From Paragordius varius (taxonomy: Eukaryota > Animalia > Nematomorpha): a DNA stretch of 64,000 nt. The stretch is taken from assembly GCA_964247055.1 (NCBI GenBank), contig OZ176057.1:2232001-2296000 (forward strand), read 5' to 3'. Below are positions 1 through 64,000 of this stretch, piece after piece. Under the pieces are notes generated by a model that saw only the letters and a program-made list of their open reading frames with translations, was not told where the DNA came from and made no database searches. How positions within the stretch are numbered: the stretch's first letter is position 1; every line of letters starts with the position of its first letter. The position numbers and the translations under genes are program-made.

Positions 1-6
1 ATTAGG

Positions 7-2136
7 GTGTGCACTGATTTCCGGGTAACAATTAATTCTTTGATGGAGAACATATCTCAGATTATCCCAACATTTGACACGATCGCGTCTAAATGTGACG
101 GATCCACATGGTTTTCGTCCATTGATTTAAAGGACGCTTATCTTCAAATTTCGGTGGATGAGGAGAGCAAAAAATATTTGGTAATTACTATCCAGATGGG
201 ATATTTCCAATTTAATCGTCTACCATTTGGATTAAAGGTTTCCCCCATGCTTTTCCAAAGAATAATGGGTGAGGTTTTCAAAGAATGTAGGGGCAAATTG
301 GCTTAACTCGACGATGTATTGATTGTTGGTAATACGAAAGATGAACATGATAGAACGAGACCCTAGCAAGGTTACAAAAATTCGGTTTTAAGTTAAGGAA
401 AGATTAACTGAAACTTTATCAGAACAATATTAATTTCCTGGGTTTGAACTCTCAAAACAAGGAATTCGTCCTGTACAAGATAAAATTGACGCCATTACGA
501 ATGTGCGACACCTACCAATAAAACTGAGTTAGCATCGTTTTTGGGATTACTCAATTTCATGAACGCTTTATCCCTGGCTTACATGTCAAAGTTAGAAATT
601 TACATGCACTAACAAGATTCAAAAAGGAATGGAGATGGTTAAAAGAACATCAAAATGAATTTAAGCAAGCAAAAAACTTAATATCAAGAGAATCTTTACT
701 GGCCACTTATAACATAAATTATAAAACAATAATGCGAGTGGATGCGTCTCTACAAAAAGCTGTACTTCAGCAAATGGAGAATGAGAGAATGGTACCAATT
801 GCATTCGCGTCAAGAAAACGCCAGAATGCAGAAAAATTATTCTTTGATTGAATTGGAAACCAAGGCTTTGCTATTTGGGTTAGAAAAATTCCATTATTAT
901 ATATATGGCCAGAAATGAGAGGTCTGGTCAGGTCATAAGCCGTTAGTTCATTTATTCGGAAACAATCGGAAGTTAAGTGATATTAAAAACTGTAAATTGT
1001 TAAGATGGATCTATATGCTTTTGATAGAAATATATCGCGGGATCGACAAACATGGCCGATGTGTTTTCAAGACTTCCCGAAAAGAGTCAGACAACATTAG
1101 CTAAGGATGATGAATATGTGGCCGAACAAATCCGACAAATCGCATTTGTGGATTTAAATTTGAATAAAACCCAAATAAAAAAAGATTGTTTGGAGGATAA
1201 GCTGTTTAAACGATTACGTATGCCACTAAAAAATAATAATTGGTCAACACCGGAAATATCCTCAATTAAAGCCGTGAAATGACCTTAAACAAGCTGGTTT
1301 CTTATATGTTAGTGATCGGTTAATTATCCCAACAGCTGCGCGAAAACGAATTTTGGCTTGGTTTCATGTTGGACATCCGGGGATCGTTTAAATGGAACTT
1401 CATTGTGGGAATATGGGAAAGACTCTATGTGGACATCGCGGGTCCCATGTGTGGTAAATGTTGGTTGGTTTTAATTGACGCGTTCTCAAGATGGGTGGAG
1501 GTGGAGATGCTAAACAGTATTACTTCTAATGTGATTTGAAACAATTGGAGAAATGGTTTGCATCTTATGGTTTTCCAAGAATGTTAGTATCTGATAATGC
1601 TACTTATTTTAAATCGTATCAATTTTCGAGAAAAGATAACAAACTGGAACATTAATCATGTGACGTCTGCGCCTTATCATCCAAAAACGAAGGGTTTGGT
1701 GGAACGAGTGATTTACACGTTGAAATCAAGATTTCGTTCTACGATGATGACTGGTATAAAGAGTCAAGAGGCTTTAAATGATGTTTTATTGGCCTATTAA
1801 AACTCGTGGCATAATGAAATAAAGACGACTCCCGCATCGTTGTTTTTGAAGAGGAACATCAACACACCGTTGAATTGATTGCAAGATAAAGAAGCGCCGA
1901 AAGAAAGTACGCCACCAATACCGTGAGAGTTCACACCCTCACAACAAATTTTCATAAAGAATGATAAAACGAAATGATGGCGATCGGGAATGGTGGAAGT
2001 AAGAACGGGTCCATTGTAAGTGATGAAGAAGGGAAACAGATGAGGAAACATGCGGATCAACTCAGGTCTGATGGCGGGCAGAGTGAGGCCCCCAGGCGTT
2101 ACCCAGATCGAGTCCGCAAACCTCCTATGCGTTTTT
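7..2136 (+). mobile_element. Degenerate Ty3/Gypsy LTR retrotransposon pol (RT-RNaseH-integrase), 5' part outside window
   Basis: RT motifs IDLKDAYLQI, LPFGLKVSPMLFQ and (Y->TAA at 304)LDDVL; RNaseH RVDAS, PIAFASRK, DHKPL, ADVFSRLP; integrase HPGI, VDIAGP, IDAFSRW, SDNATYF, SAPYHP..GLVER; typical C-terminal RYPDRVRKPPMRF*. Many stops and frameshifts. Confidence 0.92.
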
Positions 2137-2301
2137 AGAGGAGGAAGAAAATGATATGTAGTTGATATGACACAGCATTGCATCATTGTCTTTTTATCTT
2201 ACATCATATTATTGTTATATTAATCGCATTTAAGGTTTATGTTCGTGCGTCATTATTCGTGGACTTAAGTAAATATTCGTAGTAAAAGACATATTCTTAC
2301 A
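2137..2301 (+). repeat. Polypurine tract (2137-2151) and putative short 3' LTR (TG 2152 ... CA 2301)
   Basis: agaggaggaagaaaa directly after the pol stop, followed by TG; candidate CA end preceded by an AGTAAA signal. No 5' LTR in window to confirm the boundary. Confidence 0.45.
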
Positions 2302-2394
2302 ATTGTGACGCACATATTAAATTATAACTAATAAAATGTATAAATATCACTAAATTTTAATAAATAGAGACCTTATTTGTAATTCGACGATATA

Positions 2395-3799
2395 TTTTAC
2401 ACGGGTGATACCTGGAATCAGAATTGATTCCATATGCTCTCGACTTTCGAAAAATTGCCTCAAAACCCTCATTATTCTAGTGTGCATTTTTCAGGGTAAA
2501 AGCCTAATTAAGGGGTAATTTAATAAAACCGCTCTTACTTAAATTTTTGCCTTTTTACGGGTAATATTTCAAGCCCTTATTAAACTCATATGATCCGATA
2601 AGTTGTCTGAAATTTGCCTCCAAAGTCACGTTGTATCGATATGGTGGCGGAGTTGTTGGCGGGTAGCCCCCTACCCGGAGGCCAATATAAAAAAGACGTA
2701 CGATAAAATTTTTTTGACTTTATAGGGAAATACTTGGAATCATCATTTATTCCATATATTCTTAATAGGTTTTGAAAGAATGGCTTAAAACCTAAATATT
2801 AATTCAATGATAACGCATTTTTTAGGGTATCCAGGGCCTAATTAACGGCTAATTTAAAAAAAACCACTCTTCCTAAATTTTTGTCTTTTAACGGGTAATA
2901 TTTCAAGCCCTTAGTAAACTTATGTGGCCTGATAAGTTTTTTGAAAATTAACTCCTAAACAACGCAATTTCGATATGGTGGTGCAGTTTTAGGCGATTAC
3001 ATCCCTACCCAGAGGCTAATACAAAAAGCGCTTTTAAAATTTTTGCCTTTATTACGAAGAATACCTGGAATCATGATTGATTTCATATGTTTTCATTTGT
3101 TTTTGGAAAAATTACCTCAAAACTAAAAAATCATTCTATGGCGATGTTTAGGGCATGAAGGGCCTAATTAACGGCTAAGTTTAAAAAACTGTACAATCTA
3201 TTTTGCATTGTTTAGGATAATATTTTAAGCACCTATTGAACTCATATGGCCTGATATTTCTGAAATTCAGCCTCAAAGGCACGCCGATATGACGGGGCAG
3301 TTTTTAACAAGTATCTCCTTACCCAGCAGCCAATATAAAAAACGCACGACTAAAATCTTTGCCTTTTAACAGGGAATACATAGAATCCTCATTAAATTTT
3401 TACGGTCTCATACCTTATGCGAAAAATAGATTCAAAAAAATATTTTTGCGGACCTGGTAAAAAAATGGCATTTTCGGGGGGAGCGGGTAAAAAGAGGGCC
3501 TAAATTAAAAAAGTGAGCCGATTATGTTCGTCGCAATCAAAAAAAGTAAAAAAAATCATATGTGAAATCGAATGGTCCAACACATTTTCCGGAAAATTGC
3601 AAAGACGCGATTTTTGTGGACTTAGGTTTTCAAAAAAACCCGTTTTTTTACATGGGGGTCTAATTCAAAAAAAGGCGAAACTATTGTCGTGGCATTCATT
3701 AATAATAATATTTTTTCGACATTCGGATATAAATGGGTCAACCGGTTTTCTGGAGACAGATCACAAAGCCAGCATTTTCCATTTTTATACATATATAGT
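2395..3799 (-). mobile_element. Non-autonomous Helitron-like element, 3'-truncated, with internal ~160/325-bp tandem array
   Basis: Homologous to 37600-39226 and 48220-49945 (shared terminal block ...caaagccagcattttccatttttata.atatatag); recurring acgggtaatatttcaagcc and gaatacctggaatc subunits. Confidence 0.7.
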
Positions 3800-4956
3800 G
3801 CTGTGAATAAATTGAAATTAATGATAGCCAAATTGTAATCCGTCAAATGTCTCTTTAGTACTAAGTCATTAGTATTTTAACTTTGGCTATGGCGGTTTAA
3901 AAAAAGTAGTAAACCATACTGTATTTTGGCTTAATATTGACAATGCTTTTTACAAAATATCCTATTTCCCCTACACAAACAAATAATTCAATGCACACAG
4001 CCATTTATATATAATAGTTCATAGAATGTTTTATCCCATAAATTAGATCCTAATGTAGCTGAACCTGGGTCTTACAACCGAAACTTTTATCTGACGGAAC
4101 GAAAAATTGATATTGACGATACTCTTATTGTTAATTATCAAAGAAAAACATATAATACACTTTTGAGCACTTCAAATATATATTCGATCATTTAAAATTC
4201 ACATTTCTAGATCAATCTAGAACATTTCAAATTCACCCTAAAATAAATTGTTTTTTGAGCTAATTTAACTCATAAATATGATGTATTTCTATATATATCA
4301 TACTGTATTATTTTTTCTGCATATTATTTTTAACTTCATTTTTAAAAATAAAAAATAGAAGTATATGTTTTTAAAAAACATATAATTTATTTTTAGGGCA
4401 AATTTGATATGTTCAAGGATGAAATTCTAATCAAGGGTTGCGGCATAAAGGGTATATCACTCATTACTCAGTACTTTATGTTAAAATTCGGAATATATTG
4501 AAAAATATAAATGCTTACTAATAATAATAGATTTTATTTGGATAATTTGATTTCGACATTATTAAATGGGATGTTATAAGTAATATAAATTTCTTATTAC
4601 TATATGCAATTTTATAGATAATACAATATAATATGGTGTAAATATGCGGCACATGTTTATAAACTTATGAATATTTGATTTATTTACAGTTAAATACAAA
4701 TATAATATATACAAATAAGAATAATTTAGAGTCAATAAAAAGAAATTTGCATGATGATCAGATATTTGCACATTTTTTTAATTTTTTTTATATTTAAACT
4801 AACATTTAAATATAAATTAAAATATTAATTGGTCAATATTCGAGTACATCTACATTCACAATGATAAATTAAAAAAAATTTCTCTATTATTTTAAATGGA
4901 TAATGCTGAATATGACTAGGCAGAAAATTAGATTAAATTTTATTTTGAATAAAAAA

Positions 4957-6731
4957 TTAATGATAGGCCATAGCAATATATTTCTTAATTTTGTATTTTA
5001 ATTTTGATAAATATCCATCATTCTTATGATAATAATAAAAAATTGATTCTTTTAAAAATTTGGGGAGAGGGACGTATTCTATAAGATCATCAATAAAACC
5101 ATTGTATTTTGTTGTAGACGCAGTCAAATGGATCCCGGAATCTTTCCTTGGAGGACAAACGTAATCCAAAGCTTCTGATATGCGTTCCATGATCCAATTA
5201 GCATAACTGTTGGATGTTGCAGTCGTATGACTATTTTTAAATCCACTGGCATCAATTACATAATCTTTCGCACCTACAACGTAATGACCAACCCTATCTA
5301 AAAGAGCTTGGGCATCTTCAGCACTTGCTGTAGATAAGCGTCTGGCCGTTTCAACCAACATGTTGGAAACAAATGTCAAGTACTCTTTGCTATTGTAGTA
5401 CGCTTCTGAGGCAAAATTTTCTTTGCTACTTCCCGAATCAAGTAAATGGGAAAAATAGTCACTTGCCTGCCCCAATGAATCTCGAACCCCACCCAACACT
5501 TTTGCAACGTATTCGGAATTTTTTTCATCATGATTGTGATAACCAGTTAAAGAAGCAAGCTTTTCTGCAGCATCCTTGAATGTATTACTTGCACTCTGGT
5601 AAAAAGTTGATGGATGCCTATGTGCTAAATAATCTGGGTAAACAGCATCAATTAAACCATCTTTAATATCTCCCAAAGTATCGTATGCTTGTTGGGCAAA
5701 TGTTTTATCAGCTCGAATCCCACCTGGGTGCATAACATTAGCTAATTTATCTTTCATATGTTGATAATGTGTTTGGGAAGTGTGAAAATATCCATTCTTG
5801 TGATTATATGGAGATATGTACCCACGCAATCCAGTTAAGTATTGACCGGCTTGATCTATGATACTGTAGGAATCCTCAAGACCGGCATTAGCCAATTTTC
5901 TACCCGCTTCAGAAATCATGTTAGCCGTAGATTCAATGTAATCGCGTGTGTCATACAATGACTCAGATAATGAGACTTTTGCTCTTTCTTTTTCGTCCCG
6001 CATGACTTTCGCAAAATGTTCACTAACATCAGAGATTGAATCTCTCGCGCGATCAAGTATACCCTTCTTTTCTTCAAAGCTCACAGCCTTCGATAATTGA
6101 TCAGAGGCCCGTAAAATTGTATCTTTGGCTCGTCCAAAAAACGTTGTTTTATGATATGGGTAAAATTGCAGAACGAATTCTTCCAAATTGTTCCAGGCAG
6201 TACCAAATGCGTCCCCTATTCCAGACAATGATGATTTATGAGAGTGAGGTAAAAATGTATCTTTAACATTCTCAAAAAACGTAGGTTGTGTATTATAATT
6301 CTTCCCGTATTTTTTTAGCCCCAAAAGGTAATGAGTAACTTGGTCGACCAAAACTTTTCCATCTTCAGCAGCAGCGTTAGGGAGCTTTTGGGACGCTTCT
6401 TTAAGCATGGCAAGAGTGGCATCCAAATATGCTTGGCTATCATAATAAGATTTGTAAGCTTGATCGTTAATATGTTCTGAGATGTGCTGGGGAGCATGAC
6501 CAATTATTTTAGTACGTAGGTTATCAATTGTTTGTCGAATGTGCTGTTCCGATGAATCTGCGTTGGATTTCAAAAAGTGTCCGGTATCCTCAATAGCTTC
6601 CTTAACCCGTTCATAGTAATTTGGTGAATTAGGATATATAGCATCCATAATATTATCTTTCAAATGACTCATTTCGTATAGGGTCCGTTGATATAAAGTT
6701 TTGTTCGGTACCATCCATGGAAAGTGTTTAC
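4957..6731 (-). CDS. Exon 14 (terminal) of lactamase/His-rich repeat giant protein; 3 diverged repeat units
   Basis: 585-aa ORF; acceptor tttataAG|GT at 6733-6732 (phase 1) gives GKHFPW, paralogous to the GDHFPW starts of the upstream modules. Confidence 0.85.
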
Positions 6732-6862
6732 CTTATAAATTTTAAAAAATAAAAACTAATTTAAAAAATAAAAAAAGTCTTAAAAATCGAAAAGTTTCAA
6801 GGTAACATCCATATTTAAATCATATATAGAACACACAAAAAATAAGATCTATCAAAACTTAC

Positions 6863-8665
6863 TAAAATATTTTTCAATAGTTTCAGCATATGTGGGTTCG
6901 TGTTTATGTCCGACAATATAATCCTTGGCACCAATCATGTAATCTCCAACTTGCTCCAAAATGGCTTTAGTTTCGTCAGTGGTGGCGTGAGATAACTGTT
7001 TGGCAGCTTCCATCATCATGACCGCACTATGATCCAGATATGCTTTCGAGTCATAATAGCTATCACTGATAACTTGGCCCAATGAATTTCGATGCTTTTT
7101 ATGCTTTATGAGATCCTTCAAATAATCGCTCGAATCAATTATTGAAGATCGAGATTTTTTCACAATATCCTTGATTTCTGAGAGCGATGTAGCTTTAGCC
7201 AAATCATTAGCATGTCGAATCACAGCATCTCGAGCTTGTTCATAGTAGCCTGGTTGGTGGGGTTTAAGAGAATCGACGAATTGGAGAAAGTATGATTTCT
7301 GCCTTGGATGTATGACTCCAAGAACTGTCTGAGAAAGGCCATCAATGAGATGTTTGGAGTCGTCAACACCCTCTTGTCCAAGATGTTTGGCTGCATTTAT
7401 TATAGCGCTAGCTGTAGATTCGAGATAATCAGCTGATTGATAAAAGTTATCTGTGATAGAATGTGCCAAACTATGTTTATTATGAGGATCAAATACCTCT
7501 TTGAAATAATCACTTGCATCGATCAAACTATTTCTGGTATTGTCAAGAATATGCTTCATATCATGGTGCGATTTCGCACCTTGTAATGAATTAGCAGCTT
7601 TAATAAGGGTAGCGCGTGCATTATCATAAAATGATTTTCGATGATGCGGATAAATGACGTCAAGAATGTTATCCTTTGTATCTTCGAGATATCCAGTGGT
7701 TTTTTCCCATAAGGTTGGTTCATGCTTGATTAAAGACTGAAGAGAATCTGGAAGAGACTTAATGTAATCGACATCAAAATAATTATGTTTGGTTTTATGG
7801 AGATGAGGAACGAAAGCAGAAAGTCCCAATAGATAATTAACGCTTTGGTCTATTATATGATTAACGTCTTTATCTGCATTCTTGGTGAAATGTCTGGCTG
7901 CATCAAGCAACATTGTCGGGGTGTTTTCTAAATAATCTCGACTGTCATAATAAGCATCTGATATGCGCTCCGATAGGCTGGGATGATGGTGGGAATGAGA
8001 AATTATCTTCGTTAAATAATCATTAGAAGATGCTATACTCTTTCTTGCACGATCAAGAATGTGTTTTATATCGCTTTCTTTATTAGTTTTAGACAAATCG
8101 TGAACTGCCTGATTTAAAACTCGCTTAGCATTTTCGTAGTAACTAGGTGGGTGTGGTTTAAACATAGTATGAATATGACTTTCAATTGGTTCCAAGTAAT
8201 GCGTCAAATACTCGACAAGTGCCGATGCATCTTCGTTAGTAGCCTTAGGTAATCGATGAGCCGCGTCTAAAATAGTGGCTTTAGTAGCTTCAAGGTAGGC
8301 GGCAGGATTTTCTTTCAAAAGTTTACTTAATTGCTCAGTTAAAGATGGACTACTTGATTTAAAACCAGCGCTTAATATAGCATTTTTTAATGGCTGAATG
8401 TATTCATGCGCTAAACTTCTCGATTTACCACTATAAAGTTTATTGGCAGTTGATAAAATTGCAGCTAAAGCTATATTATTGTAACCGTGATGCCCTGATT
8501 CACCCCATAATGTGTTCCAAGCTGATTTCAACATACTTGGTTTTTCCGTTGTAAATGGGATATGATCGCTAATCCATTGTTTTGCTTCCTTTGTTTCCGG
8601 AATATAATCAACGGTTCGTTCATATAGGGATTTTTGTCGTGAAGTAAGCCATGGAAAATGATCAC
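6863..8665 (-). CDS. Exon 13, repeat module C (1803 nt, phase 1-1)
   Basis: Open frame; acceptor ttttAG at 8667-8666, donor GTAAGT at 6862; ~95% identical to 12596-14395. Confidence 0.9.
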
Positions 8666-8879
8666 CTAAAACAAATGTATAAAAGTGTTAATAATATAAT
8701 AATTATACATGTAACAATTAAGCAAATCTGTTGTAAAAATAAAATTAGACAATGTTCCAAATATGTGGAGCTAATTTTTTAATGTGTAAAATCAGTCAAT
8801 CATCAATAAAATGCTTTGTTTGGTATAATAGAAAATCAGACTTATTACTACCAAGTTTTGATTAAAAATAGTTTCATGC

Positions 8880-10300
8880 AATTACGTATGTGAGACTGTC
8901 GATTATTATCGGTTTCAAGTATCATGATGAAATTTCATTGTCATACGATCAATATCATTAAAATAAAATTAATCCTTTTTGAGTTATTAGGGACTTTTTA
9001 GTGTTTGACTCTGATTAAAGATGGATATATATTAGTAACATATCTAAAGAGCTAGGGAACAAGGTTTGTGGGTTAGAAATAGTAAACTACATAGAAATGC
9101 ATGGTAAAAGATAGTAGAATAGTAGAAATAGCAAAAGAAATTTGGAGAACTTGTAAAGCATTGATAAAAATAAATTATAAAGTCGAGTTTATAAATTATA
9201 TTTGGTTAAAAAAATGCAGAAAATGTAAAATAAAAAAACCAAAATGGGATTTAATAAGGTTTATAAAGAACTAGGCAAAGATAAAGGAGGTGTTTGTATG
9301 TGTCAAGGTAAGCAAACGTGACAACGGCAAAACTATTTATTGGCAAAAATATGATATTTAACTTATAGAAATAATACGAGTTTAGTGAAGGATGCGAATT
9401 TACCAATTCTCACTCAAAGCAACAACAACCATATCAATTGACTTTTATATCTATTTGAAATGTTTTTGATACAATGCTAGAAAGGGAATTTGGTGTTGCT
9501 AAAAAAGGAAAGGGGGTAGAAGATTATATTTGGTTGCGATCCATATAATGAACATTTAATCAAAGTAAAGATCAGGTTTTCGATGATTTTAAATTAAGAA
9601 ACAAGCTACAACTCTTACACCATTATTCTGCTCATTTGTATCAATGTGATTTCTGGTTGGTAAGGAACGTTTTTTTATTCTGATGATCTTATTCATTTTT
9701 CTGAAAGTTTACTATTTAAACCAAATGTTAACAACTGGTTAAAAGGTTATCCAATTGTGAGTTTAGATAAACAATAGGAAAATTGAGTTTGTAGCTTTAA
9801 CATGTATTGAACGAATTTTAAATTTATGAGGAGAGAATCGGATTAAAATTATTAAAACTTGAGCGCAGTGTGCGCTGATGACAGCTGATATATATAAAAT
9901 TAAGTGTAGCTAACAAATAAAAAATGTTTAAAATAGGTTGTAGGGTGAAGCTTATGAGAGGTATGATTAAGCTGGCATTGAAATAAATATCGAAAGAGTT
10001 ATTGTGGTAGCGGAGATGGCATTTAGGCTGATGAGTGGACGAGCAAGGATAAAGTTAATTATAATGCAGTTAAAAAGTTTGTATGAAATTGGGGATAAGA
10101 GAGGGAGATGATATTATAAAGAAAGATTTAAAAAAATGGAATTCAGAAGAGTGAATATAAGGACAATTTAGGATAAATTTGGAGTGATGGTATGCTACAA
10201 ATTTATTATACTTATATTAAATAAATATTTTTTTCAAAGATGTATTAAACGGTGGAGAGCAAAAAATGTTCATGAATCATATATCATTCAATAGTTAAAA
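8880..10300 (+). mobile_element. Highly degenerate non-LTR (LINE) reverse transcriptase remnant in intron
   Basis: Fragmented motifs in RT order: IDF..K(C)FDT (~9437-9470), FNMY (9796), (C)ADD (9871-9882); many stops. Confidence 0.45.
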
Positions 10301-10405
10301 GCAGAATAATGAATATCGAATGGTGAATGCGGTTGAAAAACTCGATTTTTTTTTTAATTTTGGATATTACCTCAACAAAAATAAGCATTTTTATCGCACG
10401 TCAAG

Positions 10406-11002
10406 TATACCGTTTGCACTTCAAGGTCCTTGAACACTTCAAGTTGGTCCTTGAACGTTTCAAGTTGGTCTTTGAACATTTCAAGTTGGTCCTTGAACAC
10501 TTCAGGTTGGTCCTTTGACTTTTTTGTTTTGTTTTTAACTTTTATCAATCAAATCGTTATTTTATTGTTTTTTAACCTATTTTCTATTATTTAACATAAA
10601 TTTTAAATCGATATCAACTTTTAATCTTTAGGAAACCGTATATCCTTATTAATTTCTTAAAATAATTTTGGATATTTTTAAGATTTAACACGAACTGAAA
10701 AAATATATAAGTTTTCTGGGTTATTAATTAAAATTTTTTATTAAAAACATTTAAAAGTCAATAATTTTGTTCAATTGAAAAAAAATAGTTTAAAACAAAA
10801 AAAATGGTTTTTCAATAAAATTTTTTATTTATAAATGCAAAAATTATGGTTAAATAAAGAATTAGGTTAATAAATAATAAAATTAAAAAATAAATGCAAA
10901 AATTATGGTTAAATCAAAATTTATAAATTTTAAGAACCAACTTGAATCGTTCAAGGACCAACTTGAATTGTTCAAGGACACTCTTGAAGTGCAAATGGTA
11001 TA
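10406..11002. mobile_element. MITE, TACC(A/G)TTT terminus, 21-bp subterminal repeats (ttcaagttggtccttgaacac)
   Basis: TIRs tataccgtttgcacttcaag / cttgaagtgcaaatggtata; TA at both ends; related decayed copy at ~52565-53070. Confidence 0.8.
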
Positions 11003-12595
11003 GATACAAGAGAAGAAAACGCGTCTGCAAGCAGTTTAAAAATTCTAAATTTTATCAAAGATTATATAAATCAAAGCTAATCGCACTTTGGCGATCTATA
11101 TAAAAACTTATTATGGCAAAATATAATAATTTTTATTAAAGAAATTAAGCTGAAATGCGTACAAATATAAAAAATATATATTTTAATTTTCGACTTTTAT
11201 AGTAAAGTCTTTATCGAAAAAATCTCAATTTTAATATAATAATTTTTTTGTCATATATTTACTATATATTTTTGGACTTTAATTTGCTTCAAGCCTTAAA
11301 CATTTTAAGTTGGTCCTTGAAAACTTTTATTTTATTTTTAACATTATAATCAAACCTTGTATTACTAATGCATCCTATCATTATTTAATGAGTATCATTT
11401 TTCCCGAAAACCTATATTTATTTATTTTTTGCAAATATTTTATCGAAAAATTTTTACGCGTAATTTATTAAATTTTAAGTATAGTATAAATTGCATTGTT
11501 AATAACAAGGTTATATTGTTAATGTGCAAATACTATAAATAAAGATATTAAGTTAAAATAAAAAAACAATTACATACAAAAGTAAGGCTGCAAACAAACT
11601 CAAAACTTAAGGACTAGCCTTACCTGAAGGACCAACTCGAAGTGTTTAAGGACAATTTTATGGTATACACATTATTAACGAAAAACAGGAAGACGACATA
11701 TTCAAAAATTTATCCGCATTTTTCCAAATTAGCTATCGAGAGAAAGTATAAAAATTTATTACTTAATTTGTGCCAGAGTTCAAAGCCCGAAACTACGCAA
11801 TTTTTCTATCATCACTGTCAGCCCTGGGCAGGCGAGTGTTAAGGGCTTCACAAGTCCGGATACAATTTAAGTCTCTACCCTTTAATAAAAAAAGAAAAAA
11901 GAGACTCCAAACTGTAAATTTTTTTGAAATTTTACGTTCCAATTAGCAATCACCATATATTTTATAATAAAGCTTGGGTTGTTATAAATTTGATGGATGT
12001 TACGTGTATTCTTGGTTTAAAAGTAAACCATTTATTAAACGGTGAATTCAATATGTTTTAGTGCGTCCACAAAAATATATCCTGATGATATATAAATATT
12101 TTGATAAGAAAATGTATCTTGAGTATCATGGTGCTTTTGGCCTTTACGAATCAAAAGAAGTTATCTGCACTTTGTGGCAATGCTCCATATCAAAAAATGG
12201 CAAAATCTGCGCACATTTTAACTAAATTTCGAATTCTAGATAAGTGTGTTCAACACGCGGTCCTTTAAATATTTGCGGTCTGAGAATAATTAATACAAAA
12301 TCTTATGAAATCTAAGAAAAAAAATTTCTTAGACAAATTTTCTGAGATTTTTTTTTGAATTTTGGCAATGAACCAGAAAAAATGTTAAAAGATAGTTGTT
12401 GCTTACGTTTAAAATCCAATTAAATATTTGTTAATACCCATAAATTATCCAAATGCGGTCCGCAAAACCATTTATGCTGTACACCTCTTTTCTGGAGTTA
12501 GCAAATGACATGACTCTAATTTGCGAAATTTTTCATAACAATTAATTTGAAAATCAAATAAAATATTAAATAACCATAATTGGATTTAAATTTAC

Positions 12596-14395
12596 CAAAA
12601 TATTTTTCAATGGTCTCAGCATATGTGGGTTCGTGTTTATGTCCGACAATATAATCCTTAGCACCAATCATGTAATCTCCAACTTGATCCAAAATGGCTT
12701 TAGTTTCGTCAGCGGTGGCGTGAGATAACTGTTTGGCAGCTTCCATTAACATGACCGCACTATGATCCAAATATGCTTTTGAGTCATAATAGCTATCACT
12801 GATAACTTGGCCCAATGAATTTCGATGCTTTTTATGCTTTATGAGATCCTTCAAATAATCGCTCGAATCAATTATTGAAGATCGAGATTTTTTCACAATA
12901 TCCTTGATTTCTGGGAGCGATGTAGCTTTAGCCAAATCATTAGCATGTCGAATCACAGCATCTCGAGCTTGTTCATAGTAGGGTTGGTGGGGTTTAAGAG
13001 AATCGACGAATTGGAGAAAGTATGATTTCTGCCTTGGATGTATGACTCCAAGAACTGTCTGAGAAAGGCCATCAATGAGATGTTTGGAGTCGTCAACACC
13101 CTCTTGTCCAAGATGTTTGGCTGCATTTACTATAGTGCTAGCTGTAGATTCGAGATAATCAGCTGATTGATAAAAGTTATCTGTGATAGAAAGTGCCAAA
13201 CTATGTTTATTATGAGGATCAAATACCTCTTTGAAATAATCACTTGCATCAATCAAACTTTTTCTGGTATTGTCAAGAATATGTTTCATTTCGTGGTGCG
13301 ATTTCGCACCTTGTAATGAATTACCAGCTTTAATAAGGGTAGCACGTGCATTATCGTAAAATGATTTTCGATGATGCGGATAAATGACGTCAAGAATGTT
13401 ATCCTTTGTATCTTCGAGATATCCAGTGGTCTTTTCCCATAAGGTTGGTTCATGCTTAATTAAAGATCGAAGAGAATCTGGAAGAGACTTAATGTAATCG
13501 ACATCAAAATAATTATGTTTGGTTTTATGGAGATGAGGAACGAAAGCAGAAAGTCCCAATAGATAATTAACGCTTTGGTCTATTATATGATTAACGTCTT
13601 TATCTGCATTCTTGGTGAAATGTCTGGCTGCATCAAGCAACATTGTCGGGGTGTTTTCTAAATAATCTCGACTGTCATAATAAGCATCCGATATGCGCTC
13701 CGATAGGCTGGGATGATGGTGGGAATGAGAAATTACCTTCGTTAAATAATCATTAGAAGATGCTATACTCTTTCTTGCACGATCAAGAATGTGTTTTATA
13801 TCGCTTTCTTTATTAGTTTTAGACAAATCATGAACTGCCTGATTTAAAACTCGCTTAGCATTTTCGTAGTAACTAGGTGGGTGTGGTTTAAACATAGTAT
13901 GAATATGACTTTCAATTGGTTCCAAGTAATGCGTCAAATACTCGACAAGTGCTGATGCATCTTGGTTAGTGGCCTTAGGTAATCGATGAGCCGCATCTAA
14001 AATAGTGGCTTTAGTAGCTTCAAGATAGGCGGCAGGATTTTCTTTCAAAAGTTTACCTAATTGCTCAGTTAAAGATGGACGACTTGGTTTAAAACCAGCG
14101 CTTAAGATAGCATTTTTTAATGGCTGAATGTATTCATGCGTTAAACTTCTCGATTTACCACTATAAAGTTTATTAGCAGTTGATAAAATTGCAGCTAAAG
14201 CTATATTATTGTAACCGTGATGCCCTGATTCACCCCATAAAGTGTTCCAAGCTGATTTCAACATACTTGGCTTTTCCGTTGTAAATGGAATATGATCACT
14301 AATCCATTGTTTTGCTTCCTTTGTTTCCGGAATATAATCAACGGTTCGTTCATATAGGGATTTTTGTAGTGGAGTAAGCCATGGAAAATGATCAC
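12596..14395 (-). CDS. Exon 12, repeat module B (1800 nt, phase 1-1)
   Basis: 633-aa ORF; acceptor attAG at 14397-14396, donor GTAAAT at 12595; lacks one codon (QPYY vs QPGYY) relative to modules A and C. Confidence 0.9.
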
Positions 14396-15699
14396 CTAAT
14401 ATGAATTGAATATGCATAAATAAAAATATATATTAATAATCCATGTTTAAATAATATTTGAAATTTTATTTATTAAAAATATAAAAAATATAGCTAATTT
14501 TTCAATTAAAATACACATAATTTATTTAAGGTAAATTTGAATTGTTTGAGGTGAATTCGAATTGTTCAAGGGTCAATACGAATCGTTCAATGAATTCGAA
14601 GTGTAAATGGTATCAATACGGATTTAATAAAAGACTCTTTAAAGAAAACATACTCTGTATTTTATTATTAAATTGCTTGTATATACATAAAATTTTTATC
14701 CAAGGTGCTTTTAATAAAAAAAAGATAAGATTTTTCCTAATTAAATATAAGGCATATATATTTGTGAAAATAAGGTCAAGGGAAAAATTGCTCGACAAGG
14801 AATCCCAAAAAGTTTAAAGAAACAACTTTGAGACATATACCAAAGTTAGCACGTATAATTAAGTTGGATAACATGAATGCGAAATTGGATTGAAAGATAA
14901 AAAAAAGCGCAAAGAGAATATTGAGTAGGTTTTATAAGCACAATTCAGATAACAAATTCGTCCATATCTCTAAATAGGATTCATAATTTGGATAAACTTT
15001 GGGTTTCGATTGTAATAATTAAATATAACCGGCTCTTAACAAACAAAGGATCAGGAATTGTTGATTGTCTACTAGGAATGTTATTTAACTTTAACTAAAA
15101 ATGACAGAACATTACAATAATTGATCAAATAATAAATCCATTTTATGAATTTATATAATGTTATAAGATGAATGAATCCAATTTTAAAAATTACCAAGCT
15201 AGAAGCCAAAACGGAGCAAGGGATCTATATAAACCTGATAGTAGAGAATACGTATGAAACAGATAATGGAGTAACAACTCATTTATGCTTACTAAATATT
15301 GATGATATGACGAAAGAAACTGTGCACTTAGACTAATACCAATTAAGGCAGTTTATAACCAAGATTGGAATATACAAGTGGCAGGATCGCTATTAGAAAA
15401 GAAAAATAGCGTATCTACAATACTTGGTTTGATCTTCAAACAAATTACAAATCTTAGCAGATGAAAAATTATTTAAAAGAGGACAATATACCCAGTGCAA
15501 ACAATAAAATATCGAGAAATTTAGAATTCATATGACGCACACAAAAAGAACCTTTTATGCTAAAGAGTCGACCCCATATCGAAAAATCACAATATTGGCT
15601 CTTATTTATATAATAACGTTTAATTCTAAAAGTTTTATATAAAATAAATAAAAGAACCCGAATTATCTGCATAAGAGCTCCAAAATTTGGAATATTTTC

Positions 15700-16237
15700 A
15701 AAAAACGTCCACTCAAGTATAAGAATTCAAAATAAAACAGTACAAATTTTTTATACACGACACCAGATGTCAAAAAAAGAAAACAAAAAACAATATTTTT
15801 GGTTTCATTTTGATATAGAAGTTATTTTCCAGAATAAAATATGAATTTTAAGATTTTAATAGTAAATGGTAGTAAAGAATTAAAAAAAAACTAATTTAAT
15901 ATAATTTCATTAAATTTTTTTGTCTTTTAAGTGTGATAAAAGAAAAACGCCATCTTTTGAACCTGAAATTTTATAGAAACCCTAACTATATGATTTTAGG
16001 CTATTTATATATTGAAAATATCTCCTAAGATAATAAACGATAATATTTCAGATTTTATCATTATTTTTTGAATTATCCTTAATTATGCATAATTTTCACT
16101 TTTTGCCCGATTTCGATTTTCTCTCAATATTTCAAAAACTAGGTTGTCAACAAATAAAAATTTGCGGCAAATGAATACGCTGGTCTTAAGCTATCTCATG
16201 AAAAAAAATTTCGTTAAAAATATTTTTGCACACAGTA
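15700..16237. mobile_element. One arm of long-TIR element, homologous to ~45850-46332
   Basis: Shared blocks ccctaactatatgattttaggctattt, gcggcaaatgaat.cgctggtc and end tttttgcacacagTA. Confidence 0.65.
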
Positions 16238-16580
16238 TATATACGATTGCACAATCGACGAATTATTATGAATTCCAAAAATGATTAAAACGCTGGAGCC
16301 TCCCAATTACGTTTAATATGTTTAAAAATGCTTTATAATGCGATTATAAATTTTAGCATTGTGTAGAAAATAATAATAAAACATTTTAAAACAGTTGGAA
16401 ATTTTTATGACCCCAGTGAAAATATATAAACTTGAATACCGATTGGTCCCTTTAGGCTTAAGTTTTATTATTTGAAAAATACTTTGGCAAATAACATCTA
16501 ATGAAAGTGATGATAAAATGATGACTTAATATCTTTTAATATTATAAATATTTAAATCAAGTTAACATAGTAATAATTAC

Positions 16581-19500
16581 CAAAATATTTTTCAATAGTT
16601 TCAGCATATGTGGGTTCGTGTTTATGTCCGACAATATAATCCTTGGCACCAATCAGGTAATCTCCAACTTGCTCCAAAATGGCTTTAGTTTCGTCAGTTG
16701 TGGCGTGAGATAACTGTCTGGCAGCTTCCATCAACATGACCGCACTATGATCCAGATATGCTTTCGAGTCATAATAGCTATCACTGATAACTTGACCCAA
16801 TGAATTTCGATGCTTTTTATGTTTTATGAGATCTTTCAAATAATCGCTCGAATCAATTATTGAAGATCGAGATTTTTTCACGATATCCTTGATTTCTGGG
16901 AGCGATGTAGCTTTAGCCAAATCATTAGCATGTCGAATCACAGCATCTCGAGCTTGTTCATAGTAGCCTGGTTGGTGGGGTTTAAGAGAATCGACGAATT
17001 GGAGAAAGTATGATTTCTGCCTTGGATGTATGACTCCAAGAACTGTCTGAGAAAGGCCATCAATGAGATGTTTGGAGTCGTCAACACCCTCTTGTCCAAG
17101 ATGTTTGGCTGCATTTACTATAGTGCTAGCTGTAGATTCGAGATAATCAGCTGATTGATAAAAGTTATCTGTGATCGAATGTGCCAAACTATGTTTATTA
17201 TGAGGATCAAATACCTCTTTAAAATAATCACTTGCATCGATCAAACTTTTTCTGGTATTGTCAAGAATATGTTTCATTTCGTGGTGCGATTTCGCACCTT
17301 GTAATGAATTACCAGCTTTAATAAGGGTAGCGCGTGCATTATCGTAAAATGATTTTCGATGATGCGGATAAATGACGTCAAGAATGTTATCCTTTGTATC
17401 TTCGAGATATCCAGTGGTCTTTTCCCATAAGGTTGGTTCATGCTTGATTAAAGATCGAATAGAATCTGGAAGAGACTTAATGTAATCCACATCAAAATAA
17501 TTATGTTTGGTTTTATGGAGATGAGGAACGAAAGCAGAAAGTCCCAATAGATAATTAACGCTTTGATCTATTATCTGATTAACGTCTTTATCTGCATTCT
17601 TGGTGAAATGTCTGGCTGCATCAAGCAACATTGTTGGAGTGTTTTCCAAATAATCTTTGCTATCATAGTATGCATCTGTGATGCGCTTAGATAGAGTGGG
17701 ATGATGATGGGCATGAGAAATTACTTTTGTTAGATAATCGCTGGAGGAAGTTATGCCTTTTCTGGCTCGATTTAGAATGCTTCTTATATCGCTTTCTTCG
17801 TGGACATTTGATAAATCATGTACAGTTTTTGCTAAAACTTCTTTGGCATTATCGTAATATGTTGGTTTATGAGAATGAAATATACCCTGAACATCATCTT
17901 CAATTGGTTCTAAATAATGTGTTATATATGTAACAAGGGTGGATATATCTTCATTCGTAGCTTTAGGTAGTTTATGGGCAGCATCTAATATGGTTGCCTT
18001 TGTCGCTTCAAGATAAGCCGCAGGATTTTGATGAAATAGCTCAGCTAATTGTTTAGTAACAATAGTATTGGATGATGTTAAGCCGGCTTTTGCCAATGCT
18101 CTCCTCAAAGGCTTAATATAGCGTGAGAAATCGCTGCTACCTTTACCTTTGTACAATTCATTAGCTGTTGACAATATTGCAGCTAGTGCCATGTCACTAT
18201 TTATTCCGTGAGAATTTGATTCTCCCCAAATTGTATTCCAAGCAGATTTTAATATGCTTGGTTTTTCAGTTGCGAAAAACTGCAAGTGATCATTTACCCA
18301 TTCCTTACTTTGGGAAAGAGTTGGTATATTAGATTTCTCATGATATCCTATTATATTGGAAAAATAGCCATGTTGTTTATGATGTATATGTGGCAGATAT
18401 TGTTTGACGCCAACAATATATTTACCCACTGTGTCCAATATATTACGCATATCATCATGACTTGCTTTAGCTAGAGCTTTGTTAGCCTCGTTCAACATCT
18501 CCCATGTGGACTCTAAATATTCCTGGCTATTATAATATGATTTAGAAATACTTTTTGACGCATCTTTTAACAAATCGCTGTGAGACACAATCACATCCCG
18601 AGCTTGTTTATATGCGTCCCGTACATCATCAGATGTAGGACTCTTGTCCTTTAGTGTATGAGCCATGTTGGAAACTAAGCGTGCAACTTGATCACTGTAA
18701 CTATCTTTGTGAGGCCAAAGAGATTCATGAGCCAGGTGACCAATATGTTCAAAAAAACTTTCTTTGTGCATGCCAGGAATGTATTTTATTAGGCCTGACG
18801 CATAATCAAAAACTTGATTGACTAAATTTTGAATGTCGCTAGAGCCCGCGTCTGATAATCGTTTACCCGCTTCAACTAGCATAGAAGCTGTATTTTCGAC
18901 ATAATCTTTAGTATCAAAATAGGCATGTTCACTTTTTTCAAGTAAAGCTTTTTGGATATTTTTAAGCTTTTTGATTGTCTCTTGATCCGCATTATGTTTG
19001 CTATTGTGATGGAGAATTTCGTCAATATTGGTAACTAATGATTTCCGATATAAATTAATTATTTTATTTAAATCTGACCCAGATTTGGCATTAGTTATTT
19101 CATGAGCAACTTGCTTTATCTGATCGGTAAGAGAATGGGGAATGGTGATTGAGGCTTGATGCTTAACATTAGATATTATGTCATCAAACATCCCTGAGCC
19201 CCCTTTGAGATTAAATTGTGGTAAATGACTTTGGTGATAAGGTATAAGGCCGGTCAAATAATGGGCTAAACTATTTACTAATGCCGAGACTTGATCATGT
19301 TTCAAACTACTTCCTTTTTTACCATATCCTAGTTTGTGACTAGCTTCAATTATGGCATTTGCTGTTGTGTGTAGGTATTCAGGCGATAACAAATATTCAT
19401 CATGTTTTCCATGTAAACTTTTTGCCTTGTGTAATAAAGCCTTAAGAGTTGGTTCATGGCTAAAAGTGTCCCTGAGTCGTTTAATAGTATTTTGTAGCTT

Positions 19501-19832
19501 TTCTTTATCAGCATGTGATAGAGCTGATATATCTTTTGAAGCTAATTTATGACTAAAATCTTTTAGATCATGTGATGCCGTTTCAATCAGGTGTATGAGA
19601 GAAGGGGTAGCATGAATAAATGATTCATCGGAGATGCTATGTCTTTTTTGAGTTACGTCATGATGAATATCTTCGTATCCATCTATGGTACGCGTCAATG
19701 TTGATAAAGATGGAAATCTACGTATACCCATTATGTATTCAAACGCTAGAGCTATTAAGGGGACGACATGCGTTGGATGGTGAGATAAATCTGAAATTTG
19801 TTTGCCCACAGAATGTGTTAACTCTGTCACAC
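16581..19832 (-). CDS. Exon 11 (3252 nt, phase 1-1): 3 diverged repeat units plus module A
   Basis: 1107-aa ORF; acceptor tctAG at 19834-19833, donor GTAATT at 16580. Confidence 0.9.
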
Positions 19833-20115
19833 CTAGATTGGCAAAGACAAAATAAATATTAATTATATGATACAATAGAATTCTACTCTTATAATCCTAA
19901 TAAAATGCTTATTTTAGCTAATGAGTATCCGTTTCAATTTTCAACAGTCTTTATAAATATATTCGTACAAGGCTGAATGCATCTATAGTTATTAGCCCAA
20001 TTAAAATTTAAATTATAAAATATTTACTACTCAATCAAAATTTTATTTTATTTGTTTAAGATCAGATTATGAGAGTAAATAGGTAGGGAATATGCCAGTT
20101 AAAATTTAACACTAC

Positions 20116-20675
20116 CTCTCAAATATTCCGGACTTTGGAAGTAATGCTTGAGTCCATCATAATCGGCCCCATGTTTAAAATGTTCCAAGTAATAATCTTT
20201 GTAATCGTGCTTTCCGTGTTTGGGAGCAACAAATAAATGTGCCAAAGTATCGCGCAATTTTGATAACTCCTGATTTTTTAACTGAACATCTTTGTGATCC
20301 ATATGAGCATGTCCATTTTGATCCTTATATAATAGAGACAATGCCTTTTCCATTTCTTGCGGTGTTTTATAGTGTTCAGCTGTGTTGGCTAAATATGTTT
20401 TAAAGTCTTGCAATGTTTTAACATGCATTTTATCTGGAGGTGGATGAAGGTTTTCCTGACTACCTGATTTTAGTCCAAAAAATGATAAAATCACATCGTA
20501 TAGTGGGATGCCCTTAGATTTCGTATGTTGTGTCAAATCATTATACTGATAAGCAGTTGGAAGTTTACACGCCCTTTGTTGATTTGTATCCATATATGTT
20601 GAATACAATTGGGATATCAAATTATTTTTAAAATCTTCTGGTCCATTACTTTGTGCGATTGCGGGTATGGCATGC
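20116..20675 (-). CDS. Exon 10, His/Lys-rich linker between lactamase domain and repeats
   Basis: 195-aa ORF; acceptor ttttttAG (phase 2) and donor GTAGTG (phase 1) match both neighbouring exons. Confidence 0.8.
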
Positions 20676-20747
20676 CTAAAAAACAAAATAAATTTTTAAT
20701 TTTTGTCATTTTTTTCATTTTCTTAAAAAAAATTGGATGTCTATTAC

Positions 20748-20929
20748 CCCTGGCCACATGGTGTTTGATTTAGGGCTTTATAGAGTGCTTGAACAACATT
20801 CACGCCACGTCTATCATTAAGTTGATCATTGGCTATTGTGTTGGTGAGATAGGCATAGGATAGGCCAGTATCGCTATCAGCAAACGCTAATTGTAAACCA
20901 TGCCCAGGAAAACCAAAACTAAGTTTGCC
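20748..20929 (-). CDS. Exon 9, beta-lactamase-like C-terminus
   Basis: GKLSFGFPGHGLQLAFADSDTGLSYAYLTN resembles the family FGHxG...AFADP..GLsFAYvmN motif; phase 0 acceptor, phase 2 donor GTAATA at 20747. Confidence 0.88.
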
Positions 20930-21481
20930 CTAAAAAATAGAGTTTTTAAATCAATATAAATTTACAGAGTTAAAAGTATAGAGAAGAGATATGAAAAATA
21001 AAAGAAAACCATTATTATCCTTGATTTTTACGAAACTACTTATATGTTTACAACTGTCAGATACAAAGGAATAAACATGATATTGGTAAAACATTCATTT
21101 AATATTTCACAAGGTTGTGGAAAAATTTTTAGTTTAAATAAAAAATAAACATTATTTTGTATGTTGTCTTTATAATTTATATTTTACTGTAGTTATGCAA
21201 TTAATAGTTACGGTGGACTTTCCGTCCCCTAACAATGATTCCTTTTGTGAAAACATATACATATCACATTTTACGCATCCTGACCATCTTTTAATCAAAA
21301 ATTTTTGGTCAAAGAATACAAAAATTACTAATATTTTATAGATCTTACAAAAAATATTTAATCAGTATATAGGCACTGTTTATAGGAAAAGGCTAATTAT
21401 CGGAAAAAGAAAGGGTTACTATGGAGGGCTCGCTGTATAAATAACTTTTACATAAAAAATTGAACATAAAAAAAGACTCAC

Positions 21482-21603
21482 ATAAGGATTTGGTATTAAA
21501 ATGAATCCAGTTGCCATACCGAAATTGTACATGTCCCCAAAAATGGCATCAATTTCACAAGGGGATGAAGTTTCTTTAACCATGTATTCAAGCAGTTCTG
21601 GTT
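21482..21603 (-). CDS. Exon 8, beta-lactamase-like
   Basis: (K)PELLEYMVKETSSPCEIDAIFGDMYNFGMATGFILIPNPY; AG acceptor and GTGAGT donor, phases 1/0 consistent with neighbours. Confidence 0.82.
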
Positions 21604-22370
21604 CTATACAATGTCATATAATTAAATTATAGAATTATTTTTTACATAAAAACACCTATATAATTAAATGATTAAAACGAAATGCGTATTTAAATAAGGA
21701 ATGAACAATTTCTCTCAAAAATTCCGTTTAATAAATAAAATGTATTAAATCTTTATTATTAATACATATACTCTGATTATAAAGTCACTGAAAATTTTAA
21801 GATAGATGTTTTTATAGAAGATTAGAATTTGCAACTAAATATTAGTATAAATTTTGTGGTTATTAATGAAAAGACTATATAAAGTTAATTTATAGAACTT
21901 ACCTTAATAACATGTAGTTTTTGATGAATGTCACTTGGAACAAACAATCGAATGTTTTATAAATATGTCTTAGTATAAAATGGTTGAAATTGCTTATTAT
22001 AAATATTTTCAATCTTAAAACTTATTTCCTTTCGTAGAAAAAGTAGTTTAATATAAAAACTATAATCCTGTTTTGTAAACTCTGTACACCGCGTAATGAC
22101 ATTAAAAAACAATAAAAGTAAGTTTGACGAAAGCATTTCATTTAAGTGATGATCCTTAAATAAACGCAATTAGAATAACTTACCATATACTTTTGAAATT
22201 CAAAGGCTTGGCTACTCTCTGCAAAAGATTCGGTAAATATAGCCTAATTTTTGGAATTGTTAATAAATTTTCAACTATAAGTGACATGAATTTATTTTAG
22301 AATGGGGGTTTAAACAAAAAAACGCCTTTAACAAATATCAAAAAAGTAATAAAATTAAATTATATCTAAC

Positions 22371-22515
22371 TTATCAGAGTTTTATCGCCTTGGGGTGATG
22401 CCGCATTAGCTAAAATACCATACAATTTAGCTAAACTCCTGGCATCTCCGATCCCAATAACGCTAGGAAATTGTAGGGCACGAATTTCGGGTTTATTTAG
22501 AGCCATACTGTGGGA
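22371..22515 (-). CDS. Exon 7, beta-lactamase-like
   Basis: SHSMALNKPEIRALQFPSVIGIGDARSLAKLYGILAN resembles family N.PEvr.aeiPa.nGig.ARslAklYg.Lan; phases 0/1. Confidence 0.88.
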
Positions 22516-23684
22516 CTAATGTAATGGATAAAATATATATATATATATATTTGCACAATTTGCAAAAAGAATGGTAAAAAAAGACTTAAAATCTGGAAAT
22601 CTATCGATAAGTTATATATGTTTTTGATTAAAAATAACAAAAAATTATTATATTTATTTGAAAATATTATAATTATTGTTATATACGGGTAGAAATTCCC
22701 AAAATTGCAAAAATCTTACTTAGTTTATAAGGAGTTTTTATAATGTAATTTGTCGATTTTTTGTAATCAAAACCATATTTTCAGATTATTACTTTCCCTA
22801 TATAATTTATACAATGGGGTTAGTAGACCCAAACTCAATAATTAACAATACTCTAAACTTGGTTAGAAGTAAAATAATAAACGAAAACAGATTAAGTTAT
22901 ATAGCATATATGCATCTTACAGCAAATAACATTAATTTTAAAAAAATTAGTTTAAATACTACTAATATTAGGGCAAAATTTTTCGAATTCTACATATCAT
23001 TAAATAATGGGCCCCTTAAACGATACTTATAATTCAAATTTATGCATTTTATCAACCAATAAAACATTAAATGCCAAAAATTCAAATATATAATAAAATA
23101 TTAAATTCTTCATAAAACATATTTCCTGCTATTTTTCGTTATTTTAATTATGAAATCGGTATTTGACATATGCGATATTTTACAGTCCACAATATTGTTA
23201 AACAAATAATAGAGAAAAACTATGCAGAAAAAGTAAAAAGGTAAATAAAAAACAATTATAATATAATTTTTCTAATAAAAATGTTTTATCCGATACTTTT
23301 TACTTAGTCGTTTTAAAATCATTTTAGTTGTATCAGAGTTCAATATATAAGATATCACAATATTTCTAAGTCTTATATACTCCATGAAATCAAAACGTAT
23401 TAGGTTATAAAAAAGGTATAGAACAAATAGAAGGATGAAATATATTTTGATACATTGAAAAAACGGCTAATTTTAAAAGTGGAAATCAAATTATTCACGT
23501 TATATATATATTATTTAAAATACATTCTTTAGAGTACTTTCTGCCCAAGATTTAAATAAAAAAAAATCTTATATAAATATTAATCAAAAAACAATTATAA
23601 AATAATTTATTATAGAAAATTGAAAAATGAAACTAAAAGTGTGATTATTGTTTTATGAAAAAAAATTGACTATTTTGGACTTAC

Positions 23685-23863
23685 TTTGACTATGAAATCG
23701 GGGTTAGACATAGCCCGTTTAGTTGCATCGTTATGATAAACCATAAGTCCAAACTTAAGTTTTTGCCATAGGCCAGGTAAAGTTTTAAACATTCTTTCAT
23801 TCCGTAACGTTGCGACGCGACTGTTAAGATCCCGGGAACGAAGTCCAAAATAATAATCTAAAT
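23685..23863 (-). CDS. Exon 6, beta-lactamase-like
   Basis: DLDYYFGLRSRDLNSRVATL...AMSNPDFIVK; donor GTAAGT; phases 1/0. Confidence 0.85.
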
Positions 23864-24480
23864 CTATATTTGATTTGAGATAAATAGTGATAAAATAAGA
23901 GTTAAAAATAATCCTTTTATAAGGAAAATTATATAACTTTATTATTTCTATTTATTAAACCTATTTTGGGTTATAAAATTTATTAAAATTAATTTTTATT
24001 TCAAAAATTATATGATGTATTCAATATGAAACATGATTTAAAAATATAATTTTTTTCTAAAGTAAAAAATAAGTAATAAATTTTTTTGGAAAAACGTAAA
24101 TTTTAACTTTTTTTATATCGATACACCCCTATCGTTTTAAGTTGTAAAATGATAAACTCATTTTATATTATCTAAATTTTAATCAAATGAATTAATATCA
24201 CATATTGCTTAAGTATCTCTTTAATTTATTATAGAACACAAATGTAAAAATATTATCAATATTTAGCTTTTTTTAATGTTTCGAAAGAGTTTAAAAAAAT
24301 ACCAATTAATAATAAATCTTTTAGAGCTTTCATTAATTGATATTGAAAAATATAATAAATTATAACTGTAAAATCAAAAAATTTATATAAAAAAGTAGAA
24401 AATAAAAAACCTTAATTCGAAAAATAAATACATATTAATTTATATCACTTAACAAAGAATTGAAATTAAAAAATTATTAC

Positions 24481-24590
24481 CATATTTTTTGGCAATTTCA
24501 TCCTCGAAATATTTTGCAAGGGAACGATGTTTTGAATCGATTCTACGGATTAGTTGATCGACATATAAACCATAGGTGAAAACATGATAT
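24481..24590 (-). CDS. Exon 5, beta-lactamase-like (catalytic Tyr motif)
   Basis: GYHVFTYGLYVDQLIRRIDSKHRSLAKYFEDEIAKKY; phases 2/1. Confidence 0.9.
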
Positions 24591-25068
24591 CTAAATAATA
24601 ATTATAAATATTGATTTATTTTAAATACTAATTTCGCATTGATTATCCTACTATTTATTTAATAAATAAAACCAATTTTTCATAATTACAGGATATTTTT
24701 AAAATGTTGTTTAGGTCCATTTGAAATGAACAACATTTGATATATAATGATATTTTTTTAAAATGTTGTTTAGATATGTTCTTGATTCAAAATTTTATCG
24801 CTTTTATAAAAGAAATATTAAATATATTTAGAGTGGGTCAACGAAAGTGTTAATTTTAAAACTTTAAAATTTTATTTCTCTTAAAAATATATAATTATGA
24901 ATAGATATAAAAGAAAGTATTTCTCATATATGAACAATAATATAATATGTGAAAAAAAATAATTTCAATACAAAAAACAATACTTTTAATGATGCATAGT
25001 CATAATTAGATAATAAATAGGAGCTAATTTAAAAAATTCCAATATATTATATAATAAAAATATTAAAC

Positions 25069-25229
25069 CCTCTTCTTTGACCCGCTCCCCAGGCCGGTTT
25101 TTGAGCTGCCAATATTCGACTTAATTGATTATCGAGCGTTTTAACGTTATTTTTATCGGACCACAAACTATTTTCTTGTAACATTTTAACTGTTATACGG
25201 TTTGATTTATCAATGTATGGTATACCTGC
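25069..25229 (-). CDS. Exon 4, beta-lactamase-like
   Basis: AGIPYID...ILAAQKPAWGAGQRRG, completing LLTHR-AG; phases 0/2. Confidence 0.88.
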
Positions 25230-25230
25230 C

Positions 25231-25265
<35 letters not shown>

Positions 25266-25328
25266 CCAAACTAAAAATAATTTTTATTTAAACAAAAAAA
25301 CAATTTTTAAAGAAACTTTATCATTTTA

Positions 25329-25625
25329 TATACCATTTATAGTTCGAATTCACCCTCGAACAATTCAAATTCACCCTATTATTAGTTAAGATTAAAAATT
25401 ACATATGTTTTTTTATATTTTAAAAAATATGAAATTACGTTTAAAATTAATATACTACTGAAATAATAAACTATGCCATAAGAATATATTTCTTATTATT
25501 GATGAGTTATATTAGTTCTTCGAAAAGAAATAATATACTTTTAGGGTGAAATTGTTCTAGGGTGAATTTAAAATCGAGGGAAATTTAGAATCGTTCAAAG
25601 GTAAATTTGAATTGTAAATGGTATA
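25329..25625. mobile_element. MITE, TACCATTT family (aattcaccctcgaacaattc repeats)
   Basis: TIRs tataccattta / taaatggtata with 19-20-bp tandem subrepeats. Confidence 0.82.
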
Positions 25626-25901
25626 CATTGTTTTAAGTTGCAATTTATGAAATGTAGCTGTAAATAAGTACCCTAAAATATACATTTAACAATCATGTAT
25701 TTAAATAAATATACGCTTTATCTTTATAATTTTAATATTTTTTAGTTAATATAGAATTAATATTAAAATAAAATCATATCTTAAAAAATTATGATTTTCT
25801 GATACGGGCCATCTAATTAATGGTAAATATAATCATTTGGGCTAAAACAATAAGTTTTTTACTTAAAATAATCTAATTATTAATTTAAATTTTATTATAT
25901 C

Positions 25902-26151
25902 ATACCATTTACAATTAAAATTCACCCTTGAACAATTCAAATTTACCTTTGAGCAGTTCAAATTCACCCTGAAATAAATTATGTGTTTTTTAAAAATAAA
26001 ATAATACTGAAAAAATAATAAATTATTCCATAAAGATCTATTTCATAATAAAAAATTATATTAGTTTTGAAAACATAAAATAGTTTTTTTAGGGTAAAAG
26101 TGAATTGTTCAGGGGAAAATTTGAATTTGAATGTAAACTGTAAATGGTATA
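25902..26151. mobile_element. MITE, same family
   Basis: ataccatttaca ... tgtaaatggtata. Confidence 0.8.
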
Positions 26152-26192
26152 CAACTATATATTTATGCATATAAGATATCTCAATAATAAAA

Positions 26193-26526
26193 TACCATTT
26201 ACAGTTCAAATTCACCCTTGAACAAATCAAATTCACCCTCGAACAATTAAAATTCACCCTAATAATAAATTATGTGTTTTCGAACTAATATAACTCATTA
26301 TTAATATAAAATATATCTTTATGGCATAATTAATTATTTTTTTCAGTGTTATTTTAATTTAAAACAAAATTTTATTTTTTAAAAATATATTAAAATATAG
26401 GTAATTTTTAATCTTAAAAAACATGTTATTTATTTAAGTGTGAATTTGAATCGTTTAAGGGTGAATTTGAATTGTTTAAGGGTAAATTTGAATTGTTTAA
26501 GGGTGAATTTAAACTGTAAATGGTAT
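26193..26526. mobile_element. MITE, same family, flanked by 26-bp direct repeat
   Basis: taccatttacagttcaaattcaccc ... gggtgaatttaaactgtaaatggtat. Confidence 0.82.
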
Positions 26527-27504
26527 ATATAAGATATCTCAATAATAAAATAATGCTTAAATTTTATATCATATTTTATCCAAAGCTAGACAAAAAAATT
26601 ATGTATTTTTACCATATTTAAAAATATAAATATAAAACAAAATATGTTTGTTTTGGCACAGTTTTAAACTATAACTTTTTTAGCTAAACTTATATGTATT
26701 AAAGATTGGGTAAATCCAATTTAAATTTATAATTTTAAGGAGAACACAGCCTTTTTAACAAAAAGTGCATTTAAATTCTAAAAAAAATTTAAAAATATTT
26801 TTCCAAAATTCACCTATCTATTAAATATATTTTAAAATTGTCACCTTGTTGCTTAAACAAGTCCTAACTCCATCATATCCCCCCCCCCTATTTTTTATAA
26901 ATTAACCATAAACAGCGCTAAAAACTAATAAGTTCAACAAATCAACCCTATATAAATTTTATATCATATTCGTTCAAATTAAAGAACACTTTCCTAAAAC
27001 CTAACTAGTTTCTTATGTACAGAATACTTATTTGAGCCAAAAATAATATAAAGTTTAATTTAATTCATTTTTTATTCATTTATTATATATATATATATAT
27101 TAAATATGTCAATTATATTATATAATTCCATTAAAATTAATATAAATAAAATTTTTAAATCAAAAAATTTAATTTATAACTATATATTAGGAAAATGTAT
27201 ATGATTAAATATAGTGACCCATGCCTTTTTTCCATAATCAAGGTCGTTACAGAGGAAAGGATTATATAATTTTCATAAGAAAGATGCAAAACATAAAAAA
27301 CTTAAATCAAATTTAAAAATGAAAAAAACTAAATCTCTGACTTATCATCTCCTAGGTAAAAGTAACATTAGTTTTACCCTTAACAACACAATAAAGGATA
27401 ATTGTAAAACAAGATAAAATTATCTTCATGAAAAGGATGCAACCAATTACAAAGATTTTTTTAATAAAATTTAAAATTTTCTATCTCAATAACATAGTTA
27501 TTAC

Positions 27505-27817
27505 CCTGTGCGTAAGTAAATGTTCAATCGTTATATTTTCTTTGCCATCATGATATTTCCCAAATTCGGGCCACCATTTAGCTATGGGGTCCTGTAATTT
27601 AGCTCCTTGATCTTGATTTTGACTTATCAAATGAGCCAACGTTATTGTACTCACACCCTTTGCAATAGATAGCGTATTAACTAACGTATCTTCAAGCCAA
27701 AAATCACGGTTCCGTTCATCCGAATACCCCGCCCATAAATCTATAATGGGTCGACCACCCAGGTAAGCGGAAAAAGCTGCACCCCCTTGACTTTCAAGCC
27801 CACGCGCAAAGTTTTGT
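27505..27817 (-). CDS. Exon 3, beta-lactamase-like/serine hydrolase with SxxK
   Basis: GAAFSAYLGGRPIIDLWAGY...DTLVNTLSIAKG...DPIAKWWPEFG...GKENITIEHLLTHR, typical of the class C beta-lactamase-related/EstA esterase family. Confidence 0.93.
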
Positions 27818-27826
27818 CTATAGTTA

Positions 27827-28125
27827 TATACCATTTACAATTCAATTTCACCCTCGAACAATTCAAATTCACCCTCAAATAAAATATGTGTTTCTTTTTT
27901 AAGATTAAAAAATACCTATATTTTATATATTTTTTAAAAAATAAAAATTTTGTTTTAAATTAAATAATACTGAAAAAATAATAAACTATACCATAAACCT
28001 ATATATTTCATATTAATAATGAGTTATATTAGTTTGAAAACGCATAATTTATTTTTAGGGTGAATTTGGATGTTCAAAGGTGAATTTGAATTGTTCAAGG
28101 GTGAATTTGAACTGTAAATGGGATA
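27827..28125. mobile_element. MITE, same family, abutting exon 3 acceptor
   Basis: tataccatttacaattc ... gaactgtaaatgggata. Confidence 0.8.
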
Positions 28126-28790
28126 TAAGAATTTTATATCTAGTCATAACCCTAAAACCGCGACCCAAAAGTGCTTTTTTATGGGAGTAACTTATTGATC
28201 AAAATGTTTTTGATGTATGCATTTATTTTGCATTGTAAGTATTTGCAAAAGGTGTCAAAGACTGTAAAATTTTTATCGGTATTATATAAAACGGCTCTTG
28301 AGACAAGATGAATAGTTTTTGTGTGCTACTTTTTAAAACTTTTTTAGTGAATACCAATGTAATAAAGTATTAGTTACTATACATTGTTAGTTGTAGATAC
28401 AAGACCTACTAGAAACATTTACAGTTAATTGCCTTATTATTGGTAAAGATAATAGGAAAAAACAAAATTTATATTTACCAATAGTATACCATTACTTTAA
28501 GAATTCAAATTTACCCTCAAACAATTCAAATTCATCCGAAAAATAAAATGGGATTTAGATAATGGTGGATTGTTCTTTGGATGGGATAATAATTTATGTG
28601 ATAGTAGCAAAAATATAATATGCACATTAATGATGGTCAATTTACATTAAAATTATTTTGGCTAATTGGCAATACAGTAGAGTATGGGTAAAAAATAGGA
28701 AATGGTTAAAATTACAACATTTTCCTATCTTACTACATTAAATACGTTTATAAAATCATGAACAAACTTTTTTTATATTATACGCTACGC

Positions 28791-29017
28791 TAAGCATGCC
28801 CATGTGCGGCCCGCGAAAAATTTAGAAAACATAATTAGCAAAAACATGCTTATAAAATCTTAGTAAAACTCATAATTTTTCGACAGTTTTTTTCAAAAAT
28901 AAGTCTAATTAAATAGTAAAAACGAAGAAAAATTGTTACTCAAGTCTTATATTGGAAATCTAATAAATTATTTGTTTCAAATGCGACCCGTAAAACCATT
29001 TGTATTGGGCACCCCTG
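28791..29017. mobile_element. hAT-type MITE
   Basis: Imperfect TIRs taagcatgccca / tgggcacccctg; gcggccgcg subterminal motif; flanks cgctacgc / cgctacag (6/8 TSD match). Confidence 0.5.
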
Positions 29018-29133
29018 CGCTACAGTTATTACCTATTAACCATTGACCAACAACAATGTTAATAAGCCAGTATAAATGTGCATACTGTATTTATGGATAT
29101 GTACACTTTATATGAAAAGATACAATGTAAGTA

Positions 29134-29349
29134 CAGTCATGTATCCTTTATTTTACAAAAATTTATTTTTTTTCGTTAATATTTGTTACAGAATGGAAAA
29201 AAAACAAGAGCTTTATGGTAATTTTTATACTTTTTTTAGTGAATATGCTATTGTTAATAGGCTCTTGTTTTTTCCATTCTTTAACAAATATTTATACACC
29301 CATTTAACGAAAGAAAATAATTTTTGATAAAATAAAGGATACATGACTG
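29134..29349. mobile_element. Tc1/mariner-type MITE
   Basis: TA|cagtcatgtatcctttatttta ... taaaataaaggatacatgactg|TA; ~45-bp imperfect inverted arms. Confidence 0.75.
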
Positions 29350-30230
29350 TAATTATATATATTGTTAAGTAGTTTCGTTGTTGAAATGCCAGATAGAATT
29401 AAATTACAGTAGAGAGCAATATAATTGAATTAAAAATAAAAGGATTAAAAATTCGCATATATCTTAATCTTAGCCCAATACGACTTCTTTTTGACTGGAA
29501 ATACTATTTGGATATATTTTATAAAAAATGGCATTCACACTGTAAATTACGAAAAAAAAACACTAAATTCTTAAACCGTATTAAGATGGGATCTGTTGAA
29601 AAAGTTGAGATTTAAAAAAAAATATTGATGATTTTATTAAAAAATGACCTAAATAATTGGTAGGTATAAAAAATAATTTTTAATATTTTTATATGGAAAA
29701 TTATAACCATTTGAAAAAAATAAAAAAAAATAGGACTGAAATAATATTTTCAATCAAAAATCGTAGAATAACTATTTTTAAAAATAGTTTCGAGTGACTT
29801 TATAATTTTCATTTGAGAGAAGACATTTTAAATTTCAAATAAATTTTAAAATACTACTATATATGGTTTATGTGGATTAAATGGCCAAACGGTTATCCTA
29901 TAAATACTAGCTAAGAAGAATGAGTAGTTAAAGTTAATACATGCAATTACCATTAAAAAAATAAAAATATGATATTATAAAGTGAAATTAATAAATATAA
30001 ATTATTAAAAAAATTGGCAACCAATTAAATGTAGTGCGTCTTAAAATATAAATTAGATATTGGACTTAAAAAGACAAATACGATCAAATTACTATTAAAA
30101 ATTGTCTTATAAATTTCAGAGTTGTGAAAAATATGCGTATTTATTTGGTAAGTGCAAATTATATTATCTTAATTTCATACCATATCGTAATTAAGAAACA
30201 AATAATAAACTATTAAATATAAATAGTAAC

Positions 30231-30298
30231 TTGAATGCCTCTCGCACACCTTCGAATCCTGGCTCCACATGGCCATGAATATCAAAATTATATGTTTT
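30231..30298 (-). CDS. Exon 2, beta-lactamase-like N-terminus
   Basis: KTYNFDIHGHVEPGFEGVREAFK| joins QNFARG in phase 2; resembles family G.V.PGFE.VreaF..NF. Confidence 0.85.
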
Positions 30299-31410
30299 CT
30301 ATAAATTAATTGGTTACAAATTTACTTCATAAAATTTTGGAATGTAAAAAAATAGAATTGCTGCTAATAGCACGGATATTGAGGTTATTAAAATTGTCAT
30401 TAATATTCATCCAATTTGTTTTAAATAAATAATTGTTTCGAGCTAAAATCTATCGTAAAAATGACTTTGCAATTTTATATTAGAAATCTGTTATACAGCT
30501 GAATTGAGCCTGCCAAATCTTATTTAGTTCCACAAAGATAATACTACCATATGATATAAAGTATTTTCTTAAATTCATTATGCTAACTAGAGTAAAGATG
30601 TTGGTAAGATGTGGAGATTAAAAAGATACAGTATATTTATTGTAGTCTAAACTATATAAATTTGCGGATATCTGAGTTTTAAGCAGATACAACTCTTAAA
30701 CTTTAAATTTTTTGCAGATGAAGAAATAAAATTTTATATTGAGTGGGCTTTGGTTATAAAACAACACTAAGAATAAATAATATATAAATATTGTCGTCGA
30801 AGACCTCATTACAAATTTATAATTTTGTATGCGATAAAATATTAGAGTATTTTTTACCCTAAACTTAAGTTAGTAAATAACCATTTGTTATAAAAGTTCT
30901 TTTGGGTAAAATTAAAGAACGTTCCTCTGTAAATTTTAAAATTAATATGGATAGCTTAATAGCAGGATAGAAAACAACAGTTGATATAAAAATCAATTAA
31001 TTTTTTCCAGTAAATAGCATAGAAATATTTTTAAATTTAATTATTTACATTTTTAAATATAATTTATTTGCCTGTACCATTAGGGAAAAAAATTAAGAAA
31101 AAAAGGTGGTAAAAAGTTCATTTATTAATTTTTTGTGAAACTTCCCCAAAAGATCATGAAGTAATATGCATTGAACAGCGACAATTATTTAAACTATTAT
31201 AAACTGCGTCCGAATTCGGGGTGAAAAAATTATTATGATGAAATATTTATAATTTGATATGAAAATGGATCGGAATAATTATGGCTTTTGATTTTAGGCC
31301 CTTATGAGTGATATAAGAATTTTTACAATTTGGTGTTAGATAGTTCATATCACAAAATGACAAAATTTGCGCATATGCCAATTATTTTTTGCTGAAAGCT
31401 TAATATTTAA

Positions 31411-31992
31411 CACTTGGATACAACACACTCATTTTAGTCCTTCGATTCAAATTGGGGTAGTTGGATACCCCAGGCCTGTTTGAAATCAAATACTTTAAGA
31501 AGTATGAAAGGAATCGAAACCATGGCATAATTTTGCACTTATATAACATTAATAAACCGAATTATATAAAAATTTTTATTAAAAAATACTTGATATTACT
31601 TATTTTAAGCTAAAACCGAATGGTAAAAAGTTCGTCAACGTGACATGTGTCAAATATTAAAATTAAAAATTATTACAAAATAAACCGCTTTTTTTATTTC
31701 TATCAATGTTAGATGTAATTTATATTACAAATTAGCTTTAGTTTTACCCTTAAAATTAAATGTTGACGATATTTTGCAAAAATTTTGTAAAATAAAAATG
31801 GCGTCGAAGTAGTTTGAGATGGAACTTTTTTTCAAAACAAAATTTTATCAAGATGTTTTGGCATATTTATATAATTTTTATCAGGATAGAAGCATAAATT
31901 TAAACTGGGACCGTTTCCTTCAGTAGTTTTTTTAAAAATATTAATTTAAATTTAGTCTGGGGTATTTAGATACCCCAATTTAAATCGAAGTG
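31411..31992. mobile_element. piggyBac-like MITE (TTAA flanks); second copy ~57940-58436
   Basis: TTAA|cactt... atcgaagtg|TTAA; subterminal ggggta..gatacccc; interior homologous to 57940-58436. Confidence 0.6.
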
Positions 31993-32439
31993 TTAATTCC
32001 GCAACTCATGAAAATGTATCATGTACTATATTTAAAAAGCAAAATATATATTTTTATAAAATTTTAATTTTTTATGGCCTCCAGATTTTTAAATACTATT
32101 ATATTTATAGCAAAACTCTGATGAATAGTTTAGCCTATTTTATGGCATAGTAGAATTGGTGTTTAATGAGACATTATAATAAATAACTTTTTCTATATTT
32201 CAAAGAAATGAAATATTTCCACAGTTAGAATATTGTTAGAACATTTCGTCTGCAACAAAAATTTTATATATTCAATATTACAAGGCAAACAATTTTTTCA
32301 AAACGCAATACTGAGGTGATAGAAATGGCATTTTCTAAAATAAGGGCACTTCCTCGGCATTAAACACTTGGCATTCAGTATCCTTGCTATTTATGATGTT
32401 AGCCAAATGATATTAATTAAAATAGTTTTACTTTAAATC

Positions 32440-32920
32440 TTTATGTTACAAAGTGATTTACTTCGCAAAAACGCATCATACTAAATTATTTTTGCATCGA
32501 TTGGTGATGGATTATGAAAAATTATGTAAATTTACAAGAAAAAAGGTAGCTTTGATCTTGTCAATTAAATTGCTTCTGCAAAAGATTATGCTCTGAGTCC
32601 AGTGTAACCGGTGCTTCATTGTGTATTATAAAGTCAGATGAAACCGTTAATAAACAACGTTAGAGCCAAAAAAACATTAATTTAAATGCGTTAATAAAAA
32701 GAACGGAATGGGCCAGCAGATATGAAAAAGTCATCTTGAGGGACAATACTCCACAGTAAAACCAGTGAACACCCTGAGATCACTCCGATAGAAATTCTTT
32801 CACATCCTTTAAAATCTCCTTCTATGGTAAATATGCTTATTCACCTTCGCATCAATGGGATACCTCACATAGCAGCACTTAAATATTTTCAAAGATGTTG
32901 TAAAATGGCCTAAATAAAAT
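32440..32920 (+). pseudogene. Mariner (Mos1-like) transposase remnant
   Basis: Frameshifted peptides LFLHRLV..EK, IVYYK..ETVN, KRTEWASRYEKVIL.DN, EILSHP..SP, FASMG...VVKW, collinear with the mariner catalytic domain. Confidence 0.75.
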
Positions 32921-33428
32921 TTTTCAAAATAAGACAATCAATTTTTCTGGCACCGCATTAACATCAAGAGGATTGACCAAAGGCGTAGATATTGATTGAC
33001 AATATTTTGAATAAAATTAATAATTAATCCATTAATAATCATATATTTTTTTTAAGACACCAGTAAAAACTAATTATTAAATTTGTGCTTATGATATTAA
33101 AACAATTTTTATATCTTACTTTTGTTCTAGCCTATATTTTGGATTATGTTATGGTATTTTGAATTATGAAAGAAACGGTATAAAAACACTCCTTCGAAAT
33201 AAATTGATGATGTCGAACAGTACTAATACGTGAGAATATGTAAAAATTCGTACACTCAAATTTAAAATTTGTATTTTTATTAAAAAAACCTAAATTTGAT
33301 GTTTTTAAACATTTTAAATGTTTTATTCCGTTTAGACCATACTTCAAATTCAGAAATCGCTTAATAAAATTTACAAAATTTAGAGCATATGTATTTTTAA
33401 TGATAAATTTTTATTCCATAATCTAGAA

Positions 33429-33710
33429 TATACTATTTACAGTTCAAATTCACCCTTGAACAATACAAACCCTCGAACAATTAAAATTCATCCTAAAATA
33501 AAGTATGTGTTTTTTAGAATTTAAAATTAGCTTTATTTATAATATGTTTAAAATATAAAATTCTGTTTAAAATTAATATAATGCTGAAAAATAAATAGAT
33601 AATGTCGTAAAAATATATTTCATATTATTGGTTATATCCCTAAAACACATGATTTATTTTTAGGGTGAATTTGAATTGTTCGAGGGTGAATTTGAATTGT
33701 AAATAGTGTA
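33429..33710. mobile_element. MITE, TACCATTT family
   Basis: tatactatttacagttcaaattcaccc ... gggtgaatttgaattgtaaatag. Confidence 0.75.
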
Positions 33711-33905
33711 CAATTGTTCTTATTGCAGCCTTTATTCAAGAATACCAACTAATATTATAACCAAAAATTTGATACTTCGGAACTAAATCTAAAATTTAAT
33801 ATAATTATAATTTTGGCCTTTAATATATATATTAAAAAATAATTTTGTCTTTAGCTTTTACCAAAAAAAATTTAATATGTTGAGTGCAATTGTTGATGCA
33901 TGAAA

Positions 33906-34210
33906 CATATACGAAAAAAGTGGAAGTATCGTAAAAATTAATTTATACGGACAAAAACGTAAAATATAAAGACAAATATTTTTTCTAAAAAACTATACTT
34001 TTTTTAATCTTATTTTTTCCCATATAAATTATTTAATTACTAAAAATATATAATTGATTGTGTCACCAATAAACATCTCTATTAATAATTATTTTTATTA
34101 AAAAAATCAAAATTAAAAGAGTATGGTTATTTTTTTTATAAAAATATTTGTCTTTATATTTTTACGGTTTGTCTGTATAACTATAATTTTTACTGTAACT
34201 TTCGTAAATG
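33906..34210. repeat. Foldback/MITE with ~70-bp imperfect inverted arms
   Basis: tatacggacaaaaacgtaaaatataaagacaaatattt vs aaatatttgtctttatattttttacggtttgtctgtata. Confidence 0.6.
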
Positions 34211-34636
34211 ACTCTTAAGCCCTAAAATAAACAAAACATTGAAAATCCTGATCATTTTATTTTACAAGAATTACATATTTTTTCTCAATAAATTTTTTTG
34301 TATCACTCTGTTATAGTAAAGTATTTCACTATTCTTTTAAAATGATTTTATATATTCTGAAAAACTAATATTTTAATAATTTTGTCTGATTAGTTTTTAC
34401 GCGTTTACAGTCCCAAAAGAATGAATTAAAACCAATCCCAATCTTTATCAAGATACAGAACATTTAACGTAACTTTGGCTGTGCGAATCAAAAAACATAT
34501 TTGCATTTAACAAATATTGTATGTTTAATTTTATCTTGCGAAAATTTTATGCATGTTTTAGGATTTACCTATTTTTTAAAAGGGGTTAGACTTCTTTTAG
34601 TGTCAAAAGATTAAAGCAACTTCCAAACCTTTATAT

Positions 34637-36876
34637 CAGTGGTACTCACCAAAAAAATTTGACGGGCCAAATAAAATTTAATTTTTTTTCGAGGGCCATG
34701 AACCTTATAATGGCAAAAATATCATAGCTATTTGACCTATATGCACACATTTATACTTTAAATCAGCAAAATGAATTTTTGGGGGATCGTATGCAAATCC
34801 AGCTAAAAACTCGTTTTGCACCATTTAGTAATTAAAATATTTTGAGAACAACATTTATTTTGAAAACAACATTTATTTTGATATTAACAAATAATTTTGG
34901 ACAAGCTTTCGCCTCATGACAGACCTAATACTTCGTCCATATGATCATCGGTTAAGCTATTTCTGTATGTATTCTTGACATACTTCATTTTTGAATATGT
35001 CGTCTCACACCTTTAAGTTGAGGGAAAATAGGATAACTTGACCACATTTTTTTAAATTGTCATATTTATTTGGCACATCTTGCCAAAATTCCGCATATCT
35101 TTCTTCTCTACGATTCTCCTTGAACATAGCCTCTAAAGTGGATTCATTTTTAAAATGTACGAATTCTTCAATGATATGCGTGCACCTGATCAAAACTGAA
35201 ATGCTCAAATTGCTTAATATTGGATATATCCATATGCCATGGATATTCAACGAGTTTTTTGCAATTTTTTATATTTCTTAATTCTTGAAATTTGATCTCA
35301 TTAGACAAAAATTTTATAATTGACTATTATTAAATTAATCTCCGCGGTAATTTCCATATTTTTTTCATGAATCGTTTTAAGTGTTGGAAAATATAGGAGT
35401 GTTTTATTTATAAAATCTTGTTTATACATTATTAATTTTTCCTCAAAAAATATTAGCGAATTTGGTTATTATTTTTCTCCGTTGAAGACTTGTATTAAAA
35501 ATTCTAAGTTTATAAGTAATGAAGGTAGGCTAAGAAAAACCCACCATTTGTCACTATTAATTTCCTCGTCAAACTATCTGTTATCTGTTATAAATAATAG
35601 AATTTCTTGTCTTGAAACAAATAATCTATTTAATACTTTGATAAGGCTTGGCATCATCATTCACTGAGGATATATTTCAGAAGGTTTTTAAATTTACGGC
35701 GGTTGAATTCTCTGCCACGGATGTGATTAACTATATCCACAACCGTTTTAATTACTTAATTGAGTGATTCATCTTTTACGCACGAAATCAAGTTTTGCTG
35801 CTAATATTCATTGGTAAAATTTCTAAATATTCCTCGTTGATTATGTTGTCGTTGGAATATCTCCGAAGAGCGCAGATTGAGTGGTTGAACTAATATTAGT
35901 GCTAGAATCAATAGCAATGCCAAAATATTTGCAGTTTTTCAGAGCTATTGTTAAGATAGATAAATCTTCGAGCACATATTGAATCAGAAAGGTAAAGTTT
36001 TTTTAATTTGCCTCATGATTTCTTAATTATAAAATTAATCTAAAAGGTGCAATCATTTATTAGACAATTTAGATGGGAATCAGTAAACGGATTCATATTT
36101 TTTTCTAAAATATATCAAATTTCATACGATGCAAATGTTACAGCTTTTTCCTGGGAGAAAGCTATAGACATAATAAATTTTTCTTTCTGGTATAATTCCT
36201 TAATCTTTTTATATTTTTCGCCTCATGATTTTCTGGTAATTTATAAAAATGATGGATTGTAAAATGACTTTCAATAATATATTAAGGCAGATAAAACAAC
36301 AAATAATTTGTCTTCCCATTAAAGGAACGATTTTCATCGGATAATTTACCTTTTTTTAGCATTAGATGTCATCCTTTGAATTTATGTTTAAATATTATGT
36401 AATTTTTTAAAAAAATAGGAGTATAATTTGAATTATGCTAAAAAACAGGTCGAAATTTGATGATGTTAATTTGAAAAATATTTTATGGGAATGAGTGATA
36501 AAAAATGATGCAGGATAGCAATGAAAAGAATATGTATAAGTTGGAAGGCTTGCTTAAATACAAAAAAGGAGGGCAATAAAAATTTCAAAATAGAAAAGAA
36601 AATAGAATACAGAAACAGAAACAACATAGGCTTAAATTTTGAAATCATTTTAATGTAGGGAAATGTTTCCACCTTTCAAATTGGGTAAAAAATAAATATT
36701 ACCAAAATATAATCCAAATAAAACAAATTGATATTAAAATAAGCAAATATTTATTTATGTTTATTTTAAAAATTCATCAATAAAAAAATAATTTAAGTAT
36801 CAATATGGTCATAGGGCAATTTTAAAGCACTCTTAGGGCCGCAGGCGGCCCGCGGGCCGCGGTTTGAGTATCACTG
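34637..36876 (-). mobile_element. hAT (Charlie/Buster-type) transposon with decayed GTF2IRD2-like transposase
   Basis: TIRs cagtggtactca / tgagtatcactg; perfect 8-bp TSD ctttatat (34629-34636, 36877-36884); minus-strand EFWQDVPNKYDNLKKC and SKMKYVKNTYRNSLTDDHM resemble the hAT dimerization domain. Confidence 0.9.
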
Positions 36877-37038
36877 CTTTATATTATCAGTTAAATATAC
36901 CTTGCTTTTATCCTCCAGTTTACAGAATTCAAAAATTAGCAATATTTTTAGTTGTGCCACTGTGATTTATAAGTCTACTAAGAGCAGACTTATGATGAAT
37001 GTATGATATTTATTCATAAGTAAACATATGTAGCATAC

Positions 37039-37098
37039 GGCCTTAAGCATAAGGACGTACACATAAAGCAAGGACGTAAGTATTACTAACTTAAACAT
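37039..37098 (-). CDS. Putative exon 1 (signal peptide) of lactamase/repeat gene
   Basis: ATG-MFKLVILTSLLYVYVLMLKA|GTATGC; hydrophobic core, phase 0 matches exon 2; 6.7-kb intron, so tentative. Confidence 0.5.
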
Positions 37099-37599
37099 GG
37101 ATCTTATTAAGCTAATATTGTCAACGAGAACGAATATTTTATGTTGAAAAATTATAATTTAAATTATCCTATATTATTTAATCAAAATTTTCGATACATG
37201 GTAAGGATCTTTTTCAATGGATTAACTAAAAACAAAAGAATATAATGATAAAATATAATTAAAACAAAATTCATAAAATAATTATAAATTTAAAATCTAA
37301 CCTTGATTCGTATTAGATAAATTTATATTATATCATTAGAAAGATATAAGTTATAGCATGAGAAATAAACTAGTATTATTTTTATAGAATCCATATAAAA
37401 ATTTAATTTTTTAATTGGTTGTGAGATGTGGAGGCATCAATTGCGCCTCACATGGCCAAATTCATATATAATCCAATAACACTAGTCAACAAGGTTTTGC
37501 ATAACCCCATTTTTTCCATTTTCTATTACCTAATTGTATAGAAAGGCCAAAACAAAAATGAGGGCGTCAATGGTTTTTTGTTTAAATTTATATTGTTTA

Positions 37600-39226
37600 C
37601 TAGCGTAAATCTGGTGCTGCTACGCAGCACGAGGAAGTTCTTCGGACTTCTCGGGGGGGGGCTATTTAAAAAAAAGGACAATAAAATGATCCACATTTGT
37701 GGATTATTTCGAAACATTATTTAATAGCTAACGGTGCATTCATACTAATATATTGTTTACTGGTGTAAAGGCCCCAAATTGGGCTAACGAAAAAAAACCG
37801 CTATACTATAATTTTTACCTTTTTATGGGTAATATATAAAGCCTTTATTGAACACATATGGCTTCTTAAATTTTTTGAAAATTAACTCCACACGCCATTT
37901 TATGGCGTCTCAGTTTTAAACCGGTAAACCCCTACCGATAGGCCTATATGGAAAAAGCGCTAAGTTAAATTTTTTGCCTTTGTAGGGAATATTTTTAGAA
38001 TCATCTTTGAGACCATCGTCTCATAGGTTATTCGAAAAAATATCTCAACACTATAAATCGTTAGATGATGGCATATTTTTAGGGCATAAAGGCTCAAAAT
38101 TAACGGCTAAGAAAAAAGGCCTGACCTTAATTTTAACCTAGTTACGGGTAATATATCAAACTTTAAATTAGCTCATATGGCATAAATTTAAATAATTCCC
38201 AAATAACGCAATATCTATATAGTGGCACAATTTTTGGCGGGCAGCCTCTTACCCAGAGGTAGGTATAAAAAAGCGTCGGGCAAAATTTTTATCTTTATAT
38301 GGGGAATATCTGGAATTATAATGTCCATATGTTCCTATAAGTTCTTGGAAATATTACATGCTCTAAACCAAAATATTGTCCTATGGTGGCGATTTTTGAG
38401 GGCGTAAACCTTTTCTTAGCGACTCATTGAAATAACCCCCTATACAATATTTGTTTTTTAACTGGTAATAAATATTTTAGGCCCTTATAGAACTCACATA
38501 GTCTCATAATTTTTCTAAAACTTGGCTCCAAAGGCATGCTGTACCGATATAGTCACGCATTTTTAAGCGGGTAGCCCTCTAGCTTAAGCTTCTTCAACGG
38601 CTAATTTACAACCGCTCGACTCAAATTTTTGCCTTTTTACAAGTAATATTTCAGGGCCTTATCAAACTTATACTGCCTGATTTCTGAAAATTAACCCCTA
38701 AACAACGCAGTTTTAATATGGTGGTGGGATATGACGGGTCAGTTTTTCGCGGGTAGGTCCTTACCCAGCAGCTATCATCAAAAAAGCGCTTGACTAAAAT
38801 TTTTTCCTTTTAACAGGGAATACCTGGCCTTATTAAATTTATACGGCCTCATACCTTGGGCGAAAAATAGTTTGAAAAAATGGCATTTTACGGGTGGGGG
38901 GGGCGGGTAAAAAGAAGGCCTAAAATAAAAAAGCGAGGCGACTATGTTAGGCGCAATCGAAATAAAGTGAAATAAAATCATACTTAAAATTGATTGGTTT
39001 AGGACTTCCGGAAAATTGTCTCAAAGACACGATTTTTGTGAACTGTTTAAAAAAGCCTATTAACGGAGTGGACCTGAACTGGGAGACTAAGTCAAAAAAA
39101 GGCGGAGCTATTGTCGCGGCATTCATTAATGATTATTTTTTTTCGATATTTGGATTTGAATGGGTCTACCGGTTTTCCGGAAACAAATAACAAAGCCAAC
39201 ATTTTCCATTTTTATAAATATATAGA
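37600..39226 (-). mobile_element. Full-length non-autonomous Helitron with internal tandem array
   Basis: On minus strand A|TCTATAT... 5' end at 39226 and ...CTAG|T 3' end at 37600; hairpin gtgctgc-tac-gcagcac (37614-37630) 10 nt from the end; no TSD. Confidence 0.88.
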
Positions 39227-40492
39227 TTATGTATTTAATTAAAAATACAATTATTCCTCGTGGTCATATATACATTTGAGATTTTACAGGCAGAAATTTC
39301 ATTATAATTTTAGAACATAGATTTTTAATGCTATAAACTATATCAATAAATATATGTATACAATAGATAAAGATTTAATTTATTTATTTTATTATACCAA
39401 TATATATTAAAAATTATAATACAAAATAACTTATTCTCATAAATAAGAGTGTGGTATCTTTTGTTAGATGTGTTACTGTGATTTAGTATGGTTACACTCT
39501 ATATTAAGTTAATTGCCGTGTTAAACTAAAAGATTTATAATCATTAGATCATAGTATCTAAAACATCATTATTTTCATGAGAACATATCCTTTGCTTTTG
39601 TATCTTCATCTTTTTGTGTTCTGGGTAAAAATTTACTGTTAAGATCCTATATCTGAAATTCAAAATATACCGCATCCAATGATATATAAAAATAAATAAT
39701 ATCCACTAGGCATAATTAACATGGTTTTTTTAAGAATTAACCGAATATAAAAACCCTAATAAGCCCAAAAAAGAATAAATTCCAACAAAATAAATATAAT
39801 AGGGCGATGGTTTATGCATCTTTTATTATATATATACTTGTTTTAAATAGCTATAAAAACCCTAAATTTTTTAAAAGATAGAGTTTATTACGCTTTTTTA
39901 AATGACATAAATTTATAATAAATTTTTTATTTTAAGGTTATATTTAATTTTTTGTTATTTTTCGGTTGTTTTTGAAAAATTTATATCTATATATTCTGAT
40001 TGGCGAATCAAAATAATTTCAGATTCGGGTTATAGAACACTGAAATTAGTTTAAATTTTAAATTTTGAGTGGTGGCGCTCGAACAAGTTCAAATTTATCG
40101 ACTAGTGTAATTATACAAAATTTTTAAATTCAGGTTGGGACAGAGACGGAGACTAATATTTATGGCCTTTTACTGCTCCCCTTCAAATTATTATAGAAAC
40201 AAAAAAAATAATGTCTATTACCTTCAAATTTTCAATACACAATGTTTAGAATACAATTAGGCTAATTGTAAAATAAATCAAAATTACATTGGTGATATTC
40301 TACGATACTCGAAAACCGATGTCAGAAAAAGATAAATTACCGACGAAAAATTATGGTCTAATAAAAATATGGTATACCATAATTAGGACACATTTATAAG
40401 TAGTAATGGTTTCATATTCTTTTCCAATCAAATATTTTTACAAATAAAGTTTTGTGTGTATGAAAAAATCCAAAAATAAATTTATATAACAA

Positions 40493-40496
<4 letters not shown>

Positions 40497-40570
<74 letters not shown>
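40497..40570. repeat. (TA)n microsatellite
   Basis: ~74 bp uninterrupted TA run. Confidence 0.95.
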
Positions 40571-40578
<8 letters not shown>

Positions 40579-42355
40579 ATATATAATTTATTGCAGCAAT
40601 ACTAGCTTATATAAATTTAAATGAAAAAAATTAGGTAAATATTATTTTATTGTTATAAACATTTTTGAGAAATATAAGTCTAGATTTATTAAAAATAATA
40701 TATTTATAGCCTTTTGCAATAACAAATATAATAGCATAGATATTTTTCTCGCCTTTACTAATTTTTATTATATTTAACGCAAAAATATATATTGATATTA
40801 CCCCACATTTATTTACTATTGGGTGTGAAAATAATTTCGCAAAAATACCTGTTTAAATTTTGGTAAAACGAATGTTTATTTCCCCAAAACACTTTGGTTT
40901 TTATTTTATATTTTTTTATAAAAAATCTTAAACTATTTACATTCGAGTTTTTGTTAGCCAGAAAAATAAAGAAAATTTTATATCGATTTCGGAATCAAAC
41001 ATTATGTATCAAAAAATGTTTTGTGTCTATTTAATCACCGCTTTTATCATAAATTTTACACTGCAACTTCAAGTAAGGGGCAAAATAATTTCCGATGGAT
41101 TAGAGAGAATACCGCATTCTGGTAAATTTTATTTTTTCACATTAAAAATTAAAAATATTTGGGGTTTAGGCTAACTTTAAAAGATCATTATTTTTAAATA
41201 AAAAAGATGTCAAGTCTACAAAACTTACAAATTTATTAGGGGCATCCATATTTTATTTGTATATAAATATATATGATTGGGGTACGAAATGATTTAAAAA
41301 TGTGTAATTAAGAGGCTTTTAACCCCATATTTTACAATCGGGATTCCCAAACATATTATGAATTACCAAGATGTCACTTTTTAAGGTTTTGGATTAAATT
41401 GAAGCTAAATGTTAGTATATATCCTTAAAATTTTCGAGAATATTACAGGCTTTTTGCGAAAAAATATTTAAGTGTGAATAGGGCTCATAAAAACAATTTA
41501 ATTTTAAGAAATATTATAACTATTCCAATTCTCTTAAACAAATTAAATCCACCCTTATACATTTAAAATGCCCTAAATCTTCAAAATTTTAACCATGATT
41601 ATATTATCATTATCGTCTAAAATATATAATATACTTAATTTATAATGACATAATATTTGTATTACACATATTTGTTTATTATTTCTGTATTTTTTATAAA
41701 TTTCGTTTTCATAAATTTAATCAGTTTTTATACATAATGGTCAATTTCAAATGCAACTTTTGACATTGTTGAAACAAGATTTTTAAGTTTTGCTGGTTGA
41801 ACATTAGATATAGATGTGTTAATTAATCTTTATTACCTTTTGATTAAGTTTTATAAATAGAGCAATGACACTAACCAAAAAAATTAAAGAACCGCAAAAA
41901 TATTTATCTTGGCTCAAGAACCGTGAGCCATATAGTATCGATTAAAATTTATAGCTTTTTGACACGTTTGCAGATTATATGTAAAATAAATATAATAAGA
42001 TATAAATTATTTAGGGCCATAAAATGCTCTTTTAAGTTGTATGCGGCCCTTTGGACGTGGTTTAAAAACCCTTGCCCTGGAGAATATTAATTTTGAATAT
42101 TTTAAAAATTTATATTATTGAGCCAAATTTTAAAATATGCATTTAGCTTCTGGGCGCAAAATAGAAGAAAAATTTTATACAAAAACTTAAGATTTTATAC
42201 ACTTATCTCAATTTTTTGCCCTTTTTTACTTTGATTTTTTACAATGTAAACAATAATATCTAAAAAAACTAATGTCTATGGTTTAAATAAATAATCATCT
42301 TCTAAATATATATATTTAAGCAGAACATTTTTGTAATTTATTAATAAGTCAGCTG

Positions 42356-42546
42356 TATACCATTATTTATACACAAACCTAACATTTTTCCAGCAAACAC
42401 AACATTTTTTACTCTTTTTGGAGAAAAATGTTGCGTTTGCTTTTAAAAATACTTTTGTTTAAAAAAATGTTGTTTTCTGATAAAATGTGCGTTTTAAAAA
42501 TATGTTGCGCTTGGTTAAAAAATGTTGTTGTCACTGAAAAATGGTA
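42356..42546. mobile_element. Small MITE with TATACCATT...AATGGTA ends and aaaaatgttg subrepeats
   Basis: Inverted caacattttt / aaaaatgttg arrays. Confidence 0.55.
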
Positions 42547-42871
42547 AAAATTTCAATCGGGTTTTGAAGCTATCCAATTTTAGACCCTAAAAATGGAAAA
42601 CCGTAAAATAATGTAACCTTTTTTATCACATAATGGATAAAAATGTTTGAAATTACCTTACAACAACATTCAAAACAGTAGTTAATATTTTATGATATGA
42701 TGTTTAAATTACCCCAAATGTCATCGTGTATAAAAAATGATATATAAGTGTTAAAAGTGTTACCATTGTAGTAAATATGGATTTTTTATAATGGATTTGA
42801 TATTTTTAATAAAAAGAGTAAATCTATTTGTATTCACAAATGTTATTTCCATATATATCGCCTCTAAAATA

Positions 42872-43034
42872 ATGAATAAAATATTTTTGATAACGCTTAA
42901 GAGCTCAAAACAAGTCAGCTCTAAGTATTTTACACATTATTTTATATGGTTCCTCGTTATAAAAACTTATATATTTCTGGCTTTTAACACTTCAATCACA
43001 ATGATGCATTCATGTGTAATTCGATGCGAATCGG
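42872..43034 (+). CDS. Putative exon 1 of GPCR gene (hydrophobic leader)
   Basis: MNKIF...YFIWFLVIKTYIFLAF...CES G|GTAGTT; phase 1 fits the exon at 46406. Confidence 0.3.
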
Positions 43035-43420
43035 GTAGTTAAAAACTTGGCATGAATATAAAAAATTATAAATATCACCTGATATAGTTTACTTTGTGAA
43101 AAAAACTGATAGGTGCAGGAGTTAAATACAATATTGGTTTGATTATAGATTAAATTATAAATTATATATTAGAAGTTATAAACTTAGATTATACAAAATA
43201 AAAAATAAATATTTCCTGATTTTTTAATTTTTGGCACGAAACAGTAAACTTAATTTAGGTTTGATCCTTAATATATAATTTTACGATGTCATATCTATTC
43301 TGACATGTAAAAAAAATTTTGATTCAAACTTTAAAATTTTGACCTGATCAACCTATCAAAATTATCAATTAAACAAAATTACTTTGTAGCAACTTTCAAA
43401 AATATCTACTCTTACATAAA

Positions 43421-43675
43421 TCTGGGGTGTCCAAAACAAATGGTGGGCCACCTTTGAAACATATATTGTCATTCATGGATAATTTAAATTTAAAACATAT
43501 GACTGTAAAATGCCAAGACAATATTAGATTTTTTTTATTTCGTTATTGTTTAGATATATAAATTTTACCAAGTTTTGTCAAAATATTTTTGCCAATAATT
43601 GATTTCCAATTTTTTGTGGGCCGCACAAAGAGTCTCGGATGGCCGCATGCGGCCCGCAGGCCGTGTGTTAAGCAC
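43421..43675. mobile_element. hAT-type MITE
   Basis: ctggggtgtccaaa start; ggccgcatgcggcccgcaggccg subterminal motif like the 36840 end. Confidence 0.6.
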
Positions 43676-43836
43676 CTTAATATAAACTTACCAAAACAAA
43701 TTATGGGCTGTTATTTAAAAATCATTATATTTTAGCAAGCCAATTTTATTGTTGATTTTGGGGTGGATCTTTAAAATATATATATTTAGGTGATAAGTAT
43801 GGTTATAAGTTATCAAATAATGATATGAGATATATA

Positions 43837-46332
43837 TACACACACTTGTGCAAAAAAGATTATGAGATAGCTTGTGACCAGCTAATACATTTGCCGCAAA
43901 AATGTGAATTTGTTAACGACTTAGTTTTTTTAAGGGAAATCGGGCAAAAAGTAATAATTAAGGATAATTAATAATAATTCAAATATGATATAAGTTGATA
44001 TATTATGGTTTATTATCATTTGAGATATTTTTAATATATAAATAGCCTAAAGTCATATAGTTAGGGTTTATATAAAATCTCAGTTCAAACGATGGCGTTC
44101 TTTTAACAACATTAAAAGAAAAAAATATGAAACTATAAGAAAATAATTTTTTTATTATTTTCTACTAAATTCACTATAAAAATCTTAACATTCATATATA
44201 CCATTTCCCAGTCTAAATAAACGTTTTCCCAGTCAATCGAAACATTTTCCCAATCAATCGAAACATTTTCCCAGTCAATCGAAACGTTGTCCTATTCAAT
44301 AAACACATTTTCCCAATCAATAAAAACGTTTTCCCAGTCAATAAAAACGGTTTTAATTTTGATTATAAACATCAAAACAATAATTTAAAAACAACTTTTA
44401 ACCATTATTAGCGTAGTATATGGAGATAGTTTTTAATTAAAAACACAATTATTGAATGACAATTTTTCCAAGTATATTCCAGTACACAATCATTAATGAC
44501 TTATCTTTAAATGTTATACTTTTGGAATTTGATTTAAGTTAATATTTTTTATTTTATCGATGGTTCGCATTAATATATGCGGAACGCTTCAAATAATTTT
44601 TAAATATGTCCGGTTCGATAAAAATACTGCGGAAAAAATATCTAAACGAAAAAATTTTTTTCATACAAATGTTTTTGTTTTAAAAATATTTAATCAAAAG
44701 GATATTTCGCGGGCCGCCTTTTTAACTCAAAAGGCACACGGTTCCCCATTCCAAATATATACAGGCATTCACATAATTTTTCGATTAAGACTGTAAAATA
44801 CAAACACAATATAACAATTTTTTTTAATTCATTACCAATTTAATAGATTCATTCATAATATTTGCTTAAGAAATATGAATATTACTAAGATTTTGTGGGC
44901 ATATTTTTGCGTATGATTTTCCAAAGTTTTGAGGCCCGCACAAAGATATTCGGAAGGCCGCCTTAGGCCCCCAACCAAATGTTAAATATTATAAAATTAG
45001 CGTAAAATTTATGTTTAAGATCCAATATAAAGTGTTTGATGACCTTTGTGATAAAAATGGTATATTTTTATAAATTTTATTAATTCCTCCGTAACTATAG
45101 ATTTTTTAAGTTAGTCGCATATATTAATGCGAACCATCAATAAATATATTATCTTAACGCAAATTCCAAAAATATAACATTTAAAGAAAAATTCATTAAT
45201 GATTGTGCACTGGGATATCTTGGAAAAATTGTCATTCAATAATTGTGTTTTTAATTAAAAATTATCCCCATATACTACGCTAATAATAATTAAAAGTTGT
45301 TTTTATCTTCTTGTTTTGATATTTATCATCCAAAATAAACCCGTTTTTATTGACTGGGAAAACGTTTTTATTGATTGGGAAAATGTTTTTATTGACTGGG
45401 AAAACGTTTTTATTGTTGGGAAAATGTGTTTTTTGAATAGGACAACGTTTCGATTGACTAGGAAAATGTTTCGACTGGGAAAACGTTTCGATTGACTGGG
45501 AAAACGTTTATTTAGACTGGGAAATTGTATATTATTCAGTAAAAAAACTTATATATCAAAATAAAACTAAAAATTTTTATTTTTCATTTTTTCTTCATCT
45601 GATTCATGAGTATAAAAAAATTATGCTGTTTTATTTTAAAATCTTACATGAGTGAAAATTATAAACTATATAATTTATGCAAAATAGGATTTTAAAGTAG
45701 TAAAATATCAACTAAAAATCCTTACAAATCCCAATAAAAAGTTTGTTTTACCACAGATTAATATGTTTAATGGATATTTATGGAATTTTGGTTAATAAAT
45801 TATATTTTGAATCAATTTATATAATCTGTGATCTCTGCTCATGTCCAATTCCAAAATAAAACAGTAATTTTTTTATACCGTCTTAAACCGAGAAATAAAA
45901 AAATGAAAAAATAAAAAACAATATTTTTTAGTTTTATTGCATAAATGAATGTTTTATAATAGTGAGTTTGCCTAGTAAATAATTAAAAAAGACTATTTCA
46001 ATATAGTTTCATAATTTTGTCTCTTTAAGTTTATTAAAAGAACGCCATCTTTTCAACTGATATTTTATAGACACCCTAACTATATGATTTTAGGCTATTT
46101 GTATATTAAAAATAGATCCATAAATGATAATAAACCATAATATCTCAACTTTTATCATTATATTTTAAATAATCCTTAATTATCCTTGATTTTCACTTTT
46201 TGGCCGATTTCAATTTTCGCTTAATATTCCAAAAATTAGGTCGTTAACAAAAATTTTTGCGGCAAATGAATTCGCTGGTCATGAGCTATCTCATGAAAAA
46301 AAATTTTGTTAAAGATTTTTTTGCACACAGTA
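43837..46332. mobile_element. Long-TIR element (~320-bp arms) containing nested insertions
   Basis: 43837-44160 is the reverse complement of ~45980-46332 (atgagatagct..tgaccagc, catatagttaggg, gatggcgttct). Confidence 0.7.
44197..45531. mobile_element. Foldback element with ~400-bp arms and 21-bp repeats (aaacgttttcccagtcaatcg); partial copy ~54490-55085
   Basis: tataccatttcccagtctaaataaacg / cgtttatttagactgggaaattgtata; arms extend to ~44580 and ~45117. Confidence 0.82.
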
Positions 46333-46405
46333 TATAGTATTATAAATGTCACATTGTGTCACCTTTAAAGTTAAACAATTTATTTATTTATTTATTTGGC
46401 CATAG

Positions 46406-47001
46406 AAAACAGAAATAATACCCTTGCTATAAATCGTGTTCAACAAAGAATTGCCAAATCATTCGATGATCGAAATCAAAGTTTTGATAATTACATTCAT
46501 AGTAAAAATTTTGCATTTTCACCTTATACTGTAACTATGATCCAATCTTTGCTAATACTGAATCCTGAGAATCAATGCCCAAATATTAATTCTAAAAAAT
46601 CCGGATTTTATCCATATTCCCTTATAGATCCTAGTCCGGTCTCAATGTTTAAGATGTTCATTAAACAACGCCTTATTTTACATGTGAAGCGGTCAAAGGA
46701 TATAGAGATTCAGAAAATTATTAATGCCAGTGCCATTGCATATAAAAATTTGGAACGATGCAACGGTTCATACTTTAGCTCAATGGCCGAGGTAGTGAAT
46801 GGTACTCATTTCCGAGAAATTATTCCAGATTGGTTTAAGGACATGACTGGAAATATTCGAACGTTTGTGCAAAAAAATTTTCAGCCAATTCTCCTCGTGA
46901 ACCATAATGTTTCTTTAGTTTTCCAAAGCTTTGATAAAAGGTTAGTTAGATATGTCTTAACAAGTATAATTTATGATGTGCTTAAAAAATATACTAATAC
47001 G
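46406..47001 (+). CDS. Putative GPCR ectodomain exon 2 (N-glycosylation rich)
   Basis: 232-aa ORF in AT-rich DNA; catAG acceptor; donor ACG|GTTAGC; sequons NNT, NQS, NAS, NGS, NGT, NVS. Confidence 0.5.
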
Positions 47002-48219
47002 GTTAGCTATATGAACGAAACATGTGCAAAAATATGTTTTATTAAACAGATTATTAGTATAAGGAATCAAAATAAAAATATTTATTGGTTCTAAAACTAT
47101 TTTGAAACAAAAAAATTTAACTTAACACTGTGATGTCAAATAATCGCTAAAAAATTATCCAAATTTATTTTCCTGTGTAAATTCATTTTTTATATTGTTT
47201 TCCATTTTAATAATTTGTGAAAGTGGTTTTTGGATATCATTTCAGAGAAAAGTGGCCGGCTGTAAAATAATGTTGCCCCCTATATAGTAAATAAAACAAT
47301 ACTAAATTAAACCCTTTTAAACTCTTAATGTATATCTAACATCCTTGGAATTCATTTTTGGTCAAGCGTCATTCTTGAAAAAATATTATGTTAAAGTTAT
47401 AAATCAAACTAATTGTTACATTTAAAATTTTACCGATTTATAATATGTCTATACATTTTTATATTGTCAATGACTGGAATAACTGATATAAGACACGCAT
47501 ATTAATACATTAAAATAAAACAAAAATTATATATTAACCACATTATTGTTGGCCAATTAGTAATACAATATCGTAAGACATTAATCAAATTTTTCATGAA
47601 TGGATAAACAAATTTAATACGGTAAGATAGGAAAAAATTGTTTAATTTTAACCTTTATTATTTTATATCCATATGCTATTGTATTACCAATTGGATTATT
47701 ATAATATAAACCGGCAGCATATTGTGCTTACTGTAAAAAATAACATTGAATTAAATCTAAAAAAATGAGACCGTTTTTAAAAATATTTTGTTTTAAAACT
47801 GTTTTATCATTACTCGGGTTTTTTAGCCCCTTAATGGTCATTTTATAAAGTGTCGATTCCTATACATTTCGGAAATAATTAATACTATAGTATATTCAAC
47901 AACAGTTTTTGATTAATGACTATTTATTATGTTACATAATCTATAAATTTTAATTTAAAAGTAAGTAATGATTATTCTAGATATAACATGAATATTTGCA
48001 AAATGATTTATGAATATAGTGTTTAAGAAAATCCTGACGAAATATATATTTTCTGAAGCAAAAATTATCAGGATTCTTGTGCTTTTGGTTTTAGCCCAAT
48101 GAGTAATTAAAAAATATTCACACTTAAGTGATAATTGCTACAAATCGAATCGCGCGGAAATTTATGGTATATAAGAATTTTTGGTGAGAGGTCGCTTTTG
48201 AAAATATCATTAAAATACA

Positions 48220-49945
48220 TCAAAAATATATTTAAAAATGAAAAATACTGGCTTTGTTATCTATTTCCAGAACCGGGAGACCCATTCAAATCCAAATGCG
48301 CAAAAATATAATTAATGAATGCCTCAATAGCCCTTTTATTTGATTTAAGCGCAAATCGAAAAACGGTTTTTTTGAAAACAGAGGTCTACAAAAATTGTGT
48401 GTTTAAGACAATTTCTCGGGAAACGTGTTGGACCATTCGATTAATATAATTTTTTTCCTTTTTTCGATTGCGCTGAACATAGTCTGCTCGCTTTTTTAAT
48501 TTATTTTTACCCGTTCTCCCCATAAAAATTCCATTTTTTTTACAAAAACCAAGTTCACGAAAATAATTTTATGAAACTTTCTCCCAAGGTTTCGTAAAAA
48601 TTCAATGTGGATTCCAGGTATTCCCTGTGAAAAGGATATTAGGCGTACGTTTTTTATTATATCGGCTGCCGGGTAATGAGATAGCACTAAAAACTCCCCC
48701 GTATCGAAATAACTTACCAGGGGCTAAATTTTAGAAGACCAATCAGGCCATATAAGTTCAATAGGTGCTGAAAATATTACCCATAACAAGGCAAAAATTT
48801 AAATCGTGCGTTATTTTAAAATTATCCGTTAATTAGCCCCTTTACGCCCTAAAAAAACACCACCCATAGAATGATTTTTCAGTTTTGAGGCAATTAGTCC
48901 AAAAGTTAATGAGAGCATATGGAATCAATCATGATTCCAAGTATTTCCCTAATCAAGGCAAATTTCGGGCGTTTTTTTGTTTCGCCCTTGGCTAGGGGCT
49001 ACCCGAAACTGCGTCACCAAATCGAGACAGCATGCCTTTGGAGCCAAATTTCAGAAAACCCATGACACTATATGAGTTCAATAAGGGCCTAAAATATTTA
49101 TTACCTCTTAAAAACAAAAAATTTAGTATAGGGGGTTATTTCAATGATTGGCTAAGTAAGGTGCCCTGAAAAATGCGCCGTCATAGAAAAATATTTTAGT
49201 TTAGAAGCAAATTTCCAGGAACCTATAGGAACATATGAAATCCATAATAGTTCCAGATATTTTTCATATAAAGGCAAAAATTTTGACTAAGGCCTTTTTA
49301 TACCTGCCCCTTAGGAACCACCCGCCAAATACTGCTTCATTATATAGATATTACGTTGTTTTGGAGCTAATTTACAGAACATTTATGAAGCCATATGAAC
49401 TTATTAAAAGCTTATATTACCCGTGACTAGGTAAAAATAGGGGTGCGTTTTTTTATTAGGCGTTAATTTGGTGCCTTTATGCCCTAAAAATACACCATCG
49501 TATAACCATTATGGAGTATTATTTTTTCGAATAACCCATGAGACGATGTTATCATAGATCCAAAAAAATACTCACAGCTTTTCTATATAGATGTAGGGGT
49601 TTATTGGCTTAAAACTAGGACGCCATGCAAAATGGCGTAATTTTGGAGCTAATTTTCAAAAAAAACTTAAGAAGTCATACAAATTCAATAAAGGCTTTAA
49701 ATAATATCCATAAAAACGTATAAAATATAGTATACGGTTTTTTCCGTTAGCCGTCAATTTAGGGCCTTCGCACCAGTAAACAAAATATTGGTGGTAATGC
49801 ACAGTTATGAAAATTCTATGAACCACTGTTTTGAAAATCATATGAGATCATAACTATTAAATAAGATTTCGAAATAATCCATATACATAGATCACAATTT
49901 TGTTGAGCCCTTTTTTCAAATAGCGGCTTCGCAGGCTCCAACTAA
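48220..49945 (+). mobile_element. Non-autonomous Helitron, third copy
   Basis: A|TC 5' end; reverse-complement homolog of 37600-39226 with a longer array; 3' hairpin decayed. Confidence 0.75.
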
Positions 49946-50205
49946 CACTATCATGTTTATTACGGTAAAAAAATTTATATAGAAGAATTTATTCAGCAAC
50001 TTAATATCAATTGCTAAAATGGTAGATTATGGGTAAACTACATTAAAATGTAATCTTCTATTAAAAAAAATTAATCGTTGTACCACATGTTAGCATTTTA
50101 ACAATTTTTTTTGTTTATTGTTATCTATCATATGACAAATTAATCCGTATAATTTTGCCATAGCCTGCCTAATTTAAACTTTTATTATAGAAATAGCTTT
50201 CTTAG

Positions 50206-50369
50206 GGAGGGATTATTAATAATATTACCTCCAAACGGTATTTGAGACTAGGAATCATTCTTTTAATGTTACCCAAACACTATATGCAATCAGGGTTAGG
50301 TCTTAGAAAATTATTTAATGATGGGGCATTATTAGGAATTGGTGAGATAGGCAATTTAAATACGACAAC
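50206..50369 (+). CDS. Putative GPCR ectodomain exon 3
   Basis: GGIINNITSKRYLRLG...GNLNTT; phases 0/2 chain with neighbours. Confidence 0.35.
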
Positions 50370-51524
50370 GTAGAATATTTTCACGGCACTACAAAATGGA
50401 CAAATTACGCTCATTAAAGCGATTAACTGCATCACAGGTTTTGCATTATTATATATATAGGAATTTACAAATGTGTGTAGATCAAACCTCTTTACTCCAT
50501 AAGAACAAAATTATACATGTCTTTTTTATATATGACCAATGTCAAAAATATTTTTTGGCATGTTTTACCCAATAATGGCTTATGTTTTTTAATACTAAGA
50601 TTATTGCTGAAGTTTTTTGTTAACATTGTTAAAATTTGGTGTGCTTGGGGCTTTTGTACCTAAAACCCGCTCTACCATATGTTTTCTAGGTTATTTTTTG
50701 CCAGAATTATGAAATCCATTTAAATAGGAGTGCAGATTGCGTTTAAAGGCAAAGTAAAAAATTATTTTTTAAAAATCTCAATTTTAGATCTAGGCCTCAA
50801 AAAATTTTGGCCCCTACAAAATGGATAATTATTTTTAATATGTGGTACATATCCAAAAAAATATTTTTCAAAATGAATACTATGTCAAAAATATTAAATT
50901 ATTGGCTTTATGGATTTTGGAGCATAGTAAAAACTGTATAAAATAAGATTTTATAAATAATTTTTTTTATACAATTCGATGATGCTGAACTTTTTTATCG
51001 CCTCAGAATAAGGAATATGTTTGTCTCCATTTTTTAGTTAATAAGGCTTATCAAAAATTTTAATTTAAATTAAAAAAAATTCTAAAATATTTTTTTGTTC
51101 GTATAATCTAGCAATGATAAATTTAACAGCGCAATATCAACTTATTAGCATTTATTTTAAAAACTTAATGAGGAATTAGAAAATTTGACGATTGCCGAAA
51201 ACATATCTCAACATTTAAAAATTTATAAATATATCGTTTAGCTTTTTGGACGTAGTATATCTTATATAATAATATACCAAAGTTTTTATATTGCACCCTG
51301 TGCCCATATTTTGATATAAAGAAATCATTACTAAATTAAGTAATAGCAACCAAAACACTGGTAAGACCCAAATGCAAAAGCAGCATGACGATTCTAAACA
51401 TTTATCTATCGGAATATAAATATTCAATCAGAATATTTTTTTTGGATTTTAAATAAAAAAAACTTAAAATTTTAAAAAAATTAAATTGCTATTTCAATCC
51501 TTTTATACCGTTTTTATACATTAG

Positions 51525-51845
51525 GCCGAAACACATACCTATGGTTTATTATTACACTTCTTTTAAAGACCACACCAAATTGTTAGAAATTTTCCCATTT
51601 ATAAACCCAATATTGTTCATTCAGAACCCAGACATTTATAATGCATCCGTTTCTTGTTTTTTTGCCGCCTCAAAGAAAAACACTTTTATACCCTTTGAAA
51701 CCTTTATTGACCATATTAATCGACATGTCAAGAAAACGGCCAAGGCACCAAATGTTGGCTTAATACAATTACCCACCTATCAAATCCAAACAATATTCAA
51801 TTTAAGTGACATTAATATGTTAGAATTTGTTAATTTACTTGTATC
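51525..51845 (+). CDS. Putative GPCR ectodomain exon 4
   Basis: 103-aa ORF; attAG acceptor phase 2; sequons NAS, NLS; donor choice uncertain. Confidence 0.42.
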
Positions 51846-53208
51846 GTACTAATTATTTTCAATGGGTAACCCATATTTTAAAGATTAATAATTAATATCA
51901 TGTTCGATTAATTATCAATTTGAGTTCGTTTATATAACTTTTATTACTGGATATGCAATTATTTTCCGGATTAAAAAGTTGTTCAGGTATCTTATAATGT
52001 TTTGGCTTATTTATAAATTAATTTCATTAAAACTCTTCCCGTTGAAGATATTTAAAAATTTGGAAGGTTAATTTCGGAAAATCTGTTTGAAAGTGTTTCC
52101 ATTCATAAAAAATTATGTAAATTCTATAGATAAAATAAAATATTATGTATTGGTTTTCATATTTAAGCCTTCAAATTGTTTTTAACGTATGTTTTATTGT
52201 GTTAATAGTTAAGGAAAATAAATAACCAATTTTCTTAAATAAATAACAATAAAATTTGTTATGCCAGGGCCTTTGAACTAAAACTGAAATAATCTGACCC
52301 GTTTCTTGAATTGCCCCGAAAGGATAGTTATGTTGAATCCAAACTGGAAATTTTTAGAAAGCAAACCCTAAATTTTTAGTTTAGACTATAATAAACATGG
52401 AATTTATAAAAATATTCACCCTTTTAATAATTATACAAGGGAGCTGAAGAAAAATTTAAATAATAAAAAATTGTTCAAAGCAGGTATTCACATAAAAATC
52501 ATAAAAAATCACCAATCTTTTTGTTTTTTTTCATATGTTGTAATATATTTTATGTATTTATAAAATCTGCACTTCAAGAGTGTCCTTTTCGTAAAACTTG
52601 AACACTTGAAGTTTGCCCTTAAAATTTTTAAATTTGGATTTAACCATATTTTGCCTATATTTTTATTTTATTTTTTTTAATCTAATTTCCTTTATTTATT
52701 AAAAACTTTTTTATTTAAAATAAATTCTAATATTAAAAAACCACCTTCTTTCTTGTTATAATTTTTTCCAATTTAGCAAATTTATTACCTTATAAATATT
52801 TTTAACAAAAAATTGTAATTAACTCAGAATATATTTTAAATTTAAGTGTTAAAATCTTATCAATATAAAAATATTTTTGAGGAAATTAAAAAGGATATAC
52901 AGTTCCTGAATGATTAAAAATGATATTTATTTAAAAGTTTATGATAAATAAAGAAAATAGGTTAAAATTTTTAAAATAGAAGAATGATAAACGATTTGAT
53001 GGATAAAATTTAGAAAAACACAAAAATGTTCAAGGACACTATCGAAATGTAAATGTTTTAGTTATATCATTATTATATAAAATAACCTAATTTTTTAGTT
53101 GTGTTTAGTCAGTCAAGCTTTTTTAAACTTTACCGATACGTAATTTGTCAAAACAATCTCATACGGATTTCATTTTTTGACAATGTCAATTGTTGTATAT
53201 TTGTTTAA

Positions 53209-53460
53209 ATACCATTTACACTACAAATTCACCCTTGAAAAATTAAAATTTACCCCCGTACAATTCATATTTCCCCTAAAATAAGTCATGTGTTTTTTAA
53301 TCAAAAATTCCCTATATTTTTAATATTTTTTAAAAAATAAAATTCTGTTTATGATATAGTGAAAAAATAATAAATACCATAAAGATATATATCAAAGGAT
53401 AACTTATAATAGCCCAAAAATAATTTATTTTTAGGGTGAATTTGAATTGTTAATGGTATA
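53209..53460. mobile_element. MITE, TACCATTT family
   Basis: ataccatttaca...aaattcaccc / gggtgaatttgaattgttaatggtata. Confidence 0.72.
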
Positions 53461-53638
53461 TTAAAATATTTCTAGTGATTAGATTTAAAATAATAATAAA
53501 ATCCAATCCGTGTTGACTGATTTTTATCAGCATTTATAGACTGTCATCAGTGCTTATACTAGGCAAGGTTAATTAAAAAACACTTTAAATTTCAGTCTAC
53601 TTTATATTTTATATATTTAAATTAATTTTTACGATTAG

Positions 53639-53929
53639 AATGGTACAAAAAAATGTTTACTATCCTATCCAGCCTTACATGAGAAATGGCATGGCTATTA
53701 AAACTCTAAGAAACAACACCTTGGAAAGCATATGGAATAAAACTATTTTACAGGATAATCATTCGAATCAAGTAAAGTATGGTCCGAATGATAGCCAAAA
53801 TGTAAATAAACCAAAAAACTTTATAGTAAAATCCATAGGATCTATAGATTTTAGCCATAGATCACATACGTACATGTGTTACGATTGGAAGGATGAAAAA
53901 ATTTTAACCATTGGATGGTATAGAAAACC
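53639..53929 (+). CDS. Putative GPCR ectodomain exon 5
   Basis: 97-aa ORF; sequons NNT, NKT, NHS, NDS; CC|GTAAAG phase 2 joins the cAG|A acceptor at 58916. Confidence 0.52.
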
Positions 53930-54011
53930 GTAAAGAAAAATAAAATATTTGGGTTATATTGTGCAATCTAAGAATAAATTATATGTCAGCAATATGATAT
54001 CCCTTTTTTTA

Positions 54012-54210
54012 CAGTATGACTAGGTATACATTGCTAGAAAGTTATTAATTATTGTCAAATAGTAAATACAACAAAGGGCAGTATTAGTGGCTTATAGTTA
54101 TTTTTTCACTTTTTACTATTAATATAAGTCAATAATAATACTGACCTTTGTTGTATTTATTATTTGAAAATAGTTAATAACTTTCTAGCAATGTATACTT
54201 ACTCATACTG
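54012..54210. repeat. Hairpin MITE, ~73-bp inverted arms
   Basis: cagtatga..gtatacattgctagaaagttatt / aataactttctagcaatgtatac..tcatactg. Confidence 0.75.
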
Positions 54211-54791
54211 ATCGCAAAAGTTGATTTGGATTAAATATATTTATCTTGTTTTCAGAGTGGCGCCCCATATAATACCGATAAATTACAGCTGTTTTACACA
54301 GTGCAGATACGTAGACTAAAAAAGTATATTAAAAAATATATTATCAGGGCCATAAACAAGCATTTTTAAGGCTGTATTCACATGAACCGTCGTTTGAGTA
54401 GGTCAGCCCTAAAATACATGTAAAAACTATAATTTTTCAATAGCTATATGGTGCCAGTTTAGTTTAAAACGCAATATTAATAATATATAAACCATATTCC
54501 AATCAAAAAAAATTTTTTCCCGTCTATTGAAACGTTTTCCCATCCAATTGAAACATTTTCCACTCAATCGAAACGGTTTTATTATAATCAAGATACTATA
54601 AAAGAACTTTAAAAAATTACGAGCACACCTTAATAAGGATATTATTTTTTGAAAAACACATTTATTGAATGACAATTTTTTTATTATATGCCAATACAGA
54701 TTTATAAATCACTTATATAAAACAAGACTGTCCAACACAAATGGCTTCGCGGGCCGCATTTTCTCATAAAACTAGCGGGCGGTACTTATAT

Positions 54792-54822
<31 letters not shown>

Positions 54823-55917
54823 GTGTGTGTGGATATTCATAAATAATATATTTTGAAACGTAAGACTGTAAAATGTCGACACAATATAGCAATATTTCAA
54901 GTTTTTGTCAATTGGTAGTTTTATTTGGGAAAATTGTTTAAGAAATATAATTTTACTAAAGTTTTGCCATTTCGAGGGCCACACATAAAGTCTCGGAGAG
55001 CAGCATGCGGCCTGTAAGTCGCGTGTAGACCACCTCTGCTTTAAATACTTTAACAATTTACCTCAATGGTTCGCATTAATATTCGGGCCTAACCTATAAA
55101 TATCTATAGTTTCAGATGAAAATATAAAATTTAAAAAATATACCATTTGAATCTCAAGCGGGTCATTTAACACTTCAAATTTAGCCTTAAACATTTGAAA
55201 CTTGCATAATGTATTTAACTTAAAGTCAAATATCTTTTTCGTTCAAAATCAAACATTTTCATCTATAAAATATTTTTTGTTTAGAAATATTTTTTCAAAC
55301 AGTATAATCAAGGACAACCTTGAAAGGTTTAAAAACCAATATCTGTTAAATAATTAACTTTCATACTACTACCAACAATATCCTAATAATCGTATTATTG
55401 GGTATTGTTTACGTTATAATATTATTGTATCAATTAAAATGGAAAAATAAAGCTATGAAAATGCATATACCCAATAAAACTCCTATATCATGACATTTTT
55501 AATCCTGCTAGGGCTCCGTTAAGCCCCATCATGCATGTACACCTTTACATAGAAACCGATTAAGTTTCTTTCTACATTATTTTTAGGAAGGCGCTAAGGA
55601 CTCCTTATTAAATTAGATAGAAATATGAAAAAATACCCAAATTGTGTTTAAAACCAATTTTTCGGAAAACATGTAATCTATGACTGATTATTTTATTACC
55701 TTTTAACAATATTACGGAGTTTTATTTAATATTGGATGAGATGAAGGTTAAAACATCGAATTTTTGAGAAACCCTTAGTAAATAAACAGTAGAGCGTATT
55801 AGTTATTATTGAATACTTGTCGATTACATGTTAATAGCTAGTTGGCATATGTCGTTTGCTAGGTATGATTTATTTACGCAATATATAGATTTATTTTATT
55901 ATTCTTATTATCAATTT

Positions 55918-57825
55918 CAGTGGCGTACCGATGGGGGGGGGGGGGGGGGGGGGCAAGGGGGTGCATCATGCCCTGGGCGCCGTTATTTGGGGGCGCCTAA
56001 ATGATTTTTTTAAATAAATTGATATTATACAAAAATAATAGCAGTTTTTCGGGGCCATAAAATTATCGATAACCCTGATAAAAAAATTCTTAGGTGTTAG
56101 AACAATTTTGTTTTTCAGCAATTTACGTAATAAACCCTAAAATAATATAAAAATTATATAAATGAGATCAGGAGCAAACATTATGCAAAAAGCAACTTTC
56201 ATGTAGGTATTCCCTTCAACATAAGCAAACTTTTTTTTCTCTTAAAAAACTATCACGCACAATTTTTTTAACTTTTCTCTCTGTTCAAAACCTTATCTCT
56301 TATTATAATTTATTATTGCATTTTTATTTTAATCATATTCAATTTAAAAACCCAATTTTATTTATTCAAATCCCCAAGATTATTCCATCTCTAACAAGGT
56401 AGGCTTTTAAAATAATATTCTATTTTTTATAATTACTTTAATTTTCATCAGATATCAATGTCTAAACTCAGCGATAAACGCAAAATCCAGGAAGAGAATA
56501 AAACAAATAAAATATACGTATGAGTGTGAAATCCTATTTAACGAAAATATCTGACCATAACATTAAAATAAGTTTATGCGACACAAACATAACGGTTCCC
56601 CTTAATTATAATAACTTAATACACCTGAAACCCTATTGATTTAATAAAGAACGGTGAGAAAGCTAAAAATATGCCATTAGTAATTCTAAGCGCTATACCT
56701 ATAGAGTTTACTAATGTCGCCTTTTTAAAATTTATTAGATAATGTTCCCTATCAACTTTTAACAGAAATGATTTTTCGTAGATCTCAAGGGTTTCAAAAC
56801 ATATGCAATCTCTTTGGAACAAAAAATCATCGTCCAATGCCCCAATCTTGTTTTTTTCGACGTATCGGTAAAAAGGAGCATTTGAAGTTGAATTCATTGA
56901 AGAACAGATCTGCGTATTGTTATTGTTGCCCACTTTTTGATCAATCTAATTCTTTACCATCATCTTTTATAACTACGCATGGTTTTAATGGAGGAATAAA
57001 AATAAATTGATCCATCATGAAAATAGTCCCATTCATTGGAAAGCATTACTATTTGGAAAGAGGCAGGATAAAGATTGATAAATAAAACAGAAATTGATTT
57101 TAGATGCTCACATAATCGGGAAAGGATCGATGGCGATATATTTTACATCGAATATTGGCCTGCATGAAATTTCAAATCACCCAAAATCTCGCTTTTCGAG
57201 GACATGTTGAATAATAAATGTATCTAGTTGACTCAGCACCAAGGAAACCTCTTAGCTTTACTAAAACTTGTAGCTAAGTTTGAAAAAATATTGAAATAAC
57301 AATAACAATAATGATTTACAAAATAATTGTAAATCAATAGGCGAATTTACAATAGAGTTTTTACTGAAACATATCTTTTTATAGAAATATGTGAATGTAG
57401 AATGTTACTCCTAAGTCAAAAAGATGTGGAACTAAAAGTCCGTTAGAACTCTTATCCTTTTTAATTTCATACGGCTAAGCTGTGTTTCCTAATTTAAGGG
57501 TTGTACTTCAAATACTTTTATTTCAACGTCAGTAGCTAGTTGTGAAAGGTCATTCAGCAAATAGAAATTAATTTTAACATATATCGAATTTTTACATATA
57601 AATTTCCGTATAATAGAATTTATTTGAATACTTACATTTATGAATTTAATATAAATAAATTTAGTTTCGCATATTTTTATATATATATTTTAGATATCAA
57701 AAATTTATATGGCTTTGCTGTCATATCTATGGTTAGGTTGAAATATTTTATTTGCTTTCAAAAAGAGGAGGGGGGCTCCTAAGAGTTGTGTGCCCCGGGC
57801 GCCTTTTTTTCATGCTAGTTAGCTT
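55918..57825 (+). mobile_element. Decayed hAT (ZMYM1/Tip100-like) transposon
   Basis: cagtggcgtacc terminus with poly-G; TTF-type Zn-finger remnants (NGEK..., AYCYCCPLF...HENSPIH) and NLAFRGH(V)E motif; gccccgggcgcc subterminal motif. Confidence 0.72.
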
Positions 57826-58915
57826 AATTTTAATTTTTATAATTGAATGCAATCCTAGGGATGTTCACTTCAAACCAGTCATATTAACGAACCATGTAAA
57901 ATTTTATAAAACTTAAATTGACTATTTAACAAATGTCTAACACTTCACGAAGTAAGGGACGACCATAAGCCTGTTCAAAACATATATTTCATAAAAATAT
58001 GAACATAAAAAACCATTTTAAAATATGTGAATTATATATCACCGATGCACCTAAATATACATAAATATTGATCCAAAATGATTCAATATTACTCATTTGG
58101 ATATATCTCAATGCAAAGAATTTGGATAAACTTAATGCGCTTTATAAAAAAAATGTGTTGTTATTAATTTTAAATGTTATCCTAATAAAGAAAGCCGAAA
58201 AATTTAAGATAATACGACTATTCACTAAAAATTGGTTAGACAAATGGCGCCGAATTTATTTGATATGGAACTTTTTCTCAAAATCAAATTTTCTATATAA
58301 ATTTTGGCTTATATAAGGTATTATCACACCAAAAGGAAAAAATAAACAGGGGACCACTCAAGTTTTTTGGTTTTTAAATACTATCAATTTTTCGACCTGG
58401 GGTATTCAATGACCTTAACTTGTATCGAAGTGTTGAGTAATGAGATTAAACCTATTCCATATTTTTACCGATATTATTGTTTATAGTGAGCAGTTTCAAC
58501 AATTATTATCTGAAAAACAATTAAAACTTTTCATTTAATCATTTTCAGCTTGCATATTGGATAAAAAAATCAAAAGTAATAAATATTATAAATAAATTTT
58601 AAACTAGAATAAGTCTAAAAAGGATCATGGTGCTGGAGATATGAATTTAAAATATGGAAATATTTTTTTAATCTATTATTTATATCTACCAAATGAGGTT
58701 TGGTATAAGAAATCATAAAATATTAATTGATAAAAATATTTTGATAAATATAAATCATATTCTAAATTATATCATAAATATAATTAATATATATTAATAT
58801 GGTTGATCCCGCTATCATTTTGTGCATTAATCAATAAAAAAGTATTTTTTTAACTGATTAGCACTCAATTATATAAGGATTATTTTAACATATAAATTTT
58901 TTTATTAATTATCAG

Positions 58916-59169
58916 AGAGTATCTTTTTTTTAGTGCAAAAATGTTTAATGTCCAAATATTTATTATAATAATTTCAATTCTATTAGTGATTGGATTCATT
59001 TTAAATTGCACAATTTTGATCGTTTATGCCAGAAGGAGAAATCAAAAGTTTTTTTCAACCAAAACATACATATACCTCAAAAATTTATCCTTAATAATGC
59101 TTTTCACGGGCTCTTGCGTTATCCCACAAAAGGTGCATGAATTATCCCATATTAGCGATTATTATAAAG
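58916..59169 (+). CDS. Class A GPCR exon, TM1-TM2
   Basis: IFIIIISILLVIGFILNCTILIVY (N1.50), KNLSLIMLFTGSCVIP; donor G|GTAAAA phase 1. Confidence 0.78.
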
Positions 59170-60450
59170 GTAAAATTAATTCTTTCCAAGTTAAAGGGCC
59201 TAAAGTGCCCAAATATCTATAAATCTACAATTATAAACTATGGCAGGGGGCCGTAAGTTTAAGTTTTTATATAATTAAATTTCAAACTCGAAAGAGTCCT
59301 AAATAATTTTTGTTGTGGTAGTTTTAGCTGTTAGATCTCTACCTTGTTGAATTAAAATGTTAAACTTTGATTACCATGAGTCCTCATTATTCCAACATTG
59401 ACAGCCTTGGACAGGTTACTGTCATAACTTTCCTGGGTTTTTAATAGACATTAATAAGACCTTACCTTTTTATAAAAAGAAAAAAAGTGTTATTAAACTA
59501 TAATATATTATATATATGTATGTATATATATATAGCAATTCATGAACACTTCAAATTTTTAAACGTTTTACGATTTGGCTTAACCATAAATTTTACATTT
59601 ATTTGTTTATTTTATTATTTTTTAAACTTGATATTTTCAAAATTAAAAGTTTTAGATGTAAAACCATGTAATTTACATCATTAAGAGTGCCAAAGACTGA
59701 ATTTTCGAATGGTTATTAGTCAATTAAATCGATTTAAAATAGAAGTTAATTGTCTTCATATAGTCAAAATTTTCAACCCATAAATAAGTAAAAAAACTTG
59801 CACATACAAACCAATTTAAAAATAATATAAATTTATAATGATTAGGGTTACATTAGTAAAAAGTTAAATAAGATCTTTGAGAAAGTTTTTAATTTGCTTT
59901 TTGGAATAAAATTATTGTGAATATTAAAATGCATTTTATAACCGTAAAATAATTCCATAATTGATATAAAAGGTCGAGAATATTTTAAATTATATTTCTA
60001 GCCTTTGAAAATTTGATATAGCACTGCAAATAAAATAATTAATATTGATGATGGTAAGTTTTTTTAAATACAAAAAATTAAAAATGGCTGTTTATGATAT
60101 AAAAACATAAATATTTTTTAATCAAAAAAACCTCTGTTATGTTTTTTATATTAATTACACGAAGTTTGAGCTATTTTCATCCAATCATTATATAAATATT
60201 TAAATTGGAAAAAAAACGCTCCTGTTTCACGAGTTTGCCGCTTCCTATAAAATTAACTATTGATGTAAATATATTATGCATTTTATAGGTTTTTCACTCT
60301 TACGAATGATATATTGTGGGTATTTGTTATATATTTTCAAAGAAAACTATTTTAAATTTTCAAGTACAAACTTGAATTTATTAAGGATATTTTTGAAGTG
60401 TAATTGATATATATCTTTTATGAATAAATCAAATATCTTTAAATTTATAG

Positions 60451-61691
60451 GCACGTTTTTTTGCATAACGACTAACATGTTGCCAACTTTTTGCGTAATT
60501 GTTCAAATAATGTTTTTGTGGATCATATCTATGGAACGGTATATAATAACAATAAATCAGAGTTTAGCTAATACTGGCATTGTTGAAAGAAAACAGCGTT
60601 TTCCCAATATTATGTCACTTAATAAATTTAAAAATCAAATCTCTCGTTTTGGAAATTCCGTCGGGCCTTCAGTGATTCCCACAAGAACTTCCTCGATAAT
60701 AAAATGCTTCAAAGAATATTTACTTCGTGTTTATACATTATTTATGCCCAAAACTGATCATGGTACCCAAATATTTTGCATATGTGTCTGGATATATGCT
60801 ATACTCTTAATCATACCATATTATTTTTTATACAACATAATTTACATATATATCATATTTCCAGCTAACCCCTTTCTTAAACTTACGGCCCAACTATTGC
60901 AAGAACAACAAGTTGGGGTAAATTGTATGACATTTTTTCCGTCACCCATTAATTTGACAGATTCTGATATTATGGCACTTCAAATGCCAGACATATTTGT
61001 TAATGAAACTTTTCGGGGTACGAATAAAATTACCTTGAGCATTGAGCAAATTTTGTATGATAGGGTGGAATACTTGAGTCAAATATGGAATTCGAATAAA
61101 AATATCAACCCATCCCTACAACACTTTAAGGTTTGTCGTTCGTTTGTAACACAAAACCTTTATGAAATGGTTCAGGGCATATATCCGACATATATTTATG
61201 TGTTTCAACCACTTAAACGTGTCACGTTTGGTCGATTCGGCATGAATGAGGATAGTAATCCAATGTATATCCGACATCGAAAATTCCATGATCAATATTA
61301 CAACCCTATCAATAAAACGAGTGATCCGCTCTTACATAGAGACAAGGAAAGTGATTTATTTGTTCCTCCTTTTGGGCGGGTTCCCTTCCAAAATTCCATG
61401 CCATTTAATTTGGAGGACAGTCTCAGTGAATTTGTAAACGACACCTTACAAACTTATAGATATTTGGTTAGTATTGAATGCGGTGTTTCAGTATCAAATA
61501 AAATTATTCGGACCTATTCTACAATAATGCTAATAATGACTTTTGTTTTACCAACCCTTTCTATGATTATCAATTATATGTTTATTTCGCATCACATATC
61601 AACCGATATAAAAGAAGCCATACCTCCTTTTCAACAAACACGGCCCAAGTTATGGAAACGGATTTTATTGTGGTTGGTTCTGACATTTAAA
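60451..61691 (+). CDS. Class A GPCR exon, TM3-TM5
   Basis: GTFFC...LWIISMERY, CVWIYAILLIIPY, IMTFVLPTLSMIINY; donor AAA|GTACAA tentative. Confidence 0.85.
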
Positions 61692-62163
61692 GTACAAAAA
61701 ATAGCTAATCATTTTCTATGTTTTTTTATATTTTATACACTTCCTTATGAGCCAAGAAGTTTTTTAATAATTCTAAAATCTATAATATTTTTTTCAGTAA
61801 TATATATACAGTTAAGTGTGTTTATTATATATAATTTTCATCAAATCAGAATGCTAAAATTAATGCCACCTTGTAAGTTTTGATTGTTAATCTAATTTGT
61901 TTAACTAATCATAAATTGTTTGTTTTTATGTACGATTTAAATCAAAATTTGGCTGTAAAATGTTTGACAAGAAAATTTTTTAAAACATCATTATAAATAT
62001 TTATCTATGAAAGGTCTAAAAATCTGATAAAATTTTGTAAACGAAACAGCTTTGAAGCATTCAGTTAGCGGAAATAAATATATTATAAAAATTTTCTAGT
62101 CATTTATGATACCCGTGCTTTTAATACAATTCCAAAATAACACATAGATTTTTATATCCGCAG

Positions 62164-62436
62164 AAAATATATGGAAAGATATGTATTGATGGACCCCAAA
62201 ATATTATTGTTAACATTTCACATACCCCAATTGATAACAAAATACATAGCATGCATGATAACGAACAAGTGATTTCTGGAATCACCACAATTGGTCAACT
62301 AAGTAATGTTAGATCTTTGGCTACAAAAAAACAGGTTTCCGACGAAAAGATAAGAAATGTTATTCGCTCCTTAATTATAACAACTGTGTTTCACATTTGT
62401 GTGTGGGTCCCTCTATATGCTGTTTTCATGACTGAA
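62164..62436 (+). CDS. Class A GPCR exon, ICL3-TM6
   Basis: cgcAG acceptor phase 0; KIRNVIRSLIITTVFHICVWVPLYAVF (CWxP-like); donor GTATCG. Confidence 0.78.
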
Positions 62437-64000
62437 GTATCGTTACCAATTCATTTCTTATAAAAACTATAGTTAGATATATCAGTATATTAGAAAATAC
62501 TCTACCATTTTAAACGTTGCAGAGATATATTAGATTTAAGCATCTATAATATCCTGCTTTTTATAAAAATATCGAATGACTTCAGCCAAAGGTTTGTAAA
62601 TCTAATCCAAAAAATGTTTCTGAAAAATATTTATATTTTATTGTATCTAAAAACGGACAACGTTATAAATGTGATTTAAAATTGGAGTTAGATTGCATTA
62701 AAAAGATGGTTTAACTTAACATGCGCTCCTTTATAAAAACGGGATAGGTTTTTGTGGTCCCAAGACTACTTTTTAAAATACATACAATATTATTAATGGT
62801 TGATGACCATATAAATATTCAGAAAAAATATGTTTAAAGTCACATGATGGGACGTGACAATAAAAAGTTATAAAAGATAAAAAGACATAATATGAATAAG
62901 GTTTAACAGCATATCATATATAAATATATGTAAGATCTCATATATAATTTGCCATATTTTTTATATGATTCATTTAGAAAATCAAGTATACTCGGGGAGC
63001 ATTTCAACGATCAAACATTCTAACCGATCAAATGTTTTTATTCTTTTCCACTATTGCGTTATTATATAACTTTTTTATATATCTTTACTTTGATACAGTA
63101 TTCCGCCGACAATTACTTAATTTAGTGCACTTTGTCTAGGTGGTAAATTTTTTATACATTTTTAAAATTATCCTTATTAATGTTGTTGTCTTATTATTTA
63201 TATACTCATGTATTTTTATATGTACATCGAATTATGTTACTATCCTTCCATTTTCAAAATGTGAAAATTATTAATTTTATATGTAACATAAATTTGTTAT
63301 CCGTGTGTCAAAATTCAATAAAGTATTTTATAATGGGTCGGCTGAAAAAAGTTACGAAAGTCGCTTGTTTAAGCTAATAAGGTTACGGTTAGAAATTTTG
63401 TGCAAAATCGTAAATAAATTACATAAATTTATCTTATATTTTTTATGGTTCCACGAAAGATATTATAAATGTATATATTCTGATGAAAAATGTATCATAG
63501 TGCTTTTGGTTTTAAGCCTTATGCACGTTATAAATATAGAATTTTTGTAATAATTGCTCAATATCAGTAAAAATTTGTGCACCTTTTGTTTAATAAGTTT
63601 TGTGATTGGGCGATATAAGTTTTATGTATGTGCTTAAATGTAATAACAAAAAAATGTTTTTTTAAAAATCGATAATTTGTTAAAAAATTATTAGCGAATT
63701 GGAAGGATTTATTTATAAAGCATAAAAAAATCTGAAATTTCCTACATTTCAATGATGCTAACGTATTATTAAAATTAATTTAGAAGACTAACGTATTATT
63801 AAAAAATTTATGCATTTTTTTAAACCTATTCTATGCATATGTTAATTTTATTTATCAATCCTCTACATTTTTGCGTTTATTAAATGAGAACTACCCAATT
63901 TAGAAAGACAAAAAATCTGCGACTTTATAATCCAATCTAGTAAATAAATATATTTTCTTTTTAATATCATATATCATCTATTTTTTTGTCAAGAGCATAT

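Follow-up and report, generated by a model that had tools for sequence, protein, structure and literature searches.

A horsehair-worm gene that very probably joins a family VIII esterase domain to a giant helical repeat tail

Gene model of the locus

The window analyzed here is a 64,000-nucleotide stretch of the genome of the horsehair worm Paragordius varius (Nematomorpha). Its minus strand carries a predicted gene of 14 exons that runs from position 30400 to position 4957. The spliced coding sequence comprises 10,545 nt and encodes 3,514 aa without internal stop codons, in agreement with the ~10,530 nt and ~3,500 aa of the original prediction, and all 13 introns of the model have canonical GT-AG borders. 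The predicted protein starts with a hydrophobic segment, continues with a complete esterase domain of family VIII (Pfam Beta-lactamase) and ends in a tail of 3,063 aa. The enzyme exons were assembled with the ortholog from the nematomorph Gordionus as a guide, and this ortholog and single P. varius exons served as queries in the sequence searches.

Exon 1 (30326-30400) was located by tblastn with residues 1-25 of the Gordionus ortholog. It contains the start codon and encodes the N-terminal hydrophobic segment MTILITSISVLLAAILFFYIPKFYE, a putative signal peptide or signal anchor, 19 of whose 25 residues are identical to the Gordionus N terminus. Because the latter aligns to 30400-30326, the gene spans 4957-30400, and the first exon previously placed at 37098 found no support. 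An apparent remnant of a hAT transposase around 35000-35270 likewise received no support from Pfam. Intron 1 (30299-30325; gtaaat...ttatag) contains two in-frame stop codons and, at 27 nt in the predicted model, is unusually short.

The enzyme domain starts in exon 2 (30231-30298) with HGHVEPGFEGVREAFK. Exon 3 (27505-27817) carries the catalytic S-I-A-K motif, and the G|YH motif with the catalytic tyrosine is completed in exon 5 (24481-24590). Like exon 2, exons 4 (25069-25229), 6 (23685-23863), 7 (22371-22515) and 8 (21482-21603) were placed under guidance of the Gordionus sequence, and exon 9 (20748-20929; FGFPGHG...ALNQTPCGQ) is the last enzyme exon. All three variants seen in exon 9 in another individual fall on third codon positions.

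Five exons encode the tail: T1 (20116-20675), a linker region; T2 (16581-19832), 1,084 aa of helical repeat units; T3 (12596-14395), a 600-aa module that contains about four of these units; T4 (6863-8665), a near copy of T3 with 97% amino acid identity; and T5 (4957-6731), which contains the stop codon and is followed just downstream by AATAAA. The four junctions between them are all in phase 1, as had been predicted, so that T3 and T4 are both symmetric phase 1-1 exons.

The enzyme domain

The claim that the upstream exons rebuild a complete lactamase-like domain holds: 451 aa were reconstructed with the SIAK and GYH motifs intact. Exon 3 alone matches Pfam PF00144 with 60.9 bits (cut-off 27; E 1.6e-16) and retrieves family VIII carboxylesterases from the PDB (E 1e-15). 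The Gordionus ortholog carries PF00144 as well, and its domain aligns to residues 5-388 of the 398 residues of the carboxylesterase 5gmx (E 8e-39). The match to family VIII carboxylesterases (PDB 5gmx, 8j5v, 5gkv EstA and 1ci8 EstB) covers the full length of the fold, with the S-x-x-K and tyrosine motifs in common. The S-x-x-K box reads SIAK in P. varius and SATK in Gordionus and aligns with S-[AST]-T-K of the relatives, and G-Y-H is invariant in 9 of 9 aligned sequences. Exons 2-9, as predicted, thus encode a complete carboxylesterase domain of family VIII with the serine beta-lactamase fold and intact Ser-Lys-Tyr catalytic residues. At the third box (K/H/W-x-G in the family), both hairworms have F-P-G, in contrast to H-P-G, T-T-G or F-S-G in relatives and to the H/T/W-x-G pattern of PF00144 members. 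This position is variable within the family.

The PF00144 relatives that we found are all single-domain proteins of 380-445 aa, consistent with the earlier statement that the family usually has this form, and the best of them is only 39% identical to the hairworm domain. Among animal ‘beta-lactamase domain-containing protein 2-like’ proteins, some members (for example, from Owenia and Asterias) likewise begin with a hydrophobic segment.

A probable fusion conserved in two hairworm lineages

Exon 9 ends in phase 2 with GG|GTAATAG and meets the acceptor ttttttag|G at 20675 in matching phase, across a 72-nt intron (20676-20747), exactly as originally proposed. An acceptor at 20648, suggested by a crude script, was rejected because it lacks the polypyrimidine tract that is present at 20675. 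The junction lies precisely at the natural C terminus of the enzyme family.

Among 1.84 billion representative proteins, the sole homologue of the tail was a 3,795-aa protein of Gordionus sp. m RMFG-2023 (LOC135927324; XP_065319358.1; CAK9299969.1), annotated as an ‘uncharacterized protein’. Its cluster comprises XP_065319358.1 and XP_065319359.1 from RefSeq and CAK9299969-71 from the submitters. The architecture is the same as in P. varius: the esterase domains are 62% identical and the ~20 helical units ~42% identical, and the proteins share the N-terminal hydrophobic segment, the phase-2 junction and the near absence of cysteines and sequons. The types of unit and the linker sequences have diverged between the two worms. 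In Gordionus, the tail is encoded by a single exon of ~10 kb behind an intron of ~3 kb, whereas in P. varius it is split into five exons behind the 72-nt intron.

In the alignment, both enzyme domains terminate at one and the same column, and the Gordionus junction, GG|GTAG followed by an intron of ~3,055 nt, has the same phase 2. In both species, the reading frame of the tail opens at the acceptor, where there is no start codon; in P. varius, the T1 frame opens 20 nt above the acceptor and its first methionine lies 27 codons in. The comparison of the gene models thus shows the whole architecture and the junction phase to be conserved in Gordionus. For Gordionus, two annotation sets (the submitters' and RefSeq) provide four isoform models, all four of which cross the enzyme–tail junction, and neither set contains a stand-alone enzyme model. 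Gene predictors can fuse neighboring genes, which counts against reliance on the Gordionus models.

The evidence for the fusion is comparative rather than transcriptional. Two RNA-labelled sequencing runs contained zero share of the gene, and the runs that did contain it were of DNA; reads over 19600-25500 gave no spliced contigs, and the protein collection held no transcript-derived fragments across the Gordionus junction. The locus could in principle harbor two adjacent genes, an esterase that ends at the TAA after 20748 and a separate repeat protein, the Gordionus fusions then being chimeric models. Such an arrangement would fit these negative RNA results, the position of the junction at the natural end of the enzyme and the in-frame stop codon directly behind the last enzyme exon (TAA in P. 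varius and TAG in Gordionus). Neither this stop codon nor the short intron 1 figured in the original prediction. However, a stop codon after a phase-2 GTAA or GTAG donor is automatic and hence no argument against splicing. Several features speak against a separate repeat gene: in both species, a strong acceptor precedes the tail exon, whose 5′ end lacks a start codon, only 72 nt would be left in P. varius for a promoter and a first exon, the phases at the junction match in both worms, the tail avoids sequons although it has no signal of its own, and neither Gordionus annotation set proposes an enzyme that stands alone. We consider two separate genes unlikely, and infer that the phase-2 splice at GG|GT is used in P. 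varius. Enzyme and repeat tail very probably form one real gene, common to two horsehair-worm lineages.

That gene may have more than one product. If the 72-nt intron were retained, translation would stop at once, at the TAA immediately after the glycine codon, so that an enzyme-only form is possible beside the full fusion. Exons 2 and 4 share the phase-2 end of exon 9, which might permit a form with the anchor and the tail through skipping from either exon to T1, and the symmetric T3 and T4 could be skipped. The Gordionus models differ at their 5′ ends, with starts at residues 1, 46, 125 and 375, but the shorter ones may simply be 5′-incomplete. A locus with several products is a possibility that we hold tentatively, well behind a single full-length fusion.

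The helical repeat tail

The tail was originally described as rich in histidine and tyrosine, and its composition bears this out (6.6% His, 5.8% Tyr and 0.1% Cys). Its 3,063 aa comprise ~18-20 predicted small helical bundles of 128-170 aa each, separated by flexible linkers rich in His, Tyr and Pro. The predicted structure of a single repeat unit is a helical bundle (pLDDT 84), and that of a 599-aa module shows bundles joined by linkers of low confidence.

Fold searches with the unit model (PDB Foldseek, AFDB clusters, ESM Atlas and VIA wide) returned generic helical matches only, a profile of the unit against the PDB and Pfam on all units gave only noise and designed bundles, and the best score of an Atlas feature search with the tail (0.62) was meaningless. 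Proteins of the talin rod and apolipophorin-III type, which consist of a string of 4-5-helix bundles or a single one, received weak sub-threshold hits from the hairworm units; their TM-scores of at most 0.4 and Z of at most 5.5 against the hairworm unit correspond to the generic helical level.

Nematode polyprotein allergens (ABA-1/NPA), from the sister phylum, are secreted tandem arrays of small helical units. By analogy, the hairworm protein could be a polyprotein whose small helical units bind lipids and whose esterase releases the fatty acids or retinol bound to them. Tandem helical units of 128-170 aa in a precursor of the secretory pathway would be compatible with this, and dibasic pairs (PHKR, PHKK or HHRK) occur at some unit starts; they are absent from most unit types, so that the tail, in contrast to the NPAs, lacks regular basic cleavage sites between units. 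Sub-threshold Pfam scores recur for ApoLp-III (19 bits versus a cut-off of 36.3) and HSP9_HSP12 (24.7 versus 26.3), but every hit to a lipid protein stays below its cut-off, and no profile above cut-off places the units among the exchangeable apolipoproteins (ApoLp-III, ApoA/E) or HSP12-LEA-like proteins. Pfam returned no NPA family, and ABA-1 was missing from both the sequence and the fold matches in the PDB. The likeness to NPAs, which have no enzyme domain, is one of architecture only, and we regard a lipid-carrying polyprotein as improbable.

Probable entry into the secretory pathway

In both species, no other stretch of 19 residues in the protein is as hydrophobic as positions 2-20 (Kyte-Doolittle 2.46 and 2.60). 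The segment lacks a positive n-region and precedes lysine residues, features that would also fit a cytosol-facing anchor.

Sequons for N-glycosylation (N-x-S/T) are nearly absent from the tails: we found 1 in P. varius and 0 in Gordionus, versus 19.7 and 20.8 expected. In the non-redundant parts of the tails, the counts are 1 versus 12.6 and 0 versus 9.7 expected (P ~5e-5 each). The depletion is specific, since the reverse pattern, N-x-x-S/T and D/Q/K-x-S/T occur at normal frequency in the tails and the enzyme domain shows no such deficit. Loss of sequons in both tails suggests that the tail enters the ER by means of the signal encoded in exon 1. Together with the conserved hydrophobic segment, it lends indirect support, at the level of sequence, to the original view that the protein is secreted.

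A different topology would have the protein anchored in the ER by a P450-like N-terminal anchor and facing the cytosol, for example coating the lipid stores of the non-feeding adult. The hydrophobic stretch that begins at residue 2 and precedes lysines, and a tail without disulfide-forming cysteines, could be read in this way. Specific depletion of sequons in both tails would be unexpected for a cytosolic protein, and we think this topology the least probable of the readings considered.

Discussion

We conclude, with a probability of roughly 0.7, that the locus is one hairworm gene for a secretory-pathway protein of ~399 kDa in which an esterase is joined by a phase-2 splice to a helical tail. 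Exon 1 would supply the hydrophobic signal or anchor, exons 2-9 would build the domain of esterase/lactamase fold, and the splice at GG|GT would append the 3,063-aa tail to the natural C terminus of the enzyme. The tail would probably be luminal or extracellular. We can only conjecture that it functions as a long modular tether or a matrix-forming scaffold, by which the esterase would be retained at the surface of the worm or within an extracellular material; histidines and tyrosines of the linkers may permit assembly that depends on pH, metal or dityrosine. The roles originally suggested, a self-processing or cross-linking glue, egg string or cuticle, or a lipid-carrying particle with its own esterase, are conjectures of the same kind.

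Taken further, this leads to a speculative picture to which we assign a low probability: an extracellular ‘enzyme on a spring’ peculiar to the phylum, with an active esterase on ~20 unfoldable bundles. Assembly or cross-linking of their His/Tyr-rich linkers through pH, metal or dityrosine would yield a coat on the surface, a layer of the cuticle or the matrix of egg strings or cysts. In another version, the same design might serve as an array for harvesting host lipids, the esterase freeing lipids bound by the units; hairworms have no working gut.

An analogous layout is found in vertebrate carboxyl ester lipase (CEL), a secreted esterase followed by a C-terminal VNTR tail of tandem repeats. 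The hydrolase fold of CEL differs from that of the hairworm enzyme, and its tail is short, proline-rich, disordered and O-glycosylated, in contrast to ~3,000 aa of predicted folded helices. The architecture, which the original prediction did not recognize, is already present in RefSeq as the uncharacterized Gordionus protein; outside Gordionus, the searches found nothing related to the tail in sequence or fold. The architecture is unnamed in RefSeq and undescribed in the papers that we searched: no papers on hairworms and beta-lactamase were found, other literature searches gave no relevant match, and none on secreted material of Nematomorpha surfaced.

Lineage-specific repeat proteins are common. 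Here, an enzyme family found only as single-domain proteins of ~400 aa would have been captured at its exact C terminus by a 350-kDa orphan helical repeat, and the fusion appears to have been kept in two divergent hairworm lineages. With the tail unit, structural biology would gain a new family of helical domains. Hardly any molecular work is known on the Nematomorpha, and a giant, conserved secretory protein that is nearly free of sequons and cysteines is a candidate component of the cuticle, the egg strings or the cysts, or a candidate player at the host–parasite interface.

Gene model and enzyme domain

The window is AT-rich (GC 0.20–0.37), and five long open frames on its minus strand (4957–20686) encode a repetitive, helix-prone, His/Tyr-rich protein. 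Upstream of these tail frames lie short open frames with pieces of a serine beta-lactamase-fold domain. Guided by the ortholog of the horsehair worm Gordionus sp. m RMFG-2023, we modelled 14 minus-strand exons from 30400 to 4957, with GT–AG at every intron and an uninterrupted spliced coding sequence of 10,545 nt (3,514 aa). Exon 1 (30400–30326, minus strand; MTILITSISVLLAAILFFYIPKFYE) shares 19 of 25 residues with Gordionus. The original prediction was real overall, but its gene start was wrong: a first exon at 37098 is unsupported. The modelled intron 1 (30299–30325, minus strand; gtaaat...ttatag) contains two in-frame stops and measures 27 nt, whereas its Gordionus counterpart measures ~156 nt; by the standards of animal spliceosomal introns, 27 nt is very short.

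The piece carrying S-I-A-K (27834–27484) alone matches Pfam PF00144 (E 1.6e-16; 60.9 bits, cut-off 27 bits), as well as the family VIII carboxylesterases 8j5v, 5gmx, 5gkv and 1ci8 in the PDB. Between the window and Gordionus, the enzyme domain shows 62% identity, and the Gordionus domain spans residues 5–388 of the 398 in 5gmx. S-x-x-K and G-Y-H are kept, and the third box is F-P-G. Among proteins of 258–822 aa, the best relative, at 39% identity, is a 'beta-lactamase domain-containing protein 2-like' from a starfish; next come single-domain proteins of 380–445 aa from annelids and bivalves and many from bacteria. The C-terminal end of the domain falls in the same alignment column as in free-standing relatives.

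Short arrays of a 21-nt satellite, ACAATTCAAATTCACCCTTGA, lie inside introns on both strands (25911–25970, 26206–26260, 26433–26517, 27837–27876, 28059–28115 and around 25313–25500). Word depth in sequencing run X1 reaches ~1.9 million at 25313–25500 versus ~400 elsewhere, so satellite-related sequence is hugely abundant in the genome.

Enzyme and tail are probably one gene

A full HMMER scan with the 1,092-aa tail exon against 1.84 billion representative proteins gave a single match, a 3,750-aa protein whose cluster comprises four Gordionus models. This cluster includes RefSeq XP_065319358.1 (isoform X1, 3,795 aa) and XP_065319359.1 (isoform X2) and the submitters' CAK9299969-71. The models vary solely in their start (residues 1, 46, 125 and 375); each of them spans the enzyme–tail junction. 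The submitters annotated with BRAKER and RNA-seq, in a genome whose GC (26.9%) is similar to that of the window (10.1101/2023.06.26.546503). These matches point to another nematomorph as the probable source of the window. The architecture is not new to databases, where it exists as an unnamed RefSeq model of Gordionus, and a literature search found it in no paper. Among proteins of 258–822 aa, no stand-alone enzyme from Gordionus appeared. Transcript-derived protein fragments across the Gordionus junction were sought in the protein collection, and none was found; no RNA run contained the gene, and the RNA-labelled runs X6 and X7, compared with the window, yielded nothing of it.

At the end of the last enzyme exon the sequence is ...CAG GG|G TAA TAG, with an in-frame stop directly after the proposed phase-2 donor. 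A strong acceptor lies at 20675 (tttattttgttttttag|G), and the tail frame opens just 20 nt above this site, with its first ATG 27 codons in. The 72 nt separating the last enzyme exon and the tail hold no in-frame start. The junction at the Gordionus locus is likewise phase 2, its last enzyme exon closing with GAA GG|GTAGTT, and there too the stop arises automatically; the Gordionus tail begins ~3,055 nt further on, at ag|ATCTGTA, its frame opening two codons above the acceptor.

At first sight, the stop after exon 9 speaks strongly for the enzyme and the tail being separate genes, a reading we dropped. When a phase-2 intron has a GTAA, GTAG or GTGA donor, leaving it unspliced produces NNG-TAA, NNG-TAG or NNG-TGA in frame; this stop is inherent in the donor consensus and does not argue for two genes, an alternative we regard as improbable. 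On comparative grounds, enzyme and tail probably form the single fused gene originally proposed (probability about 0.8).

Runs X1 and X5 are DNA. The second individual (X1) differs from the window at three positions in exon 9, all third codon positions, and at none in the first tail exon, T1, over 20130–20658, while introns differ heavily. This pattern fits coding constraint on exon 9 and T1 and is silent on whether the exons join. Across 19600–25500, the X1 contigs (labelled organism A) differ from the window at many intron positions, and the listed contigs of the low-depth run X5 (labelled organism B) show 0–2 differences each; a possible explanation is that X5 comes from the assembled individual and carries a different label.

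The tail is predicted to be a chain of helical bundles

The tail comprises 3,063 aa (~348 kDa, pI 6.8); His makes up 6.6% and Tyr 5.8% of its residues, and Cys occurs twice. Its units of 128–170 aa are built around a [YF][YF]xSKxYL core, which marks 13 units in the window and 20 in Gordionus; adding degenerate units brings the window tail to ~18–20. Each of the four introns in the tail is phase 1, which makes T3 (12596–14395, 1,800 nt) and T4 (6863–8665, 1,803 nt), 97% identical in protein, symmetric 600-aa modules. As phase 1-1 exons, they could vary in copy number or be mis-assembled. The C-terminal part of T2 (16582–18381, minus strand) is 83% identical to T3. In contrast to this split tail, that of Gordionus is a single ~10-kb exon (39781–49758 of its locus; 3,325 aa), and it contains near-identical units in runs, eight of 158 aa and seven of 169 aa.

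AlphaFold, using a 19-sequence alignment, modelled one unit as a confident helical bundle (pLDDT 83.7, pTM 0.77). A 599-aa module gave four such bundles with low-confidence His/Tyr/Pro-rich linkers between them (pLDDT 58), a predicted beads-on-a-string arrangement. Sequence-family and fold searches with the tail returned nothing above the generic helical level; a lipid-carrier polyprotein resembling the nematode polyprotein allergen (ABA-1 type) is an unlikely identity for this helical repeat chain.

Sequon loss suggests passage through the ER

The tails contain one (window) and no (Gordionus) N-x-S/T sequons, against 19.7 ± 4.1 and 20.8 ± 4.3 expected from composition-preserving shuffles. Counts of the control patterns match or exceed those expected: S/T-x-N (19 and 35), N-x-x-S/T (19 and 20), adjacent N-S/T (32 and 33) and D/Q/K-x-S/T. 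With near-duplicate units removed, the counts are 1 versus 12.6 and 0 versus 9.7 (P ~5e-5 each). The enzyme domain shows no such depletion. Its two sequons, N-I-T (residue 142, exon 3) and N-Q-T (residue 445, exon 9), align with the Gordionus pair, N-I-T and N-A-S.

In the ER lumen, N-x-S/T is the target of oligosaccharyltransferase. Because this pattern alone is selectively lost, the sequences suggest a route through the ER for the tail. The tail itself carries no signal; the sole candidate ER signal is the hydrophobic segment in exon 1, which is the most hydrophobic 19-mer of the window and Gordionus proteins alike. Together, sequon loss and this segment support the fusion and a secretory fate, and secretion of the protein is likely; an ER anchor facing the cytosol seems a distinctly poor prospect. 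The enzyme domain may not always be included, and it is possible, if doubtful, that this single locus gives rise to several products, which would not exclude the other readings.

In the fused, secreted protein, a long chain of helical bundles, Cys-free and non-glycosylated, would hold the esterase, and this chain may form or decorate extracellular material or the worm surface.

Follow-up and report, generated by a model that had tools for sequence, protein, structure and literature searches.

The DNA between positions 4957 and 19832 of the window (the whole 64,000-nucleotide stretch of Paragordius varius sequence analysed here) appears to encode the C-terminal repeat region of one gene of ~3,500 amino acids. 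The predicted gene order runs from a hydrophobic anchor through a beta-lactamase-fold, serine-hydrolase-like domain to 18-19 tandem copies of a helical module that, as far as sequence can tell, has no recognisable relative outside hairworms. Our best explanation as a whole, this architecture together with a tail acting as a scaffold, stands a little short of an even chance.

Results

Gene structure and the enzyme-like head

The repeat region comprises ~3,060 amino acids in exons 10-14 (Table 1). A single gene is indicated by canonical GT-AG borders, all in phase 1, and by the same architecture in an ortholog from a second hairworm, Gordionus sp. m RMFG-2023; the splicing model was built from sequence logic and this ortholog. 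The gene is a clean example of repeat amplification through symmetric phase-1 exons. The lengths of exons 11-13 are divisible by three, exons 12 and 13 share 97.2% nucleotide identity that is confined to the exon, and the last four units of exon 11 form a module paralogous to those two exons. The intron between exons 13 and 14 holds a low-complexity part at 6739-6778; the source genome is AT-rich.

Table 1. Predicted exons, domains and repeat units of the gene, in window coordinates
Feature	Position	Strand	Length and borders	Content
Exons 1-9 (approximate pieces)	20753..30400	minus		N-terminal hydrophobic anchor and beta-lactamase-fold domain; tblastn with Gordionus N-terminal 560 aa
N-terminal hydrophobic anchor	about 30326-30400	minus	~20 residues	
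Beta-lactamase-fold pieces	27508-27822, 25068-25229, 24458-24589, 23679-23948, 22396-22515, 21485-21607, 20753-20929	minus		
Exon 10	20117..20675	minus	ORF and splice borders	186-aa His/Tyr-rich linker from enzyme-like domain to repeats
Exon 11	16581..19832	minus	3252 nt = 1084 codons, phase 1 at both ends; acceptor CTAG/GT, donor G/GTAAT	7 units
Exon 11 units	19216-19608, 18760-19158, 18376-18717, 17872-18213, 17509-17877, 17002-17367, 16615-16983			
Exon 12	12596..14395	minus	1800 nt = 600 codons, phase 1 at both ends	4 units
Exon 12 units	13884-14231, 13521-13889, 13014-13379, 12630-12998			
Exon 13	6863..8665	minus	1803 nt = 601 codons, phase 1 at both ends	4 units
Exon 13 units	8154-8501, 7791-8159, 7284-7649, 6897-7265			6897-7265 is the unit modelled
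Exon 14 (last)	4957..6731	minus	stop codon included	3 diverged units and C-terminal tail
Exon 14 units	6286-6636, 5797-6159, 5239-5622			

The Gordionus protein (LOC135927324, XP_065319358.1 / CAK9299969.1; 3,795 amino acids, uncharacterised) has the same anchor and a PF00144 domain, followed by 20 units of the same module. Its head matches PF00144 at 153.9 bits over residues 4-404 (Pfam cut-off, 27 bits), and the head-exon pieces of the window are 41-75% identical to its N-terminal 560 residues by tblastn. In sequence, the head is of the invertebrate 'beta-lactamase domain-containing protein 2' type: the Gordionus head is 39% identical to an Asterias protein over 89% of its length, with the S-x-x-K and Tyr motifs retained (S-I-A-K and G-Y-H in the hairworms), and some of these LACT proteins also carry an N-terminal hydrophobic segment. 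By contrast, the invertebrate LACT proteins stand alone, at about 390-440 amino acids, without a repeat tail. Moreover, where the LACT relatives have FGHPG, both hairworms have FGFPGHG, with the His of the third motif replaced; because this catalytic motif is altered in both species, the head may lack enzymatic activity. An earlier sequence-only reading of this DNA had described the repeats without linking them to the anchor, the beta-lactamase-like domain or the hairworm ortholog.

The repeat units and their relative in Gordionus

A hidden Markov model (HMM) of the unit, seeded on three units of exon 13 and iterated over the six-frame translation of the window, identified 18 units (per-unit E-values 1e-20 to 1e-43) and none beyond these; in six-frame translation of the whole 110.6-Mb assembly, the unit profile found the same 18 places and no others. 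The sequence-only reading had counted about 18 copies, distributed 7, 4, 4 and 3 over exons 11-14, and the HMM returned exactly this split, within exons whose coordinates agree with open reading frames and splice sites. The unit length given there, 120-150 residues, was roughly right: unit starts lie ~112-179 residues apart, the longer units containing an extra two-helix linker. Both motifs it had noted, the core YYdS.dYLe...Y..G and the preceding YYenAr...R.S...SDY, are evident in the unit alignment, where one Tyr is invariant. A degenerate nineteenth half-unit across the intron between exons 10 and 11 is probable; by eye, the 3' end of exon 10 (YFQSPEYL) resembles the beginning of helix C in a degenerate unit running into exon 11, a half-unit that the HMM did not detect in the six-frame window with exons unjoined.

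The unit is recognised by P-H / Y-Y at its start, by R-x-S within helix B, by SD-x-[FY], by YY-x-S-x-x-Y-[LI] where helix C begins and by Y-x-x-G-x-K-x-Y where helix D ends. This profile is matched by the 18 units of the window and the 20 of Gordionus, and its His and Tyr columns are conserved over these 38 units from two species. The described richness in His and Tyr, with a single Cys, was borne out: the four repeat ORFs contain 4.4-7.2% His (compared with 4.3% in the whole 3,795-residue Gordionus protein) and 5.1-7.7% Tyr, and their Cys counts are 0, 0, 0 and 1, that is, one Cys in 2,885 residues. Exon 13 has 39 His in 560 residues, precisely the number reported from a manual count.

In a profile search covering 1.84 billion representative proteins, the Gordionus protein was the only true relative recovered. 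Two further profile matches were judged to be due to chance: P0002, a bird Maestro/HEAT-repeat protein, and P0003, a low-complexity protein rich in Ala, Lys and Glu that has 0.4% His and matches no Pfam family. The repeats of the two hairworms are 31-37% identical overall and up to 57% identical between matching unit subtypes, and they share the positions of Pro-His, Tyr-Tyr, R-x-S, SD-x-F/Y and Y-x-x-G-x-K-x-Y as well as the C-terminal tail. Exon 14 is collinear with the last three units and C-terminus of the Gordionus protein, whose terminal IPLPFVKKE corresponds to VPLPKFLKE in the window. In Gordionus, however, the repeats (residues 471-3795) occupy one ~10 kb exon, itself joined to the enzyme-domain exons, whereas four introns split the repeat region of the window; furthermore, the Gordionus units are more regular (158 or 169 residues, nearly all with the E-F linker) and other blocks have been amplified. 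Unit subtypes are common to both species, with lineage-specific amplification of different blocks afterwards. With dN/dS of 0.19-0.24 between duplicated modules (0.19 for exon 12 against exon 13), the modules are under purifying selection.

Predicted fold of the module

The module is predicted to be a four-helix core (A-D, ~110 residues), to which many copies add a two-helix linker (E-F, ~50 residues). Helices tend to start after Pro-His, with Tyr-Tyr or Tyr-Phe first, and His clusters sit in the B-C loop and after helix D. The check that the sequence-only reading had proposed, AlphaFold and Foldseek on one unit, gave a confident bundle and no match to a characterised family, in keeping with its expectation of a helical fold rather than disorder. 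The model of unit 6897-7265, built on an alignment of paralogous units only, has a pLDDT of 84.9, a pTM of 0.79 and helices at residues 7-24, 28-44, 47-53, 62-71, 74-91 and 96-110, of which four are main helices. In a four-unit model (pLDDT 58.6, pTM 0.30), the A/B helices are confident and the E-F linker is of very low confidence; this low pTM and weak linker would fit beads with undefined mutual orientation. The four-unit model was left out of the fold search because it is too uncertain for unit packing.

The claim that His-rich linkers separate the helices held in part. Clusters such as HSHHHP, HKKH and PHHR do lie there, but the enrichment is modest: His makes up 9.1% of residues outside the long predicted helices and 5.3% inside (odds ratio 1.8, p=0.095). 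The conserved Tyr lie mostly within three residues of helix N-termini (14 of 32 in exon 13), and several are on the core face by our reading of the heptad pattern. A role of Tyr in capping or packing is for this reason at least as likely as one in cross-linking.

The predicted fold also bears on whether the protein could be a stress protectant of the LEA/HSP12 kind, with helices that stay disordered in solution until they meet a membrane or dry out, as in cysts. HSP9_HSP12 (PF04119) is the top weak match in every exon, at 20.1-24.7 bits against a cut-off of 26.3, and sums to 127 bits in Gordionus; yet in no protein, Gordionus included, does any individual stretch reach significance. Moreover, the matched part is helix D in exon 13 but helices A/B in exon 14, and this inconsistent register marks the signal as compositional. 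Given also the confident, compact AlphaFold fold and the hydrophobic core positions conserved over the units, we consider such a protectant very improbable.

Searches for known families

That the repeat belongs to no recognised protein family, as first claimed, is supported by sequence and structure comparisons alike: no family for the module emerged from Pfam, from PDB sequences, from the ESM Atlas or from fold searches, each exon being treated on its own. A word-index search with exon 13 among proteins of 308-980 residues gave no match, and ESM Atlas feature searches with exon 13 and with one unit gave no usable match. The best Foldseek match in the PDB, to engineered cytochrome b562 variants, has E 0.05, and the single-unit model superposes on canonical four-helix bundles with a TM of about 0.3 and an rmsd of about 11 Å. 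VIA-align against 48,161 chains reached at best Z 5.5, and the Atlas shape search a TM of at most 0.46; all of these structural matches are within noise for helical proteins. A search of the literature on Nematomorpha cuticle/histidine and on the Gordionus genome found nothing on this protein.

The sequence-only reading had assigned the bundles to the apolipoprotein/perilipin type, a kinship that the searches do not support. With such bundles opening onto lipid and an esterase-like head, the protein could serve lipid droplets or lipid transport in an adult that does not feed and lives on its lipid. The PF00144 fold takes in the family VIII carboxylesterases, the N-terminal anchor is compatible with targeting to the ER or to droplets, and exchangeable apolipoproteins and the perilipin C-terminal bundle are likewise Cys-poor amphipathic helical bundles of similar size, sometimes in tandem. 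Whole exons give sub-threshold matches to ApoLp-III (PF07464; E 0.0016-0.0045), and apolipophorin-III (PDB 1eq1) matches the unit profile at E=0.15. Every apolipoprotein match, however, is far under the curated cut-offs: ApoLp-III reaches 19.0 bits in exon 14 and 17.6 bits in exon 11 (cut-off 36.3), and PF01442 (apolipoprotein A1/A4/E) reaches 12.4 bits (cut-off 90). Taken singly, only 2 of the 18 units match ApoLp-III, at E of at least 0.022 and among many random helical families, and perilipin gives no Pfam match at E<=1. Apolipophorin-III is a five-helix up-down bundle, and the unit model has four main helices; no apolipoprotein is among the matches listed by Foldseek (49) or VIA-align (50), an absence that does not prove a different fold. 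The helices, with muH of 0.26-0.47, are amphipathic but no more so than those of ordinary bundles; the Pro-punctuated 11/22-mer periodicity is absent, the repeat having instead a period of about 112-179 residues with loops at fixed positions; and the known proteins lack His/Tyr-rich helix caps. A lipid-binding role of this kind seems distinctly unlikely.

A further possibility is a polyprotein that is cleaved, once made, into single-unit proteins of ~15-20 kDa, as in the nematode polyprotein allergens (NPA/ABA-1). NPAs are small helical lipid carriers, and Nematomorpha is the sister phylum to nematodes. Like ABA-1 and gp15/400, the hairworm array consists of tandem helical units of similar size (~112-179 residues, ~20 in tandem, against ~130 residues) that have been amplified by lineage in an ecdysozoan worm, and each unit contains basic clusters (KKHK, HKKHR). 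These clusters, however, are internal to the unit, in the B-C loop and off its borders, which have no cleavage sites, and the clusters are not conserved as R-x-K/R-R (furin) sites; the protein has no signal peptide, its repeats are fused to an anchored, enzyme-like domain, and Pfam gives no NPA match at E<=1. Processing into separate proteins therefore has very little likelihood.

Discussion

By analogy, the tail works most plausibly like tandem-bundle rod domains. The talin rod, vinculin/alpha-catenin and spectrin repeats also string together bundles of 3-5 helices, each of ~110-170 residues, as a scaffold on a functional head. Sub-threshold matches to such domains do occur (Talin_IBS2B in one unit at E=0.0038, VBS_C3G9 in two units, TLNRD1 by Foldseek at E=0.16), but these isolated matches do not indicate homology or cytoskeletal partners. 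We infer, tentatively and with less confidence than an even chance would warrant, that the tail consists of bundles that fold independently and are strung into a long scaffold or spacer on a membrane-anchored, enzyme-like head.

Charge suggests where such a scaffold might respond to its surroundings. The repeat region has a pI of 6.4-7.5, and in Gordionus its charge is -11 at pH 7.4, +65 at pH 6.0 and +185 at pH 5.0; around neutral pH the region carries almost no net charge, and mild acidification makes it strongly cationic. Clustered His at the ends of helices, together with a pI close to neutral, would fit responsiveness to pH or metal. If the bundle is up-down, its two termini and the B-C loop would lie at the same pole, so that the Pro-His, KKHK-type and G-x-H clusters would gather at the junctions between beads. 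This packing is not secured, as the model superposes poorly on canonical bundles. The weak enrichment of His outside helices and the very low model confidence of the linker expected to serve as a hinge also count against the picture. From pH 7.4 to 6 the chain would gain tens of positive charges per 1,000 residues, and with a chain otherwise near its isoelectric point, the junctions would be the likeliest site of pH- or metal-dependent stiffening, compaction or self-association. A stronger version holds that hairworms invented a new fold family as a material gated by histidine, in which a chain of ~20 beads tethered to a membrane, switched by a fall in pH or by Zn, Cu or Ni, would stick together or stiffen at its His-rich junctions. 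Such a switchable fibre, adhesive or cuticle component would differ from the disordered Gly/His-rich proteins of annelid jaws and from the beta-sheet suckerins; we regard it as a long shot.

The same residues could be read as those of an extracellular matrix or cuticle precursor, its tail exported or shed and made insoluble through Tyr-Tyr, His-quinone or His-metal links, on the model of other His/Tyr-rich, Cys-poor proteins of ecdysozoan cuticle and hardened tissue. The composition (4-7% His, 5-8% Tyr, essentially no Cys), the conserved Tyr pairs at helix starts, the His clusters in loops and the restriction of the family to hairworms are in line with this, and structural proteins typically amplify their units lineage by lineage. 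The hairworm cuticle is thick and fibrous, with protein components as yet unidentified, and an insect cuticle protein that is cross-linked during sclerotisation is reportedly His-rich itself. On the other hand, the protein has no cleavable signal peptide: it opens with a long hydrophobic anchor whose N-flank is almost absent, and an anchor of this sort can equally leave the remainder of a protein in the cytosol. A well-folded bundle with Tyr on its packing faces is, moreover, no obvious substrate for cross-linking, and quinone tanning is not obligatory, given that the Gordionus specimens were described as white and without pigment. A cuticle precursor is accordingly an improbable, though not a far-fetched, alternative to the scaffold tail.

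Nematomorpha are among the least studied animal phyla, and their structural and secreted proteins are almost unexplored. The gene described here is among the largest in its region of the genome and is conserved in two hairworms; most of it is a domain that databases do not recognise, fused to a head that stands alone in every other animal checked. If the module is merely a lineage-specific spacer, it would still be a useful, as yet unnamed family for the annotation of hairworm genomes. If it is a bundle that can be switched by pH or metal, it would provide a new building block for protein materials and could point to a tissue chemistry specific to hairworms, in cuticle, adhesion or storage.

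A histidine- and tyrosine-rich repeat encoded by a single gene

Long open reading frames lie on the minus strand at 16552-19875, 12516-14417, 6852-8534 and 4957-6714, where a sequence-only reading of this DNA had placed exons 11-14 (E11-E14) with some 18 copies of an unrecognised helical repeat. A unit HMM, seeded with three E13 units and iterated on the six-frame translation of the entire window, returned exactly 18 units, distributed 7, 4, 4 and 3 over E11 to E14 as that reading had counted them, and none besides (per-unit E-values 1e-20 to 1e-43). Because the unit profile matched solely at those 18 places in the six-frame translation of the 110.6-Mb assembly, the family is confined in this genome to one gene. 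The composition is also as first described: E13 encodes 39 His in 560 aa, and one Cys occurs among the 2,885 residues of the four reading frames, in which His accounts for 4.4-7.2% and Tyr for 5.1-7.7%.

Alignment of the 18 units with 20 from a relative in Gordionus gave a consensus of ~170 aa, and the motifs originally quoted are recognisable in the unit alignment. Helix A, preceded by Pro-His, opens with Tyr-Tyr; helix B contains R-x-S and terminates in SD-x-[FY]; the B-C loop is basic and His-rich (KKHK, HSHHHP, HKKHR); helix C starts with YY-x-S-x-x-Y-[LI]; and helix D ends with Y-x-x-G-x-K-x-Y and G-x-H. In many units a pair of shorter helices (E and F) follows, both starting with G-Y-[FL] and ending in Pro-His. 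Units devoid of E-F measure ~115-135 aa, which explains the period of 120-150 aa initially estimated.

Gene structure and surrounding sequence

The borders of E10 (a His/Tyr-rich linker) through E14, as derived from the sequence, are all canonical and all of phase 1. E11, E12 and E13 comprise whole numbers of codons, so skipping or duplicating any one of them would leave the frame intact. Further upstream, tblastn with the N-terminus of the Gordionus relative located nine more exon pieces, coding for a hydrophobic stretch at the N-terminus (MTILITSISVLLAAILFFYIPKFYE) and a domain of the beta-lactamase fold; summing exon lengths predicts a product of ~3,500 aa. The reading frames run uninterrupted over 560-1,107 codons in DNA of ~30-35% G+C, the paralogous modules E12, E13 and E11-C (the C-terminal module of E11) give dN/dS values of 0.19-0.24, and E11-E14 are genuine coding exons under constraint.

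Features of the gene and of the neighbouring sequence (a slash marks the exon border)
Feature	Position	Strand	Details
E14	4957-6731	minus	acceptor TAAG/GT, phase 1
E13	6863-8665	minus	acceptor TTTTAG/GT, donor A/GTAAGT, phase 1; 601 codons
E12	12596-14395	minus	acceptor TTAG/GT, donor G/GTAAAT, phase 1; 600 codons
E11	16581-19832	minus	acceptor CTAG/GT, donor G/GTAATT, phase 1; 1084 codons
E10	20117-20675	minus	donor G/GTAGTG, phase 1
Nine upstream exon pieces	20753-30400	minus	hydrophobic segment, beta-lactamase-fold domain
Head motifs S-x-x-K (SIAK), Tyr motif and third motif (FGFPGHG)	20753-20929, 27508-27822	minus	
Intronic tandem-repeat arrays	10425-10515, 10932-10988, 14525-14590		20-21 nt, e.g. 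GGTCCTTGAACACTTCAAGTT
Reading frames with common peptide	14530-14814, 25982-26269, 27744-27959		…NCSRVNLNCKWY…
Retrotransposon pol fragments	1-1800	+	reverse transcriptase PF00078 E=2e-17; RT-associated RNase H PF17919 E=1e-11; different frames
Long ORF within 58896-62460	60408-61880	+	rhodopsin-family 7TM PF00001, 28.5 bits (cut-off 30.5)

E12 and E13 (12588-14399 and 6855-8669) share 97.2% DNA identity, limited to the exon, with a dS of merely 0.07, and their downstream introns (~3.8 kb and 2.1 kb) show no BLASTN alignment to each other. E11-C (16577-18272) is 86.6% identical to both. Such a pattern points to gene conversion confined to the exons, or to introns having turned over since the duplication. 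Introns of the gene hold short tandem-repeat arrays, and three reading frames have one odd peptide in common, which hints at a repeat element scattered through introns of this genome. Directly downstream of the 3' end lies a decayed LTR-type element, and at 58896-62460 a long ORF with a sub-threshold receptor match and adjoining hydrophobic ORF pieces suggests a divergent GPCR gene. Between 16 and 81% of the 31-mers of window 4900-8700 are present in sequencing runs under five different organism labels, which could reflect several very close species or worm DNA contained in samples taken from different organisms, for instance its hosts.

One relative, in another horsehair worm

When the profile was compared with 1.84 billion representative proteins, a set from which the window's own species is absent, three matched. 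Two of them, a HEAT-repeat protein from a bird and a low-complexity protein rich in Ala and Lys, were dismissed as chance; the only true relative, at 2,248 bits over 21 stretches, is uncharacterised LOC135927324 of the horsehair worm Gordionus sp. m RMFG-2023, with four predicted forms of 3,421-3,795 aa. It is 31-37% identical to the window exons and has in common with the window gene an N-terminal anchor and a C-terminal tail motif; it carries a PF00144 domain (153.9 bits) and 20 units of 158-170 aa each, compared with 18 units in the window gene. The failure to find further relatives is weak evidence for restriction to hairworms. The G+C content reported for Gordionus montsenyensis, ~27%, is similar to that of this genome, in keeping with hairworm kinship.

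The Gordionus repeat region (39781-49755 of its locus) is a single ~10-kb exon, whereas that of the window (4957-20675) is split by four phase-1 introns, which therefore represent a difference between the species. Three of these four sit at one module position, within EKYF/G-DHFPW. From the single exon in one species and the introns at a repeated module position in the other it follows that either the window's lineage acquired introns or Gordionus lost them, and that they were duplicated together with the module. Unit subtypes are common to both species: the fourth unit of the window module, for instance, has 53-57% identity with Gordionus units 11-17. Amplification afterwards affected different unit blocks in each lineage.

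Among named proteins, those nearest to the Gordionus head (29-39% identity) are stand-alone invertebrate 'beta-lactamase domain-containing protein 2' sequences of ~390-440 aa and bacterial serine hydrolases or esterases; only in the two hairworm proteins was such a head seen joined to a repeat tail. The S-x-x-K and Tyr motifs are kept. By contrast, the third motif, FGH-x-G in all aligned relatives, reads FGFPGHG in both hairworm species, with the motif His replaced, and as an enzyme the head may be modified or inactive.

Comparison with known families and folds

Scanning each exon and each single unit against Pfam gave zero matches above threshold, and sub-threshold matches were spread across unrelated helical families. 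HSP9/HSP12 recurred as best match at 20-25 bits; since no stretch was ever significant and the aligned helices differ by exon (D in E13, A/B in E14), this signal reflects composition rather than homology. Nor did fold searches give a convincing neighbour, whether by Foldseek (best E 0.05, TM ~0.3), VIA-align over 48,161 chains (best Z 5.5) or an Atlas shape search (best TM 0.46). The repeat thus remains unrecognised among characterised families, as was first proposed. Its interpretation as bundles of the apolipoprotein/perilipin type is not supported: ApoLp-III scored at most 19 bits (cut-off 36.3) and apolipophorin-III in the PDB gave E=0.15. We regard apolipoprotein-like lipid binding as improbable.

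Predicted structure and possible function of the tail

An AlphaFold prediction for a single unit, with only the 18 paralogous units as input alignment, is a helical bundle (pLDDT 84.9, pTM 0.79). No disorder is predicted, in keeping with the repeated fold originally claimed, and an LEA-like protectant seems a very remote prospect. With four units (E13, Gordionus segments in the alignment) the helices are retained, pTM drops to 0.30 and the E-F linker has very low confidence, which fits beads of undefined mutual orientation. In the secondary structure of this four-unit model, residues beyond the long helices show only a modest excess of His (9.1% versus 5.3%, p=0.095). Of 32 Tyr residues, 14 lie within three residues of a helix N-terminus and 2 are mid-helix; the conserved Tyr seem better suited to capping helices or to packing than to serving as the free cross-linking sites once suggested. 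The abundant Tyr would suit a precursor of a cross-linked extracellular or cuticular matrix; weighed against this placement, we judge that reading unlikely, if less so than lipid binding.

The computed net charge of the tail is about zero at pH 7.4 (pI 6.4-7.5) and rises steeply upon acidification; for Gordionus the change is from -11 at pH 7.4 to +65 at pH 6.0. If the core helices run up and down, Pro-His before A, the His-rich B-C loop and G-x-H after D would converge at one pole, which would form the joint between successive units. With His clusters at the joining pole, the junctions would be pH- or metal-sensitive, close to the 'His hinges' of the sequence-only reading. We tentatively favour a tail that serves as a scaffold or spacer with such responsive junctions. 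A polyprotein to be cleaved we consider highly improbable, and what probability these readings leave belongs to explanations outside those considered. The chemistry proposed for His and Tyr is plausible.

Overall, the protein combines a membrane-anchor-like N-terminus with an enzyme-like head and a ~3,000-aa tail of constrained, predicted helical-bundle repeats. The anchor is long, with hardly any N-terminal flank and no signal-peptidase-like site; the remainder of the chain could lie either outside or, as with microsomal P450s, in the cytosol. Taken together, this unnamed, apparently hairworm-restricted helical repeat family makes up the tail of a giant, anchored protein of the LACT type. It falls within the known wider class of tandem helical-bundle repeat proteins, and comes from an undersampled phylum in which orphan families are to be expected.
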